A DNA stretch of 64,000 nucleotides from Bilabrum cf. latius (taxonomy: Eukaryota): positions 930,001 through 994,000 of the forward strand of contig OZ237748.1 of the NCBI GenBank assembly GCA_965178125.1. The letters run 5' to 3'. A program made the position numbers and the translations under genes. Positions within the stretch are counted from its first letter, which is position 1. The number at the start of each line of letters is the position of its first letter. Below, in pieces: positions 1 through 64,000 of this stretch. The notes beneath the pieces are model-generated. The model worked only from the letters and a program-made list of their open reading frames with translations, had not been told where the DNA came from and ran no database searches.

Positions 1-2
1 TC

Positions 3-2156
3 GACGGGACAGCACCCCACTCCGATGGTACTGCAGTCGAGCAGCATGAGGAGTAGGAAGAGGGTCAATAGCAATCACCACCGGTCGGGGCAGAAGAACC
101 CGGGGAACAAAGCAAAGCATCAGGCATCAGCAGCAGCAGTAGCACCGGCAGCCCCAGCCCCAGCCCCAGTGGCTAGACCCCCCCCCCGACGGCAGGGAGC
201 ACCCACGCACCATTAAGCAGCAGAGGTGTAAGCAGCGCGGGTCCTACACCAGAGCAAGGTGGTGGTGGCGATGACGGCGAAGGGGAGGGGGAAGGGGATG
301 GTGCAGCCGCAGTCGCTTCGATGGCAAAGCCAATCGGCATTGTCAGCCAGGGCACGGCACCTGAGGCAAGCGATGCATTGCATGGTGATGCCCCCGCAGT
401 GCCGGCTCTCACGCCAGGATCTAGCAAAGGCAAAAGCAGGGGCACAATCATGGGCAAAGGCACGCCACCAGCAAAGGCACCGCCCAGCGCGCGCTCCCAG
501 GAATCCAAGGGGTCCAAGGAATCAGCAGGATCTTCATCTTCCAAATTGGCGCTCTCCCCGGAAGCGAAGGCAAGGGAGGCACGGGCCCAGGCTGCTGCCG
601 AACGGCTCTACGGTGCCGCCCAGACTAAGCGGCAGCAGCAGCTGGCCAGGGCCGCTGCCAGGGACCCCGCCTGCACCTTCAGCCCGAAAATCCTGGCCTC
701 TTCGAAGAGGCTCGTGTCCAGGTCCTCGCCCGGTGTGACGAGTGGGAGTGGGGCCAACGGTGTGACGAGTGCTAGCGGGTCCTCCCCTGGGGACCGCCTG
801 TACGAGCAAGCCAAATCCAGGAGGGCGCGCTTGGAGGCGAGGCAGGCCAGCGAGGAGGCGGCGCTCACCTTCAAGCCCAAGATCTCGGCCATGTCCCGGA
901 GGATGGGGGAGCAGCGGAGGAGGCAATCCGGCGGTGGTGGTGGCGGTGGTGGGGGAGAGGGCAAGGAAGGAGGGGGTGGTCAAACCAGCACGGGGGACCG
1001 CCTGTTTGCCCACGCCAAGCGGTAGGAGGAGAAGAGGAAGAAGGAAGCGGAGGCGGTTGCAACCCAAGGATGCACCTTCAAACCTGAAATATCCAGAAAG
1101 GCCAGGGCGGTGGCGGCCTCGAGGGCCAAGAACCCCGACGGCAGTGTGACGAGTGCGGGGGACAGGCTGTACAAGGCGGCCAAGGCGCAGGAAGCCCGGA
1201 AGCAGAAGGCCGTCCGGGAGCAAAAGGAAGCCGAGGAACGTTCGCTGACGTTCCGGCCGCAGACCAACGCCGGAAAGCGCAGGAAGCGGCAGGCCGGGTC
1301 ACCCGATGAGTCGGAAGGCGGTGTGACGAGTGCTCCCGGGGCGGGCGGGAGCCCGTTCGACCGCCTGCACGCCAGCGCCGTGGCCAGCCAGAGGAGGAAG
1401 AGGGAGGCATTCCGGAGGAAAGAGGAGGAGGAGCAATCGGCCAGCCCCTTCAAGCCAACCATCAACGCCACGTCCCGCAGAATGGCGGCGGCGCGATCCG
1501 TTGGCGGGGGAGATGCCGGCGGGTCCAGCGGAACCGGCGCCGCGCGTCCCGCCCACGAGCGGCTCTACAGCCCCGAGACCCTGCGGCGCCGCGCAGCCCC
1601 GGAGCGGAACCAGGGCGGCCTGCTGTCGGAGCTGGAGCAGTGCACCTTTAGGCCCCAGATCGACTCGAGCTCGAGGGTCATCGCGGGGGCCTCCGAGGCC
1701 GTGGGGGGGGGCGACCTCGATGGTGTGACGAGTGCTAGGGGTAGGAGGGGGGCGGGGGGCGGTCCTGGGAGGCACGAGAGGCTGTACCAGCAGGGCCTGG
1801 CGAGCACGCTGAGGAGGAGGCAAGCGGCCTCGAATGTCGGGGGGGAGGGGGGGGAAGAGGCCATGAGGGAGTGCACCTTCCGGCCAAGGGTGACCTACAG
1901 GGGTGTGACGAGTGAGGATGGTGTGACGAGTGCCCTCAGCGCGCACGAGCGGCTGCACTACCACGCCCAGGCGCGGTCGGCCGCCAGGGATGCCCTTGAA
2001 AGGGGGGCGATGGGGGGGGAGGGGCCTGATGCCGGGCTGGCTCTGCTTGCGGGGGGCGGGGCTGCCCTGCCTGTGGCGGCGGGTGTGACCAGTTCTGGGG
2101 GTGGTCGTGGGGAGGATTTGGATGCGCTTCGGGAGGACGGCGCTGTGGTGCTCTGA
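3..2156 (+). CDS. 5'-truncated low-complexity protein with repeated (D/E)RL(Y/F/H)...(C)TFxPxI modules; possibly cytoskeleton-associated
   Basis: One frame open from 3 to TGA 2154-2156 except TAG at 54, 69, 174 and 1023. This joins track ORFs 321-1025 and 1110-2156. The repeat module continues across TAG 1023 (DRLFAHAKR*EEKRK...CTFKPEI vs DRLYKAAKAQEARK...LTFRPQT). Function is inference. Confidence 0.8.
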
Positions 2157-2263
2157 GTGTCGATTTGTGTGACGAGTGGTGCAAGAACGTCGAGCGTACA
2201 GAATGAGTCAAACTGTGGTCGCTGTGTGCAACAACTGCGTCCCTACCAGCGCGCATTGTAACC

Positions 2264-4230
2264 ATGTAAGCAAACGAAACGTACTGAGGCCGTGCCCTAT
2301 GTCGGGGTACGAAGGCTTATCCTAACATCGATGACAATCACGATGCGAACATTCGTTGCTGTTTTTGAAAGACTTCCATGCTCTATACGATTACTTTTGA
2401 CAGGGGAAACACGGTTATTAGCCTGTCAAAAGAGGGAAAGCATGAAGAGCTGCAAGAAATGCTTGACGACGGAGTAAGCGCAAATCGGAAGGATCTTGTG
2501 AGGAGATGCACTTTAGCCTTTAGAAGCCACGTTCCGTGGTGCTTCAGTCAGTAGCATATTGATAATTTAACCCATTCAACATAATGGTCTTGTCTCCAGG
2601 GATTGCGGGGCAATGCATCTGAGACGGTTCCATGTAGATTCTAGATTGGTTCGACATGCTCAAGCAGCCATTGGCAAACCGCAGATAGGCAGCACAGCGC
2701 TCATGTACGCGGCCACAAGGAAAAGCGTTGATTGCATGCAGGTACTACTCAGTGCTGGTGCGAAGCTGGACGATACCAACAAGGTAAGCGGGTCAATAAC
2801 ATTGCGCCTGCGATTGTCGCACATTTCGGAGTTGGCTTGTGCCGGGCCTCAAAGCGATGCATATGGGCAGCACCTGACTTCATAGTGATAGATCTGGCTA
2901 GCACCGTATGGTATGTATTTGCTGCAATGTATCTTTGTTCACACCACGATCGGATCCGACTCTACTCTGCTTGCACGCAGAACGGAGAGACTGCCTTACT
3001 GGCAGCCGCAACGAACCCGACTCAAGGTAGCTTGGAATGCATACGGTTTCTAACTGAAGCTGGAGCAGATATTGATACTGTAACCGACGTGAGGAGGGGC
3101 GTCATGGGCGCGCGAGTCACAATTTCCTTGGGACAACTGTGACCGATCCTAGTCGAGCATATGCTGCATTACTATGATCGCCAAAAGGAGCTTAAGACTT
3201 GGCTAGGAAGAATCGCTAGCGTATCGCAGGACGGCATGTCAGCGCTTACGACGGCACTAAGTACAGTGTGCGAAAGCTCTACCCTGTGCGTGTAGGCATT
3301 GCTGAAAGCTGGGGCAGACCCCGACTGGTGCAATAAAGTGAGAGTCGCCGAGTAGCAGCCCGTTCCAAGAACAAAATAAGCCTTCTCCACTATCAACCTA
3401 CATTCACTACCCGCTTTAAGTATATCATACCATTTATTTTACTCGTTGGGGTCTTAGGCAGGATACACTCCCGCGATGATTGCGGCACAGGCTGGTAGCC
3501 ACGCGTGCCTGAGACTCCTGCTTTAGAATGGCGTTCGCGTCAATTAGCAGGCTAACGTGGGATAACTGCCGATAGTAGACCGCTACTCGTGTTAACGCTA
3601 CTTTACGCGCGTAATGACTTAGGTAGCCAGCAAGTGCACGCCATACATCACCACAGGATGGAAACTCCGGCTTGCATTTAGCAGCAAGCCAAGGGAGAGG
3701 GGAAACCGCACTTGCTTTGCTGGAATATGGGGCCATTCCCTCTTTGATCAACAATGTAGGTACACTAGTATTTATTCGGGCTCAGCTCAAAAATGCGTTT
3801 GCCTGAAAGTCCACACCAGACCCATCAAGCATGCGGCTGATGCACTCTCAAAGACCACTACCTGCTAGGTTTCTGAGCTATTTCTGTCTAGCAGGTAGGC
3901 AAAACAGCTGTAGATTTGGCAGAAAGCAATGATCACCACAAAACGGTGGTATCGATCCGCAATTTTAAGTCGAGAACGCAAACACTGTACAGGTTTCGAC
4001 GGGCAGTGGAGGCCAAGCGGGATGCTGGCATGGTGTTCCAGGCGGCGAGCGAGGGCAGGCCCATGGAGCTGGCCAGGAGGCTGAGGTTGGGTAAGCTGGC
4101 CGGTGGGCTGGATATCACTGGAGAGGTAGAGGACGGTGCGGGCGGGACCAGGGTGGTGGGTCCACTGGATGCAGCTCGATTGGGGGGGCATGACGAGTGC
4201 GTACGGGTGCTTGAGCAGGCAACGGCATGA
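2264..4230 (+). CDS. Ankyrin-repeat protein, one repeat per exon, ending in the shared C-terminal cassette
   Basis: Exons 2264-2265 (AT), 2404-2497, 2685-2783, 2981-3088, 3230-3337, 3458-3556, 3657-3755 and 3895-4230, all GT-AG. Exons give GxT(P/A)L..AA..G....LL..GA repeats. In-frame TAG at 3293, 3524 and 3545; ends in TGA. Confidence 0.85.
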
Positions 4231-4406
4231 TGACTGCGATATTAAATCCCAGTGACTTTTTTTAGATAGGTATGATACTCGTCGGATCATGGTGATCATG
4301 TTGTGGTGTAACGAACGTTCGATCAACTCGGAACGAGCCGTATTCAAGAATAGTCTAGATGTACACTGTGCAAGGTTACTCAGGCTAGATTCAAAGTAGG
4401 GTTCCT

Positions 4407-6291
4407 ATGAATAATTAGGTATGTTCGATTTAGTCTGACACTGGGTGAATCGGACCAGAAATGATGGCAGTCGGGCAACCCCACCAATACGAGCCCCATC
4501 GATCATCCGTTGGCATATCTCTGTCGTTCCTATTGGTTCCAAATTACCGAGGATTGGGCGGAAGGTACCTATACTATTTGCATGAATATACAGACACGGC
4601 CGTACTGCGTCCATGTAGTGATATATTATATTGTTCCATCGCAGGGTAGACAAGAGACAGATCCGGCCAACGCTGGGGCAACAGCTTGGTAAGTTGAACA
4701 TTGACCGCAACGAATCGCTCTAGATATGTTTCGTTTCTTTGCATGTGCACGATTTTTTTCCATTTTGAGTGCAAACTCCCGCTTTGTCGCAGCCTGAGCG
4801 GCGCCTGCTCGCTTGCGGTGTATGCCACGCTGCTCTCCTTTGTCTTGCAAAAAGCAAACGACGGTAAGATGAATCGAATGGTAGTTTTTGATTAAATGCC
4901 GAGTGCCAGGGGCATGGAGTGCACCTTCATTCTAGGACGTGGCCACTACGTCACACGAAGTGCCCGCAGAACACGCGCCTTGTTGCCGTGAACTCTTAGT
5001 GATGTTTAGGAGCATGGGTTGTTTGGTGCCCCTGTGGGCACGATCACCGTGTGGATACAACTGTTAATCACTGCTGCGTCGCTAGTAATAACACACTGAA
5101 TCCAGAATGGCCTCACGCTACACGTCGCCTCTCCTCATCATCATGCAGACGATCCAGACGTCACAACGGTGAGCCAAGAGCTCGATTTGACTGGGCCGCA
5201 ATAGCGCTTCGCACGTGCTCCCGCATCCATCAAACGGCACCGTGTCATCAGCCTTAGTGTTGGCTGCCCACATTCCGCAAACTCACTCCAGCTCGCTGGC
5301 CTCTCTGTAGCCTAGGCTTCGAGGGCGAGGGTTCGCAATCGCCTCCTCCTCCCAACGCAGAAGCCGCTGTGTTTTCGACGCAGCACACACGCACTGAACA
5401 CGAGTTGATAAACCGAATCAAGCGGCATTTCCCAGCACCATTAGCTATGAGAATGATGTGGCCACCCAATCATGCCACTTTGTCCGCAGTGCAACGGTGC
5501 TTGGGCTGACGAGACCTTCTACACGTACGCGATGGTTGTGGCCGGCTGGGGCGTAGCGAATGCCGCTGCCATCACGCTGGTCGGGTGTGCGACTATGGTT
5601 GTCGAGCAATGCGTGGCTTTCATACAGATGCTGCAGATGAGCTCGGTCGCTCTGATGTTCGTGACTGGAGGTTGGGGGTGAGCATAGGCCGTCTTTTCTC
5701 GCAAGTCAGCGAGAACAACGTGAAACGTTTGTAGTGCATCTTGTCTGCGTAGCTAAGGACCATGCCTTATAAATATATCATGCCAATGCCTTGTATCGCA
5801 GGATCTATTTTTACTTCCAGAACCACGACCGCGTGTACGAGTGCGACCGTACTGTGGCAAGGTTCATGGAGGTGGTGTTCTATTTTGCCTTTGTGGGCAT
5901 GTGCCTCTTCGTGTGCCTCATCTGCTGCGTGATGCCCCTGCTAGTATTTGGCATTGTCAGTGTCGCCGCAGCAGCTGGAGGGGAGCAGAGGCGCCTGGAG
6001 AACAACCACGGCGCGCAGCAAGTCGCACGCCAGCGCCAGGGGGACGGGCAGCGTGGCGGCCGCGGCAGAACCACCGAGGACCAGGTCGACGACGGAGACA
6101 ATAAGGGGAAGGAGCACAGGGCGCCCGAGCCGTCAAATGCTATGGGGCAGCCGGAGGACGGTGCTAGCTATACTTTGGGAACAGGCTACGACGTGGCCGT
6201 GCCTGGGCAGCCATCCCACATGCATAGGGAGAACTCACCAATTGATCATGGCGGCATGGCTCCCGATGACTAGGAGACGGTGCCCCTGTGA
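4407..6291 (+). CDS. Small 4-TM membrane protein, paralog 1 (Cys cluster after last helix; loosely TMEM272-like), with extended hydrophilic tail
   Basis: Exons ~4407-4418, 4645-4688, 4793-4863, 20-nt microexon 5149-5168, ~5490-5677 and 5802-6291. Exon phases match the paralogs at 14711 and 17285. TAG 6271 reads through to TGA 6289. The first exon is tentative. Confidence 0.75.
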
Positions 6292-6612
6292 TAGGTCGCT
6301 TGAATCGGGAGTCTACTTGTGGAAAATGCATTTTTTCTGGATTGTAACCTAATGTATGGGTATCAGGGTTGTGATTCTGGATCAGGAGCCAACCAGGATT
6401 CTCTTGAGGGTAGCAAGATCTAACTTAAAAATTTACCCAACCCGAGAAAGGGTTGTACGGGTACGGGTACGGGCTCCAAAAGAAAAATTAATTCCTGGGA
6501 AGGTTCAAATCCAAGGATGGATATTAGGGGGGATTTATCACCCCCTTCACGCATCCCGGATTGCACGCTCGATTGCCCTTTTTTTTTTTGGGGCTAAATC
6601 TACGCACACCAC

Positions 6613-6860
6613 TCATCTCATGGCCTCACCCACCAGCCATACGCACTTGTCATGCCCCCGCAGCTTGGCTGCCTCCATCGGCCCCACCACCATGGGATCA
6701 GTCCCGCCCGCCCCGTCCTCCACTTCGCCTTTGATCTCCAGCCCGCCCACCAGCTTGCCAAGCCATAGCCTATTTTCTAGTTCTATGGGACTGCCAGTGC
6801 TTGCTGCCCTGAACACCATCGATGCGTCCCTCTTGGCCTCCACTGCCCTCCTCCAATGCC
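6613..6860 (-). pseudogene. Orphan copy of the ankyrin-like C-terminal cassette
   Basis: WRRAVEAKRDASMVFRAASTGSPIELENRLWLGKLVGGLEIKGEVEDGAGG...GHDKCVWLV matches 3995-4230. No ankyrin exons found upstream; it lies next to the dispersed repeat at 7046. Confidence 0.65.
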
Positions 6861-7045
6861 CTTCCTCCAGGTGATCATTCTCCGGGTCCTCGAAGGCACG
6901 AAGGACCGTCCGTGCCCCGCCCCATCTTGCAAGGCGAGGGTCTCGGTCCACGTGGGCCGAGGCTGCACCCGACTGCCATTTTGAGGCAGCTCCCAAGACA
7001 GCCTCCGTGCCCCGCGCTGTAATTAAAAATGAAATCTACAATTTA

Positions 7046-7490
7046 GTTGGTGAGGCTAGCAAGGTCTCTGGCATTAAGGTCGCTCGGTGGGCGCAGGACC
7101 CGCTCGAGGTGCAGGCCCAAATGCGACGTAGCGATGCGAAGGAGTGAGAGAGAGAGAGCGGCTAGGGAGGGAAGTACAGGGGTGGGGGTGGGGGGGGGGG
7201 GGGGGGGGGGCGAATGGAGGGGTTGGGGAGGGCGGAGCAGAGGGAGAGGGGCTACGGTTCACCGGAAAGGGGGAGGAAGTAGTGGAGGAGAAGATGATTG
7301 GTGGGGTCACCGGGCTGATACGGCGGATTGGAAGGGGGAGGCACATGCCGGGCAGGTGGGGGGTTGGGCATATGTGTGACGAGTGACTCGGGTCAGGGGG
7401 ATCGGATCACCCGACCACATGCGGATGTGGAAGTTGAGAGGTCACAATTAGACTCGAGCGGCAATCAAGCCGCGTGCTATTCGGGCGCTG
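7046..7490 (+). repeat. Dispersed repeat family, copy 1 (decayed coding or transposon-like segment)
   Basis: Aligns by eye with the reverse complement of 52492-52898 and, more distantly, with 54421-54753. Strong purine skew; contains GTGTGACGAGTG at 7374. Confidence 0.85.
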
Positions 7491-7789
7491 CCCAAGGGCA
7501 GCGCTCGCCAGTTTTACTGCGATTCGTGACGCTGCGAATAAACTACTGGATCGTGTTTAGCGTGCTCAAGACAGTGCAGTGCATCAACCACGCAGGAACA
7601 AGAGCCGGTGCTGCAGAGGCTTGGTTTGCCACAAGCCGAGAGTATCTTCGCCTGCTTATGCCTACTGGCTTCCGGTCCCCACCTGGTGCAAAACCGCAGG
7701 GCCCCGACCTGCGGCCATCTCAAGACCGCCAACACAGCTCATGCCATCGCAGCCACGACTGGCACCAGCTCCACCACACTGGTTCCTCT

Positions 7790-10700
7790 TCAGTTCGTTA
7801 TCGGGAACGTGTGCGTGGAGCCCTCTGCCGCCACTGTTGCTGCGTCCAGCACGACCAGCTTGCCGTCGATCACAATGATGGCCCTGCCGTGGGGGATCCG
7901 GAAGGCGTCCTGGGTGAACGAGCCGGTACTGCTCCCCGGGTGCCATTCAGTGGCAGAGGTGACCTGCCCCGCGGCCAAGTCGCTCGTGGGCGAGCATAGT
8001 GCCCTTCCGTCGGTGGCTGTGTACCTTTCGGTCCTGACGCACACCATCTGGGGCGGTGAATCCGGTGCTGAGCTGCCCCCGATCACGACGGGATTCTTCA
8101 CGTCCATGAGCGGGGTGAACGCCGACGGAGGCATCTTCCTGTCGAGCTCGACCGCTCCGGTTGTCATGTCGACAGACGTCGAGTACACGCCCCCCACAGG
8201 ATATGGGTAGCCGCTCTGCACAATGGTGGCATACGCAAAGGCTCCATCGGATTCGGTCCTGACGGGCGATTGCACGCTCTCCGGTACAGCCGAGGACTGC
8301 TCGGCCCAAACTTCTTGCTGCTGCGTGTCGATGACATAGTGACGGTTGGAGGTCACCTTGACATAAAAGCGGCTCGAGTCCCCCACGGGCAATGCGCCGG
8401 GGCTGGGCCAGTTCCCGGAACCGGCGCTGCCCCCCGGCCCGTCGACGAAGCTGTACAGCCCTGACTCTTCCAGCGTCTGCAGGGTTCCGTTGGTGGAGGT
8501 CAGGATCTGGCTGGAAAGCAGAAGCACCGTCTGGCTGTCGTTGGCCATGTTTGCACCAGGGAAGGCTGGCAGCATGCCATCGATGGACGATATCTACGTG
8601 CTCGAGATCTGGCTGTGCTGCCCCTCGTCTGCCCCGCCAATGGTCCACACACCCTGCCGGGTTGCGACCACCGCGTGGTCCCGCCATGCCACCATGGAGG
8701 GGTTGACATTTCCAGCGCACCCATCTGCGCTCACCACCGTGTGCAGCAAGGCGTCCTCGCTGACCACCTCGAGCGAGTCGCCGTTGCAGAACGCGATGAA
8801 GGGGGCGGAAGAGGAGGCATCGCTCGGAGCCACGTGCTGGAAATACTGGCCCGTGTAGTCCTCTCCGTCAGCGATGGCATCCTCCACAGCGGGCGGCCAA
8901 ACCTCACTCATCTTGACTGGAGTCAGCCCGTCGAGCTTGCCCCCTGCATCAGCCCCCGAGGGCCCGATCAGGTAGAACGACTCGTCTTCGTCGGTTCCGA
9001 TGGCAACGCCCGGATGGTGGCCCATTGGCATCTCAATTCCTCTCAGTAGAGTGTAGGTGCCGTCAAAATAGGCCATCTCGGGGTGTTGGTTGCTCACCCT
9101 GAGCGTCGTCGCGTGGAGCCGCCTCCCCCTCGAGTCCTGGTAGAGGCCGTGAACTGAGGTGGCGTCAGACAGCGTGGGCTGATAGAGGCCGTGCTCTGGC
9201 ACCTTGACCCGGAGCCACTCGATGTGCAGGCCATGGGGGCTGCTGCACGTCTGCACTCCGCCCAGGTACCTCCTTTGGTTGTGGAAAACGATCAGTCGGT
9301 CTGCGAGTTTCCGGGCACCGGCCTCGCTGAACGCAACCATGAAGAAAGCCCCTGCTTCTGCCGACTAGGGGTCGCTGGGGTCGATGACGTAGTCGGCCAC
9401 CACGGTGGATGGGAAGTACATGGGCCTGTAGTTCTCCAGGTCCTCTAGAGGGTGGCTCGTGTTGTACTCGGCGGGGTAGTCGACGATCGCGAGCACGCTC
9501 CTGTCCATCGCAGACCTGAAGATAGAGAATGGCCTGTCAGTGCCGGAGCTTTCGCGGATGTCTGCCCCTCCCAGGCTGGTGGACCTCACTTTGAGAACGT
9601 GCACGCCCCCGTCCACATGCACCTCGTGCGTGTGGTAGACGCTGGCCACCGCCCGTATGCACTCGTCACCCCTGCACTCCAAAGCCAGGGAACCTTCGGT
9701 GATGTTCCTCGGCTCGTCACCCAGCACGTCGTCCACAGAGGGGGCGGTCAGGCACGAGTCACGCCTGTCCCACTCGAATGCGTTGGGCACGGTGTCGCTG
9801 GGATTTGCCATGCTCTGTGCGCCCTGCACGGCGTACGGTGCGTCGACCAGTGACTGGATCAGAGCCGATTGCGCGGAATAGCCCATCGACTGCTGGTGCA
9901 CCTCGTCTCCGTTTGGGAGGACTCTAACCTCGCCGTCGACCTAGGCCGGGACTGGGAGCAGCCCCCGGTAGAACATGTTGAACACATTCAGGCCCGTGCT
10001 GTTGGAGGCTTCGCTGAGGCTCCTCGGTGGACCAGGGGCGGCCGCGTGCTCGAAGCAAGCGATACCGTTTGGCGAGGGTGGCGAGGAGTACCGGCCGTAG
10101 GACACGCACACGGGATCTCCCACCTCGAGGCTGCCCATGGGAGCCCAAAGACTAGGCCTGATCGCGAAGGGATCTTCTCCTTGTGCTGGGAACATCTGGT
10201 GGGCCTCCAGCTCGCCACTAGACGGCACGACGTCGAACCTGTGCACCTTGAAAGTCAGCTGGTTGTTCCTTGGGTGCTTTGTCGATGCGACGACGTACAC
10301 GGTTGAGGGGCCCGCGGGCAGCACCGCGGTCACCTCATCCCCGTACGGGAGGGGGTCGAACCTCCACTTTGTGCTCGAGGCAGGGTCGATCACGTAGTGT
10401 TCGGCGATGTTCACGTGTCCCACCTGGAATGTGGCCGGCCTGCCCCCGGTTGTTGTGGGACGGAAATTGTACAGGGGCGCTCCCGGCGGGCCAAGAGCAT
10501 AATCCAGGGCAGGGAGCAGCTCCGGCTGCCCGGCGGGATCCTTGAACACGTAGAGGAAGTGCCTGGCGGACGTTACGGATGAGAACACCAGCCAGGTGTT
10601 GGAGTCGTCCGAGGGGTCCCAGGTCTCGCTCGAGCTCGAGAGGGCCTTGGTGAAGAGGCCCACCGTTGCCTCGCTGGGTTGCGTCGAAGGAGGCTGGCCA

Positions 10701-13036
10701 GGAGGCACCGTGTACTCGGCGTATGCCTGCGTGTCGCCCTCGACCCTCTGCAGCAGGTGGCCGAATGCCTGCCTGCTGGCCCCCAGCATGATGCCGCCCC
10801 TCCAGGCGACCATGTTGAGCTGGCACCTCGTGGCGTGCAGCTGGGTCGATGTCGCGCTGCTGGAGGGCAGCACCATGAGCTTGCCTTCGAATCCCACGCC
10901 CCCGCTCCCCGAACCGGCCTCAGCGTCGCAGTAAACGAGATCCCCCGAGGACGGCTCCTCCATGTACCTTTGCGTCTGGATGATGGCGGGCTGCGCGTCC
11001 CCAAGCCTCGTGAGAGGCACTGGCTCGAGAGAGGTCGAGTTCTTGGCCAAAAAGTACAGAATCTCGTCATAGTCTCTGGCTTGCGTGAAGAATGGGTTCT
11101 GCGTGTATGGGTACAACTGCGCGTGCACCAGTGCCTTGCCGTCCAGCTCGCCAACACTGCCCAAGATGCGGTCGGGTCGCCTGCCGTTAGAATCGTGCCA
11201 CAGCCCCAGGATGTCGTTCTCCGCCCGAGGCATTGTCCTCGGCATTTCCTTCACCCGGAACCACTCGAAGCGGATGTCCATCACCGGCCCGCTGCAGCCG
11301 GGCAGAGTCCTTGACCCGAAGGGATACCTGTTCGTGTCCTACTAGAGCCTGAAGCTGACTTCGTTTGCGAGCATCTCTGGTCCCAGCGGAGACCTCGTCA
11401 GGTTTAGCATGGCGGCGTGGACCTGCCTGGTGTAGGCCTCCGTGTAGGTGTGCACGTACATGACGAGTGCGGGGGGGGAGGACGGGTCCGTAGGGTCGAG
11501 CACCATGTGACGAGCGCTCTTGGCCGCGCCCATCCAGTTCTGGGGCCTGTACTCGTCCCGGGGCCGGGGGGTCTCGGGGAGCGCGCTGCCGTCGGTTAGA
11601 GCAGAGGAGAAGAAGGCCCCTACCACGCCGTCGTGGAAGTAGTACATGGCGTTGTTGCCGTTCCAGTACCCGCCTTGCAGTCCCCGGCTCAGGCGGAGTT
11701 CCTCCAGCGTTTCCTCAGAGTAGTTCCCGGGCTGGAGCGCGATCCGGAGCCGCAAAAGGTGCGTCTCACCCTCGGGTCCCGTGTCACCGGCCTTCATCAC
11801 GTTAGACAGGTACTGGTAGGCGTAGGGGCTTGACGTCTCGAGGAGTGCGTCTGCCTGGGTGATGTCGGTGGGTGCTGCAGGGAGCGCGTCGGTGGTCGAC
11901 GCGCCGGTTGCAACCTCGCAGGGAACAAGGTCGCTGGCGGTGATGGAGGAAGACCCGCCGCCGCCTCCGCCGCCTCCGCCCGGGAATGGTATGTAGTCGT
12001 CGTCCCGCGGACCCCCTCCGCCGCCACCACCCATGTAAGGGTCATCGTCAACCCCGTCACCGCCCTCGTCATCGGCGAAGACCAGGCGCCGGCTCGGGAG
12101 GACGCTGCCCACGACGGAGCCGTCGGGGTTGCGGGCGGCGGTCAGGAGGAACGGCAGAGGTGGAGGGCCTCCTAGGGAGTTCTATGCGACCGTGATACCG
12201 TCCTGGAAGGCGTCCCCTCCCTCCCCCTCGAGCACGTGCTGGGTGAGCTCCTCGGCTTGGGCGGGTGAGAGGATGGGGGGCCCGTTCTCCGTCGGTTCGC
12301 CCGTGGGGATGCCGATGGTTACCTCGCGGGTTGGAGGAATGCTCTGCCTGTCCACATTGACGGGAAGCATCACCATCACTTCAATCGCCGGTGGTTGGCT
12401 GCCTCCACCCGCGTCGCTCGTGTGGTTGAGGGTACCAGATGCGCTCCGGAGGCCTTGCGAGATGTAGTACTCTATCGGGCCGTCGCACAGACCTTCAGTG
12501 ATTTCCTGCAGTATTGAGTATTCAAGATGTTTCACAAGCTCGGCGTGTCGTATGGGTATGCAATAGGCATGGACGACAAACTCGAGTTTGACGCTGCACG
12601 GGGTGAAGACCACCTCGACATATTTTCGCGCTAAACTCACGTTCTCGAAGCTGAACGTGACTTCACTAAGTTCAGTTGCACCGAAGTTTTCGAGAAAACT
12701 TGCTCTTTGAGGATCACATAGCCGCGTAGCAAGGTCATCAGATGATAGCGTACCTGCGCCGTCGCCGTTGCCGTCATCGCTGCCAGATGCCAGCGCAACG
12801 ACGACTCCAACGATGATGCCAACAAGAATGAAGCCTCCAACAGCAAGCCAGCACCACCAGGCGCAACCAAATATGCGTGTGTGGCCTGTATCGTCCTCCT
12901 TGGGCTTCTGGTTGGCCGAGTCGCCACCTTTAGGCTTTGACTGAGGCTTTTCTACGGGAGCTGCAGCCCCCACAGAGTCCTCTTTCATAGGATTTGCATG
13001 ATCAAACTTATCTTCGCTTGGTTTGGCGTCTGCCAT
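7790..13036 (-). CDS. Intronless ~1748-aa type II membrane protein: N-terminal TM helix and a large, probably beta-rich ectodomain; function unknown
   Basis: Six track ORFs (ends 12182, 11342, 9941, 9365, 8594, 7790) share one frame. The five internal stops are all TAG and the last is TGA. ATG at 13036 (MADAKPSEDKF). Hydrophobic segment WWCWLAVGGFILVGIIVGVVVALA. Confidence 0.85.
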
Positions 13037-13912
13037 AACAGACGAAGACAAGAAAAGTATGTGAAAGAGTTTGCGCGAGTCCAGCCTGATCAGGTTTACC
13101 CCAGCGTGGGGGCAAAGGGGGGGTGGAATTCTGAGGGTGGTTGAAGGGGTGGGAGGGGGTGTTGCAAGAGGCAACATTTGATCGGCCATGGCTGTGGCCA
13201 TGGTGGTCCGCACGGTGATTGATTACACTATATCGTACAATATGATAATTTAACGTACTACAAGCCGAATAAGTTGTCTACTTCGAGGCCGACGAGTGTG
13301 GGTTTCCGAAGAAAACTGAGTCCCATACAGGATACACCGGCCTCATCTGTATACATTTATGAAGCAAGAGAACGTTTATATTGTACCTTTTGATGGATGT
13401 TGTAAATCCTAGTCTGGGCCGGAGCCACTTTGGCGTGCCACGCCCGCGCCCGACCCGACTGGCATTTCGGCTCGGGTCCAAAGCAACATTGCCAACGGTG
13501 GAAGCGTTTTCACATGTTTACTGGATCTGTCGGTAATATAGTGATCAGGCCCGAGCGGACTGCTCGCCTCGGGCGCCGAGCACCTGCGCCCGAGCCCGGG
13601 CCAAGCAATCCGCTCGGGCTTTGCCGCACTCCCGAGCTGATGTTTTAATATGTTTTTTCGGCTCGGTCATGGGTATTTTGCATTTATATTGGCCCATAAA
13701 CCCGCGATCCAAAATGCATCATCGCCTGCATCGCGCAAACGTGCAAACGCATCGGCAGCACTCGCAAACACTCGCCCAGAACGTCGACGACTCATCCAAA
13801 CCAACCATTTGCAAGCAAACCACCGACATATTCCAATTCAAGGCTATACATATGCACTTGTCGCTGAGAGTGAATAATCTTTCGGTAGCCTAGCCGAGTA
13901 AAAGACCGTGGA

Positions 13913-14427
13913 ATGGAGGGCCTCTTTGGGCTGGCCGCCAGGGGAGTGGGGCGCATGGACGAAGAGGAGATGGACGGCAGCGGTGCTATGGAGGGCCTCT
14001 TTGGGCTGGCCGCCAGGGGGAGTGGGGCGCATGGACGAAGAGGAGATGGACGGCAGCGGTGCTATGGAGGGCCTCTTTGGGCTGGCCGCCAGGGGGAGTG
14101 GGGCGCATGGACGAAGAGGAGATGGACGGCAGCGGTGCTATGGAGGGCCTCTTTGGGCTGGCCGCCAGGGGGAGTGGGGCGCATGGACGAAGAGGAGATG
14201 GACGGCAGCGGTGGTATGGGGGGCCTCTTTGGGCTGGCCGCCAGGGGGAGTGGGGCGCATGGACGAAGAGGAGATGGACGGCAGCGGTGCGATGGAGGGC
14301 CTCTTTGGGCTGGCCGCCAGGGGAGTGGGGCGCATGGACGAAGAGGAGATGGACGGCAGCGGTGCGATGGAGGGCCTCTTTGGGCTGGCCGCCAGGGGGA
14401 GTGGGGCGCATGGACGAAGAGGAGATG
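13913..14427. repeat. Minisatellite, 75-76 bp unit, ~6.8 copies
   Basis: Unit ATGGAGGGCCTCTTTGGGCTGGCCGCCAGGGGGAGTGGGGCGCATGGACGAAGAGGAGATGGACGGCAGCGGTGCT starts at 13913, 13988, 14064, 14140, 14216, 14292 and 14367, with no spacers. Confidence 0.95.
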
Positions 14428-14710
14428 GGCGGCAATAGGAGCTGGAAACATAGGGGTATGGGTAAGGGGGAGCGAATCATGCAGCCGGATGTCCCGGGTG
14501 ATCTGGTTGACAAGAGCCCCCTCCTTATTGGTATCAACCTGGAGGACGGACCATCGCTGAGGCAGCCTAAGCATGGCTTGTCGAAAGTAGAGAACCTGTC
14601 CGAACATTCGATGCTATGCTGGTTCCGGGTTGGTCAATTAACGGACAGCGATCTGCGTCATAAATCTTGACTTACAGCCATTCATATTTTTTTGATAAGT
14701 TCAATTGATA

Positions 14711-16262
14711 ATGAATTTTGTGAGTCGCTGTCGTGATTGACTGAACCTCCGTATTAATGTTTGGTGTGCGACCACACCGCGCTAGTCGCTCAGTCAACTC
14801 CACTTTGCTCGCAGCAACTCATCATTAACGGCGACAGGGAGGCTGAGGAGCAAAATCCAGGTGTGCAAGCAGTGTTAGCTTCGTATTTTGCTCGTTCCAA
14901 TCATTGCAATTGAGTGCATGCACTCCATGCTGGAGATATCGCTATTCCAATGCTTGATTGTCTCTTAGTAGTACCTTGCAGATGCACCGGTGCCTGCAAT
15001 GTAATAATTTACGCGGTTTATCTGTCTTATGTTGTACCGCTGGCAACTGATGGTGAGATATGATTTGGGGCGCGACTGCGACAGGGTGCCTACGTATTAA
15101 TTGGACGTCGCATCAACCAGGGCAGCCAGAATCGTGGCGTATGCGACTGTCGAAAGGTCATGTGGTTGATCAAGTTCAAGTTTATACGGGAACCCGTCTA
15201 CATGACTGGGTGACGGGTGGGCCTGCAGAATGTCCAAAGGCCACTCAGATCGCATCTACTCCTACTCCGTTTAGGGCTCGCTGCGTGGCACTGGCACTGA
15301 CATCCTCTTTCTCAGCGCAATTTTCCCGCAGACGACGATCAAGTAACTACTGTGAGACGAATCACAACTGCTGAGCATGCGCACTACTTAGTATGTACAG
15401 GGCCGCATGAGATCCTGATGCCCCGCAATGTATGGCCCCGCTAGCCATCGCGAATAGGATCATGTAGTCCCCTCGCAAAAGGGACCGGTTGGGTAGCCGG
15501 ATGATCCTTCATGCATATTGCTGCTCAGCTGCATGCTCCCATTCAAGTCGTGTCGTCCTGACCAGAAACAAAATGCGATGCATTACATTATATGAAGCAA
15601 TGTCAAGCACTGAAGCCTTGCCAGTGCCCTCCCCGCCCCTACACATCCACCGTCTACTACGCGCAGTGTAATGGGGCTTGGCCGGACAAGACCTTCTACA
15701 CCTACGCGATGACCGTTGCGGGATTGGGCGTGGCGCTCGGCTCACTGAACGTTCTGGCCGGGGTCGCCGCTCTGTTGGTGGAGGTGCTACAGCCGATCGC
15801 AAAGTCCGTAATGGGGCTCAACCTGGTCGCGTCCCTCATCACCGGCGGATGGGGGTGAGCATGAGCCATACTTGCACGGATCTTGTGTAGGTCTGCTTGG
15901 AATGCGGCTCTCGCATCGATGCAAGGTCCCGTGTAGACTAGTTCTGTGTGGACGTGCGCATGACCTTGACCCCCCCCCCCCCCTATTGGTCAAACTCGAC
16001 CCTCGGAGTCGACCTTTTGAGTAGCTATCCGTGGATGCCCTGCGACATTGCTGCACCCTTGTCAGGCGACTAGCTTTTACTTCACCCTCGCAGGATCTAC
16101 TTTTACTTCCAGCACAACGACCGCACCAACCAGTGCGACCGAACGGTACGCATCTACGGGGAAGTGTTGTTTTACTTCTCCTTCGTTGGAATGTGCCTGC
16201 TCGTGTGCCTCATCTGCTGCGTGCTGCCCCTTACCATCGGTGCAGCTGCCATGGCAAAATGA
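14711..16262 (+). CDS. Small 4-TM membrane protein, paralog 2
   Basis: Exons 14711-14719 (MNF), 14815-14882, 14982-15052, 20-nt microexon ~15332-15351, ~15667-15854 and ~16094-16262. Peptide CNGAWPDKTFYTYAM...GGWGIYFYFQHNDRTNQCDRTV...CLICCVLP; ends in TGA. Confidence 0.85.
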
Positions 16263-16714
16263 ATGGACCGGTTCTACCATGGCACAGCGATTGCTATGCT
16301 GATACATTGCGTTCGGCGGTACTTCGGATGGTATGTAAGGTCCACTTTGGGCACTCGACTGGTCAGCGGCTGACATGCCTCGGCATCAACAATCCAGTAA
16401 GCGGTTCAAGTCTTAATGCAAGGGACTGTACTACCGAGGGTGCGATTGAGGCACTCGTTGACGAGGAGCGGCTCACTCGCTCGCTCGAGTCTTGGATGCA
16501 ATTCATTTGAATGGCGTGCGTCCCCAACGCGCAAGCGGATACAGGTGACTCTGCTTGAAAGTGTGGGCTGAACGCCACCATGATCCCAATCAGTCCTCGA
16601 ATTTAATGACCAGCTACAGTGTAGCCCTGGTGGCGCACCTTGTCTATCTATTGTCGAGCTGGGTGAGTTGCAGCTGCCTTCGCCAGCCAGGTCGAGCATC
16701 CAAACAAGGATATC

Positions 16715-16978
16715 ATGTTGTAACTTCACGTAATCGTCGTGCCCACCCTGCCTGGCTGCCTCCAGTGGAAACACCACTCAGGTTCATCCACACCCCGGCA
16801 GTCATCCACTGTATACCGTATCATCCACTTTGCCCTCGATCTCAAGTCATCCAGCCAGATTGCCCTGTTGGCATGCCCAGTCTCAACCGTTCGGCCAATT
16901 CAATAGGCCTGCCCTCTGCAGCGGCTTGGAGCACCATCTTGGACATTCGCGTCCCCATTGGCCTCCACTGCATTCCTG
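16715..16978 (-). pseudogene. Degenerate copy of the ankyrin-like C-terminal cassette
   Basis: RNAVEANGDA..MVLQAAAEGRPIELAERLRLG...VVFPLEAARQGGHDDYVKL, broken by frameshifts and TGA codons. Confidence 0.75.
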
Positions 16979-17284
16979 TAGACTACCTCAGAAGGTGGCC
17001 AGGTGGTCGCCACAGGTTAATCGAGGCGCTGACCTCAGGAGGCTCTTGCAAACTCCCCACCCTCTTCACTTATTACGAACACGATTCGCAGGCCTGGTGT
17101 TTGCACTCTTATGAGAAACTGTAACCGCTGAGTGGTTCTCGCTCACGATATTCCCGAACTTCGCTATTGGTGGCTGTTGGTCGCAAGCCACGACCCAGCG
17201 GAACCGGCAAGCTGCGCGGCGACAAACGGATGAGAACATAGTCTCAAAGTCCAGTACAGTTTTCGCAGGAATCTTAGAGCCAAG

Positions 17285-18665
17285 ATGAATTTCGTAAGAT
17301 AAAGACAGTTTAATGATACTTTTATTGCAGTTGCCATTCAACATTCCTACAGCCATGTTTAGGCTACAATTGCTGACCGAACCACGCAGCAGCTTGCAAT
17401 CGGCGGTGACAGGGCAGAGGAGGGGAATCCAGGCGCCAATGCTTGGTAAGCAACAGCAATAGTAATTGTTCATGTGTTGTGATAGGGTCGAAATGGATGT
17501 TTTGTAGCCCAAAACAGCTGTAAAGCTGTCCGTGTGATTGTCTACCCGTGGATTGCTAGCATTCAACTCGCATCGCAGCGTTTCTGGCGTGTGCGGAGTC
17601 GTAATTTACGCTGTATTCCTCTCATATGTTGTACCTGTGGCAACTGATGGTAAGATAAGCTGAATATGTCGTGTGATTCTATGAACCGACCAGGTTTCCT
17701 GCCGGCTCTCCTCCCTCGGGTAGCGACTGGCAGTGGAGTGTATTCTTATCAGGAGCTGCCGGCAATCGGATGCAACATTGTTTTATTCTCGGTTGCTGAC
17801 AATTGATCCGCAATGTCCTTTCCCTCTCACAACGCAGACGATGAAGCGGTAACCACAGTGAGGTGCAGTGCAATGCAGCGCGCATCAATGCATCCATTCG
17901 TTGCTCGCGCCATTCGAAGCTGTCTCTCAGCAAATCCTTTGGCTGGGTACCCCATTCTACAAACTGTGTGTTGATCAGCCAGAAACAATCACATGTTCAT
18001 TGCTCATCCCACTCGTCATCATTATCCTTCGCAGTGCAACGGGGCTTGGCCGGACAACACCTTCTACACATACGCGATGACCGTCGGCGGTTTGGGCGTG
18101 GCCATCAGCGCACTCAACATCATCGTCGGACTGGCTGCGATCGTGATCGAGGCTATCGCGCCCCTTCTCCAGGCGATCGGCGGTCTCAGCGGCATCACCA
18201 TGTTCATCATCGGCGGATGGGGGTGAGAGAGAGCGTGTGCATTGCACCCACTGTATTGGACTGTGCAACCCGTTTGGATTGGAGCATTGATTGCTTATTG
18301 CCGGTCGTTGCTGCTAGGTTCCCCCGAAGTCGGTTTGTGCTGCGGCCTGCATTATGGAAGGGGGTGGGGGCGGGGGGCGGGGGGGGGAAGAAGGGTCCAG
18401 CGGCCTGAATACAATGGGCAATCTACCGATAGTCGCCGCCAGTTGTACGTGTTACCACTCATTTGCACTCATTTGATCGCGTGTGGTGCCCTGAATTCCC
18501 CGCAGGATCTATTTTTTCTTCCAGCACAACGACCGCACCAACCAGTGCGACCGGACGGTACGCATCTACGGTGAAGTGCTCTTCTACTTCTCCTTTGTGG
18601 GCATGTGCCTCGTGGTGTGCCTCATCTGTTGCGTGGTACCGCTGATGTTTGCTGTCGCCAAGTGA
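17285..18665 (+). CDS. Small 4-TM membrane protein, paralog 3
   Basis: Exons 17285-17293 (MNF), 17390-17445, 17579-17649, 20-nt microexon ~17838-17857, ~18035-18222 and ~18506-18665. Same exon phases as paralog 2; ends in TGA. Confidence 0.85.
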
Positions 18666-19264
18666 GTGTGCCGCGGCATGCTGGCAGATGGCGACTGCCA
18701 ATGGCTACGATCAGAGGACGAACACAAGAAGGGGTACGGGGTATGTTGCGGTGCGGCCAGTTTACGGCTACCAGTTGCTGCCTTGTGCCTGTGTTTTTGT
18801 GTGAAGTGTGGACGCGAGCGCGACGCAGATGTCGCTGCTAGTTTGTAGGGAAAGGTTACGCGTTGGACACAGAGAGGCTGCTGCGGCATTTGGCATGTGG
18901 GTGTGTGCGCAGCTTGCTAGGATTGTGTCCTAAGCTCCAAGGCATGCCACGGAGCTGCGTAGTAGGTCGCCAGAGACATCTAGTTTGGGCCGAGATGAGG
19001 CCATACTGGATCACCTGGCATGTGTTTGAAGTCCCATACACTTCTTGGATATGTTTCCGCTCGAGCCTAGGCTCTAGGTTTTACCATACTCTCCTGAATA
19101 TGTATCCACGAATCACCCCTTTCCGTCCTAGGTCTTGCTGTAGACGCCAGCAGTACAGATCTACCCGTAGCCTTGGCTAGTAAGTAATACCCTTGTATCC
19201 ATACTAATGATGGCTCCATACATCCGGATTGCTGCGGATGCGGCAAGCATGTCACTGCCGCACG

Positions 19265-19400
19265 TACCCGGTACACGAAAAATCAAACTATGTTGCGAAC
19301 ATTCGTACTTATCTAGATTCTAGACTCGTGTCATCAGCTGCCTTCAGTAAACAGCAAGAGGCAAAGGCAGCCCGTTGGATGGCCTTGCAGCCATCTGCAC
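19265..19400 (+). pseudogene. Possible relic of an ankyrin-gene terminal exon
   Basis: YVANIRTYLDSRLVSSAAFSKQQEAKAA resembles the linkers TAAIRSYIKRRLFALMAWRRCGEAKRDA (43320) and VVSIRNFKSRTQTLYRFRRAVEAKRDA (3945). The similarity is short. Confidence 0.35.
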
Positions 19401-20040
19401 TCGTGCGGCAGGTGGCGCCCGCGGGCCTTTTGCCGGCCCGACAGGAGTAGGATCGGGGGCACCGTCAGTGCTTCGCGCTCGCAGGAAGGTGTGGTCAAAG
19501 GGGGCCGGGGGCGCAAGCGGGCGCGGTGGGGACAATACCAGGGGAGGCGATGACGGAAATGATGGGTCGGATCATTCCACGGAAGGAAACGCGACAATGG
19601 GAGGCGCGAAGAAAGAGAGGCGGGCAGGAAGCCTTAATCTACGCGGTCGAGAGGGGCTCGGGAGGCTTGCGTGCAGATTTAGAGACATAGGCGAGAATTT
19701 GAGCGTTGGGACTTGTATGTGGCACGTGCAGAACTTGGTGCCAATGTGACATGATCAAATCTGCAAACATTTTCAAGCATGCATGTCCGATGTAGGGCGC
19801 GGCGGACATTGGAGCATGTTTTACGCTCAGCATTTCTAAGAGCCAGCAAGTTAAGTGATAATACCCACTATCTATGGATTGATTCATTGATGTTTATAGA
19901 CTAGTATGCAGTAGATTCTATGAGACTAGTGTGTTAAGTCCAGTCTGGAGTTTGTGTTCCGTTCGTGCACTCGTCACACACAACCGCAAGTGGATAAACT
20001 CAGGCACTGCAAGCTCAATCTTTTGGTTGCCCCGTCCGAT

Positions 20041-22175
20041 ATGGAATCTGGTACTGTTGGAGAACTTAGCGCAGCACTAATCGTATCTTGCAGCGGTTTC
20101 GATCCAGACTTGGAGAACGAGGTGAGATTCGTGTGCTGGTGTGTAGGTATGGACCACATGGTCAATCCAACACAAAAACGCTGCTCGCAACAGGCTTTGA
20201 TGAGACAGCGTCCGCCATTGATAATGCAGGTCGGATGGACACCAATGGTACTGGCGTCTTGTCGAGGTGACGTCGATAGCGTACGGACGATCTGGAAGAT
20301 GGGCGGCACTGCCGGCAGGCATGGAATCGTGAGAGCATCGATCGCACGGTGGGACCTGTGCGCCACTCCAATGATGATAATATGCCAAATATACACAATG
20401 TCTCCCATATAGTGGCTGCTTAAACCGCAGGAGTGCCGGTTGAGCGTCTGTTCTGGTCCAGGTAAACACTTATCAAGCACAGGGCGCAAATGCGCTTTCG
20501 GGTAGGTTGACGGACGGTCTCAGAACGCAATATTTGGCATCGACCCAATTCAACTCGAACATCATGACATTGTAAGCTTGCTTTCACAGGATACATACTG
20601 TTACGATGTTGCATTATATGAAAACAGTTTGTGTATTGCCACCTAGCTGTAGTATTCTTGTGATGCAACATGATGTAGTGACACCTTAGGAATAGTAGAT
20701 AATTGTAGATAAAAAATGCTTGTGGCACTTGGATCGTCGCATCGCAGCTGCTAAAGACCGTTGTCAGCCTAGCGAAAGGGTTCTACAAGGACTTCCTGAA
20801 GAAGTGGCCCGCAGAGCTGGACAACTACCGGGTCTGGATTCGTGATACTGGTGAATCACATGCTGTGACACCTCACGGTAAGGCTAGGCCTCCGCCATGG
20901 AGGCTCTTGCCGGCCCATGGAGCGGATTGGGTGGCAATGGCACGGGCGTCCGACGATCCTGTAGACCTCATGCTGGAGGTATTCTCACCAAACAGTGGAT
21001 GGCAACGCGGCAATGCAGTGCAGCCCGGCCGATGCGGTGCCATGGGCTGGGACTACCCGGACTGGGACGAGGTCGAGTTCAGGAGGGGGCTGAAGGCAGG
21101 GGATCGGGTGGACGTGATGGACTCGGATCATGTGTGGAGGGAGGCCGAGATTTTCGAGACGGGGGGAGAGCCTAAGCTGAATGCAAGGCAACTTGCAGGA
21201 ATAGGATCAAAGTCTGAGCGCGACGAGTAGCCAGAGATCTGCCGAATGCTCGGGGCGAGGGAACCCGGCAGCATGGATGGACTGCCTGGCAAGGACGACT
21301 TGATTCAAGTGCGCTTTAGGACGTGGGACGCAAGGTTCAATGAGTTTTTCAGGAGGAGCAGCTGGCGGATCCAGCCAGCTTGGAGCCGGATATGGAATTT
21401 CCGACGGTTTGAGAAAGGTGATTGGGTGCAGTTTATGCACCTCTTCCCGTCTGCTAGTAGCAGATATCGCCGGCGATGGTACGATAGCAAAGTGACCCAT
21501 GTGGCCGCTAGACTTGATGGCCACCAAACCGACACGTCGGGAAGTGACCCATGTGGCGGTATTACAGTACAAGCCTACTACCAAGAAGACTCCGAAGTGG
21601 GCAAAGGCCGGCAGTTTACGTTCCCGTTCGACTCGCCCGATCTGGCACCAGTGGGTGAGCACCAGACAAGGTGGGGCATCAATTGGCGACCAAACCCGAG
21701 GAATCGGAACCAGGCTACTGCGCCAGACGCGTCGTCGATGCAGCGATATATGGTCGCATGTTCAAAGCTGGTGTCGGCTTTGGATGCTCGCCTAAAGGAC
21801 AGCTCTGTAGCTGCAGGCTCAGAGGACCGGCACGGTTCTAATGGACGAAGCTAGCCAAAGCTTGCAGGCTGCGATAAAGACCACCAATCAAGAAATCGCA
21901 GCTTGCTCCAATGGAGGCGGGCAGTAGAGGCCAGAAAGGACGCAGGCATGGTGTTCCAGGCGGCGAGCGAGGGCAGGCCACTGGAGCTCGCCAGGAGGCT
22001 GAGGCTGGGCAAGCTGGCAAGAGGGCACGTGGCGCGCAAGCTGGGTGCAGATGGATTTACTCGGACCCCTCTTCAGGCAGCGCTGGCGAACGGTCACATG
22101 GAGTGCGCGAGGCTGCTAGTAGTATTTGGAGCCCCCATTCCAAGTGCTTCGAGTGGTACCGACAAAACCCGCTGA
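20041..22175 (+). CDS. Ankyrin repeat(s) + tandem Royal-family (MBT/Tudor-like) barrel region + variant C-terminal cassette
   Basis: Ankyrin exon 20230-20328 (VGWTPMVLASCRGDVDSV). Terminal exon 20748-22175 is open except TAG at 21228 and 21852 and contains FRRGLKAGDRVDVMDSDHVWREAEI...VRFRTWDARFNEF...RIQP...FEKGDWV...WYDSKV. The start and middle exons are uncertain. Confidence 0.65.
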
Positions 22176-22271
22176 TCCATTTGGATGTGGTTTTGTCGGT
22201 ACCTGGATTTGCCAAAAATGTTCCTCATTCAAGAATTCATCGAATCTTATACGTGAATTTATCGGGATGTA

Positions 22272-24804
22272 TCAGCCCAAATCGCCTAGTCTGGCCTTTG
22301 CCTCTTGCGCGGCAAACGTCTCCCTAGCCCGCAGTACGCCGACCATGTCCGTGGCTGCCTCCTCCAATAGCTCCACGCACTCGTCATGTCCACCTAACCG
22401 AGCCGCTTCCAGCGGACCCACCACCCTGGTCCCGCCCGCCCCGTCCTCCACCTCTCCAGTGATATCCAGCCCGCCCGCCAGCTTGCCCATCTTAAGCCTC
22501 TTCTCCAGCTCCATGGGCCTGCCCTCGCTCGCCGCACGGAAGACTCGCTATGCGTCCCTTCCAGCCACCGATGCCAGCCTGTGCCTGATGACGTCAACCC
22601 TCCTCAGGAGGGCGATGGCGGGTGCAGAGCCCCGGGGACACGCAGCCCTCAGGATGCCTAAACAGGCATGTGTTCCCTGAGGAACACCCTCTCTGATCGC
22701 GAGGATGAGGCCGCGGGCAGTGTCTGTGTCGGGGAGTGGCGCCGCGGCTTTTTTCTTCCAGATCTCGCGCACCTCTCCAGTCTTTTTGTTCCGGACCTTC
22801 ACCTTTCGCAGCTGCATGATCGGATCTGCAGCTTTGGGAGGCAGGATGCTGGACAAGGGCTGGATCTGTAGATCTAGTCCCCCGCGCACATGCGTGGTCG
22901 GGATGGGGCACTGCACTGCGGTGCTGGCCCCGAGCGCCAGCAGGCATGCCACTGTGGCTGGGTCATGGAGGAAGATCGATTCCGCTAGAGGGCTGAATCC
23001 GGGCCGCAGCACGAGTGGCTCTGTTGCGCCTATCCCTCGGATTTGTTGAGTCCACGGTGTTTCCCTAGGCATCGGCAGTCGTCCTGTTTCATGATCGCCT
23101 CCCTACCTAGTCTTCATTGCTGCGGCCTTCGGAGTGATTATTAGTCCTGCTGACTGCTTTTCTCCGAGACTGTGTGATGCGGTCGGTCTTGCACCACCAT
23201 GCAGTGCACATCCACTACCCGTGCTGTCCTCTTCGGGTCCTTCGTACTCTGGCAATGTCCCGCCTCGCTGGCCAGAGGATTCATAGTTTGCGCTCAGGCG
23301 CCCAATGTACGTATCTCTGTCATTCTTGATCCAAGGGGCCATTGCCCTCCTCCCGTCGAGGAGAAGCCTCTGCCACTGGGCGACGTATCTCTGTCATTCT
23401 TGATCCAAGGGGCCATTGCCCTCCTCCCGTCGAGGAGAAGCCTCTGCCACTGGGCGACGTATCTCTGTCATTCTTGATCCAAGGGGCCATTGCCCTCCTC
23501 CCGTCGAGGAGAAGCCTCTGCCACTGGGCGACGTATCTCTGTCATTCTTGATCCAAGGGGCCATTGCCCTCCTCCCGTCGAGGAGAAGCCTCTGCCACTG
23601 GGCGACCGAGGGAACCCAGCTGGCGGGGATCGGATGATGGGTGTGACGAGTGAGCATATCGGGATCTGGATGCGAGCCAGCATCGGCTGGACGGTGGGTT
23701 GACGATATGGCTGTACTCGTCACACGGGAGATCGATGGCCCGGGGGGGACACCACTTGCAGTGCTTGGACAATCGTCACCATCGTTTCCGCCTGCACCTG
23801 CGCCTGCACTGTGCCGTTCGGCTGGAGAGGGGGAGGGAGGGAATCGGCACTATCGTGCACTGCACTTGCACCAGGCCTCCCTTGATCTCCCCCATCTTCT
23901 CCCGCGGGCTCTTCCTAATCCAAGCACCTCGCGTCTGGCCAAAACCGGAACCCCCTGATCCGCCGGTCTACACCACAGCCCATCAGGTAAGGGAGCGAGA
24001 CCCCCCCCAGGAATCGCTGGGCCTCGCGGAGAAACTGTTGTTCCGGGGGGGGGGGCACTCGCGGAGTGCCAGGGGGGCATACCCACCTCCCTCCTAGCCC
24101 AATCCATCGCGGCGCCGCAGAAGCGGAACCTGTCTTCGGGGCTCGATCGTCCGGTGTAGGCCACGAGTACCGAGGGCCTGGGCACGGGCCTGGCTCTCAC
24201 CATTTCCACAATGCACCTCCACTGTCCCCTGCGGGCTGCAGCGTGAATAACATTGATCAGCTGGTAGGTCGTCTTCGGGACGTCCTGCGGGTGCATTGAA
24301 CTGTGGTGCATACGAAAGAATGGTGCAGTGCCTGGCACTGCCAGCTGTTGCACGTTGATCTGGAGACTAGTCTCTTTCGTTCTGCCAGAGCGAGTAGAAA
24401 CAAGTAATCAACTCCTCACGATTCGGACTGTGAATGTCTGCATTGGATCAGCCCCGCATCGCATTAACGCTCGCACTGCATCTGCCCTGCCTTGCGCTGC
24501 GGCGGTGTGCAGCAGAGTGGCGGCTCCCTGCAGTACGCCGAATATGACGCAGGAAGACTTTCCTAAGGCTTCGACTAATCGTATTCACATACAATACGTG
24601 TACTTTTGAACATGAATGGCTTACGTTACGGCCCGCAACGTTCCGTAAAGGCATGTTTATCATCGCAAGCATCCTCGGGTCATCCCGGACAATCTGCACG
24701 ATGCGAATGCCGTCGTTCTGATCTACAGCATCGTGGAGCGCTCGCAGGGCAAGTGTAGGATCTTTCGGGATCGCTTCTAGACCTGATGCCATCATTCGGT
24801 GCAT
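22272..24804 (-). pseudogene. Ankyrin-repeat gene with C-terminal cassette, interrupted by a 4x74-bp tandem amplification (or an assembly artefact)
   Basis: Exons 24804-24625, 24527-24420 (GAATLLHTAAAQGRADAVRALMRCGADP) and 24359-22272. The last exon stays in one frame with TAG at 23850, 23103 and 22548. Its only internal TGA (23394) is created by the repeat. Confidence 0.7.
23310..23605. repeat. Perfect tandem repeat, 74 bp x 4
   Basis: Identical units start at 23310, 23384, 23458 and 23532, with no spacers. Confidence 0.97.
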
Positions 24805-24889
24805 TCGTGCCCTGTTCTTGTGCTGTCATCTAGGGATCCTGGGTACCACTCTCGTCACACACGCATGACATCCCCGCCGGATTCTGAAG

Positions 24890-25065
24890 GCCTACATGGA
24901 CTGCGTGAGGCAGCTGGTGATATTTGAAGTTCCCATTCTGAATGTTACGGGTGGACCCGACAAACTCTGCTCGTGTGGTTGCCACCCGATTCGGTGGCTC
25001 CACTCTTCCGACTTTTCTCCGAGTTTGCCAGGAACGTTCCTCATTCACGCATCCATCGTTCGAGC
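24890..25065 (+). repeat. Diverged direct copy of 22090-22255 (3' end and UTR of the ankyrin/Royal gene)
   Basis: YMDCVRQLVIFEVPILNVTGGPDK aligns with HMECARLLVVFGAPIPSASSGTDK. TTTGCCAGGAACGTTCCTCATTCACGCATCCATCG aligns with TTTGCCAAAAATGTTCCTCATTCAAGAATTCATCG. Confidence 0.7.
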
Positions 25066-25083
25066 CATTTGGTGGCATCGTTG

Positions 25084-26892
25084 ATGTCGTCCACGCCACT
25101 TGTACAATCCAAAAATCGGTCTATTCGCGGCATATCGTATGGGTCTGTGACATCGGCTGCATCTGATCTGAGTTCGTCCGAGGAGGATCATAGCCAGAAT
25201 GAGAGCGAGGCATATGTTGTTTTTGCCGAGGCCCAGGTATCAACTGGGGAGATTCTGCATGAATACTTGTTTGGAGCTATTATTAAGCTACTTTTAGTTG
25301 GAGGGATATTTGGCATTATGCTTGGATTCTCGCTCTCAGCTCTGGTCCGGCTTGGAGGGAGCAGGCGGGAGGATGCCCCCACTGGCACTGGCAATGGCGA
25401 CGATGACCATCATCCCGACGACGAGCGGGACGGCATATGCGTGGTTTATTTCCTGTATCAAGCAGCGATGAGTTTTCCGATCGTGTGCGCATACTGCTAC
25501 GAGACGCTGGTCGGCGCTATGACGGCGTGCAGGTGCTGCCGGTACACGTCTCGATGCAGCTGCATCCGAATTTCCCGCATCATAACACTGACCGCTTTCT
25601 TACTGGCCGTGGTACTTAATTTCTTTGGATTCGCGTTCTATTGGACCCGGTTCGACGGTTCCCGTTGCGAGGACTATCCCATCATGCTCGCTCAAGCGAC
25701 CTACTATGGCATCATGGTTCCCTGCCTCTGCTTCTGCTGCTGCGTGCCCACCGTGAATGACTGCTGCGGCTGCGTGCTGAATGACCTGGCGGAGCACGCG
25801 CAGCACGAAATCGGCAGGGAATTTGCGGGGCAGGAACCGATGCCGAGCAAGGCACCGGGAAATAGGTCCGGCTGGTGCTGGTGCTGGTGCTGCCGGGGGT
25901 CGCACAGGGTGTGTGACGAGTGCGCATCATCTTCATCTCAGCTGTGCAGCTGCTTCGATCGCATATACGGCAATCGCGCCTTCATGATGTTGCTTGGGAT
26001 CAGATGGTTCGGCGAGGCAGACGACTACCTTGAGCTGGGGCTGCCTATGCCAGCTGATGTGGAGAAATCGTACTTGGCGCGATATGTGGGGGAGGGTGGG
26101 TTGAGAAGTGGCGGTGATGGGGGGGGGTGGGGGGAGATGGGGAGGGTAATCCCCCCAAGCCCCCAGGGGCATTGGGGTCAGGAACACTTGGCAGATAGGG
26201 GTCAATCGGATCATGGGAACGACTGTGGCGACGAAGATGAGGGGGAGGAGGATAATGGCCATGGAGGCCATGGGGAGAGCGACAGGGGGTCCCATAGTAA
26301 GGTGCAGTATCAGGTATCGTACCAGGACGATCACCAGGGGCCTGTGCATGCCTCCTGGCACGAGGACCAAGCAGAGCGCGGGCATGGGCATGGGCATGGG
26401 CGAGCAGGTGGACACGGTTACCAGCCCCCATTGAAGCAGCAGCACATGCAGCAACACAGGCAGCACCACCGGAGACAGCGGCGGAAACTGCACCATCGTC
26501 ATGGAAATGATGCTTTGCCGGTTGGAGCAGGGGGTGCTGCAGCCCCATGCTTCAGTGGTGTGACGAGTGCATCGATCCCGGCGGGACCGGCGGACAGCCC
26601 ACGCACGGGTCTGGAGCTGCCTCCCGCGGGGGTCACCGGACGACCGGTTGCAACCGGTAGGCGAGCACAGACCCGTGCGGGAGACGCGTCCGGCACGCGG
26701 AGCAGAGCCATTGGTGCGGTTGCAACCGGTCGCAGTGCAGCGAGGGGCACGGGCAGTGGCATTGCGGGGGGGAAAGGCGTGGGAGTGGGAGTGGTGGGCA
26801 GCCTGGGCGCAAGTCGGTGGATCGAGGGCGGTGGGGGAGGGGGAGGGGGAGGGGGGAGTGGGGTGGAGGACGAGACTGGGTCTGTGAACTGA
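25084..26892 (+). CDS. Intronless 4-TM protein with Cys clusters and a long His/Gly/Gln-rich tail
   Basis: First ATG in the track ORF is 25084 (the track start is GTG inside the duplicated relic). Four hydrophobic segments, CLCFCCCVP motif; ends in TGA. Confidence 0.75.
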   Translation: MSSTPLVQSKNRSIRGISYGSVTSAASDLSSSEEDHSQNESEAYVVFAEAQVSTGEILHEYLFGAIIKLLLVGGIFGIMLGFSLSALVRLGGSRREDAPTGTGNGDDDHHPDDERDGICVVYFLYQAAMSFPIVCAYCYETLVGAMTACRCCRYTSRCSCIRISRIITLTAFLLAVVLNFFGFAFYWTRFDGSRCEDYPIMLAQATYYGIMVPCLCFCCCVPTVNDCCGCVLNDLAEHAQHEIGREFAGQEPMPSKAPGNRSGWCWCWCCRGSHRVCDECASSSSQLCSCFDRIYGNRAFMMLLGIRWFGEADDYLELGLPMPADVEKSYLARYVGEGGLRSGGDGGGWGEMGRVIPPSPQGHWGQEHLADRGQSDHGNDCGDEDEGEEDNGHGGHGESDRGSHSKVQYQVSYQDDHQGPVHASWHEDQAERGHGHGHGRAGGHGYQPPLKQQHMQQHRQHHRRQRRKLHHRHGNDALPVGAGGAAAPCFSGVTSASIPAGPADSPRTGLELPPAGVTGRPVATGRRAQTRAGDASGTRSRAIGAVATGRSAARGTGSGIAGGKGVGVGVVGSLGASRWIEGGGGGGGGGGSGVEDETGSVN

Positions 26893-27126
26893 GTGTTCCT
26901 GGTAAAAATAGATACTGTTTTGTACTATGGAATCATTGGTATCCCGCATCTGGGATCCAGGCATATTGGCTCTCGTTCTCGTGCTCGCCGATCCAAATGC
27001 TACATGGTGCCATTTCCGGCCCGGTAACGGCTGTAAACCGCAACAGCCGTGTCTGCGCCTTCACCACTTACAATTTCGCAGAGGGAGCTGCTCCGACGCT
27101 CCTCCAGTGGGGACCAGGGCCCGGCA

Positions 27127-27954
27127 ATGCCTACGCTGGAGGACCAGCTGCAAGCCGTTGCATCAAACACGAGAGCAGCGCAGGCGACGATCGTTCCAGG
27201 GTTTGAGAGCATTGGAGGCTAGATATCATTATCGACCATTGCTTGTGGTCCGATCAGTTTGGCGATTCTTATCACGGGACTATTGTCGCTGGGATCGAGT
27301 TCCGACAGCAGCGAGGTTTGCGAGACGCTAGCCTACTGTGCCGTAGGGATAGGCGCAGTTGTGACTGCTGCCCTTTTATTTGAATGGTTCGTTGTATGCT
27401 TGGTATTGTGCAGGTGCATTCAGTACGGTGACCCCTGCGGTGTGCCCCGCATTGCTCGCGCTGTGGTGAGCACGGTCATGCTGGGCGCGGTTTTCGCGGG
27501 AACGGGTGCCGGGAGCTATTTGTTCCTGGCGGAGCGTGCCGAGAAGGAAAGCAACGGATGTGATCTGCACACCCGCCGGTCTTTTTTCGGTTTCTTCATC
27601 CTCTGCATGGTCGCTGTGATCGCGTGCGGGTGCTGCGTGCCGTGCTTGGAGTGTTTCTTAAAGGTGATGGAGGACGATATGGACGATTGCAACTGCTGCG
27701 AGGCCGTCATATGCAACCACCAAGCGCACGTGGCCGCCGGTTTCGCCTGGAACGACGGCTCTTCCTCCGATTACAGGGTCAATTACGGGCACTACCTTGG
27801 GAGGGCAGCGAACATCGTTGGCATGGGCCAGCTGGTGGCGGGGGATCGGGGCGGGGCGGGCGCTCGTCACAGGGGTGGAGGGGGAGGTGCCGCGGCCGCG
27901 CGCGACAGCGGCGGGGTGGGCCTGCGGGCCGGTGCTGGTGATGCACCGGTGTGA
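27127..27954 (+). CDS. 4-TM protein with Cys cluster (IACGCCVP), similar topology to its neighbour
   Basis: The frame extends upstream of the track ORF through TAG 27220 to ATG 27127. Four hydrophobic segments. The TGA stop lies inside a GTGTGACGAGTG motif. The start is uncertain. Confidence 0.7.
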
Positions 27955-28096
27955 CGAGTGAGGCGGGTCAAGTCAAGGCAAACCACCATCACCGCCAGCC
28001 GGCACCCATGGAATGGAGGAGAGGTGCATTGAACCATTTACACGAGTCATGTTCAAAGAAGCCTTGCGTCGTATTCATGCACCGCAATTCAATGCA

Positions 28097-30427
28097 TCAC
28101 TTGCTCTTCTTGGCGCTCTTCTTGCTGGATTTCTTGGAGCTCTTCTCCTTCTTGTCCTTCTTGCTCTTCTTGGCAGGCGTCACCGGTGCAACTGCCTCCT
28201 CTACCTCCTCCTTCTTCTTCTTGCCGTCCTTCTTGCTCTTCTTGTCCTTCCTCGCTTTCTTGCTGGGGCTGGCCTCCTCCGCACCGCTGGATGAGTCATC
28301 ATCATCATCCCCGTCATCCGACATGGCAGCCGCACCGCTCGAGGAATCCCCCGCCCTCTTCCTCTTGCTCCCCAGCTTCACTTCCTCCTCCTCCCCATCC
28401 CCGTCCGCCCCGGCCCCAGCCCCTCCCTCCTCCATCCGCCTCTTGGCCTCGCTCTTGGCCTCCTCCATCGCATTCGTGTTCCGTGCCAGCGCCCTGGCCC
28501 CAGACCCGCCCCCTCCCTGGTAGAACGCAAGCCGCTCCTCCACTTGTTCCCTGAGCCTGTCCCCGTACGCCGCCGTGGAGGCGAGGCCGCGGGCACCTGC
28601 CCCGGCCTCGCTGGCCCCTGCCCCCGCGGAGGTCGCGTCCGAAAAGGCGTCGATCCTGGCCGCGATGGAGCACTTGTTGGCCAGATACCGGCTGACCCTG
28701 CCCTTGTTCTTCTGGTCCGCCCGCCCGATGAACGTGGAGTGGAAGAGCAGACCGTACTTGGGTGTGTTCCCCTTGGTCTTGAGGGCCCTAAAGAGGGCCT
28801 TCTCTGCCCCCAGAATCTGCACAGTGGACGCGGCGGCCTTGGCGAGGCTGGTCAGCGAGCCCGCGTGGGCGATGAGCCGGGCGCCCACCGAGTCGCCGAT
28901 CAGTGCCCTCAGGTTGGGCGCCACCACCCGCATCTTACCAGAGAGGTAGTCGCTCAGCTGCTTGCGCAAACCGGAAATGCCCACCACCCGCTCGCAGAAC
29001 ATCATCACAGTGTCCAGGTCGGTGCCGCTGACCGACATGCCCGTGGAGCTGGCGGCGGCTGCAAGCAGCTGGTCCGCCATGGCGTCGTCACCCGCGAGCG
29101 CCTCGATGATGCGGGCCCGCACGGTGGCGCTGCCGGTTGCAACCTCGCCCGCGGCCCCGGCGGCCGCAACCTCCTCCTCCTTCTCGTCCTCGTCCCCATC
29201 CGAATCCGAATCGGAATCGGAATCCGAGTCGCTCGCGGGGTCTACCTCCGGCTTGATGCTGGGCACGGCCTCCCCGTCGGGGGACCCCCCCTCGGCGATG
29301 TGCCTCCTCACGGCTTCCTCCCTGTCACGGAGCACCAGGGCAGCCCGGCAGAAACAGGTGGCGTCCTTCACGATCTTGGCCATCTCGGGGAAGTGCCACC
29401 CGTACCACTCCTTGGCCCGCATGGCCAAAGTGTTGGCGTCTTTGTCCAGCTGGTCGAGGAGGGCGCTCGCCTGGATGACCATGTTGTCGCTCCTGTTCAC
29501 ATCAAACTTGACCTTGGCCCGGGAATAGCTGTGGCCCAGACCCAGCTGCGCCTGCTGCGCGGCATCCGAAGTCAGCCCGGGGACGAAGTGCGCGAGGTGC
29601 TGCCTCACACCCCTAGACACTTCCCACACGTCGTCACCAGCCCGGCACCGCAGCCCAAGAGTGCTCCCGATGGACTGTCCCAGCTTGCTGTCCAGCACGC
29701 CGAGCTCGAAGGCGGGGCCCTTGCCGGCCTTCTTGGAGGAGGAAGAGGCCGCCTCTCCTGATTCCGAGTCCACGGCTCCGGGTACGTTCTGCACCAGGAA
29801 GGTGCGCAGGGTGGGGGGAACCATGCCTGCGAGGATGATCGGATCGGAGGCAGTGAGATGATGGTGATGGTGATGGTGAGGGGGGGCAGCGGCAGGTCAG
29901 TGGAGCAGCGGATTGACGCAAGGGCAACATAGGTGTGAATGCAACATGGATTATATCCGTGGTGCAGCGTGCAGCTACCACTGTGTTGCAGTTGCAGCAG
30001 CGGCAAACTGCCAGCGCGTCCCAGAGACTTCAGCAGCACCTCGGCGGGCTGAAGATTTCCGTGCCAACCATCGAATTTGCAAATCGCGCACGGTGCACAA
30101 ATACAATACTAGACATGTATTCAAAATGTGCGGATAGAAGTAGCCCAATCGATTCACAGCGCCCAGACAAGCGCCAGTTGCAGCCTCACCTTCGCTCAGG
30201 TCGTTGATGGAAGTCAGCGCCTCCTCAGCGGACGTGAATGGCTGGAATGCGCGCAGCTTTACAACCTTTGAGAAGTCAGCGAGCTCAGCGTCGCCTACCT
30301 TGGCCTTCTCCACGAGACGGGCAAGGTCGCTGCCGGAGCCGCTGCCGGCCACGGTCTCGAGCAGGGCGTACCCGCCCGCGCTTTCGAACAGAACAAGTAG
30401 CTGGCGTCCAGTGGATGCGTCAGCCAT
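28097..30427 (-). CDS. NOP56: Nucleolar protein 56 (box C/D snoRNP core)
   Basis: Exons 30427-30190 and 29826-28097, with a phase-1 GT-AG intron. Motifs LFESAGGYALL, FTSAEEALTSINDLSEG, LGHSYSRAKVKF, LLDQLDKD, EWYGWHFPE, VQILGAEKALFRALKTKGNTPKYGL, KGRVSRYLANKCSIAARID; lysine-rich tail; ends in TGA. Confidence 0.95.
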
Positions 30428-30615
30428 GATGAAGCTTTAAATTATACTTTGACCGACCGACTCTGCGATATGCGCAAAGTATGTCGAGAAAACACTGTTG
30501 TTGCAGCGTGTTGTCTTCGGAATTCGGTTTGCCGACTGAAACTGCTCGCCACTTTACACAGGAAGGAATGTTCATGAATTTGTCACGCTTCGGATTTATC
30601 CATTCCGTCTTTGCT
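30428..30615. promoter_or_regulatory. Probable compact bidirectional promoter between NOP56 and the prenyltransferase alpha gene
   Basis: Head-to-head start codons under 200 bp apart, with an AT-rich tract (TTTAAATTATA ~30436-30446). Positional inference only. Confidence 0.45.
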
Positions 30616-33600
30616 ATGTGCGCAGCATCTGGATCGGGGGATGGTCACAGTATTGGTAGTATAGATGGTGCCAAGTCCCTTGGCGAATTGTTCTTTCGCG
30701 GAAGCGACGTGGCCGAGTGGTTTGGAATTCCCCGGGCCGGGCAATCCGGTGATGAAAAGGAACCAACACCCGAAATACCCGAAGGCACATCGAAGCAATG
30801 GCTGAGAATGGAAGGTGGAAACCCATGGGAATCCGTGTTTGCGGGAGGAGAGACGCTGCCGGGCGAGCACGTGCCTCCCCCGCCACTCGGTGATGGCGAC
30901 AGGAGTGCTCGCCTGCGAGCCATGTGCCCGGGATGGCTGCAGCCGCTTCGGAGCAACGAGGGACCGGAGCACGTGCTGCGAATTCAGACTTCTGCTGAGT
31001 GTGAGATCGCCCTCGTTTGCCAGACCGGAAGAGTGGAGCGCAAGGCCGGGATGCGCGAGACTTAGATCCGCTCGATTTGGTGTCGCACCTGGATGCTTTC
31101 CATCCCCGATTACGTCATTTCGCATGCCCATAAAATTGTAATTACATTGTTTGTTTTTCAAATTTTCCCTTTGGATGAGTGCCCCGCAGACACGATGCTC
31201 TCGGCTCTCATCCGCGGCTCCCTAGTCCCGGTGCCCCTGAGGCAGCCCGCTGGGCGTGGTAGGGGGGGGGAGGATGAACCACCAGCCGATGCAGGGGCAG
31301 GGGCCCAAAATAGCAGCAGCAGCACTCGTCATGCGGTCCGCTGGACCCCGCTGCTATTCCGGTTATGCGGGCACATGGTCAGGGAGCACAACCCCAGCTA
31401 CTTCACGGCCTGGTGGGCGAGGAGGCGCTGCCTGGACGCGTGGCTCGGGAGGATGGTGACGAGTGCAGGTGTGACGAGTGAGGAATATAGTGTGACGAGT
31501 GAGGGACGGGGCGCGGGCAGTAGCCCCCAGAGCCGCAGGGCAGTCGTGACTGACCTGAACGGTGCAGGACGGGATGGGACGCAGCTGCGAGGTGCCGTGC
31601 TTCGGGCGCTGTCCCGGGAGCTGCTCTTTACAGGGGAGGTCGCAAGGGAGAACTCCACGAAGAACTATCAGATGTGGCACCACAGGAGGGCGGTTGCAAC
31701 CGCCGCGTGCGCCGCCATCGGGCGTGTGACGAGTGGGGAGGGTGCCGCGCTGCTGCAGATGCAGCCCGAGGGGGTTGGCAGTGTGACGAGTGCGGCCGGG
31801 CTTGCCCTGTGGCGGTCTAGCGCAGAAGGAGCCCAGGATGGACGGAAAGGGGGTGGCCACGATCGTGCTGCTGGTCGTGCTGGCGCTGGCACTGGTGCTG
31901 GTGCTGGTGCTGGTTTAGGTGCTGGTGCAGGTGCTGGCACCGACTCGGCTGATGGTGCCTCGTCGGAATCACATGACTCATGGTCTTCGCTCGTCACACC
32001 ATTCCCGGGTGCCTCGGAGCTGCTGTTCACCGATTTAGCGCTGCATCCGCGGTTCCGGCGGAGCGAAGTAGCGTGCACTTTCGGAGCGGGCTGGCGCGTT
32101 GGTCGGGAGTGGGTTTCGGCTCCGGGTCGCGGGGACGACCCCAAGCACTACCACGGGTGGAGCCACCGGCGGTGGGCGCTGGCGCAGTTCCGGTTGCTTG
32201 GGACCGCATGGTCGGAGGAGCTGCAGGGCATAGGTGCTGCGGTGCTGCGGTCGATGGACGAGGACGGAGAGAAGAAGGGGTCGGAGGAGGAGTCGGAGGG
32301 TGGTGTCAGTGTGACGAGTGTTCAGCGGGAGCACGTGGTTCGCTGGCTCCGATCGACAAACGTTCCCTCGATCGCCCCTGTGCTGGGCGGCTGGGTAGGT
32401 GTCGTGACGGGAAAGCAGTACAAGGCAGGTGGCGGTGTGACGAGTGAACCATCGGACGCTGTGACGAGTGTACCATCTGACGCTGTGACGAGTGTACCAT
32501 CGTCAGGTACCCCATCGCCCCCCCCTCCGCTGGTACCCCCGGGATTGTGGGGGACGGTGTGGCGCGAGCTCTGCTGGTCGGAATGGTGCCTCACCGTCGA
32601 TCGGAGGAACGCATCGGCCTGGTCCCACAGGTGGTTCCTGCTGTCCAGGGGGGCGTGGTGGGGGGGGTGCAATGATGGTGAGGTGGAGGCAGGCGAAGGG
32701 GGGGAGCCGGACACTCGTCACACTGCGGGCGGGGAGGGTGCTGCTGAGGGTCTGGAGGTGCTGGCTGGGGGCACTGGGAGGCGCGAGAGCGGGAGCGGGG
32801 CTGGCTTCGGTGCTGGAGGAGCTGGCGATGCTGGTGCCGGCGCTGGCGCTGATGCTGGAGAGAGCGATGGTCCAGCGCAGCTCCCCCTCACTCATCACAC
32901 CCCAGACAGCGTGCTGGTGGCGGAGTGCGAGTTTGCCATGGGCATGCTGGGGCTCTCGTATTGCGGTGGTGTGACGAGTGCAAGTGGTAGTGTGACGAGT
33001 GGAGATGCAAGCACAGGAAGGGCGGCTGTCGACGGTGAGGAGGAGCCGGCCCCGGTCCTGCCCACTGCTGTGACGACTATGGCCATCCACGCCGCTTTGG
33101 ACACTCCCGGATCCATGGCTGTCTTGGGCGCTACGGGCATGGGACGGTCGACGTACGGGTGTGACGAGTGCACCGGCGCCGCCCTCCAGCGCATGGCGCG
33201 GGCAGCAGGCATGCGGCTTGTGGGGGGGGTGGAGGGCGCCATGCAGCGGCTTGAGGGGGGGAGTGGTGTGACGAGTGAGGGGGTCGTGCCCGGGCCTCCA
33301 TTGTTCCCTGGATCCGGCGGAGAGTTTGCGTCGCCTTTGTTCCCTGCCGGGACTGGGTCTGGGACTGGGTCTGGCAGAGGAGCCGACGGGCGCGTGCTTC
33401 TGAACGAGGGGGCGTGGAGGGTGGTGGTCGCTTGTGCGCGGGCGTTGGGGGCACGGGTGGCTTCCAGCGAGGAAGAGAACAACAACGGTGGGGGGGTGGT
33501 CAAAGGCAGCGGCGAGGGCGGTCCATCGACAGGAGCTGGTGCGGGTGCCGCAGCAGAGGCAGGTGAAGGCGGGGCCGTTCAATCGGGGGGAGAACAGCAG

Positions 33601-34290
33601 CATGAAGACAGGGCCGTCAGGGTGCACTGCACTGCAGGCGGCACGAGGGTCCTGACAGTGGTAGAGTATCTGTATTCCGTGCTGGAGCGAGCATGCGGTG
33701 CCGCAGTGCAGTGCACCCTATGTGCGCCGGACGGACAGAGAACAGCCCAAGCGGCAAGCTCAAACCCCCGCGCATCGACAGCTCCGTCTGCCCCTGCCAC
33801 GGCGGGTCCCTCTTCACCTGATGGCGATGGCGATGGCGATGCCGATGACGATGCCTCCGCAGCAGCTGGAGAACCCAAAAGCCCATCCGATGACACGAGG
33901 GGCCCCAGCACCACCAGCACCACCAGCAGCAGCACCAGCAGCAGCAGCAGTGGCGCCCTTGCCGAGGTTGCGTCAGGCCTGTCGGCGGGTGCATCTGCCC
34001 TCCTCTAGAAAGCAGTCGCTGGTGCTGGCAGGCCGCGTGGGTCCATGGCTTTGGCTTCGGCTGCAGAGCTGTGCGAGATTGTGGGGGGGGTGCTGCCCCC
34101 CGGGGTGGGGGACATCGCCAGGAGGGAGGCCGGTGTGACGAGTGCGGACGGTGGTGTGGATGGTGTGACGAGTGCGGCTGCCTGTCTCTGGCGCTGGCTC
34201 TCGGTGCTGGATGGAGATAGGGCGGGGCTGTGGCTGTGGATGGGGGGGATCCAGGGGAGTGGAAAGGGTGGAGTGGATGCGGGGTAGTAA
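30616..34290 (+). CDS. FNTA: Protein farnesyltransferase/geranylgeranyltransferase-I alpha subunit, expanded to ~1160 aa by low-complexity insertions
   Basis: Exons 30616-31000 and 31190-34290 (alternative ATGs at 30481/30568). N-terminal QPLRSNEGPEHVLRIQTSAEY. PPTA repeats NPSYFTAWWARR, KNYQMWHHRR, DPKHYHGWSHRRW, DRRNASAWSHRWFLL, NEGAW. The C-terminal LDGDRAGLWLW motif lies beyond TAG 34006. The frame ends TAG-TAA. Confidence 0.8.
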
Positions 34291-35671
34291 GTAAGCAAGG
34301 GGCTGAGGTGGTGGGATGGAGAGGATGGGCAGGGGCAGGGGCAGGGGCAGGGGCAGGGGCCGCTTTGTGAGTGTTTGGTATCGGGGGCTTGAATTCGTGC
34401 TCTATGTGTGTGGAGCACATCACAGGTAAAGTGAGAATGATTGGTTTCCTATTCAGTGAGTGTATCATTTTAGGCGGGTCCCACTCATCACACTCCTGCA
34501 ACAAGAGGCTAGCGTCACACCCGATCGCCTGCTAGTCGCCGAGAGTGGCACACCTACACCAGCCCAACCGCCATTGTTGCGATGCTCCTCACCAACACCA
34601 CCACCATCGCCATCACCATCGCACCACTGTGCATGTGCATCCGCCGCCAGTCAGTCATGGAATGGATCCATGGAGGCTTGGATGATCCGTGGGAGGCTCG
34701 TAGACTAGGCCGCTTGCCAGCCGAGGCGCATTGCATTGCACTGCATTGCGTTGCATTGCATGCCTCGCGCCAGCACAAGTACCTGCGGTTACATCGGCGC
34801 TATCGCAAGGTACCACGACTATGTTTGACTGGGCTTATCCCCAGGCCCCCGACCTCTTGGATGAGCAGTGAACATGTACACTCAAATGTGCCGCGCCCCG
34901 ATGGAAGCAGCAAATCGTTGTGGTGCTGCTCGGCGATGGAAGCACTCGGTTTCGGACTGCACCAGTTCTATTGTTGAGTCTAGCTCGCCGCGCGCCTGGC
35001 GGTCGTACTTCACGCGACAATGGGGAGGTTTGGCATGTGATGGCTGGACCACAAGCTGAATCCCAGTCCATCACCTCTCAACTTCTTCTAATCATCACTT
35101 GCTCTTTTGGTTAGCACCACCAAGGTTTCGGATGCGCTTCATTAGCTTTCTCTTCTTGTGCTTGTTCATTTTCCTGGCCCTCTTGCGCTTGGTGCTGTCC
35201 TATGTCGGCACAGATGTGTGCAGACAACGCAAGCTGAGCTAACCCGATGCCAAGGCACGAGAGAGCATCATTTTCGATGTTGGTGCAGCTAGACCACGCA
35301 TGCTACGCAATAACGATCTGCAAGCAACCGATGCCATCGTGGTCGTCGAAGTTTTTGCTACGTTTCACTTCATGGCGAAGGCGATGACAATCATACCGCA
35401 ACAATTGCATCGAATACCGGATTTGTGGGCTCCCCGCATACTCTCATCGTGCAAGTGTAGATATTACCCATACTCGTTGCATTGTAAACGTTTGTATCCA
35501 AGGTTACATATTGTACCAACAGAGGTGAAAAGAAGAGGCTCGAACGTCGTGAAAGGGCTGAAATCGTCACCGAGTCATAGCGTGCAAAGCAACGGCCTCA
35601 ACTCCTCGTTGGAATCGAGGCTCGCACTTCACGCGACCGACCATCGCATACGGCAAGATTCAATTGCCGCC

Positions 35672-38600
35672 ATGGATGCGTCGAGCCCGCTGGACCGCTA
35701 CATGCGCGGGACACAATCCAGCGCTCGAAGGGAGCAAGCACTTGCCATTGGGCGAGCGATGTCTGCAGCGCCCTCCCCGGCGGCAGCCAGGCGCAGATCC
35801 AGCACCAGCCTTCCAAGGACAATCCACGCAAAGCAGTTCAATTTCAATGTGACAGACAGAGCCATGGATCTGATTTCAACGGCAGAGCGAGTGCTGAGAG
35901 CCGGCGACGAGGCCAAGAGGAGAGCCTACAGGATCGTGCACCAAAGCGGGGGCGAGGAGGAAAATCATGCAGGTGAAAGAGAAGCGGAGCAAAGTAAATC
36001 AAAGAATCTCGGGGCACAGCGGCGGGGCAGCGTCGCGAAGGCACCATCATATGCGGGCAAGGACAAGGGGGCGTCGGTGGGTGAAGATCCACTCCCACCG
36101 GGAGCCCACTCCCCGGCGTTTCAGTTTGCCGACTCCGCCGCCGCCCCCCTGCCCCGCGGACTGGGTCGCAGCGGAACCGACGCCACCCCACCGCCCCACA
36201 CCCCAGGCACTCGTCACACGGACACTCGTCACACCGATCGCATGCGCCGCCTGCTCGCGGTGTGGGACCGCGAGGGCAAGGGGGCGGTGTCGCCTGCCTA
36301 GCTGAGGGAGAGCATCGCTTGGATCGACGGGATGTGGGGGCACACGGGCGGTGGTGGTGGTGAAAGTGGCGTTAGTGTGACGAGTGGGAAGGATGGCAAG
36401 CGTTGTCATGCAAAGGTGAGCGACAAGCATAGCCCCATGCGCCGCAATGCGATGCACTGCATATCCCATCACTCCTTCCCATCCAATGCCGTGTGCTAGA
36501 AGCATCATTCCTCCATCACATATGATACGCACTACTGATACTCACACCACCATCACCACAGGCAGCAGCAGCAGCAGCAGCAGCAGCAACGGCATCAGAC
36601 CGGTGGGTTAGGAGACAGCCACGGCAGGTGGACGGCAGCATCCGGATCGACGACTTGGTGCAGCTGGGCGATTGGGGAGGAGGAAGCCACGATGGCGGGG
36701 CAGGCGTCACTCGTCACACAGAATCCTCCCGACGGGCCTCGATTCGGTCGCAAAGACAGGCGCAGGAGCAGGGGCAGAGGCAGAGGCGATCGTCCCTGGG
36801 TGGGTCGTCTGAGGCAGTGGCCACCCGCCGTGTGACGAGTGCGGTTAGGGGTCGCCGGCGGAGCGTCGCCTCCGTGTCCTCGGTGGACACTCGTCACACC
36901 GGCACCGCGCACCCTCGGTCCGCCTCGATGCCCCGCACGCCCCCGAATCGCCGCGCCGGGTCCGGGGCCGGGCAGCGAGCTGCCCAGGACCGATGGACCG
37001 GGGGCGGGGGGGGTTATGCCAGCAGTGGCAACGCAAGCGGTGTTGGTGATGGAAGGAGAGGGAGGGGGAGGGGGAGGGGGAGGAGGAGGAGCATTGCAAG
37101 TCTGGGGAGGAGCGGCAGCGTCGACAACGGAGGTGTGACGAGTGACGGCAGCCTCCGGATCAGCGTCCCTGCATTGCCACGGAGTGGGCGTGACAGCACT
37201 CGTCACACGCATGCGGGCAGCCTTATCGGTTCGCCACTGCGTCGCCGGCAGCAGCAGTAGCGGCAGCAGCATCCGAAGCAGAATGGGACCACCAGCACCG
37301 GCAGTGCATCTGCCTCAGCCTCTGCCTCTGCCTCTGCCTCTGCCTCTGCCCCTTCTCCGTCGGCTGCGGCTGCGGCTCATGATGATGATTAGGGTGCTGG
37401 TGCTGGTGCTGGTGCGAGGTCATCTCCCGGGGGCGACGATGGCGGCGGCACGCTAGCCTTCAATCGTCACACCAATCGCCGCCTCAGCAGGCGTGCCTCT
37501 GCCTCCACGGTCAACTCTAACGAGCTGCTGCGGCCCGCGTTGGTGGCATTCGGCAGGTGCAGCGCACGGCAGCGTACCCCGTCGCCCCCGATCCCCACCC
37601 GCCCGGACACCATGGCAATGCCCCCCCGCACCCGAACCGTCGACGAGACGCGCGGCCACGACTCGATGTTCCGCAGCGGCGCGGCGCCGTTTGCGACCAA
37701 GTCGGACTTGGAGGCGAAACCGACGCCCTCGCGGGAGGCACGATAGGTCGCAAGAGGGCAGGCCACCCCTCACTCGTCACACCTTGCCAAGGTGCTTCTC
37801 GCGGATGTACGTCGCCTCGGGGGCGGCAGGCTGCGGCAGGCCATTCGGAAGGCGAGGTCGGCCCATGGGCTGGACGCCGTGCCGGTGGGGGCGCTGGTGA
37901 GGGGTGTGACGAGTGCGCTCGGGGGCAAGGGGTTCTCGGAGGCGGCGCTGGGGGAAGTGGTGAGGCATTTCGGGGGGGGCGTGGGGTCGGGGGATGGAGT
38001 TAGCAACAGTGGCGGTTGGGGAAGAAGAGGAGGAGGAAGGGTGGATTTGGGCGCGCTGCAGGAGGCGGTGAGGGCGATCGAGAGGTGTGACGAGCGCGAG
38101 GTTGGGGGGCAGAATACCGTGCAGAGTAAGACGGCGATGGGCCAGAGCGAGGGCGGCAAGATGGACCGTGATCGTGACGAGTGGGAAGTGCAGAGGGCAT
38201 CGGCGCGTCGCAGAGCAAGCCTGCAGAGACAGAGGCTGATTGAGATAGAGGAATAGGGACATGCGGATGCACGGCACGGTGGTGCGATTCAGCGGAAGGA
38301 AGCCACTGGCCCTGATGCTGGTGCTGGTGCTGATGCTGGTCCCACTGCCACTGCCACTGCCACAGGGTAGATCGAGTCAAAGGTCACTGTACCAACTAAT
38401 CGCATGGGAGGGTTGATTTCCAGCCGAGTGAACGCAGTTCGACTCGTGAGGAGGAGGGGGTCATTCTCGCCCCCCGCGCGCTCCCCCATCGTAGGGGGGG
38501 GTACCCGAGGGGGTCAGGATAGCGGGGAGGGGTTACTGCCTGAGGGTCCATTGCAGCGGCAGAAGAATCGGCAGGACATCTGGCACCAGAGGGGACAGAG

Positions 38601-39753
38601 GAAGGGGCGCGGCTCCCCGCACTCGTCACATATGGCCGGCATATTTGCTCCCCCTCCCACTGGAATGACGAGTGCTGAGGCGGCGACGAAGAGTGCCAGA
38701 GCGGCCAGAACTGGAAATCGCCGAGGAGGAGCAGGAGGGGCGATGATGGCCAGCACGCGCATGGGGGAATCGGGTGAATCGGCCGGCGAAGGCGACAGAT
38801 CGGCGGCTCGGAAGCGCGTGAGCAGATCCAGCTCCACCCCGCCGAGTCGGGTGCATCGCACTGTGCTGCACCACCCCCGCTCGCAGCTGTCGTCCAGTCC
38901 ATTCGGAATCACGCCCAGGCAGGGAGCAGGCGCCGCGCCGGAGGGGCACTCGTCACATGGAGCAGGCGCCGCGCCGGAGGGGCACTCGTCACAGGGAGCA
39001 GGCGCCGCGCCGGAGGGGCACTCGTCACAGGGAGCAGGCGCCGCGCCGGAGGGACCAGCGGAGCACTCGTCACAGGGGCGTGGGTCCCAATCGGCTCCGA
39101 GTCCGGCAGTGCCTCCCTTTGGGACATCACCTGCTGGTCCGCATCCGCAGGCAGTCTCGAACATGGCCCAAAGCGGGAAGCGGCACGTGAGTCGCCGTGC
39201 ACTTGGCGGCAATGATAGGGGCAAGGGCAGGGGCCAGGATGGGCATGCCATGGGCCGCTCGTCATCCGTGCCACCGAGTGAGCGGCGGCCGGGGAACACG
39301 CGAGGCAGCTAGAGGCCAGATCCCGCCGCCGCGCACGCAAGCGCAAGCGCACGGGCGAGGGACTGGGACTGGACGCGGTTCCAGGACGGAGATTCGATTC
39401 CGGATCCTCGCCCGCAGCGCCGAATGGGGATCGGGCGGGGGAGGAGGGGATCCTGGGCGGGGGAGCTGTCGGAACTCGGAATCGGAAATGCAATCGGACA
39501 AAGCCCGGGAGGGGTACCGGGTACCGCTGGTGCTGGTGCTGGTGCTGGTGCTGGTGCTGGTGCTGGTGCTGGTGCTGGTGCTGGTGCTGGTGCTGGTGCT
39601 GGTGCTGGTGCTGGTGCTGGTGCTGGTGCTGGTGCTGCCTACGATGGTGGTATCGGTACTTCTCCGCCGAAAGAGTGGATGGGCGGACGGCGTGGGTCTC
39701 GGAAGAAGCAGGTCCAGGGGGGTTAGCTCGTGAGCACTGTGGTGATCAGCTGA
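35672..39753 (+). CDS. Large disordered basic protein with degenerate EF-hand-like segments; function unknown
   Basis: Exons 35672-36415 and 36562-39753, with a phase-0 intron. The only internal stops are TAG (36299, 37258, 37390, 37744, 38254, 38368, 39310, 39724); ends TGA 39751. WDREGKGAVSPA*L and VDGSIRIDDLV resemble EF-hand loops. Confidence 0.75.
39526..39636. repeat. (GCTGGT)n microsatellite, ~18 units, encoding poly-(Ala-Gly)
   Basis: Directly visible perfect hexamer run within the coding frame. Confidence 0.97.
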
Positions 39754-39926
39754 GGAAACGGTGTGGCGCGATGGAAGCACACACGGAGGATTTCGTCTCT
39801 TCGATTCAATGCAGCAAGGTTCGCTGAGCAATGGTACGCTGAAGGAAGGTTCGCTGTATCCCATTTTTAGCGATTGACGGTGTCCATAGGACTACGCACA
39901 AATACGTCGAGCTTTGTTGTCGAGTC

Positions 39927-42900
39927 ATGATGTAGGTTTATTGAATTTCATCTTGTCAGCGTGCATATCTTGCCTGAATCCCACCTAGATCTGAGGTACA
40001 TGGCGAAACCCACACGATCTCACGGTACGAAATCGTTAATCAAGCTTACAAACCACCAACGCCGTGCATCTCCACCTACTTTAATGCAGAGCTAGTGATA
40101 TGTGCTATGCTGCTATGCTAGATGATCCTTCGGATCTGAAGAAGCTAATCGCCGCCGGCATTGACCCGAACGACGCTGGCTGCATGGATGTGAGGGCTGT
40201 TTTATCCACGCAATCACCGCATACATGGATTGTGATCAAGTAGACCGTGCATGCCATGGTACATGAGCGCTGCCATCCCTTCGCACGCAGCAAAACTTCA
40301 GCTCCCCTCTCATGTGCGCTGCCGGTGATGGTTAGCTCGCAAACATGGCCTTGCTACGCGAAGCAGGGGCTTGTTTATCACATAGAAATCGGGTAAGACT
40401 TTGAACGATTTCTTTTGGCGTGGACCGTTTCAACGAGTCCCGAGCAGCAGCTGCAGACCCGTCGCGGGAATGAATGCCATGCAACTGAACGCAACTCCTG
40501 GACAACGACATGTCGCTGCATGCAGTCAATTACAGGGTATGTACATTGTTTATTCGTATGCAACCCTGAAACACTCGCAGCTTCGTGAAACGGCTCTTGT
40601 GCTGGCGGCCAAGCACAGCAGGGGGCGCTGCTTGCAGGCTTTGATCGAAGCAGGCAGCCCGCTAGATACCGTGACCACCGTGAGCATATGGCACTCAACG
40701 TTTGGCGCGCCTCATTTGACGAGCATTACACGCTTGACTGGTAGCCGCGCGGGCAATGAGCCGGGGGTAGCAATTGGGTTGGCGTGAAAGGGGCCAGCAA
40801 CTCCTGGTAGAGGGCAGGACGTGCACCCCGGCCTGATTATACTCTTAGATATATGCATTGCAGTATGGTAGGACTGCAGTTTCACTGTGCGTGAAGCACG
40901 ACGAGTTCATCATGGTTGAGATGCTAGCTTCGGCAGGCTGCGATGTTGACATACCCGATATCGTGAGTCAAGAACAACGATTCTTCTCGCATATGCACAC
41001 GGAAAATCCGCTGCCATATCGCTGCTTGATCGGACAGATTGGTCGCTTGGTATATTTGGGAGGTGACTAGCATGAGCTGGTCTACCACTTTTTAGTGCTA
41101 AAGGTCGTGTTAAACGGCAATACTCCATCCATGGCACGCCTGGTTCTACCCGATGCAGACCGGGCAGACACCGCTAATGCAAGCTGCCTCCACAGGCCGA
41201 ACGGAGTGCTTGAAAGTACTATACCACGCTGGGGCAGACATGGACGTGCAGGATAGCGTTAGAACGATGCCATGTGGCGTGCAAGTCGGGCCCTGTGTGC
41301 CCATCGCCTGATTCAACTTGAAATTGTATTTCCCACAGCTGAGCTTTTGGCAGACCATGAAGGCTGCCCGTGGCAACTGAAAAGTTTGCTCTCTCTCTCG
41401 GGCTAGATCCTTGGCGCAGTACGGCTGCAGCGCGCTCCACCTTGCAGCGAAAACTGGCCATGAGGACTGCGTGCTGTTACTCACGGAAATGGGCGCGGAT
41501 GTCCGACTCGTCGACCGGGTGAGCGTGCCACACGCGTTTTGCCTGCTTTGGAGTCCAAGTTTGGACGTGCAGCAGCGGTACGAGATCTACCTGCGGCGTA
41601 GCAAACGAAAAGAAAAGCAGCGTGGCACCATATGACATGGCTATCGTTCATTGAGGCTTCGCTGATTTCAATCCGAGTCGCAGGTTGGTGCATCCGCGCT
41701 GCACGTGGCTTCTTCCGAAAACCTAGCTAGATGCATTGGCCCGCTGATCGATGCTGGAGCTCTCACCGATGCACTTGATGGTGTGAGGGAAGACTCGGCC
41801 TGTAGGTACAAAGAGGGTTCAGTCATGAACAAGGCGCTGTACACTGCAGTTACCCAGTTCCTCTTCAGCAATACTGTATCCCAAAGCAAAGCCGTGCGCA
41901 CTGAGTCGCACGATAATCGCAGTAGGGAAGAACGCCGTTGCTGTGTGCCTCTGGATCGTACGATATGTCAAAGGACGCTGTAGTGCAACTCGTGCGACGA
42001 GGGGCAGATGTTGATGTCAGTAACGCAGTGAGTACAAAAGCTGGTGCTTCCTCGCAACGCACCAGCATCATAACCTAAACACCAGCAAGCGATTTGATAT
42101 GTTGAAATGCCCTGCGCTGCGCAGGATCATGTTGCGCCAATTATATCGTCATCCTGCTGCGGCTCTCCCCTTGCCATGTCGGCGCTGCTCAGGGCAGGAG
42201 CAGATATGGATGTCTATGATAATGTGAGATGGGTTTTCGAATTAGCCTGATCTGATGATGCATGGATCCAATTGGATTGCCCATCCTTATCGATTTGGCA
42301 GGCGCAGATGTACGTATTGATACTGCGTTGCTCGGCTCGCAGATGGGGTACACGCCCCTTCGCCATGCGGCGTTCGCCAGACGGAACATTGGCAGAAAAG
42401 CTTGCTTCGATATGTTGATATCTGACGGTGCTGACGTAAACATTCCTAACAAAGTGAGAAACCAGGAATTCAGAGCCAAGGATCTACGAAGAGTGCATGC
42501 ACGAGCTAACCTGAATCGGGGTGCGCACTCTCGCACTAGGCTAGTGGGCCCCCGTTGGGTCCCGATTTACGAAGGCATAATTAACTCGGAATCAGTCGGG
42601 CCTGATCCCAAGTCTTACTGTAGTCTTTGCAGCAGAATTAGTCGCGCTGTGCTACTTAGCAGCTTGTATTTTGTACAGTGTGTCAGTAATACTTAGCGCA
42701 TGATCCATGAATTGATCTACGGTCATCATGCCCGGTTGTTGCACCGAATGTAGAGGCCTACGCAGAAAGGACAAACTGTTGCTCACAGCGCTGCAATCAG
42801 GGGGGCGATAGACGAGTTTAAGCTTTTCATCGGTATTGGCGCCGACATGCAGTAGCAGGACAATGTGAGAACCTGGCTGGTGGCAATGTGGTTTTGGTAT

Positions 42901-43605
42901 GAGTTTCAGCATTTCTAGTTCGCGTTTCTGGCAAGTGTGGGACAACAACCTAGGTTTGGACTAGGTCTATGATGACATATGCTAGTCCTGTAACAAGTCC
43001 GCCACGCACGTTGTACGCAGGATGGAAACACGGTATTGCACTGTGTTGCCGCCTAGAAGCGCTTCCCCGAGGAGTTAATGCGCGATCTTATTGAGATAGG
43101 GGCAAGCAAGGCCATCATGAATCACGTGAGAGACGTTCCAAGACGACACAGCTTAATTTCGTCATCCGATGCATAGACCTTACTTTTACCACAAAGAATA
43201 CGGCCAATCAGGATGCTTCAAACATTGTGAATCAATTCCCATACACAATGCTTTAACCATACCCTGCAGCGGGGCCACACGCCCGCCGAGCATGCCATGA
43301 CGAAGGGTTTGGCGTCAAGGACCGCAGCGATTCGATCCTACATCAAGAGGCGCCTCTTTGCTCTGATGGCGTGGAGACGCTGTGGAGAGGCCAAGCGGGA
43401 CGCTGGGACGATCTTCCGCGCTGCAGCTGAGGGCAGGCCCATGGAGCTGGCCAGGAGGCTCAGGCTGGGCAAGCTGGCGGGCGGGTTGGAAATCACTGGC
43501 GAGGTGGAGGACGGGGCGGCTGGTACCCGGGTGGTGGGTCCGCTAGAGGCGGCTCAATTGGGAGGACATGACGAGTGCGTGAGACTGCTTCGTGGCTTAC
43601 TTTGA
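39927..43605 (+). CDS. Ankyrin-repeat protein, ~13 one-repeat exons, ending in the shared C-terminal cassette
   Basis: Exons begin at ~39927 (ATG AT), 40090, 40291, 40581, 40864, 41159, 41420, 41684, 41923, 42125, 42343, 42766, 43021 and 43270. Internal exons are ~99-111 nt with phase-0 GT-AG introns. In-frame TAG at 40333, 41923, ~42853 and 43054; ends in TGA. Confidence 0.85.
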
Positions 43606-43726
43606 GGGTCACAGCCACACATGAAGACACGGCAGTAGGTTGAGCACGTACAGTGTTGCTAAGTGTGACGTGGCCATCAGATCCCGACAAGAACCGAGCA
43701 CTGTCCAAAGTGACAGGCCGATCAGG

Positions 43727-44330
43727 ACGCTGGACTAGGCCTATGAGATGGCCGATGCGTGGGCCGCGACCAAGACCGTGTGGGGGCTGCTGGCGCAAGG
43801 GAATGCGGCTGCGTCTGCCCTCCCCGGCAACGACAGGCTGTACAAGGACTCTGCCATCCCGAGGCTGCCCCAGGCCGGCAGGGAGCTGGAGGCCATCCTG
43901 AGGGGGCTGCTGCAGTCGCTGCCCAGGAATCGGTTGCGGCCCGATAGCACCATTGCTGCCCTGCGAGCCCTGCTGTACGGGCCCGGGAGCTGGGAGCAGG
44001 TGGAGCGGGCGGCTGGGGAGGGTGAGGCTGCGAGCGGTGGGATGATGGGCGGGTCCAGCGGTGGAGTCACTGGGGCTGCTTCGGGGGCGGGAGCGGGGGA
44101 TGCTGCATCGGCGACAGCAGCGGGTGCTGAAGCGGTTGGGTCTGGGCTGGTGGAGCTGGTCCGGGGCCAGCTGTGGGAGTGCGCGGCTGTGGATGCGGGG
44201 CGCACGGGGGTGGAGGGCGTGCCTGCCGCTGGTCTATCATGGGGCCTGGCTGGGCCTGCTCCCATGGTGCGGCTGCCGATCGGGGAGGAGGCGTATGAGG
44301 CGTTCGGGTGGGGCGAGCGGTTGTGTGTCC
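43727..44330 (+). pseudogene. Orphan near-identical duplicate of the kinase C-lobe (50790-51393)
   Basis: TL(D/A)(*/Q)AYEM(A/S)DAWAA...YKDSAIPRLPQAGRELEAILRGLLQSLPRNRLRP...EEAYEAFGWGER. Lacks the N-lobe, HRD and DFG, and is 3'-truncated. Confidence 0.85.
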
Positions 44331-45279
44331 CTGGGCTGTAAGCCTCGGCGATGTATCTGCGATTGCATATTCTTCCCATGACGGCATTGTGAACTGGGCA
44401 GTTAACTAAACATCCTGTCTGATCGCCCAATCCCGAGACCCATACTAACGCCATGTTCTAACATTGCTGCCCTGTCTTTGCCCGCGGCTTGCCACGGCCC
44501 CGGTGGTAGCCTCTTTACTCCCGAAGTCATCCATGTGCGTGTCCATCATCATATCGCACAATTTAGTGAATCGTTCAAGTATGACATGGAGAGCACGACC
44601 TCGCAATAAAGAGTGAAAGCTCCTCATGCACTGAGCGGCTTGCACTGCTTGAAGCACACGGATAGAAGCAACGATGGGCTCTGGAGAGTGAAACAAGCGG
44701 AGATGTAATGACCCGTGAGTTATCAATAGGTATGCAAAGGCTTCGTCTAATTTCTATGATGCATTTTATCCTTGTATAGTCTTCTATCGGAAACTCCGAA
44801 ACTCTGTAGAGCACCTGACCTAACTATAGCATTTATTATCCCGGGATTAGTTAACTTTAGCACCTGATAACTGCACTGTATAATACAAATGATTCGGAGC
44901 TGAAACGAGTTGTCAAGACCTAATTCCTGGCCAATAGAGGACTTGTCTGACGCAGAAACTACCTTGCTGAAGCAACTATATCTAGATTAGCATCTAACTC
45001 CGCCTGTGTCGCTGTATGCATTTGCGGCGGTGGGTAATTTGCTGTGTATCGTACTCGGGATTGTGGATGACGCAATTGTGTGCGGTTTGCGCAGGCTTCT
45101 CATCGATGCTTACCTACCATTAAGAGGTACATATGTTTGGAATATAGATGGTATCTAGTAGACGGATGCCGCTACACCAGCAAGGCTTCGTCAAATGTGC
45201 AAGTGGTACCTTTGCAGACTGCCTAGACACAAGCTGCACTTTTCGCACCCGGACATCCACCGAGTGTTAATAAGATGGG

Positions 45280-45900
45280 GGTACCGGCCTCCAGGATGAC
45301 AGTCAATAAGTATACGTAGCTGCGGTGCCCACCTCCACCTCCAGGACGGAAGCCACTGGTATCTGCATTCGCGGAGAAGGAGCTTGGGTTGCACCTCCGT
45401 AGAATGATCCGTTGCGGGGTATATTACACGGTGAAACAGGTCACGCAAATGGCACGATACCTTCAACTACGCACTGAAGAGGCATATAAAGCGGCAGGAA
45501 GATCGACGTCTGATTGTAACCTGGTAACAGATCCGTGGGTCCGCCGCCACCTCATGAGCGCTCGGAATGGCTTGTCCTTGCAGCTACCTGGTACCCTGGA
45601 TAAAGGACGTGCGGGCCTGTCCTGCGCTTAAATAGTTGGATGGAGACTTGGCTTCAAGCGGATGTGCAAGGAATTCGGAATTACTTCATGTTGGTTGCAC
45701 AACGTCGACGAGTCAGGCGTCATCCTGGAGAGCAAGAGCACCATCAAGTCCTGGAACAACAAAGGGAGGAGGGATCCGCGGACAGGGAGCTGGTCATCTG
45801 AAAAGAAACGCCAATTTTTCAATGTTGAAGCGGGGGGCTGTACACAAACAACTACTGGTGTCATGTGGATCAACGGCTAGGGAGACGTGCTCAAGCTGGT
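45280..45900 (+). mobile_element. Pogo/Fot1-type (Tc1/mariner superfamily) transposase relic: CENP-B-type HTH and start of the DDE domain
   Basis: Single frame GRKPLVSAFAEKELGLHL...VTDPWVRRHL...LDKGRA...IVGW...EFGI...LHNVDESG...TTTGVMWING*GDVL matches the pogo pattern (LD..RA...I..W...GI...N.DETG...NA.G). In-frame TAA at 45629. Rest of the DDE domain is absent and no TIRs were found. Confidence 0.65.
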
Positions 45901-47455
45901 GGACCCCCGGCGCCGGGCAGGCAGGCGGGGCGCCGGGGGCGACTGATGAAGCCATGTTGACCCTTTGCAAGGCCAAGAAGATTCCAGCTCGAAGCGATGA
46001 TATTGATGAAATTGCTGCTATCCACGCATTTTATGCGAAAATGGATGCAGGAGGCCGGGGCGGGAGCAGAGGCCGGGGCAGGGGAGGGGAGGAGGCGGGG
46101 CACGGAGCACGCGCAGGGGCAGCCTCCGGTGCTGGTGCACCAAAGGGGACCGCTGCGGATGCGGTAGATGGTCAAAGACCGATGACCGTGTAGCAGCAGT
46201 GTGATGCCATGGTCAATTCGGGAACGCTGCCTAGTGAGTTAGCGATCGGGGAGGAGTTCTTAGCCGAGGAAACCGAGGCAGTGCGCGACGTCGTCAGAAG
46301 GATGTAGGAGTGCTCCCGGGCGAAAACTGCGAAACTTGCATCAGCTCAGTCACAGCAGGCGTCCGCATCCGGCGGCGCAGGTGAGGCACCTGCCGCCGCG
46401 CAACTGACCGCACCGGACACTGCACCTCAGAACGGCAGGCTCGCCCAGGCACGGTACGGAGCGCTATCTTTGGAATAACACCAGAGAGATCGCATCGTAT
46501 TTTTATCTGCGAAGAAGAATGCGCAACAACAGTAGGTTACAGCGGCAACCACGGCTCTCCTTGACGGGCTGAAGCGCGAAAGGGAGGTCAGCGATGCATG
46601 GCAGCAGTACACCGCGAGCCTGAGCGAGTTGAGCAAAGCCAAAACACAGCTGGAGGAATCCCCGGGTATCACTATAACCAAGGCTTGATTCGAAACAAAC
46701 ATGGCGAATATGGAGGCAGCGAACGCCAAAATAACCGAGAAAATGGGGTTGTCATAGGCTGCCGTCGCAGCTGCTTAGGGCGAAGGCTAGTGACATGTCT
46801 GGACTCCTCCTGAGGCTCAAAGCCAGCATGAAGCACTCATATCCAGACAGTGTATGCATTTATAGTGTTTATTCAGGATGTGTCTATTTGCTAGTGCAAA
46901 TATGATCAGAAACGCCAGATAATTGCATTGCAAATAATTCGACGAGATCTTGGGGGAATCCGAAATATGTCGCACTATCAGACAAAAGAGGGCTTATCAG
47001 TTACTTTACACCGACAAAATTGATTATGGATGGTATTTTACATTATATCTCTCGTTTGTGGACCTGGAGGGCGCTAGTTGCACTAGAAAATCGCAGTGCT
47101 AAAGTTTCTGAACGATCCGCAGGCCAGAATTTTGCGCACAATCGGGCCAATTTCACCACTTGATATCTTAGCTCATAGGTAAAATCTTGCGAAGCAAGAC
47201 GCAGATAAAGCTACAGAATTCAATGAAGAATTGCTTGAGATAGCTCAGAAGTTCGCTGAGGGATTCCAGGGGTCATAGATGCTTCATGAAGATGGTGCAT
47301 AGGGGCTGCTGAAGATTCGTCAGGTGCTCTTATAAGTACTCTATTAAAAGGTGATGTTTCAGAAGACGCAAGATACGCGACGAGGATGAGATAGCATTTG
47401 CCATCTACTAACGCACGTGAATAACATCGCACTGCACGTAAAAGAAAAGGTCGTT

Positions 47456-50400
47456 ATGTAAGATTGATGGATGCACCTTGATTATATTGTCCAGATGCCA
47501 ACTTCCAGTATCATGAACGGCCCTGAGCATGGGAGCGGCTGTGTCCAACAATCAGGCCATTGACACACGTGCACTGCAGTTTTATACCATTCAGCATAGT
47601 AGCATTATGTGATTTGTATTATTTGGTTGCAGGGAAGATAAGCTGATGGACGCTGCCGAGAATGGCAACATAGCCGATCTGACAGTTTGCCTGGATCTGG
47701 GAACGGACATTGAACATAAAGATGCCGTAAGATTGGGGATCGCCGATGGCATGATGAGCTTAAGAAGCATACTATAGTAACCATTCGGTTGGATTATAAG
47801 TAAATATCAGCGGAGCTTGCCTCCAATTGACTGTAGTAGAACAATCAACCGCCATACTATGTGCTACTGTGTTAGATTTAGCCGTAGGTTCCCATTCATG
47901 GATATTTGGAATTTTATGATTGGTATTGAACGCAGCGTGGGCGCACAGCAGCATGGTGGGCTGCTTTCGAAGGACACGCGGACAGCCTGTAGCTTCTCAT
48001 TAAGAGGGGCGCTAACGTTAACGCTGCCGACGGGGTGAGGCAATTAGAGGCATCATGGCTGGGAATCATTAATAGTGCTATAGAATTGCTCATCTTGATC
48101 GCATATAGCGTTGTTGGGTGGTACTTTTTGATATTTTATGGAAACGCATCTTCATGGATGTGCTGGGCAATTGCGATTGTCAAGCCGTATCGATTGTTTA
48201 CATACTTGGGCCACTACTACTTCAGTAATGACTAACTTCCGCTGGCAGCATGTTCGCATTCAACATCCAACCCAAATATCTAGAACAGTACGGCATCACA
48301 CCGGCGCACGCGGCAGCCGAGAATGATAACTGCAAGTGCCTCCGGCTGATTGTGCAGCATGGTGGAGATACGAATGCACCAAACGGTGTGAGAAAATGAT
48401 ATAGATATTGCCTTAAGTGCCTGGATTTCGAGACCAAAATCGCTGTCCAGAAATGGAATAGAGCAGCAAGCTACATGATGGGTTTAGAACCAAGGCAGAT
48501 TCCCTTTGTTTGCTCTGGATGGACTTATATATAGTTTCACGGCCAAGATGTGCTTCAGCTCCTCTGTATTTATGTATATTAAGCTAGTTTTGTATAAATG
48601 CAACCCTCAGGATGGAGACACCCCGCTTCACAAGTCAGCTTACTATGGATGCTCCGTTTGCGCAAGCGTTCTCATGGAAGCAGGGGCCCACAGGGGCGCA
48701 AAAAATCGAGTGAGGTAGTCTGCGTGATCATCAATCCATTTACATCCTCTGAAATTTGCATAAGGATCGATTGCCTACGCTATTGACAACACCAAGCGGA
48801 CTCGCTCCCACGTCAATCTAGCAGCTTGGAAAAACGCCTGCTGACCGGGCAGATTCGAACGGCAAGACAAGGACTGGTGCATTCATTCGGTTGTATTCAA
48901 GTAAACTCCATGCCAGCGGTAGGGTTGCCGCTCACGGCGGGGCTTCAGGGAGTAGGGGCAGCACCGTTGGCGATGTAGCTACAGATGAGTTGCGTCGTGT
49001 AAAATAGCAGCTGGCGAAGTGCAAAGCCCAGGCGCGTGCCGATCACAAGCGGCTGAGAGAGCAGCGCGAGCAAATCAAGGCTGCGGCTGATAGGGAAGCA
49101 TGGGTAGCTAAATAGCATCACATGTACATGGAGCAAGCTACTGAGCGGCACCGCAAGGCGTTACAAGTCCGGAGCTAGCAGTATCGGCGTGCATTGCAGA
49201 CCAAATCCAAGTAGTGGCGCAGTATAATAGACGAACTTGAGGAGGAATACCGCATTGGAATGTCCGCCAAAGATTAGTAGCTGGCACAGCTCCAGGCTCA
49301 GCTCAATGCTCCAATCTATCGTACCCCTTTTGGGGAAGCATGCCACGCGCTGGTCGTCGATGTGGAGGCGGGGCAGCTGTCCAGCCTTGTAGAGGGCATG
49401 GGGGACGATCCTGCAGCCATCGGGAGGGCGCTGCGGGCCCGGCTTGGGCTGGACGGTGGAACGATAGACGATGATATTGAGGGGCAGCTGGCTCTGAGCA
49501 TGGGTCGGCATCGTGCTGCGTAGCAAGACCTGGAACTTGGGGCCGTGGCAGGTGGGGACTGGTTCGGGCATCTGCATGGCCAGTTGAAGTACGCCGTCGA
49601 TGGCTATGGTCGTCTGGATCTCGGGACGGTGCTGCCGCCCGAGGAGTTGGAGACTGGGCTCATCGGCGGGCGAGGTCGAGTGATAGAGGCAGGGCCGGCC
49701 AAGCGGCGCCCCGGCCGCGCGTCTGTCTTTGCTGCTGGGCAGCTGCCCGACTCTGCCTCGATGGCCGCGATCGAGGCCGGGCGCATCCCTCCGCTGAACC
49801 TGCCAGCGGGCAAGGAGGGGGCAAGTCAAGGAGTCAACGGCTTCGTGTTTGCGGTGGAGGTGGCGCGGCGTGGGCCAAGGGGTGCCGGCATGGCAGGGGC
49901 AGAGGGAGGGGCTGGGTCTGGGAGTCGATCGCCCGTGCGGCTGGCGCTGAAAGGACTGCTTCCATTCGCGCAGGGCAACTCGTACTACTCGGACCGCGTG
50001 ATCGGGCAGCACCGTGAGGAGTGGAGGGTGCCTCAGGTGGTGGGCGGGCACAGGAACATCGTGCCAGTTAGACACGCGTTCTTCGGTTCTGCTATGCTGT
50101 TGCTGCCCTGGGTGGCCACGGCATTTGCGTAGGAAGGACAGATCGTGAGGCGCACCACCTGGCTGGCCATGCCCCTGTACCCCACGAGCCTGAAATCGGC
50201 TGCAGGGGACATGCCATGCACGGGGCCCAGGGAGGCGGCGCTGTGGCTGCTGCAGGCACTCGAGGCGATCTAGCACATGCAGACGAGGGGGGCGGTGCAC
50301 CGTGACATCAAGGCGGACAACTTCTTCCTGGCCGGAGATGGACGTCTGGTGCTGGGCGATTTTGGAGCGGGCTGTCTGCTCTTCCACGGGGGCAGGGCAG

Positions 50401-51536
50401 CTGACCTGGAGGTGGAGTTCCAGGAGAGGCAGCGGCAGCAGTCACAGGATCACGCGGCCGCTGTGGGTGCGGGTCCAGGGGCAGCTGACCCCGAGATGGG
50501 GACAGGTGGTGCGGCAGACGGGAGCGATGTGGCGGAGAACAGAGACGGAGTAGAAGTAGAAGAAGACGAAGAGGAAGAGGAAGAGGAACAAGAGGAAGAC
50601 GAAGGAGAAGCCGATGGGACGCAGTGCATTCCCCGGGAGGCATTCGAGCAGGCGGGTGAGGGATCCAAACACGCTCCCTTCACCATTCCAGCGATCAATT
50701 AGGGCGGTGCGGGTGACAGTCGATCCCCCGAGCTGATGGCCATGGGCAAGCTGAAGGTCACCAAGGACTCGAGAGGAAAGCTGCTCGAGACGCTGGCCCA
50801 GGCCTACGAGATGTCCGATGCGTGGGCCGCGGCCAAGACCGTGTGGGGGCTGCTGGCGCAAGGGGATGCGGCTGCGTCTGCCCTCCCCGGCAACGACAGG
50901 CTGTACAAGGACTCTGCCATCCCGAGGCTGCCCCAGGCCGGCAGGGAGCTGGAGGCCATCCTGAGGGGGCTGCTGCAGTCATTGCCCAGGAATCGGCTGC
51001 GGCCCGAGAGCGCCATTGCTGCCCTGCGAGCCCTGCTGTACGGGCCCGGGAGCTGGGAGCAGGTGGAGCGAGCGGCTGGGGAGGATGAGGCTGCGAGCGG
51101 TGGGATGATGGGCGGGTCCAGCGGTGGAGTCACTGGGGCTGCTTCGGGGGCGGGAGCGGGGGATGCTGCATCGGCGACAGCAGCGGGTGCTGAAGCGGTT
51201 GGGTCTGGGCTGGTGGAGCTGGTCCACGGTCAGATGCGGGAGTGCGCGGCTGTGGATGCGGGGCGCACGGGGGTGGAGGGCGTGCCTGCCGCTGGTCTAT
51301 CATGGGGCCTGGCTGGGCCTGCTCCCATGGTGCGGCTGCCGATCGGGGAGGAGGCGTATGAGGCATTCGGGTGGGGCGAGCGGCGATGTGTCCAAGGAGA
51401 GGCGAGCCTGTGGGACCAGTTCCTGCGGCGGGAGGTGCTGCTGCGGGGGGGCGGGCCGGATGGGTCTGCGGCTTGCATGGCCAAGGACTGCGGGGAGCTG
51501 GTGGAGGCGGTGAGGAGGTTCGGGCAAGGAGAGTGA
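47456..51536 (+). CDS. Ankyrin repeats + coiled coil + PINK1-like Ser/Thr protein kinase
   Basis: Exons 47456-47457 (AT), 47633-47726, 47936-48034, 48289-48387, 48611-48709 and 48825-51536. Kinase motifs SQGVNGFVF, LALK, HRNIV, HRDIKADN, LGDFG, GG.G...SPE, DAW. Eleven in-frame TAG; ends in TGA. Confidence 0.85.
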
Positions 51537-52491
51537 TTCAGTTATGCCCACATCGTCCCTCGGCTCGTTGTGCATTGCTTTGTGTGGTTGTTATACCGGG
51601 CCTTCTATCTGATGCAATGCACAACGAGGAGGGGAACGCTGAATTTCCATTGGGCCTTCTATCTGATGCAATCCATAGTAGCTCAATGGAAATTCAGTGT
51701 GTCGCACCTTGCTCTCCTATCGCATATGGATACACCTGGTACGTAGTGCCGCGTTCGACTTACATGAGACTGCCGATGCTTCTGAACACAGCATCGGGAT
51801 GGGGGGATTGTGTATCAGACGTGTCGAAGACTGGTGTCCAAAATCGAGTTAGGACATGCGACGCTGAGATGCCCCATTAGGACACAATCCGGTGTCCAAT
51901 TCTTTCCTCCGAGAATATTTGCCGTACAGCTCTCAAAATTTCCCAAAAATTAGAACTGCCCAAGATCTACGCAAAATTGGCCTCAGATGTGAGCACACGA
52001 AAATGTGGATGCCAGGGGCACTTCTTACAGTCACTGTGGCATACCTCGGGGAACCGCAGACCTTTCTCAACACAATATTACGTACAGATGCCATCATTAA
52101 AACGGAAAGCTGCCGAAGTAAAAGCAAAATAGTGCCGAATAGACAAGTTTAGGAGAACAACTGACTTCCACGGGCTTCTATCCGACAAGGATTAGGATTA
52201 GGGGTACTGAGATCACACGTTGTACACAGCACCCTAATCTCGCAGACAGTCACACATGGTTGCAGTTGGTTTCCTCCGAGAGCCCATCCTCAAAGTTACC
52301 AAAAAAGAAAACTGGCCTGAGGCGCTGGGGACGCAGCAGCGGCCTCCCGAGCCCCGCCAGAAGATACAGAATTGGACCGGCTCTTTGATGCCGCCCGACG
52401 TTCAGCGCGCTCAGTACGCTGCTATGATGCCTTACTTGAATCCATAGTATAGCAAGAGGTTAAGAAGCGAAAACTGGCGAACGCTGCCCCT

Positions 52492-52898
52492 CAGCGCCCG
52501 AATAGCACGCGGCTTGATTGCCGCTCGAGTCTAATTGTGACCTCTCAACTTCCACATCCGCATGTGGTCGGTGATCCGATCCCCCTGATCCGAGTCACTC
52601 GTCACACATGCCCAACCCACACCTGCCCGGCCTGTGCCTCCCCCTTCCTATCCGCCTCATCAACCCAATGACCCCACCGATCATCTTCTCTTCCACCATT
52701 TCCTCCCCCGTTCCGGTGAACCGTCGTCCCCCCCTCCCTTTGCTCTACCCTCCCCCCCCCTAGCTGCCCTCTCTCTCTCTCTCTCTCCCTCTCTCGCACT
52801 CCTCCGCATCGCTACGTCGCATCTGAGCCTGCTCCTCGAGCGGGTCATGCGCCCACCGAGCGACCTCAATCTCAGAGACCTTGCTGGCCTCACCAACG
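52492..52898 (-). repeat. Dispersed repeat family, copy 2 (inverted relative to copies 1 and 3)
   Basis: Reverse complement of 7046-7490. About 100 bp (52492-52600) is nearly identical. Confidence 0.85.
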
Positions 52899-52899
52899 A

Positions 52900-53878
52900 A
52901 GAAGTCACGGACTAGCGGGCTAACAGGTTATTTCAAAGCTCTGGACAAGATTGAACAGATCATTAGGGCGCTTTAGCCAACAAGTTCTAGCAGTTCGTCG
53001 GATATTCGTACATAGAGCAGCTGTCGAACTCTGCAAGTGGAGGCAAGGATCTGTTCACATCTGCGAGAATAGTCGAAGGATTGTGCTTCGCCTCATCGTC
53101 GAAGAGGGCCTTTCTATCGACAACACTGACTTCGTGGGCTCTGCTTGGAGGAGACTGAGGGCAGAAGTACTCACCTTTCTGCAGTCTGTAGATGAGACGG
53201 AGAGACCGCAGGTGCAGTACTTCCTTCAGGCCATGTGTGACATTGCAGCCCTTCTGCATGTTTCTAGCGAAGTCAAAAGTATATTTTCTATTCTTGCGTA
53301 CGTATCGGATGGTGCAAGGTACGGGGCTCGTAAAATCATCACAGTGGAGCGGCTTCTGCTGATGCGGTGCAAGCTGTTAACACAAGCACTTGCTCGCGCA
53401 GTGGGTCCGAGCATGGACAGCAGAGGCTGGCCTTGCACCTGGTGCAATTCCGCACATTGAGAAGGAACTCTTCAAGCAACCTGCTAAGAAGAAGAGAGTT
53501 GAAAGTACGGCAGCGCACATCCGGCAAGAAGCAGAAGAAGACGAGACCAAGGCAGCCGAGGGGTATCTCGATATTGCTGTGCCTGACACCTTGAACGAAG
53601 TTGAGTTGGAAGTCGCCATTGCATTTGGAGAAGTAGCTGCTGGTGGAGATAGTGAAGCTGTGCGGATATTAGATGACTTGATTAGAAGCAATGATGAGGA
53701 GGGCGATACCAGCGATGATGATACCGATACCGAACTGGACGAAGATCCAGTTCCACGAGGCGGTGCTGCAGCTATGGAAGATGGCTCTGACGATGATACA
53801 ATCGAATCCAGCGACGAAGATGAAGGACACCACGCAGATGTTGAGATATACGAGGATTTAGACGATACATTCATGTAA
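52900..53878 (+). pseudogene. Frameshifted ORF remnants with an acidic C-terminal region
   Basis: Overlapping frames 52951-53460 and 53390-53878 (PAKKKRVE, D/E-rich tail) follow repeat copy 2. No recognisable domain. Confidence 0.35.
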
Positions 53879-54227
53879 CGTGCCTGGGTGGGCCGCGTCG
53901 CACTGTGCATGTGTCACGGGCGCGTAGCGACTCACGATGTGTCGGGCCTTTGCATTTAACAGCCCCGCAGGGCCCATTTTTTTGATTAATACCACTATAC
54001 AACTACATTTTCTGTTCAAAAACAATAGGACACAGTTTGAGCAAAACTGCGGCCAATAGGACACAATTTAATAGGACATCGACCCCGATTTTCTGACATG
54101 TCTGTTGTGTATCCATGCAAGGATTGGTTACCCTCTCCAATTCCCTTAAGCTACTTATCGAAACCCAGGACCCCTCCCACCTCTCCCCCCCCCCCCACAT
54201 CCCTGCCCTGCCTGTGCCCCATGCTTC

Positions 54228-54290
54228 ATCCACCCCGTCCACCCCGTCCACCTTGTCCACCTTGTCCACCTTGTCCACCTTATCCACCTT
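54228..54290. repeat. 9-bp tandem repeat (TCCACC(C/T)(C/T)G), ~7 copies
   Basis: Directly visible. Confidence 0.85.
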
Positions 54291-54420
54291 TCCTCCATTC
54301 CGCCCACCCCCTTGTCCCTTCACCTCAATCATGCCACACGACTTGTCGACTCGCCCGAGCGCTGTACCCAGCTCGCGACCTCAGCCTTACCTTAGAGGTG
54401 CAAGCCCCTCACGCGCTATT

Positions 54421-54753
54421 GGTTAGTGAGACTAGCAGGGTTTTTGAGATTGAGGTCGAGCGGTGGTCTCAAGACCGGCTCGAGTTGCAGGTCCAGATGC
54501 GATGCTGCGACGCGGAGGAGAGAGAGAGCGGTTGATGAGGCCAGGTCAGTGATGAAGAGCAGGAACGGCGGCAAGGGGCGGGCGAGGGTGGGATCAGGGC
54601 GGAGTAGAGAGGGGTATAGTGGTTCACCAAGCGGGTGAGGGAGTAATGGAGGGAGAGGAGATGGTTGGTGGGCTCATCCGGTTGATACAGCGGATCGGAA
54701 AGGGGGAGGCACAGGCCGGGCAACTGGAGGTGTGGGCATGTGTGTGACGAGTG
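54421..54753 (+). repeat. Dispersed repeat family, copy 3 (diverged)
   Basis: Collinear with 7046-7385. Similarity stops at GTGTGACGAGTG (54742-54753). Confidence 0.75.
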
Positions 54754-55465
54754 CCACACCAACAGAGAATGCATGCATCATCATCAGTTCGAGCCGAGCA
54801 CGAATTTGGACAAGGCGCAATCAAACATAATCATATTCATACTATCTGGATTTTGAGTTTCGAGACACCGTGGTGAGACCCCTTCAAGATACATTCGTTC
54901 GTGCCTCACACTCGCGCCTTCGTTCCGAAAAGTAAGCACCGCTCTATCGACGGACAATTCAAAAAACGCAAAATATGTCAAGTTCATCAAGTCTTGATTT
55001 GGATTTCGCCGCTCCTTCGCTAGAAAGTGCCCGACAGGCGTTCATTCCCACTTGTATCAACCCCGGGCCTTCTCCCGACTGCAGCCAAAGCCCGCTTTAG
55101 CTCAGCTTGGACGTGAAAACGTGGGGGAATGACGCTTTCCACATTTCCAAATCCGTACCATGACCGCTTTGGTCTAGAGGTTCCTACTGGTAGTACGCCG
55201 TGATGCCGTCCGGTCCACTGCCTCTGCCAGGGAGAGAATATCGCAGGTGATTGATTGTGGTGACTCCTAGCACGTATGATTCAGCTCGAAAGGTATGAAT
55301 CTTGCAATCAATTCAATTCAAGCCGTTCAGCGAAGACGCATCACGCTTGCACGTGCGCCAACAAGGCAAGAGCGGGTTTCGCCGTGATGCCGGATTGGCA
55401 TCGTTGGGAACCGGATCGCACGCCATATGTGCTCTCACGACCGCCGTACAAAAGCACACCACTCT

Positions 55466-57145
55466 TCACGGCTTCTGGGACTCGCGCACATATTCAAACA
55501 CTTTCTTAAAGGCGTCAGTCGGGTATCCCTCCGGGATCAGCGGGGGGGTGGAGAAGAGCGCTCGTTCAAACGTATGCCAGATACCATGGCGCGAGGCCTG
55601 CTGCCGCAGGATCAAATTGCCCGATTGTAGGTCCAGCACCCTGGCCGTGGGACGCATGTAGGACGTGTCGGTGCTCCACAGATACACCCCGCTGTCCATG
55701 TCCACGAGAGCAAGATCCCCCACGCGGTCGCACTCATCCCCCGTGATGACGAGTGCGCACTTCTCGGTCTTGCCCTTCGTCTCTGATTTCCAGGTCTTGC
55801 CTCCCTCTGCGAAGGTCTCCACAAGGTCGCAATCGGACTATAACGTTAGAGAGGCGTCCTTGTTGTCCAATTGCAGCATATGGCCCTTGCGCATGATCTC
55901 ATCGTCCCACAGTGACTACCCAATGGCGGCAGGTCGCTTGGCGAGCGCCTTTGGATCGCAGTGAGGGCGATTCCCATTGATGGCCGCCTGCAGCGCAACC
56001 GTCTTGAGACCGTTGCCGAAAGTCTCGTCTTCGTCAGGACCATCCAGGTCTTCTGACCCCGTAGACCACACGATCGCATTTCCCTGCTGGTGCAGGATAA
56101 CATTTCCATCCCCCTGCACACGAAGGGTATCTGCACCCGGGTCCATCAGCGAGGTGGGCACCCGCCAGATGTACTGCCCGGAGGCGCTGTCCACGATGGC
56201 CAGGTCGCCCTGTGTATCGCACCCGTCCCCCGTGATGACGAGTGCGCACTTCCCCTCGGTCCCCTTGCCCGCCGTGTGGGTCGCAAACACCGCCTCGCCC
56301 TCTCGGTGGACCACCAGGTTGCAGTCTCCCTGCATGCGCAGCTCGACCCCCTCCTCGCCCGCCTTCAGGGCGGCCCCGGCTTGCAGCACCTGCCTTGGAG
56401 ACAGCACGTCGCCGCCGGTCACTTGGTTGTATGATGATTGCAAGGCCCCAGCATCGCAATGCAAGCTATGCACGTCCTCCCGCACCTCCAGATCGAAGTG
56501 GAACTTCCCGAAACCCTGCTTCGTGTCGTAGTAATCGGTGCCCCAAAGCGGCTTTCCGCCTTCGTGAAAGAGTACAGCATTGCCATCCCCCTATGCCAGA
56601 AACGTGTCCACTTCTGGTGTAAAGATAGAGGATTGCACCCGCCAGAGGTACATGCCCGTATCCGTGTCGATGATGGCCAGGTCTCCTTGCGTGCTGCACG
56701 ACGCATCCGTCAAGAGCAGCGCGCAATGCTCGGCATGAGCCTCGGTGTCGCCCGAAACGAACGAACCCAGTTTGTCATTGCGAATAACGACCAAATTGCA
56801 ATCTTTCCGCAGCCGCACTACTGTCGAACCTTTGGACAAGGCATTATCGAATGGGCCCGCGGCAGAGTGCAGAATCTCGCCTCTCTGTAGCCTGTCACCC
56901 TTTGCTGGCTTTTTCCTCGCGGCCAAGGCGCTCACATCGCAGGAATATATGCTAACTTTATCAAATTTGAAGTCGAAAATTGAGTCTTTGCGGCTATGCT
57001 GCCTGCTGCTGCTGGTGGGGATAGAGACCGACGACATCATGGAGCCAGCGCTGCGAAGGTGCTGCTGGCCTTTTGCTCGTCGCCCGTGCACAGTGACCGC
57101 CGAGCAGGCGACAAGAGCTAGTAAAATGGAAACAATTAATTGCAT
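55466..57145 (-). CDS. Secreted 559-aa protein with three tandem bulb-type (GNA-like) lectin domains
   Basis: Signal peptide MQLIVSILLALVACSAVTVHG. Motifs LRMQGDCNLVV, VQGDGNVIL, QGDLAI.D....Y.W. Three track ORFs join in one frame through TAG at 56591, 55916 and 55838; ends in TGA. Confidence 0.8.
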
Positions 57146-57804
57146 TCTTGCAGATTACTTTGTGTTGATGCAGTGGACGGCAAGGGGACGAGCCGGAATC
57201 GGGGCCAGATCCCCGCGAGGCTACACAAGGGGGGGTGAATGGCTCGGGGTGAATGACTCCAAAAAGGGGTGCACCCCCCCACCCCACCCCCAGCCCCTCC
57301 TTTGACCTGGCCTAATATGCATCCACTCAACAATTTGACCAGATAACCGGTTTGTATACATTATTTAAATGATTCTAACACCGGATGGGGTTCTGTGTTG
57401 ATGCCAGAGTGGGAGCGCGTGAATGTCTCGTTGGGTTCCGATGGCGGTTGCGACTGGGAAGGTGCGACCCAGCCAACAGGTTGCTAGCGATGACGCGCAT
57501 ACCCTCTCTGTGTTCAGGAGAGGGACGGAGATTGGGCAATTTTTGCCCACCCTCCCAACCCCCTCCTCCTCGGCGGAGTAGTGCACGTGCTCTTCCCAGC
57601 CCCGGTCAGTCCGGTCAAGGGTCGCGCACAGGCACAGCTTTGTCAGGTCTTGCCATGTCTGATTGTTAACGAGACTAGGTTGCGCGTACACTCTGGCATC
57701 AATACTATTGTGGTGTTATTTGCCTAAATGGTGTCCTTGCAAAGTGTAGTTGAAACTGTTAGGATGAGTCAAATTGTCAATCCGCCGTACGAAAGCAACC
57801 CCCT

Positions 57805-59050
57805 TCACGGCTTCTGGGACTCACGCATATACTCAAACACCTCCTCAAAATCTTCACCCGGGTATCCCTTCGGGATCAGCGGGTGTCCTGAATTACGTGA
57901 CTGTCAGATGTATTCGCGCGTGGCTTGCTGGCGCAGAATCAATGAACCCCCCAATACCTCCAGCACCCTGGCCGTGGGAAGCATGTAGGACGTGTCGATG
58001 CTTCACAGATACACCCCGTTGTCCATGTCCACGAGAGCAAGATCCCCCACGCGGTCGCACTCCTCCCCCGTGATGACGAGTGCGCAATTACGTGCGTTCT
58101 TGTACTCCAGAAATCGTATGAATGCGCTCTGGTAAATTGCAGGTCGCACTTGTCCCTTAGCCGTAGAGGGATTTGGTAATACTCCCTGAAGAGCAGCTTC
58201 CCTCTGCCGAGCAACTCATTGCTCCACAAGAACTCCCCCTTGGCGGCAGGTCGCTTAGCAAGTGCCTTTGGATCGCAGTGAGGGCGATTCCCATTGATGG
58301 CTGCCTGCAGCGCAACCGTCTTGAGACCGTTGCCGAAAGTCTCGTCTTCGTCAGGACCATCCAGGTCTTCTGACCCCGTAGACCACACGATCGCATTTCC
58401 CTGCTGGTGCAGGATAACATTTCCATCCCCCTGCACACGAAGGGTATCTGCACCCGGGTCCATCAGCGAGGTAGGCACCCGCCAGATGTACTGCCCGGAG
58501 GCGCTGTCCACGATGGCCAGGTCGCCCTGTGTATCGCACCCGTCCCCCGTGATGACGAGTGCGCACTTCCCCTCGGTCCCCTTGCCCGCCGTGTTGGTCG
58601 CAAACCGTGCTTCGCCCTCTCGGTACACCACGAGGTTGCAGTCTCCCTGCATGCGCAGCTCGGCCCCCTCCTCGCCCGCCTTCAAGGCGGCCCCGGCTTG
58701 CAGCACCTGCCTTGGAGACAGCACGTCGCCGCCGGTCACTTGGTTGTATGATGATTGCAAGGCCCCAGCATCGCAATGCAAGCTATGCACGTCCTCCCGC
58801 ACCTCCAGATCGAAGTGGAACTTCCCCCTCCTGTGCTCTTCGGGCCCGTGGCTGCTGCCCCAAAGCGGCTTTCCGCCTTCGTGAAGGAGAACAGCATGGC
58901 TGTCCACCTGGGCCACAAACGTGTCAACCTTGGGTGTAAAGATAGAGGACTGCACCCGCCAGAGGTACTTGCCAGTATCCGTGTCGATGATGGCCAGGTC
59001 TCCTTGCGTGCTGCACGACGCATCCGTCATGAGAAGCGCACAGTGGTCGG
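57805..59050 (-). pseudogene. Tandem lectin paralog, inactivated
   Basis: Near-identical to 55466-56730 centrally. Frameshift at ~58090, TGG>TGA at 58003-58005, and no signal-peptide region upstream. Confidence 0.8.
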
Positions 59051-59321
59051 TCCCGTCAGTTGTGTGCCGTAGGTACGGAGGCACGTTACGAAGTGATTTA
59101 GATCGGAGAGATTGTGTAGTATTGGTCGCAAGTCCGAGCGCAGATGTGAGGCTCTCACTTGTTCGGAATTTCGGTGGCACCTGTGTTCTACAGCTGTGCC
59201 CCGATATTCTCAGTAATAATTGTCATTATGTGGCAATACACACTGGGAAGACAGGCAGGGGCAACTCCATAGGAGGTGATTCCCACTGCTTGATGTTTTG
59301 AACTGGTCCAGCGGGAGGATG

Positions 59322-62300
59322 ATCACCTCGACTCTAGGTCGGGCTGTTCACACCTGTTGCACGGATTGCATGATTGTTTTGCATTTGCTTGGAGTTGCAG
59401 GTACACTTGATGTGTTCTGCTCTCTCCATGTGCTCAAGCATCTTCGCTTGTGGCGCTGGGGAGATTTCCAGCCAAGACTGGCGTTGCCACCTCTGCGGTG
59501 CCTTCGCTGTCTTGATGCACAATTTGCATGACGTGATATAAATAATTCCATGCTGGATAGTGTTTGCTTGGTGGACTGTGCGGCTGTTGTAGTCGCTGCC
59601 GGGACTGTTGTTCTTGGCTGTCTCAAGCGGCACGCGGCAGGAGGTTGCTCACCTCGACTCTAGGTCGGGCTGTTCACACCTGTTGCACGGATTGCATGAT
59701 TGTTTTGCATTTGCTTGGAGTTGCAGGTACACTTGATGTGTTCTGCTCTCTCCATGTGCTCAAGCATCTTCGCTTGTGGCGCTGGGGAGATTTCCAGCCA
59801 AGACTGGCGTTGCCACCTCTGCGGTGCCTTCGCTGTCTTGATGCACAATTTGCATGACGTGATATAAATAATTCCATGCTGGATAGTGTTTGCTTGGTGG
59901 ACTGTGCGGCTATTGTAGTCGCTGCCGGGACTGTTGTTCTTGGCTGTCTCAAGCGGCACGCGGCAGGAGGTTGATCACCTCGACTCTAGGTCGGGCTGTT
60001 CACACCTGTTGCACGAATTGCATGATTGTTTTGCATTTGCTTGGAGTTGCAGGTACACTTGATGTGTTCTGCTCTCTCCATGTGCTCAAGCATCTTCGCT
60101 TGTGGCGCTGGGGAGATTTCCAGCCAAGACTGGCGTTGCCACCTCTGCGGTGCCTTCGCTGTCTTGATGCACAATTTGCATGACGTGATATAAATAATTC
60201 CATGCTGGATAGTGTTTGCTTGGTGGACTGTGCGGCTGTTGTAGTCGCTGCCGGGACTGTTGTTCTTGGCTGTCTCAAGCGGCACGCGGCAGGAGGTTGA
60301 TCACCTCGACTCTAGGTCGGGCTGTTCACACCTGTTGCACGGATTGCATGATTGTTTTGCATTTGCTTGGAGTTGCAGGTACACTTGATGTGTTCTGCTC
60401 TCTCCATGTGCTCAAGCATCTTCGCTTGTGGCGCCGGGGAGATTTCCAGCCAAGACTGGCGTTGCCACCTCTGCGGTGCCTTCGCTGTCTTGATGCACAA
60501 TTTGCATGACGTGATATAAATAATTCCATGCTGGATAGTGTTTGCTTGGTGGACTGTGCGGCTGTTGTAGTCGCTGCCGGGACTGTTGTTCTTGGCTGTC
60601 TCAAGCGGCACGCGGCAGGAGGTTGATCACCTCGACTCTAGGTCGGGCTGTTCACACCTGTTGCACGGATTGCATGATTGTTTTGCATTTGCTTGGAGTT
60701 GCAGGTACACTTGATGTGTTCTGCTCTCTCCATGTGCTCAAGCATCTTCGCTTGTGGCGCTGGGGAGATTTCCAGCCAAGACTGGCGTTGCCACCTCTGC
60801 GGTGCCTTCGCTGTCTTGATGCACAATTTGCATGACGTGATATAAATAATTCCATGCTGGATAGTGTTTGCTTGGTGGACTGTGCGGCTGTTGTAGTCGC
60901 TGCCGGGACTGTTGTTCTTGGCTGTCTCAAGCGGCACGCGGCAGGAGGTTGCTCACCTCGACTCTAGGTCGGGCTGTTCACACCTGTTGCACGGAATATT
61001 CCATGCTGGATAGTGCTTGCTACTTTGGCCGGGCAGTCGTGCTTGTTGTCGTCTCGACAAACTTAGCGCCCTGCCCACCGGACATTTCGTTTCGGGTTTT
61101 GCCATGCAAGTAGCAGCATGCAGCAGGAGCGCGATCACCTCGACTCCAGGTCGGGCTGTTCACACCTGTTGCACGGATTGCATGATTGTTTTGCATTTGC
61201 TTGGAGTTGCAGGTACTCTTGATGTGTTCTGCTCTCTCCATGTGCTCAAGCATCTTCGCTTGTGGCGCTGGGGAGATTTCCAGCCAAGACTGGCGTTGCC
61301 ACCTCTGCGGTGCCTTCGCTGTCTTGATGCACGATTTGCATGACGTGATATAAATAATTCCATGCTGGGTAGTGCTTGCTACTTTGGCCGGGCAGTTGTG
61401 CTTGTTGTCGTCTCGACCAACTTAGCGCCCTGCCCACCGGACATTTCGTTTCGGGTTTTGCCATGCAAGTAGCAGCATGCAGCAGGAGCGCGATCACCTC
61501 GACTCCAGGTCGGGCTGTTCACACCTGTTGCACGGATTGCATGATTGTTTTGCATTTGCTTGGAGTTGCCGGTACACTTGATGTGTTCTGCTCTCTCCAT
61601 GTGTTCAGGCACCTTCGCTTGAGCTCTGGGGAGATTTCCAGCCAAGACTGGCGTTGCCACCTCTGCGGTGCCTTCGCTGTCTTGATGCACAATTTGCATG
61701 ACGTGATATAAATAATTCCATGCTGGATAGTGTTTGCTTGGTGGACTGTGCGGCTGTTGTAGTCGCTGCCGGGACTGTTGTTCTTGGCTGTCTCAAGCGG
61801 CACGCGGCAGGAGGTTGATCACCTCGACTCTAGGTCGGGCTGTTCACACCTGTTGCACGGATTGCATGATTGTTTTGCATTTGCTTGGAGTTGCAGGTAC
61901 ACTTGATGTGTTCTGCTCTCTCCATGTGCTCAAGCATCTTCGCTTGTGGCGCTGGGGAGATTTCCAGCCAAGACTGGCGTTGCCACCTCTGCGGTGCCTT
62001 CGCTGTCTTGATGCACAATTTGCATGACGTGATATAAATAATTCCATGCTGGATAGTGTTTGCTTGGTGGACTGTGCGGCTGTTGTAGTCGCTGCCGGGA
62101 CTGTTGTTCTTGGCTGTCTCAAGCGGCACGCGGCAGGAGGTTGCTCACCTCGACTCTAGGTCGGGCTGTTCACACCTGTTGCACGGATTGCATGATTGTT
62201 TTGCATTTGCTTGGAGTTGCAGGTACTCTTGATGTGTTCTGCTCTCTCCATGTGTCCAAGCATCCTCGCTTGTGGCCCTGGGGAGATTTCCAGCCAAGAC

Positions 62301-62400
62301 TGGCGTTGCCACCTCTGCGGTGCCTTCGCTGTCTTGATGCACAATTTGCATGACGTGATATGAAATTCCATGCTGGATAGTGTTTGCTGGGTGGATTTTA
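59322..62400. repeat. Satellite-like tandem array, 326-bp unit, ~10 units, two with an alternative ~125-bp block
   Basis: Units start at ~59322, 59648, 59974, 60300, 60626, 60952 (internally deleted), 61134, 61493, 61818 and 62144. The alternative block is at ~61015-61133 and ~61374-61492. Confidence 0.95.
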
Positions 62401-62536
62401 GGGCGGCTATCGTCGTCGCTGCCAGCACCTTGTCATCGTACTTTCGTCACAATGTTAAAAGTACTCACTACAAGCTAAATCAGAGCATATCTGTGGTCGC
62501 GACGTCACGGTCGCGACGTCACTCACTCAGGTCGAC

Positions 62537-64000
62537 ATGGTTGATCCCGAATTCGTTGGGGCTGTTGAGTTTTGCCTATGCTCATTACCCGATACTGCCG
62601 CTAAATTATCATCATCTCTGGTGAAGCGGATGAAGAAGCATCGCTCAAAGCAGCCCTGCTCGTACCTGTTGGATCCACAACCAGACCGCTGGCCTGAGTT
62701 TGTCGATTCCCTTCTGGACTGGGCTCAATCAGCGGCACCATCGTGAGAACGGCTGTAATTAGTGGTTTTATGCATGACCTTGCTGGTGTGCGCCTGTTCC
62801 TGCCGGGCTGACGACACCCTGGGCGCAGTTCTGGCGCCCGCCACACTCAACAGCGCCTGCCACTGTTTTGCTTCGCCAATCTGGCTTCGCCTGCTTCTGA
62901 CCCCCCCGGCTCCTCGATACCACCAGTATCCAATATTCTCTGTAGTGATATTGCAGGTGCTAGTCCGACATCCTCACTCAAATGGCCCTCGCCCTGAAGT
63001 CTTGCGAGGTGTCCAAATTTGACCGGACAAAGACGGCTCAGGGAGCGCTGCATGCCATGGCACAGGCTGTACTTATCGCACGCGGCGGGAAACCATCTCA
63101 CTAGTATGACTTCCAACGTCTCCCTTGTGCCTCGGCTCTAGCAGCTAGTTCTGATTCCCCATCAGCGGCAGCCCAGCGCTCGTTGTACTGGTATCTGCAA
63201 CAACGCCACAATCACCGGCGTGCTGTTCAGGGGTCTCGCCGAATGGACCAACTCAGCTCTTCTGACAGTGATGAGGCGCACGATGGTACCGCGGCTTCAG
63301 GTCAGACTTCTGCTGAGGCCTCTGAGGGCACTGACTCTTCGGACGAAGATGAAGATGAAGAAAGCGAGACCGAAGGTCTACCTCTCCATGGGAGCTCCCG
63401 CGCTGCACGTACTAAGAGCCCCAAGCTGACCCGTTCATTGTCCGCGGCTTCATCGGCTGAGGCAGGCAAAGCCAGGATCCGTAAGCTGCTGGGAGCACCC
63501 TCTCGCGGCTCATCCCCGGCAGCCAAAGGCCGGTGGTCGGAGGTTTATGAGGCGGCTAGTAGGGAGTCCGTGACTACGGCTCCCCCTACCTCGCTCACTC
63601 GGCTATTCGGAACAGCCCTGGACAGTAGTCACCGTCGTGCTCTCGAGGACCTTCACGCAGCAATCGTTCGTCATGCCCAGGCCTCTGCCGGCAAGCCGAA
63701 GGGTCTCACTGACGTTCAGAGCCAACTTGCATCGTTAACTTCAGACATTGTGGCCTTGCAGCTCGATCCTGCCATGGATGGCATTGACTACCTCCGTGTG
63801 GTGACCGGAAAACTGGCTGAGTACGCCTACGCGTTCTATGGGCGCAGTGTGACGATCGACGATGAGGGCCGCTTCCATGAACGTCGGTCTTCATCCAAGA
63901 CGTCACCACCGAGCTACCAGGAGTTCAGTACCCAACTGCAGGTGCGCCTCGGCCGCGTCGCCCGTAGTCTAGAACACGTCTTGACCGACGTGAAGGACCT
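62537..64000 (+). CDS. Hypothetical protein, runs off the window end
   Basis: Exon 62537-62742 joins in phase to 62957 through a GTGAG...TTGCAG intron. The frame then stays open to 64000 except TAG at 62961 and 63102. No domain recognised. Confidence 0.6.

Follow-up and report, generated by a model that had tools for sequence, protein, structure and literature searches.

The window analysed here is a 64-kb stretch of DNA with a GC content of 58%. It is nuclear, spliceosomal eukaryotic DNA, as shown by its NOP56 gene, which has a canonical GT..AG intron. Frames were taken from stop to stop, delimited by TAA or TGA. A frame counted as coding-like if codon position 1 was enriched in purines and G, if it held a Pfam domain or if it had a paralogue. 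The absence of internal TAA and TGA from these frames is true by construction. The principal features are listed below, with TAG codons given by position.

3..2156, plus strand: open frame of 717 aa with repeated 'DRLY...TFKP' units, leaving the window at its 5' end; four TAG (54, 69, 174, 1023), terminal TGA, no Pfam family.
7790..13222, minus strand: large protein, open frame of 1810 aa, no Pfam family; six TAG (minus-strand first bases 12184, 11344, 11341, 9943, 9367, 8596), terminal TGA.
20703..22175, plus strand: 490-aa open frame whose ankyrin matches are weak and under the Pfam cut-offs; three TAG (20706, 21228, 21852), terminal TGA.
22272..23393, minus strand: open frame of 373 aa, its C-terminal part paralogous to frame 20703..22175; two TAG (23105, 22550), terminal TGA.
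27037..27954, plus strand: 305-aa open frame, rich in Cys and membrane-like; one TAG (27220), terminal TGA.
28097..30427, minus strand: NOP56 gene, with exon 1 at about 30427-30190, a GT..AG intron at 30189-29827 (363 nt, beginning GTGAGG, with stops in all frames) and exon 2 at 29826-28097; no TAG, terminal TGA.
30433..34290, plus strand: 1285-aa open frame in which long inserts of low complexity accompany a prenyltransferase alpha-subunit repeat; three TAG (31063, 34006, 34285), the last adjoining the terminal TAA.
35243..36538, plus strand: 431-aa open frame, probably an exon lying upstream of frame 36526..39753; two TAG (36299, 36497).
36526..39753, plus strand: low-complexity open frame of 1075 aa, with a simple repeat at 39526-39637; seven TAG (37258, 37390, 37744, 38254, 38368, 39310, 39724), terminal TGA.
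43625..44341, plus strand: partial duplicate of the 3' part of the kinase gene (96.4% identity across 605 aligned nt); a CAG of the kinase (Gln683) faces its TAG at 43736.
45558..46478, plus strand: open frame of 306 aa; three TAG (45633, 46191, 46305), terminal TAA.
48753..51536, plus strand: open frame of 927 aa with an N-terminal coiled coil and a PINK1-like protein kinase domain; eleven TAG (48819, 49005, 49113, 49176, 49212, 49275, 49278, 49521, 50130, 50271, 50700), terminal TGA.
55466..57154, minus strand: 562-aa open frame containing three B_lectin (bulb-type) domains; three TAG (56593, 55918, 55840), terminal TGA.
57939..59222, minus strand: tandem lectin paralogue with 82% aa identity over 318 aa; no TAG, with CAG, GAG and AGG facing the three TAG of its neighbour.
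62949..63998, plus strand: open frame of 350 aa, leaving the window at its 3' end; two TAG near its start (62961, 63102).

Most frames are lineage-specific: Pfam assigned no family to 15 of the 20 frames scanned, and one of the five matches fell under the cut-offs. The 43625-44341 copy and the 3' part of 57939-59222 are clearly degenerate duplicates. Kilobase tandem repeats and long low-complexity genes also occupy the window. A tRNA scan found no tRNA genes in the 64 kb, there were no Rfam matches, and the eRF1 gene does not lie in this stretch.

TAG within frames, TAA and TGA at their ends

The 15 coding-like frames contain 47 in-frame TAG among 10,325 codons, and 12 of the 15 carry TAG. A first-pass annotation had put these figures at about 50 TAG in 13 gene models. 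Recounting gave the same seven TAG in 36562-39753 and the same ten in 48825-51536, including 50271 and the TAG-TAG pair 49275/49278, but six rather than five in 7790-13036, with a second TAG-TAG pair at 11344/11341. The same annotation described its example frames as free of TAA and TGA, which is true, but only because both codons bound the frames; three controls given below are free of this circularity, namely the shuffles, the stops with long flanks and the distance from each frame end to the next stop.

Reading TAG as sense lengthens the frames of the window considerably. With TAG as sense, 45 stop-to-stop frames reach 250 aa or more, compared with 26 under the standard code, and the longest are 1810, 1285, 1075 and 927 aa as against a standard-code maximum of 980 aa. 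These four frames of 927-1810 codons stay open only if TAG is a sense codon. In composition-preserving shuffles the longest frame free of TAA and TGA was 794 codons, and none of 200 shuffles reached the four longest observed.

We examined stops with at least 100 stop-free codons on each side (29 TAG, 21 TGA and 3 TAA). Both flanks were coding-like around 8 of the 29 TAG, around none of the 21 TGA and around none of the 3 TAA. By raw count TGA is in excess (21 observed versus 3.8 in shuffles), and all 21 lie in frames lacking coding-like composition; judged from their coordinates, most of them are antisense to listed genes. The 0 of 21 long-flanked TGA in coding-like frames speak against a code of the Condylostoma or Amoebophrya type, in which all three stops are ambiguous, and the 0 of 3 long-flanked TAA against table 6. 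Random nonsense mutation would yield 52-54% TAG, and the 47 of 47 observed corresponds to P ~1e-13, a value weakened because the frames were picked as TAA/TGA-free. A stop-blind scan of codon usage separates TAG from TGA poorly: per 1000 codons, the top 5% of windows contain 5.3 TAG, 5.0 TGA and 0.16 TAA and the remaining windows 7.9, 14.5 and 5.3, codon bias being weak and TGA only about threefold depleted where scores are high.

The TAG codons fall within domains, in the sugar-binding motifs of the lectin and in the kinase core, and an environmental orthologue fragment (P0278, 75% identical) spans the TAG at 9367 with conservation on both sides. The base following TAG is G in 12 cases, C in 15, A in 10 and T in 10, which is no readthrough context.

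Within this one 64-kb window, TAA and TGA act as terminators. Fourteen frames end inside it, 12 at TGA and 2 at TAA, and beyond the terminal codon the same frame meets another TAA or TGA after 16-127 codons in all 14 (33 and 69 codons for the two that end at TAA). Ends that can be defined by homology, those of NOP56 and the kinase family, are at TGA. The sole long same-frame pair across a TGA (23394) lies inside a perfect 74-nt tandem repeat, and the long frame upstream of this TGA, which bounds 22272..23393, is itself within the repeat. Coding-like frames use 47 TAG, 276 CAG and 102 CAA; counted as Gln, TAG is about 11% of the total. Were UAA sense as well, the CAA:CAG ratio of 102:276 would predict about 17 TAA beside the 47 TAG; none is in frame, although the expectation is partly circular. 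Comparative evidence within the 64 kb supports the earlier proposal that UAG is sense while UAA and UGA still terminate.

Contigs from public sequencing runs, compared over 44800-57400, reproduce part of this region exactly. Those from runs of three studies match 44800-49699, 47301-49641 and 48825-49641 with zero differences, and a contig of run X5 is identical throughout frame 45558..46478; one of the matching runs may have been made from the sample that the window itself comes from. Eleven TAG codons, 3 in 45558-46478 and 8 in 48819-49521, are reproduced in these contigs, and since the contigs show no differences, the 11 are real DNA and not a slip of assembly. Position 50271 behaves differently. 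Every contig covering it, from four of four runs, reads C (CAG) and none confirms the T; the contigs with C are of higher depth and were taken for paralogues. No splice-like joints were found in the public-run contigs over 44800-57400; none of the runs is on record as RNA, and X6 and X8 are at most possibly of that kind.

The residue decoded at TAG

Eight TAG sites could be aligned with homologues, and the nearest of these carry Q, Q, Q, Q, E, R, L and A. Gln therefore occupies four of the eight sites, against a background of 3.7%, and is the only residue seen more than once in this small sample. Ser was found at none of the eight and Leu at one, counts that speak against readings of UAG as Ser or Leu. 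Among paralogues inside the window, the codon opposite TAG is CAG in two of four cases, GAG in one and AGG in one. The TAG/CAG pairs are one transition apart in near-identical copies. The CAG read at 50271 by the public-run contigs, in four of four runs, also favours Gln. In the 1810-aa protein, the TAG at 9367 stands opposite Gln of the 75%-identical orthologue.

Two TAGs of the lectin, 56593 and 55840, coincide with the Gln of the motif QxDxNxVxY, where the third of the aligned columns has Q in 4 of 4 other domain copies and the first has Q, Q, K and K. In both motifs Q is also the residue of bulb lectins with solved structures. The remaining lectin TAG faces GAG in the paralogue, and the one other domain copy that aligns there has D. 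In the kinase, TAG sites 460 and 507 correspond to P and D of human PINK1 and are variable positions, uninformative on the residue. The nearest relative has L at site 460, and site 507 is E in P0132 (73% identity), P0128, P0130 and P0134.

The relatives found in databases are gene fragments cut by standard-code calling, and their ends are informative too. At 4 of 9 distinct end sites the fragments stop right before a Gln of the window (Q560, Q419, Q683 and Q1462, the last encoded by CAG), the other five sites being G, G, E, S and R (AGG). Moreover, Gln codons adjoin TAG at 8 of 94 neighbouring positions versus the 3.7% background (p = 0.02), a higher share than Gln has next to any amino acid. 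UAG most likely encodes Gln, judging from these alignments. The assignment to Gln and to NCBI table 15, in which TAG becomes Q and TAA and TGA stay stops, had been made before from the sequence, and the TAG columns that align with Gln support it.

Alternative readings, mechanism and lineage

The reading that competes most seriously is one in which UAG is ambiguous, encoding Gln inside genes and terminating some of them in a context-dependent manner, as in Condylostoma, karyorelictids and Blastocrithidia. TAG does occur within 15 codons of the terminal stop in 3 of 15 frames where about 1 is expected at 4.6 TAG per 1000 codons: 34285 adjoins TAA, 39724 is nine codons before TGA and 36497 thirteen before TGA. 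The excess is small, however, with a Poisson estimate of about 0.08, and 36497 is probably at an exon end. All 14 frame ends are TGA or TAA, including the TGA ends of NOP56 and the kinase family, and no context signal follows TAG. We consider ambiguity unlikely, although UAG may occasionally serve as a terminator. A sense UAG with another residue, whether Glu, Ser, Leu or Lys/Tyr, is less probable still. UAG is read as Glu in the ciliate PL0344. A residue other than Gln would accommodate the lectin TAG opposite GAG and D, the E of four relatives at kinase site 507 and the L at site 460. Yet only Gln recurs among the nearest homologues (four of eight, against one each of E, R, L and A and no Ser), two TAGs sit on Gln of the lectin motif, and near-identical paralogues differ by the single transition between TAG and CAG.

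Explanations that retain the standard code fare worse. Editing of mRNA from U to C would turn TAG into CAG, and every informative comparison pointing to CAG or Gln is also what editing would restore. To our knowledge, however, no eukaryote edits its nuclear mRNAs site-specifically at such density; the TAGs share no sequence context that might serve as a guide, and relatives appear to carry in-frame stops at other Gln positions, which fits free interchange of CAG and TAG. Editing is accordingly a very remote prospect. Pseudogenes, retained introns and assembly or base-call errors might be invoked for a window in which 15 of 20 scanned frames match no known family and in which 43625-44341 and the 3' part of 57939-59222 have decayed. 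Against this, the frames are interrupted by TAG alone, with no TGA, TAA or frameshift across up to 1810 codons, an orthologue is conserved on either side of one TAG, and contigs of other studies are identical (with the caveat that one run may be the source sample). TAGs moreover lie in domain cores and outside intron-like sequence; the only intron verified is of the usual GT..AG kind and has stops in every frame. Decay or error as the general cause is scarcely credible.

We therefore favour, with high confidence, the reading of the window as GC-rich nuclear DNA with ordinary spliceosomal introns in which cytoplasmic ribosomes would take UAG for a sense codon, most probably Gln, and would stop at UGA, mostly, and UAA. 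What is established for such codes suggests how this could operate. UAG would be decoded by a tRNA-Gln(CUA) that descends from tRNA-Gln(CUG), and eRF1 would have lost or weakened its recognition of UAG while keeping that of UAA and UGA. C-to-T transitions in CAG would then be free to produce TAG codons.

The best NOP56 matches are 42-60% identical, the best full-length named ones being diatoms, among 120 listed matches that lack most eukaryotic supergroups; this does not place the organism. Cluster look-ups trace the closest relatives entirely to Logan, ENA or JGI assemblies, and a protein search for the lectin gene at near lengths gave no match. A 12-mer, GTGTGACGAGTG, is scattered through the genome, in frame within coding sequence. 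It was ruled out as a 5' splice site by the GTGAGG start of the NOP56 intron, and no related report was found in the literature. Pairs of the 12-mer in genome contigs gave 21 loci, none related, and the contig with multiple matches belongs to a bacterial bin and consists of a tandem array resembling a satellite. In a metagenome scan with 10-mer pairs, only one of 120 loci (L025) resembles the window's lineage.

It is possible, though we hold this only tentatively, that the window represents an undescribed eukaryotic lineage known only from environmental assemblies, that this lineage acquired UAG = Gln independently as the first such GC-rich case with ordinary introns outside ciliates and metamonads, and that its environmental relatives share the trait. 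If the lineage is indeed independent, it would offer a natural system for the uncoupling of UAG and UAA recognition by eRF1. Each independent uncoupling bears on how eRF1 distinguishes the two codons, and on the choice between codon capture and an ambiguous intermediate as the route. There is a practical consequence as well: standard-code gene callers would cut genes at every TAG, and annotation, orthology assignment and metagenomic binning of this lineage need table 15.

Comparison with known codes

In ciliates, macronuclear DNA is as a rule AT-rich, densely packed with genes and interrupted by tiny introns. By comparison the window is GC-rich and has a 363-nt GT..AG intron, long genes of low complexity and tandem repeats of kilobase size. 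With TAG supplying about 11% of Gln codons and TAA still a stop, such a GC-rich genome forms a useful contrast to the AT-rich ciliate cases. The reassignment itself is the same as that of Protocruzia tuzeti and two phyllopharyngean ciliate lineages, where UAG, and not UAA, is Gln, and these show its repeated origin (McGowan et al. 2024, PMC11687900, in the sections available).

UAA and UAG nearly always shift meaning together, and the uncoupled cases described in the available text of PMC5304391 and PMC11687900 are few. That UAG-only reassignment is rare, as the first-pass annotation had it, agrees with the accessible portions of these two papers and of PMC8271138; further UAG-only taxa may be in the supplements of PMC8271138 and PMC11687900. 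A close match in code is Iotanema spirale (Metamonada, Fornicata; Panek et al. 2017, PMC5304391), which by the part of that account at hand uses the same table, with UAG as Gln and UAA and UGA as stops. Iotanema, however, is an anaerobic fornicate represented there by a transcriptome and has UAA as its primary stop, whereas the window has a GC content of 58% and TGA as its main stop (12 of 14). Nothing links the window to Fornicata, the best named NOP56 matches being diatoms at 45-50% identity among the 120 listed. Other described cases decouple UAG from UAA as here and differ in the residue, according to the excerpts available: Leu in the uncultured rhizarian exLh (PMC5304391) and in some phyllopharyngeans (PMC11687900), and Ser in Scotinosphaera (Li et al. 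2021, PMC8271138).

Codes that reassign more than UAG resemble the window less. Table 6, with UAR = Gln, is used by many ciliates, hexamitid diplomonads, some Ulvophyceae, Streblomastix and Amoeboaphelidium (PMC11687900, same sections). It shares with the window the residue and the presumed route through mutated tRNA-Gln anticodons, but UAA is not sense in the window, where the 15 frames have no internal TAA and TAA closes two of them. Amoebophrya sp. ex Karlodinium veneficum is a eukaryote outside the ciliates whose in-frame UAG has been proposed to encode Gln, and the available parts of PMC6394959 and PMC12005148 have all three of its stops translated contextually. Its frames contain UAA and UGA as well, and its transcripts are AT-biased, whereas the window is GC-rich with TAG only, and on these grounds it was ruled out as the source.

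The window is hence best explained by a code of the NCBI table 15 type, a kind already known and rare; falling under this table says nothing of origin or mechanism. The UAG = Gln code itself is not new, with several independent precedents.

In-frame TAG codons in the genes of the window

The window has a G+C content of 58% and carries genes on both strands. NOP56 was identified among them by Pfam Nop (E = 5e-69), and its exons 1 and 2 are separated by a canonical GT..AG intron of 363 nt; the window is therefore nuclear, from a eukaryote whose splicing is of the ordinary kind. Stop-to-stop frames of 250 aa or more number 26 under the standard code, with a maximum length of 980 aa. When TAG is read through there are 45 such frames, the longest of 1810, 1285, 1075 and 927 aa. 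Fifteen frames were called coding-like because they showed paralogy, a Pfam domain or an excess of purine and G in the first codon position. Among them are:

7790-13222, minus strand, large protein
28097-30427, minus strand, NOP56
48753-51536, plus strand, PINK1-like kinase
55466-57154, minus strand, lectin with three B_lectin domains
57939-59222, minus strand, lectin paralogue

These frames hold 47 TAG within 10,325 codons, spread over 12 of the 15. They are bounded by UGA and UAA and tolerate UAG inside: the 14 that close inside the window end in TGA (12) or TAA (2). The first-pass annotation had reported TAG in frame within otherwise open genes, which these numbers confirm; its counts for example frames are correct except at 7790-13036, which has six TAG rather than five because of a second TAG-TAG pair there.

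Freeing any stop lengthens frames, and TGA does so most. TGA is the commonest stop triplet in the window (1800, against 997 TAG and 644 TAA), and frames of at least 300 codons number 69, 33 and 19 upon freeing TGA, TAG and TAA, respectively, compared with 16 under the standard code. Length alone is therefore insufficient and four controls were run. In 200 shuffles that kept local composition the longest frame free of TAA and TGA was 794 codons, a length exceeded by four observed frames, and nine observed frames reach 500 codons where the shuffle mean was 0.5 and the maximum 4. Read on past its closing TGA or TAA, each frame meets another TAA or TGA after 16-127 codons; the only long neighbour upstream of a frame has 337 codons, lies beyond the TGA at 23394 and falls in a perfect 74-nt tandem repeat.

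A symmetric bridge test counted stops whose flanks were each free of stops for 100 codons or more. It found 29 TAG, 21 TGA and 3 TAA, where the shuffles averaged 3.9, 3.8 and 2.4. With both flanks coding-like, 8 TAG, 0 TGA and 0 TAA remain, so that the TGA excess vanishes. Judging from coordinates, most bridging TGA appear to lie antisense to listed genes, and in such GC-rich antisense frames the reverse complement of TCA would be the main source of breaks. Were the genes dead and the TAG nonsense mutations, codon usage predicts 52-54% TAG; the observed 47 of 47 gives P ~1e-13, a value inflated by selection of the frames as free of TAA and TGA. In a stop-blind, cross-validated codon-usage scan, TAA occurred once in the best 5% of scan windows (0.16 per 1000 versus 5.3 elsewhere); the corresponding rates were 5.3 versus 7.9 for TAG and 5.0 versus 14.5 for TGA, codon bias being weak and these two triplets not cleanly separated. 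The nucleotide that follows TAG shows nothing unusual (G12, C15, A10, T10), and programmed readthrough is accordingly not favoured. Three frames carry a TAG close to their terminal stop, no more than 15 codons away, and one of these TAG directly precedes TAA; UAG may still end a few genes.

Contigs from public sequencing runs were compared over 44800-57400. A 5.4-kb contig of run X5 (organism B, study P2) is identical to 44800-49699, one of run X1 (organism A, study P1) to 47301-49641 and one of run X6 (organism C, study P3) to 48825-49641. Together they match 11 TAG codons without difference. The window itself may derive from one of these runs. Position 50271 is the T of a TAG that precedes the kinase HRD motif, and there all aligned contigs in four of four runs read C. 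The summed depth of these contigs is 1145 in X1 as against ~73 for single-copy stretches, and they are therefore taken to be paralogues with CAG from a multi-copy kinase family; no contig matches the window's own T. Elsewhere, contigs of X1, X6 and a further run, X8, join 45245 to 46139 via 14 other letters, a structural variant at 45246-46138 that replaces 893 nt, including part of frame 45558-46478.

The amino acid specified by UAG

UAG very likely has a sense meaning here, and glutamine is the most probable residue. The earlier reading of UAG as sense, in a code of the UAG = Gln type, is supported in that TAG occurs in open frames and stands where Gln stands in homologues. Solved monocot mannose-binding lectins align with the middle B_lectin domain of 55466-57154, and the alignment takes in the QxDxNxVxY motif at both of its occurrences. 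Domain copies of this gene and its tandem paralogue were aligned: the column of TAG 56593 has Q in all four other copies, and the second motif column pairs TAG 55840 with Q, Q, K and K. At the DNA level, TAG at lectin residues 188, 413 and 439 is CAG, GAG and AGG, respectively, in the paralogue, the last in a degenerate stretch. Both tandem paralogues are triple B_lectin domain proteins; the similarity of 57939-59222 to its neighbour is lost in the last third, and the family is multi-copy in four runs by contig depth. The 3' part of the kinase gene (50800-51536) also has a segmental duplicate 7 kb upstream of that gene, at 43625-44341, with 96.4% identity over 605 aligned nt. TAG 43736 of the duplicate is matched by CAG, encoding Gln683, in the kinase.

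Homologous protein fragments from environmental assemblies extend the comparison. P0278, a Logan assembly fragment 75% identical to the large protein, covers position 9367 and carries Q opposite that TAG. For the kinase, a full HMMER search over 1.84 billion representatives gave 560 matches, 30 with E of 1e-10 or better, the closest relatives being fragments from Logan, ENA and JGI assemblies. Aligned with kinase site 507 in the nearest relatives are Q (P0123, 62% identity), Q, E (P0132, 73%) and R. Residues vary at sites 460 and 650, where the nearest relative shows L and A. Over the eight alignable TAG sites the nearest homologue has Q at four and E, R, L and A at one each, on a Gln background of 3.7% of codons. 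Serine, the meaning of UAG in Scotinosphaera, is found at none of the eight and leucine at one.

Relatives' fragments also end directly before a Gln of the window at four of nine distinct end sites:

Q560, end of P0123 and P0132
Q419, end of P0125
Q683, end of P0124 and P0275
Q1462, encoded by CAG, end of P0278

At the remaining five sites the window has G, G, E, S and R (AGG). The fragments were presumably called under the standard code, and their ends would then be TAG codons, although some may be contig ends. Gln codons (CAA/CAG) adjoin TAG more than they adjoin the codons of any amino acid (8 of 94, p = 0.02), and the window frames contain two TAG-TAG pairs. Several lines of sequence comparison thus point to glutamine.

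Gln-type codons in the 15 frames number 425, comprising 47 TAG, 276 CAG and 102 CAA. From the CAA:CAG ratio ~17 TAA would be expected if TAA were also Gln; none is seen, a partly circular result in frames defined without TAA. By analogy with other UAR or UAG = Gln lineages, UAG would be decoded by a tRNA-Gln with anticodon CUA, and eRF1 would be without UAG recognition. Were the tRNA to read only UAG, the meaning of UAA need not change, and TAG could drift in from CAG by transition. ARAGORN found no tRNA genes in the 64-kb window, which also has no Rfam matches.

NOP56 has the highest GC3 among the tabulated frames (0.84) and is without any TAG, which at its size is not significant by itself. 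The gene is presumably highly expressed, and the absence of TAG would fit rare-codon avoidance.

A 12-mer motif and repeats

The 10-mer GTGACGAGTG occurs 49 times in 64 kb, compared with ~0.1 expected for a random 10-mer, usually within G(G)TGTGACGAGTG(C); the 12-mer form occurs 39 times. Sixteen copies of the 10-mer lie in low-complexity inserts that lengthen a prenyltransferase alpha-subunit-like gene (30433-34290, plus strand) to 1285 codons; its sole Pfam match is one short PPTA repeat at residues 569-585. Motif copies and tandem repeats include:

735, 1905/1923, 31456-31492, 32437-32485, 36208/36223 and 38947-39064, examples of the 10-mer in the window
L025:895-919 and L025:1654-1693, the motif in a JGI metagenome contig
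59314-60995 and 61471-62395, 326-nt tandem repeat in arrays of 5.2 and 2.8 copies with 96-99% matches
13913-14434, 76-nt tandem repeat, 6.9 copies
23309-23606, perfect 74-nt tandem repeat, 4 copies
39526-39637, (GCTGGT)x18.7

Coding-like frames span 48% of the window and contain 42 motif copies, of which 26 read 'VTS' in sense, four 'CDEC/GDEC' and 12, antisense, 'TRHT' or 'HSSH'. The motif occurs in either orientation and in several frames, which places its cause in the DNA and not in the protein. A role as 5' splice site was rejected, the NOP56 intron starting GTGAGG, and the motif was not found as an element in the literature searched. The 12-mer also sits in the middle of a dispersed repeat, 270 nt or longer, with copies at 7250-7520 (plus), 52480-52750 (minus) and 54620-54890 (plus). 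The copies around 7376 and 52596 are alike throughout; the one at 54744 matches them as far as the motif and no further. The stretch 52378-53219 has 35-75 times single-copy depth in X1, indicating a high-copy element.

Relatives of the lineage and known UAG codes

The best NOP56 matches are only 42-60% identical among the matches listed. The best full-length named ones are from diatoms (Thalassiosira, Odontella, Chaetoceros, Conticribra), which does not place the lineage. Lineage-specific proteins have relatives only from environmental assemblies, and the protein search gave no match at near lengths for the lectin gene. The metagenome contig L025 (2399 nt, 58% G+C) consists of one open frame of 799 codons that includes 4 TAG and the 12-mer in six copies; from its sequence it looks like the same lineage, and it is the only locus of the window's type among the 120 loci listed. 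Amoebophrya sp. ex K. veneficum was excluded as source, its transcripts being AT-biased with all three stops in frame according to passages in PMC6394959 and PMC12005148.

Literature searches on UAG reassignment, covering open-access papers and preprints, turned up no GC-rich lineage outside ciliates and metamonads with UAG = Gln only. UAG was first seen uncoupled from UAA, as Leu in a rhizarian and Gln in Iotanema, according to Panek et al. 2017 (PMC5304391). Passages in McGowan et al. 2024 (PMC11687900) report that UAG = Gln arose twice in phyllopharyngeans, and cite Protocruzia for the same meaning and Scotinosphaera for UAG = Ser, the latter confirmed in a passage of Li et al. 2021 (PMC8271138). 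With published UAG = Gln cases, none of them GC-rich outside ciliates and metamonads in this open-access literature, the code variant is already known and its bearer may be new.

Follow-up and report, generated by a model that had tools for sequence, protein, structure and literature searches.

A recurrent 12-nt word in coding DNA of Bilabrum cf. latius behaves as a nucleic-acid-level feature

Why should a single 12-nt word, GTGTGACGAGTG, recur in genes of a eukaryote, and does it belong to the proteins or to the nucleic acid? The question arose from a 64,000-nt stretch of Bilabrum cf. latius DNA (assembly GCA_965178125.1, contig OZ237748.1, positions 930,001 to 994,000, forward strand), hereafter the window. 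A sequence-only reading had counted ~39 copies there and proposed a nucleic-acid-level signal, either the binding site of an abundant factor or the product of a mutational drive.

Results

The count was confirmed, since the window contained 39 exact matches (30 on the forward and 9 on the reverse strand), from 733-744 to 54742-54753, while 100 dinucleotide-preserving shuffles of the window gave a mean of 0.01 and a maximum of 1. GTGTGACGAGTG was the top-ranked 12-mer, and the runner-up, with 24 occurrences, was an (ACCAGC)n microsatellite. The flanks of the 39 copies were unrelated, as had been claimed, with weak preferences for G on the 5' side (21/39) and for C (18/39) or A (12/39) on the 3' side. 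The neighboring bases matched those of ordinary GTGs in the xGT/G codon phase (G before, 0.61 versus 0.64; C after, 0.46 versus 0.43), which fits a three-codon insertion at GGT/GCN-type sites. No target-site duplication was found at the copies beyond the level arising from tandem arrays. Only 15 one-mismatch versions were present, together with 12 two-mismatch versions against 5.8 expected (an excess of ~6); by our calculation, neutral decay at steady state would make one-mismatch copies about as numerous as exact ones. Decayed copies are scarce. A search of the literature gave no earlier description of the word, the listings containing just primers and unrelated sequences.

The first host gene (3-2156, +) carried seven copies, all in the stretches that link its internal CTF(K/R)P...(D/E)RL(Y/H) repeats and all read as Val-Thr-Ser (VTS): 733-744 (as G-VTS-G), 760-771, 1144-1155, 1321-1332, 1723-1734, 1903-1914 and, 18 nt on, 1921-1932. 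Two copies had been placed outside coding sequence. The one at 2167-2178 (+) is indeed non-coding, lying 10 nt past the TGA stop of this gene (2154-2156) in the gene's orientation, while the TGA (19976-19974, -) of the copy at 19968-19979 (-) closes a 181-aa ORF (19977-20519, -) of poor coding score. A dispersed repeat present three times in the window contained the word each time (7374-7385, +, of ambiguous coding status; 52596-52607, -; 54742-54753, +), and the likeness of the third repeat copy to the other two extends no further than the word's final base.

At 23641-23652 (+), on the edge of a 74-nt tandem array, the word read TRHT antisense to ORF 23394-24407 (-). ORF 24928-26892 held one copy as CDEC in a Cys-rich stretch (25911-25922, +) and one as VTS (26558-26569, +). 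The copy at 27949-27960 (+) read GTG-TGA and supplied the stop of ORF 27037-27954, as had been reported. Within ORF 35243-36538, an antisense copy encoded TRHT at 36208-36219 (-), followed 15 nt away by another (36223-36234, -, TRHT), and the copy at 36375-36386 (+) was in the VTS phase if TAG is sense, its strand being ambiguous by coding score. ORF 36526-39753 contained an antisense TRHT copy (36708-36719, -, low score) and a VTS copy (36830-36841, +). Beyond these came antisense TRHT copies at 36888-36899 (-) and 37197-37208 (-), an antisense HSSH copy at 37771-37782 (-), and VTS copies at 37133-37144 (+, marginal score) and 37904-37915 (+).

The richest host was a homolog of the protein prenyltransferase alpha subunit (30433-34290, +), whose 13 copies sit in low-complexity loops between conserved W..RR repeats. 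VTS copies at 32309-32320, 32435-32446 (with two one-mismatch copies after it, in a 24-nt repeat), 32969-32980 and 32990-33001 (all +) were accompanied by an antisense TRHT copy (32712-32723, -), a CDEC copy (33159-33170, +) and the seven VTS copies compared with orthologs below. The amino-acid readings previously given were correct (VTS at 733 and 31469, CDEC at 25911 and 33159, TRHT at 36208 and 32712, HSSH at 37771), and LVT was, as described, produced in the window solely by a near-match. Some copies lie in short tandem arrays, with units of 24 nt (32435-32500), 36 nt (38947-39064) and, in the related locus L002, 15 nt.

The proposed independence of frame and strand did not hold. Long ORFs (at least 300 aa, with TAG read as sense) make up 56% of the window and held 35 of the 39 copies. 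When copies from the window and related loci were pooled, 58 of the 72 that could be confidently assigned lay on the sense strand and 14 on the antisense strand, against the 40% sense expected from the locations of GTG/CAC sites (P = 3e-12). The VTS frame accounted for 54 of the 58 sense copies, although natural GTG sites predict a VTS:CDEC ratio of 210:117, and the TGA frame was confined to ORF ends (27949 and 19968); this frame filter therefore looks like selection. Each sense copy in the VTS frame also puts a TGA into the +1 frame. Genes had between 0 and 13 copies, and the only factor that visibly went with copy number was low-complexity content.

Two checks had been proposed for a nucleic-acid-level signal, a codon- and peptide-preserving null and the question of whether V-T-S is almost always written GTG ACG AGT. 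VTS was the sixth commonest tripeptide of the long ORFs (23 seen versus 1.8 expected), and 20 of these 23, in 17 long ORFs, were encoded by GTG-ACG-AGT, for which codon usage predicts 1.4% each; AGT makes up 9-12% of serine codons. When ten ORFs were shuffled with peptide and codons preserved, a mean of 0.38 copies was obtained, with a maximum of 3 in 500 shuffles, against 33 seen. GTGTGACGAGTG is thus a nucleic-acid-level feature and not an effect of peptide or codon usage, and in this respect the sequence-only reading was right. Its further concern, an adapter or assembly artefact, was answered by contigs X5, X6 and X7 from the runs of two other studies, which showed no differences to the window at 31190-32638, 24818-26078 and 35456-36416, copies included. 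The word was unchanged in these independent runs, RNA-derived contigs among them, and in the same runs the Nop56 intron occurred in spliced form.

Relatives carrying GTGTGACGAGTG were represented by 16 metagenome loci (87 kb) with 52 exact copies, a count that is inflated because the loci were picked up through two nearby copies. Their flanks were unrelated and they had the same TAG-sense signature. The locus L064/L108 was collinear with 22386-24524 of the window at 53-62% protein identity, and the word was shown by this alignment to be common to a diverged relative. Among the 91 copies of the window and the 16 loci, the tightest spacing was 15 nt, and no second unit stood 9 nt after any of them.

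Turnover was assessed with the seven window copies in prenyltransferase stretches covered by the orthologs P0121 and P0122. Only the copy at 31781-31792 (+) had VTS in the ortholog too (GSVTSAAGLAL versus GGVTSAAGLAL). The other six lacked it: P0121 had no VTS opposite 31469-31480 (+), no match for 31490-31501 (+) and QGTHG opposite 31724-31735 (+), while P0122 had GRSHTDEDEDECMS opposite 33266-33277 (+) and no match for 34133-34144 (+), which lies past the in-frame TAG at 34006, or for 34163-34174 (+). Conversely, two of the three VTS of P0121 had no counterpart in the window. Copies were shown, in this protein comparison, to turn over between orthologs. The protein orthologs are ~50% identical, their loops resist base-by-base alignment, and the DNA showed no clean pair of a filled and an empty site; for this reason it is by inference that we assign the copies to insertion and not substitution.

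TAG is a sense codon in the window and in the relatives, TAA is not used in frame, and TGA, the main stop, ends 23 of the 25 long ORFs. The introns seen were ordinary (GTGAG...CGCAG), and none contained GTGTGACGAGTG. PMC11687900 describes reassignment of UAG alone in the Blepharisma code, some phyllopharyngean ciliates, a rhizarian, Iotanema and Scotinosphaera. The likeness to these cases, in which TAG is sense, concerns the host and not the word; according to the same paper, its phyllopharyngeans use TGA least, unlike the lineage studied here.

Discussion

We favor, with a probability of roughly 0.4, the explanation that GTGTGACGAGTG is a word specific to this lineage, written over and over again and then filtered by selection. 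Fresh exact copies would keep entering transcribed, mainly protein-coding DNA by insertion, either from a fixed template or through a sequence-specific enzyme. The insertion may add four codons as the 12-nt word or, alternatively, a nine-base, three-codon cassette (GTG-ACG-AGT) into an existing GTG; since both consist of whole codons, the reading frame would never be shifted. Our search for a writer, template or donor element found none. Blind DNA-level insertion alone leaves three observations unexplained, namely the 4:1 excess on the sense strand, the excess in ORFs, and the copy at 31781, which is letter-perfect in the window and has VTS in the ortholog. Each of these is consistent with a transcription-linked process or with selection acting directly on the word, and the shortage of decayed copies is compatible with purifying selection too.

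A selected cis-acting signal of the sense strand is therefore a close rival, possible though on balance unlikely. The word would be recognized in the mRNA by an abundant RNA-binding factor, or would act as a DNA site on the non-template strand (both putative), held exact by purifying selection with the VTS frame tolerated. The sense-strand excess, the enrichment in long ORFs, the retention in RNA-derived contigs and the small number of decayed copies are all in line with this, as is the identity of the word in a relative at ~55% protein identity. At the orthologous 31781 copy the residue before VTS is S versus G, as if only the first base of xGT had changed, and we infer additional support from the +1 TGA of sense VTS copies in a lineage where TGA is the usual stop. 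However, six of the seven copies were unmatched in orthologs, 14 of the 72 assigned copies are antisense, two copies truncate ORFs, and copy number per gene follows nothing but low-complexity content. A 12-nt word also rarely arises by point mutation, so a generator would be required anyway, and a search for a binding factor or complementary RNA found neither.

It is improbable that the copies are excision footprints of a mobile element, in which a constant scar would combine a GTG target duplication with a few terminal bases. The element could be an intron-generating transposon tolerated in sense or germline-limited DNA removed in development. GTG-TGACGA-GTG does resemble six bases framed by a 3-nt duplication, its net length is divisible by three, and scars regenerated by an enzyme would escape decay. 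Introners, the intron-type elements, show the same sense bias and enrichment in genes. Nevertheless, neither a transposase nor a complete element with half of the word at each end was seen in the window, where the dispersed repeats proved to be an ankyrin-like module, a downstream-flank module and gene families. Nor do the six inner bases form an inverted repeat; the flanking bases are not duplicated, and the introns seen lack the word.

Still less probable is telomerase-type synthesis at internal breaks, each copy being one addition. A proposed RNA template, CACUCGUCACAC, with a repeat of nine bases and an alignment region of three, would then serve for a single round of copying onto a 3' end that finishes in GTG. 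Telomerase templates typically show terminal redundancy of the 9+3 kind, which GTGTGACGAGTG shares; the word is rich in G and T, its flanks resemble ordinary GTG sites, and a fixed template would account for its identity in diverged relatives. The lack of any second unit at 9-nt spacing tells against it, as do the metagenome contigs with (GTGTGACGA)n arrays, which lacked the TAG-sense signature and came from other organisms.

A protein-level origin, through a favored peptide GVTSA with codon bias or collapsed tandem repeats, is highly improbable; it could draw on the abundance of VTS and on the copies in tandem arrays, but it is contradicted by the codon tests, in which VTS used a rare serine codon and the excess vanished on peptide-preserving shuffling, by the same 12 letters appearing as CDEC, TRHT, HSSH, a stop and outside ORFs, and by flanks that differ past the 12 letters. 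An adapter, barcode or assembly artefact has a negligible chance, for although even an artificial 12-nt insert would leave frames open, the word was intact in runs of two other studies that also held the spliced Nop56 intron, recurs in relatives known from unrelated metagenome assemblies and has one-mismatch copies.

HIP1 of cyanobacteria, DNA uptake sequences, Chi and KOPS are highly iterated words of bacterial genomes, and the analogy drawn earlier with uptake sequences, Chi and HIP1 holds in part. Like GTGTGACGAGTG, these are short exact oligonucleotides over-represented hundreds to thousands of times, largely within coding sequence in several frames, common to related species and more frequent than codon or peptide usage can explain; Chi, KOPS and uptake sequences are also orientation-biased. 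The analogy fails in that the present host is a eukaryote with introns, that HIP1 but not GTGTGACGAGTG is a palindrome, and that the bias of GTGTGACGAGTG tracks gene direction and not, as far as visible, replication. GTGTGACGAGTG is moreover concentrated within low-complexity loops of particular genes and missing from others, and nothing ties the word to machinery for uptake, recombination or methylation. Rickettsia palindromic elements and similar small mobile elements are likewise selfish-looking, translated, frame-keeping and housed in tolerant protein parts, but they span 100-150 bp, carry inverted repeats and have their own fold, whereas GTGTGACGAGTG has 12 nt, no inverted repeat, no target duplication and no parent element that we could find. 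Eimeria coding-sequence repeats and mammalian interstitial telomeric repeats at breaks are also nucleic-acid-level repeats translated in several frames within disordered segments, possibly sharing an origin by templated addition at breaks; in them, units of 3-7 nt are strung together in tandem, while the copies of GTGTGACGAGTG are solitary.

The binding site for an abundant factor and the mutational drive remain the two live readings of GTGTGACGAGTG. If the word is indeed re-written and then filtered, copies read as Val-Thr-Ser would persist in glycine-, alanine- and serine-rich, probably disordered loops, Cys-Asp-Glu-Cys readings would survive rarely, and in-frame TGA copies would survive just at the extreme end of an ORF, where they become its stop codon.

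Abundance and placement of the word in the window

The 12-nt word GTGTGACGAGTG has 39 exact copies in the 64-kb window, or about 1 per 1.6 kb; the + strand carries 30 of them and the - strand 9. The word was the commonest of all 12-mers of the window, while dinucleotide-preserving shuffles gave a mean of 0.01 copies. When 25 nt on each side of all 39 copies were aligned, zero columns were conserved beyond the 12 letters, with a weak preference for G 5' of the word (21 of 39) and for C or A 3' of it. The sequence-only reading had claimed both an excess of exact copies and a lack of shared flanks, and both claims held. Eight copies fell within 733-2178, 13 in the prenyltransferase-alpha gene at 30433-34290 and 11 within 36208-37915, the remainder being scattered. 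ORFs of at least 300 aa, with TAG taken as sense, made up 56% of the window and held 35 of the 39 copies (P = 6e-6).

Homing, which the close pairs had suggested, was rejected, since the six pairs within 30 nt are close to the number that the local copy density would give, roughly estimated at about 4. The word was also rejected as a microsatellite or minisatellite because the copies were mostly solitary with unrelated flanks, and the nearest pairs, 15-30 nt apart, had differing spacers; a few local tandem arrays do hold word copies. The tandem arrays of the window include one of ~9 units of 326 nt at 59311-62432 (most 99% identical, with irregular spacings of 508 and 358), 76-nt units at 13865-14474 and 74-nt units at 23235-23678, the last lying within - strand ORFs and ending beside a word copy. 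Hexamer runs of (GCTGGT)n at 31860-31958 and 39501-39677 read as Gly-Ala repeats; the bin containing the first had word depths in the thousands in four runs, indicating that (GCTGGT)n is very abundant genome-wide. The + strand gene at 24928-26892 encodes a 654-aa orphan protein that has hydrophobic segments and is very rich in Cys in places (CCRY, CFCCCV, WCWCWCC); the one word copy of this gene that is read as CDEC falls inside such a Cys-rich stretch.

Persistence of the word in independent contigs

The stretch was present in seven public sequencing runs from three studies. Three of these runs (X5, X6 and X7) belong to two studies distinct from the probable source study. Their contig joins 29825 to 30189 and drops the 363-nt GT..AG intron of the - strand Nop56 gene; a fourth run (X1) reads through this intron (29826-30188). 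The spliced joint, and that joint only, suggests that X5-X7 contain RNA-derived sequence; the kinds of run are guesses (X5 is marked probably DNA), and among the runs listed none is on record as RNA. Contigs from X5-X7 across 31190-32638 (six copies), 24818-26078 and 35456-36416 had zero differences and zero gaps relative to the window. The word was therefore kept unchanged in contigs from two other studies, which was the independent check that the sequence-only reading had proposed, and its origin as an artefact is contradicted. A very short spliceosomal intron was likewise rejected, as these contigs keep the copies with no 12-nt omission, although contigs could miss a rare isoform.

Genetic code and identity of the host

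All eight stops that break long frames in the window were TAG (1023, 8596, 11341, 11344, 12184, 21228, 23852 and 34006). With TAG read through, ORFs of 1,810 aa (7790-13222, six TAG), 1,285 aa (30433-34290) and 1,075 aa (36526-39753) were obtained. TGA terminated 23 of 25 long ORFs and TAA was absent inside them. P0122, a metagenome protein, aligned with the prenyltransferase gene both before and after the TAG at 34006, the TAG itself lying in an alignment gap. The same signature was present in the metagenome loci L013, L088, L108, L110, L102, L034, L036 and L002; in related loci, reading through TAG alone extended a HECT ligase (L088) from 526 to 2,708 aa, an SMC protein from 372 to 1,722 aa and a CLU/TPR protein from 294 to 1,429 aa, with the SMC, HECT and CLU/TPR domains continuing across many TAGs. 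Both in this organism and in its relatives from metagenomes, TAG thus appears to be read as sense, which changes how the word copies are read. One HMMER alignment placed TAG opposite K in a TPR repeat, and in SMC and HECT motifs it stood at K/R/Q-type places as judged by eye. Amoebophrya has an AT-rich genome in which all three stops are translated, which does not match this host; stop-codon usage in phyllopharyngean ciliates (PMC11687900) also differs from that of this host.

The Nop56 homolog (28097-30230, - strand, one 363-nt intron) had best matches of only ~50-60% identity and no near relative. In a quick tree the window protein sat on a very long branch, unplaced, outside animals, green plants and diatoms. 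No tRNA genes or Rfam families were found in the window. Three paralogous two-exon gene segments (5485-5939, 15662-16231 and 18030-18643) had conserved exons and non-conserved GTGAG...CGCAG introns, indicating that the organism has ordinary introns.

Codon-level tests of a protein explanation

We examined 17 long ORFs (6,894 codons) for the tripeptide VTS, the commonest sense reading of the word, and found 23 occurrences against 1.8 predicted by amino acid frequencies. Twenty of the 23 were spelled GTG-ACG-AGT, a spelling with a codon-usage probability of 0.014; AGT is a rare serine codon in these ORFs. We then shuffled synonymous codons within 10 ORFs (8,150 codons), preserving the proteins and the codon usage of each ORF. 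The shuffled sequences had a mean of 0.38 copies and a maximum of 3 in 500, while 33 were observed. The excess thus survived a codon- and peptide-preserving null, and the synonymous fixation of VTS that the sequence-only reading had raised was confirmed. Its central claim of a nucleic acid-level signal stood as well: the codon null and the uniform VTS spelling show that the word is not a protein feature. A peptide repeat under protein-level selection was rejected on the identical codons and because the word was seen in five readings and also as non-coding copies. Peptide selection as the origin of the word is contradicted.

Strand and frame of the copies

The frame of each copy was called by a coding score using codon usage trained on eight independently supported ORFs, with 240 nt on each side and the copy itself masked. 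In the window, 21 copies were called as sense VTS, 2 as sense CDEC, 5 as antisense TRHT and 1 as antisense HSSH, with no clear call for 10; in the 16 window-like metagenome loci among the matches listed, the corresponding numbers were 33, 2, 4, 4 and 9. The coding strand in 35200-38000 was taken from ORF length and codon score only. Over the window and these 16 loci, 58 of the 72 assigned copies were on the sense strand, where the GTG and CAC sites that occur naturally in viable phases would predict 40% (P = 3e-12), and VTS accounted for 54 of the 58 sense copies, against 64% from site counts. VTS and TRHT share one codon phase. Copies in the TGA frame were seen only as ORF ends (27949, and 19968 on the - strand). 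These biases, together with the 35 of 39 copies in long ORFs, do not agree with the frame and strand independence asserted in the sequence-only reading.

The bases adjoining the word were those adjoining ordinary GTGs in xGT|G phase. This match fits placement of GTG-ACG-AGT after an xGT codon and ahead of a Gyy codon (GGT|GCN in the typical case), which gives the common peptide G-VTS-A; it is equally compatible with a 9-nt and a 12-nt event. No target-site duplication was found at word copies, flank duplication occurring only as in tandem arrays. The counts of 60 versus 45 copies were rejected as evidence that the core is the 9-mer TGACGAGTG and that the 5' GTG derives from the target, as about half of the 21 extra 9-mers were paralogous motifs (ankyrin-like GHDECV and a lectin-like family) or tandem duplicates. 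The ankyrin-like module occurs in five repeats in the window (4000-4221; 6701-6852, - strand; 21915-22026; 22356-22580, - strand; 43378-43590) and at 1-400 of locus L064. It ends in GHDECV, spelled CAT GAC GAG TGC GT, whose coding shares nine letters with the word in the CDEC frame; directly beyond it the likeness is lost, at what is probably a 5' splice site (GTGCGT).

The word in related metagenome loci

Metagenomes were scanned for two word copies 3-33 nt apart, which gave at least 120 loci. Most of the loci among the matches listed were unrelated tandem repeats or satellites of other organisms. Sixteen of those listed (87 kb) were window-like and contained 52 exact copies; their GC content was 0.55-0.62, the exact copies stood alone amid unrelated flanks, pairs lay 15-21 nt apart, and ORF length made the same jump when TAG alone was read through. 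The word is thus enriched in related species, in a sample picked by paired copies of the word itself and so biased to two-copy loci. One of the sixteen, L064/L108, was collinear with 22386-24524 of the window at 53-62% protein identity and hence comes from a different species. Unrelated contigs (L005, L006, L046, L090, L106, L118, L037, L073 and others; GC 0.45-0.52, lacking the TAG-sense signature) carried satellites that are likewise built from this 9- to 12-nt unit, their periods being 9, 11/33, 22, 32 or 41. These satellites caution that the word alone is no lineage marker. A scan of viral contigs for the word gave just two low-complexity CAC/TCG-rich stretches.

Turnover and decay of the copies

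Two partial orthologs, P0121 (47-53% identity) and P0122, came up when the prenyltransferase ORF was run against 1.8 billion representative proteins, and both were compared at the protein-sequence level. The 980-aa ORF as query gave no homologs, being swamped by low-complexity words, and P0121 as query matched only itself; its cluster-mate P0166 was 99% identical with no indel. The contigs of P0121 and P0122 were absent among the fetched metagenome loci. Of the seven window copies in ortholog-aligned parts, six had no VTS opposite, and two of the three VTS of P0121 were unmatched in the window. Word copies are thus, as far as protein alignments tell, turned over between orthologs. The one shared place is at 31781, where the window reads GSVTSAAGLAL and P0121 reads GGVTSAAGLAL; the residue before VTS differs as expected if the xGT codon had changed in its first base only, and the window copy is letter-perfect. 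This shared copy points to one of two things, repeated insertion at a single site or nucleotide-level maintenance.

Decayed copies were few. The window had 15 copies with one mismatch (0.2 expected) and 12 with two (5.8 expected) beside its 39 exact copies, and the 16 related loci among the matches listed had 6 (0.45 expected) and 10 (8.8 expected) beside their 52; several of the one-mismatch copies were tandem duplicates of one another. At a calculated steady state of neutral decay, one-mismatch copies would be about as numerous as exact ones. Their scarcity indicates that the copies are young and quickly lost, or are kept exact.

Possible origin of the word

A 12-letter word is too frequent here for point mutation, so some generator must exist, and, to judge from the related loci, species whose proteins differ at about half of their positions must have this generator in common. 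The simplest reading, to which we give a probability of about 0.4, is templated or sequence-specific insertion followed by selection that acts on the peptide and on TGA where it falls in frame: an insertion process would place GTG-ACG-AGT at GTG sites, and selection would then filter the copies. A wider proposal, a eukaryotic system in which a lineage-wide, fixed-template enzyme or RNP adds three or four codons to transcribed genes wherever it acts on a GTG and so re-makes exact copies, seems to us doubtful. One dispersed module containing the word (7043-7545; 52330-52900, - strand; 54419-54753) was rejected as a template RNA, since it folds only modestly (z = -2.4 for the - strand and -1.0 for the + strand) and has no Rfam match. 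Three different genes have this module downstream of them, always oriented the same way relative to the gene. Two of its copies share an 80-nt stretch at 100% identity, and in the third the resemblance breaks off precisely at the final base of the word.

Only somewhat less probable, in our view, is that the word itself is under selection on the transcript or the non-template strand. The excess on the sense strand and in ORFs, the scarcity of decayed copies and the exact copy at the place common with the ortholog all favor such selection, and an insertion process and a selected word can both be true. The closest systems in behavior are the bacterial genome words HIP1, uptake sequences, Chi and KOPS, and also small in-frame selfish elements such as the Rickettsia palindromic elements. 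The word has the statistics that define a word of the HIP1, uptake or Chi type (39 versus 0.01 copies, and 33 versus 0.38 in the codon shuffle), but no candidate machinery recognizing it (uptake receptor, RecBCD, methylase or translocase) was found within the 64-kb window. A literature text search for the word and its 10-nt core gave, among the matches listed, only primers and unrelated sequences, and to our knowledge no comparable 12-mer, solitary and exact, has been described from the coding sequence of a eukaryote.

The two other readings are weakened. Footprints of an excised element are improbable, since no parent element was found in the window and flank duplication was absent; insertion or footprint of a transposon or MITE was rejected as the word is not an inverted repeat and the repeats in the window turned out to be gene families and flank modules. 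Single telomerase-type additions, which predict an array (GTGTGACGA)n of 9-nt telomere units and a template RNA holding CACUCGUCACAC, are very improbable, as no 9-nt tandem units occurred among the 91 copies of the window and the 16 loci among the matches listed, and an interstitial telomeric repeat was rejected since the 9-nt-unit arrays in metagenomes, among the matches listed, belonged to other organisms.

A host in which TAG appears to be sense and which its Nop56 protein leaves unplaced is worth attention in itself. The word is sharply defined, abundant and common to relatives in several metagenomes, and is testable under either reading. If it is a selected signal, a 12-nt code would be overlaid on eukaryotic coding sequence, and a factor must read it. 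If templated or sequence-specific writing is true, it would be a new way for genomes to alter proteins, with a steady, frame-neutral supply of one tripeptide into disordered loops and an occasional ready-made stop codon. Should a word-writing system exist, it would keep introducing Val-Thr-Ser into proteins and a 12-mer that bears TGA into the sense strand; no smaller self-propagating sequence would be known, or else the word would be the first equivalent in eukaryotes of the uptake, Chi and HIP1 words.

Follow-up and report, generated by a model that had tools for sequence, protein, structure and literature searches.

UAG as a sense codon, most probably for glutamine, in a 64-kb window of eukaryotic DNA

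We propose that in the window analysed here, the whole 64-kb stretch of DNA, UAG is in all likelihood a sense codon and most probably specifies glutamine, with UGA as the main terminator and UAA as the second. Judged from the DNA itself, TAG is clearly translated, since both homology and the coding signal continue across it, and glutamine is the sole residue that fits all informative sites. The code of the window would probably be a table-15-like one, another case of a rare but previously described change, that of UAG to glutamine. The window has about 57% G+C and its content is eukaryotic, including Nop56/58, prenyltransferase-alpha repeats, a PINK1-like kinase and one-repeat ankyrin exons.

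Reading frames and terminators of the window

The 14 long frames of the window (9,880 codons) contain 47 in-frame TAGs. Twelve of these frames carry at least one, whereas none, at lengths of up to 1,810 codons, has an internal TAA or TGA; out of frame, in the 19,760 codons of the two alternative frames over these stretches, there are 358 TGA, 110 TAG and 55 TAA. With the standard code the longest frames are 980, 654 and 599 aa. Opening TAG doubles these lengths (to 1810, 1285, 1075 and 927), while opening TAA has no effect on them. Termination at TGA and TAA is retained: 11 of the 13 closed long frames end at TGA and two at TAA, and the TGA of lectin gene A coincides with the end of its homologues. 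A GC3-rich codon pattern persists in frame past every TAG of lectin gene A and of the 1810-codon frame, for which we found one relative, of 128 aa, spanning no TAG site. The Nop frame has no TAG in 599 codons.

The kinase gene (Table 1) has 11 in-frame TAGs, at positions 48819, 49005, 49113, 49176, 49212, 49275, 49278, 49521, 50130, 50271 and 50700, and its Pfam Pkinase match runs across TAG 50271. Contigs from sequencing runs of three studies match the kinase region 48825-49641, TAGs included, without any letter difference. In the 76 smaller frames, whose translations were judged by eye, only ankyrin repeats were recognised. Searches of the 64-kb window with ARAGORN and Rfam found no tRNA gene, and no eRF1 gene was seen in it. 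When GTDB genomes were scanned for paired occurrences of a 12-mer of the window, 21 stretches were returned; their G+C content ranges over 33-74%, and several contain the 12-mer in arrays. They are unrelated bacterial repeats and do not represent the lineage of the window.

Table 1. Coordinates of the features discussed (X in a peptide stands for TAG; x for the TAG-encoded motif position).
Feature	Position	Strand	Description
Lectin gene A	55466..57145	-	Single 559-codon frame, ATG 57143-57145 to TGA 55466-55468; in frame 3 TAG, 0 TAA, 0 TGA
TAG, lectin codon 185	56591..56593	-	First position of otherwise intact sugar-site motif x-G-D-G-N-A-V-L-F; domain 1, sub-domain III
TAG, lectin codon 410	55916..55918	-	Hypervariable linker joining lectin domains 2 and 3
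TAG, lectin codon 436	55838..55840	-	First position of degenerate motif x-S-D-C-D-L-V-E-T; domain 3, sub-domain I
Lectin copy B (aligned part)	57805..59050	-	DNA alignment to gene A, 85% identity
CAG opposite TAG 56591	58908..58910	-	In lectin copy B
PINK1-like protein kinase	48753..51536	+	927 codons, ends TGA; PINK1 match E 5e-11
TAG in partial 3' kinase copy (43625-44338)	43736..43738	+	Opposite CAG 50799-50801
TAG in ankyrin repeat CVXALLKAGAD	3293..3295	+	Exposed helix position; Pfam Ank bits Q 20.1, E 20.2, K 20.9, R 20.4, L 16.7
TAG in ankyrin repeat SLXLLIKRGAN	47990..47992	+	Repeat position as at 3293; Pfam Ank bits Q 33.4, E 33.4, K 34.1, R 33.7, L 29.9
TAG in EF-hand-like loop DREGKGAVSPAX	36299..36301	+	Position 12 of the loop; main hint for Glu
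TAG within CAG tract	37258..37260	+	CAG CAG TAG CGG CAG; peptide RRRQQQXRQQH

Residues opposite TAG in the lectin genes

Lectin gene A has a hydrophobic, signal-peptide-like N-terminus and three bulb-type (GNA-like) lectin domains. It scores 47.4 bits against Pfam B_lectin PF01453 (cut-off 32.4) and matches the Polygonatum, Scilla, Gastrodia and garlic lectins in the PDB (E 2e-8 to 1e-6), and lectin homology flanks all three of its TAGs. The sequences MQGDCNLVVH and VQGDGNVILH of domain 2 align to the sugar-site motif of solved lectins, and domain 1 has XGDGNAVLF; we take QxDxNxVxY to be this motif of bulb-type lectins, in name and in role, the role being predicted here. Two of the three TAGs fall on the six motif-glutamine positions of sub-domains I and III, for which the chance in 559 codons is about 3 x (6/559)^2, or ~3e-4; on this estimate, their placement is beyond chance.

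The TAG at 56591 is the strongest single site for glutamine. The initial annotation had set it, in the peptide FLAXGDGNAVL, opposite CAG 58908 of a paralogue, and our alignment of the lectin copies at the DNA level, with identity in 1083 of 1279 columns, confirms the pairing. Across 146 distant homologues, the corresponding position of the motif (x.D.N.V.[YFHW]) is Q in 984 of 1,015 instances, with R in four, E in three, L in two, and K and Y in none. An unbiased phmmer search with X in the query gave Q in 32 of 37 stretches of this column and, among the PDB matches listed, Q is found in eight of nine stretches and T in one. Both close homologues that cover the position agree, with CAG in copy B and Q in relative P0151. 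Together with the motif count, this agreement supports the glutamine assignment that had been proposed for UAG.

At the TAG at 55838, the motif is degenerate (x.D[CG]D.V), and its 31 instances show Q in 16, R in six and E in three. The phmmer column, again with X in the query, has Q in eight of ten stretches; the seven PDB matches listed have Q in four and E, R and H in one each; and relative P0001 has Q. The initial annotation had placed both TAGs at the Q of QxDxNxVxY, which is glutamine in 984 of 1,015 and 16 of 31 motif instances, respectively. Its alignment of LTLXSDCDLV with LRMQGDCNLV needs a qualification: the match exists, but it pairs different sub-domains, and the orthologous position in the positional paralogue, copy B, is AGG (Arg). 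As for the third TAG, at 55916, close homologues have GAG (E, copy B), R (P0001) and Y (P0151), eight distant stretches have eight different residues, and the site is uninformative on residue identity. The GAG opposite it, already raised as a contrary hint, is real but weak, given the hypervariable column. Pfam B_lectin scores for eight readings of TAG spread over ~2 bits or less and are uninformative on the residue because the profile's aligned stretch includes neither motif TAG.

Copy B is without the N-terminal region, has an in-frame TGA opposite a TGG of gene A and, over its 3' third, contains gaps that break the frame; its appearance is that of a pseudogene or a gene fragment. Both lectin copies terminate in ESQKP-TGA, and the sequence of relative P0004 finishes at the matching place. 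Contigs of the sequencing runs indicate a multi-copy lectin family; the 40 differences listed of 981 leave the lectin TAGs untouched, and no clean independent contig among them confirms these TAGs. No lectin homologue of similar length to gene A was found, the shorter ones amounting to only five fragments on two contigs (P0019 and P0001 on one; P0003, P0151 and P0004 on the other), and a JGI metagenome scan with the lectin core returned 15 loci, all 29-40% identical, with no close relative. In public protein collections, the relatives' lectin genes are represented by two or three fragments per contig. In favour of glutamine, the frame of relative P0019 is interrupted, by a stop that may be of any type, at precisely the position of CAG 312 in gene A, and picks up again on that contig after six residues. 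Against it, three further breaks in relatives' frames coincide with E, N and V residues of gene A, all within variable stretches.

Alternative amino acids and stop function

Only some seven of the window's TAG sites have any counterpart to align with, and nearly all the weight falls on two of them; both decisive sites lie in a single gene of a multi-copy family whose neighbouring copy is decayed. The two kinase copies are 92.7% identical over 205 aa, and the alignment bears out the earlier pairing of TAG 43736 with CAG 50799; because the partial copy may be a dead fragment, this TAG is weak evidence. When frames of at least 80 aa were compared among themselves, most TAG pairings fell in frames of doubtful coding status. 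Opposite the TAG at 22548, three paralogues have Gly and a fourth has Ser, which counts against glutamine. The coordinates quoted by the initial annotation all hold, for TAG and CAG positions and on both strands, as do its lectin peptides, RRRQQQXRQQH, AKDXXLAQLQAQL (TAGs 49275 and 49278, plus strand) and the ankyrin peptides CVXALL (3287), SLXLLI (47984), CMQVLL (2733) and CLQALI (40629).

Glutamate, a meaning of UAG reported in some ciliates, is disfavoured by these sequences, and we consider it an improbable reading. Only the EF-hand-like loop and, by a small margin, a single variable position of the kinase favour it over glutamine. In the loop, position 12 is E in all ten covering calmodulin stretches among the matches listed (best E-value 0.006), and EF-hand_6 gives 14.2 bits for the E reading against 12.3 for Q. 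However, the cut-off is 25, so that the match is sub-threshold under any reading, and loop positions 3 and 5 are non-canonical; the hint, which the initial annotation had itself flagged, is real but weak. At TAG 50271, the alpha-E position of the kinase, the best PDB matches have Asp (human PINK1) and Glu (NIK), and Pkinase scores 38.3 bits with E against 37.5 with Q, a difference of 0.8. The GAG opposite TAG 55916 and a GAG GAG TAG GAA GAG tract at position 54 point the same way. Against these stand the lectin motif, where Glu occupies three of 1,015 intact and three of 31 degenerate instances, and a rough sum over the seven sites of ~10 bits for Q over E. The residues around TAG are also unlike those around Glu: a neighbour-residue test ranked Glu eighth at TAG sites, whereas at real Glu sites Glu came first in 75 of 100 resamples and seventh or lower in three of the 97 resamples listed (100 run).

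In the same test Gln comes fourth, behind Leu, Arg and Ala, and the test could be read in favour of a different residue (Leu, Lys, Arg or Tyr), a reading that we hold to be very unlikely. After Q, Arg is the most frequent residue of the degenerate lectin motif (six of 31); it is also the copy B residue opposite TAG 55838, and the TAG at 15702, in a frame of doubtful coding status, faces TAT and TAC in two repeats. The intact lectin motif speaks against all four, with Leu in two of 1,015 instances, Arg in four, and Lys and Tyr in none, and the EF-hand_6 match vanishes with Leu, Lys or Arg. Leu scores below Q at six of the seven alignable sites, losing 3.4 and 3.5 bits at ankyrin sites 3293 and 47990 and 2.3 bits at the kinase site, and is 0.1 bit lower at the seventh.

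The remaining alternatives concern termination. Context-dependent stop codes have been described for Condylostoma and karyorelicts, and UAG could similarly mean glutamine within genes and stop near 3' ends. A TAG occurs in the last 13 codons of three of the 13 closed frames, against an expectation of ~0.8 from the overall rate of 47 in 9,880 codons (Poisson p ~0.05): TAG 34285 immediately precedes TAA, and TAGs 39724 and 36497 lie eight and twelve codons before TGA. These numbers are small, however, and the frame ends are putative gene ends, while the end fixed by homologues is a TGA, shared by gene A and copy B and matched in place by P0004; we hold dual use to be unlikely. Less likely again, and in our judgement extremely so, is that TAG is a stop only, its in-frame occurrences arising from dead genes, leaky read-through, assembly error or U-to-C mRNA editing. 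Copy B and the kinase fragment do look dead, and the lectin family is multi-copy. Yet TAG occurs in 12 of the 14 long frames and TAA or TGA in none, even though out-of-frame TGA outnumbers out-of-frame TAG threefold; the presence of as many as 11 TAGs in a single gene rules out leaky read-through; the kinase-region TAGs recur in independent runs; and editing would give Gln too. We know of no U-to-C editing at such a scale in nuclear genes.

A single glutamine meaning for all TAGs would presumably involve a tRNA-Gln with anticodon CUA, one base from the usual CUG, and a release factor that has lost its recognition of UAG. Transitions from CAG to TAG would then be silent, and TAG would be expected to build up at former glutamine codons, including those for the sugar-binding glutamine of the lectin motif.

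Comparison with known variant codes

A code in which UAG specifies glutamine is what we take NCBI table 15 to be, and in many ciliates UAA and UAG both encode glutamine. Standard-code gene models of this organism would all be broken and its relatives' lectins are fragmented, so annotation needs a table-15-like code.

The same codon and amino acid are described for crAss-like phages, where TAG encodes glutamine in 'genetic code 15' (PMC9523058); those are bacteriophage genomes, whereas the window carries eukaryotic genes. Both UAA and UAG are described as glutamine codons in ulvophycean green algae (PMC2984419) and hexamitin diplomonads (PMC5304391). Such lineages resemble the window in having a stop-to-glutamine change, probably by way of a tRNA-Gln anticodon change. 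A code of this kind (table 6 type) was rejected for the window, since opened TAA leaves the longest frames as they were and two frames end at TAA.

UAG encodes leucine in uncultivated phyllopharyngean ciliates (PMC11687900) and in the insect-dwelling rhizarian exLh, in which 82 of 86 hyperconserved TAG positions are Leu (PMC5304391). The window and exLh are alike in that UAG alone is reassigned, UAA and UGA terminate, and a conserved gene that is probably highly expressed (Nop in the window) lacks the codon. However, TAG falls on conserved Leu in exLh, whereas in the window Leu lies below Gln at alignable sites; with Leu in two of 1,015 lectin motif instances and 2.3-3.5 bits under Q at the ankyrin and kinase sites, this code was likewise rejected.

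Changes of UAG but not UAA are known from just a handful of eukaryotic lineages (PMC5304391, PMC11687900). With every further case one can test if UAG and UAA are separable in mechanism, and which of the stop codons takes over. There is a slim chance that the window represents a eukaryotic lineage without a known variant code in which UAG was uncoupled from UAA independently, UGA became the main terminator and UAG means glutamine as well as stop near some 3' ends. The closest counterparts of the table-15-like reading are the fornicate Iotanema spirale (PMC5304391) and the ciliates Hartmannula sinica and Trochilia petrani (PMC11687900), all with UAG as glutamine and UAA and UGA as stops. The window shares with them the reassignment of UAG alone, the inferred glutamine and the retention of UAA as a stop. 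In these three species, however, UAA is described as the primary or preferred stop (PMC5304391, PMC11687900), whereas in the window 11 of 13 closed frames end at TGA at ~57% G+C. A GC-rich genome whose genes end at UGA and which reads UAG as glutamine would, if true, be an unusual combination.

TAG is a translated codon

We find that TAG is translated in the window. Fourteen long frames bounded by TAA and TGA, and for that reason by construction devoid of both, comprise 9,880 codons and hold 47 in-frame TAGs, with at least one in 12 of the 14 (the exceptions being the Nop56/58-type gene, of 599 codons, and one other). Since the two alternative frames over these stretches hold 358 TGA, 110 TAG and 55 TAA in 19,760 codons, TGA-free frames of such length cannot be due to chance. 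Translating TAG as sense, with TAA and TGA kept as stops, extends the longest frames from 980, 654, 599 and 488 to 1810, 1285, 1075 and 927 amino acids; opening TAA leaves them unlengthened (980, 654, 599 and 498), and TAA is not a sense codon. The 13 closed frames end in TGA (11) or TAA (2).

Lectin homology runs in one frame before, between and after all three TAGs of lectin gene A, TAG 50271 lies inside a Pkinase match, and GC3 values of 0.63-0.82, higher than GC2, persist past every TAG in the lectin gene and the 1810-codon frame. Across 48825-49641, contigs from runs of three studies, one covering 44268-49699, show zero differing letters, with the caveat that the window itself may stem from the best-matching run. 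Assembly slips can be dismissed as the origin of the TAGs, at least over the stretches open to this check; the contigs listed included no clean independent one for lectin gene A.

The residue at TAG codons

Behind a hydrophobic N-terminus, MQLIVSILLALVACSAVTV, which by eye resembles a signal peptide, lectin gene A encodes three domains of the bulb lectin type, for which Pfam B_lectin gives 47.4 bits (cut-off 32.4); among solved structures, bulb lectins of monocots and bacteria match it down to E 2e-8. Its three in-frame TAGs are codons 185, 410 and 436. The adjacent copy B looks like a dead copy because it is missing the N-terminal part, has TGA opposite a TGG of gene A and carries frame-breaking gaps in its last third. 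Summed contig depth in X1, one sequencing run compared with the window, is 1,000-2,400 over the lectin copies (55216-58999) and about 11,900 in the intervening spacer (57118-57751), versus about 99 on single-copy sequence (40000-42500); the lectin family is multi-copy, and the spacer is a high-copy repeat.

TAG 56591 (codon 185) occupies the first position of x-G-D-G-N-A-V-L-F, with all other motif residues intact. In 146 distant homologues (152 proteins minus six close fragments), the first residue of x.D.N.V.[YFHW] is Gln in 984 of 1,015 instances, the rest being Gly 6, Ser 6, Arg 4, Glu 3, Ala 3, Pro 3, Leu 2, and Asp, Phe, Asn and His 1 each. Gln stands opposite the codon in 32 of 37 phmmer stretches, where X in the query avoids bias, and in 8 of 9 stretches of the PDB alignments shown (Thr in one; the five chains include two that are nearly identical). 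The site is covered by two close homologues, which agree: copy B has CAG (58908), bearing out the initial annotation, and P0151, a fragment from a relative's contig, has Gln (74% identical).

The motif that TAG 55838 (codon 436) opens, x-S-D-C-D-L-V, is degenerate. Of 31 occurrences of x.D[CG]D.V, 16 start with Gln, 6 with Arg, 3 with Glu and the remaining six with a different residue each; Gln fills 8 of 10 phmmer columns, and the PDB stretches have Gln 4, Glu 1, Arg 1 and His 1. The pairing originally proposed, with the Gln of LRMQGDCNLV, holds across sub-domains only: the positional paralogue, copy B, has Arg (AGG), and the relative's fragment P0001 has Gln. At TAG 55916 (codon 410), in a linker, three close homologues have Glu, Arg and Tyr and eight distant stretches eight different residues, so that it carries no information on the residue. 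Frame P0019, on the same relative's contig as P0001, breaks off precisely where gene A has CAG 312, in between identical flanks, and P0001 takes up the frame six residues on; three further frame breaks in relatives fall opposite Glu, Asn and Val in variable stretches.

Only about seven TAGs in the window can be aligned. With Gln, Glu, Lys, Arg and Leu, Pfam Ank scores 20.1, 20.2, 20.9, 20.4 and 16.7 bits at TAG 3293 and 33.4, 33.4, 34.1, 33.7 and 29.9 bits at TAG 47990, and is flat across readings at TAG 42853; judging from these profiles, the ankyrin sites exclude a hydrophobic reading, with no separation of Gln from Glu, Lys or Arg. At the corresponding position, the window's paralogous ankyrin repeats read by eye Q, Q, G, D, R, R and E. 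TAG 43736 does lie opposite kinase CAG 50799, as annotated, in a partial copy that may be dead. Gln follows TAG in 6 of 46 cases (baseline 6.1% after Gln, 3.6% after Glu), and the likelihood of neighbouring residues ranks Leu, Arg, Ala and Gln as the top four, in that order, and Glu eighth; as calibration ranked Glu top in 75 of 100 resamples of true Glu sites, and Gln first to fifth in 80 of 100 of true Gln sites, the test counts against Glu and is otherwise barely informative.

Taken together, these comparisons make glutamine the probable meaning of UAG. A rough seven-site sum (two lectin motif, three ankyrin, one kinase and one EF-hand-like TAG), adding Pfam bit differences to log2(frequency/background) from the two lectin tallies with approximate backgrounds, gives by hand arithmetic about +14 bits for Gln, +3 for Glu, +1 for Arg, -5 for Lys and -15 for Leu, with two sites dominating. 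Doubt remains, as both decisive sites belong to a single gene, whose family is multi-copy and evolves fast. The coordinates and peptides initially annotated were all correct in the sequence, including the contrary hints towards glutamate. TAG 36299 is position 12 of an EF-hand-like loop, opposite Glu in 10 of 10 calmodulin-type stretches shown (EF-hand_6: Glu 14.2, Gln 12.3 bits; no hit with Leu, Lys or Arg), but the loop stays under the Pfam cut-off of 25 bits with any reading, its best PDB E-value is 0.006, and it has Glu at position 3 and Lys at 5, where canonical EF-hand loops have Asp, Asn or Ser. Kinase TAG 50271 scores highest with Glu (Glu 38.3, Lys 38.0, Gln 37.5, Arg 37.4, Tyr 36.9, Leu 35.2 bits), although the column is variable (Asp in human PINK1, Glu in NIK), and the GAG opposite TAG 55916 belongs to a hypervariable linker in a copy that has decayed. 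A lectin motif position that is 97% Gln is not outweighed by any of these hints, and we consider glutamate quite unlikely.

TAG falls within the last 13 codons of 3 of the 13 closed frames (34285, 39724 and 36497; one immediately before TAA), where about 0.8 would be expected, and UAG may still terminate some genes; a context-dependent code in which UAG means glutamine or stop is unlikely. Some residue other than Gln or Glu is very unlikely, given the same site scores, and that UAG is not sense at all, against the homology running through the lectin TAGs, is the least likely reading.

Gene content of the window

The window has a G+C content of about 57% and, by Pfam, eukaryotic genes for a Nop56/58-type snoRNP protein, prenyltransferase alpha-subunit repeats, a protein kinase and ankyrin repeats. 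The absence of TAG from all 599 codons of the Nop56/58-type gene fits avoidance of a reassigned codon in highly expressed genes, a pattern described for ribosomal proteins of exLh, an insect-dwelling rhizarian. An extended acidic insert follows DFG in the kinase, whose N-terminal part resembles a coiled coil and contains 8 of the 11 TAGs. Short plus-strand frames at 2733, 3287, 40629, 41732, 42403 and 47984 each contain a single ankyrin repeat and close with ...(N/D/T)(K/G/T)V before unrelated sequence. Such an arrangement points to exons of a single repeat each, separated by GT introns, and hence to a genome not devoid of introns. A conserved module of about 80 residues (RRAVEAKRDAGMVFRAASEGRPMELARRLRLGKLAGGLDITGEVEDGAGG...GGHDECV) matches ankyrin weakly, and one of its five copies has TAG opposite Gly or Ser of the others. 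The 12-mer GTGTGACGAGTG lies mostly within long frames, encoding GVTS, CDEC, ALVTP, HSSH or TRHT by frame and strand; the sole frame that would yield TGA is never used.

Features of the window
Feature	Position	Strand	Remarks
Lectin gene A	55466-57145	-	559 codons with TAG open; ATG 57143-57145, TGA 55466-55468
Lectin copy B	57805-59050	-	DNA 85% identical to gene A
Nop56/58-type gene	28097-29896	-	Pfam Nop 232.7 bits; 599 codons
Kinase frame	48753-51536	+	best solved relatives PINK1, E 5e-11
Partial 3' kinase copy	43625-44338	+	
Module of ~80 aa	3877-4227	+	
Module of ~80 aa	6616-7392	-	
Module of ~80 aa	20703-22175	+	
Module of ~80 aa	22272-23393	-	
Module of ~80 aa	43231-43602	+	
Repeat protein, no Pfam match	3-2156	+	about eight repeats ...(D/E)RL(Y/F/H)...TF(K/R)P.I...
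Tandem array	59229-62446		period ~326 bp; frames offset by 326 bases 97-100% identical
12-mer, examples	735, 762, 1146, 1905/1923, 31456-31492, 32437-32485, 36209/36224, 38948-39020		30 copies on plus, 9 on minus strand in 64 kb

Decoding and comparison with known codes

TAG is translated here and its alignment columns are Gln-like; by analogy with known codes of such kind, decoding would rely on a tRNA-Gln(CUA), one anticodon base off CUG, and on an eRF1 blind to UAG. Iotanema spirale (PMC5304391), Hartmannula sinica and Trochilia petrani (both PMC11687900) are described as having reassigned UAG alone, to Gln, and a change of UAG to Leu is described in exLh (PMC5304391) and in uncultivated phyllopharyngean ciliates (PMC11687900). 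Among the papers listed in our literature search, none described a GC-rich, UGA-terminating lineage with UAG as Gln. The main stop is UAA in Iotanema spirale, Hartmannula sinica, Trochilia petrani, exLh and those phyllopharyngeans, whereas it is UGA in the window. The window's code is probably another case of the already known change of UAG to Gln.
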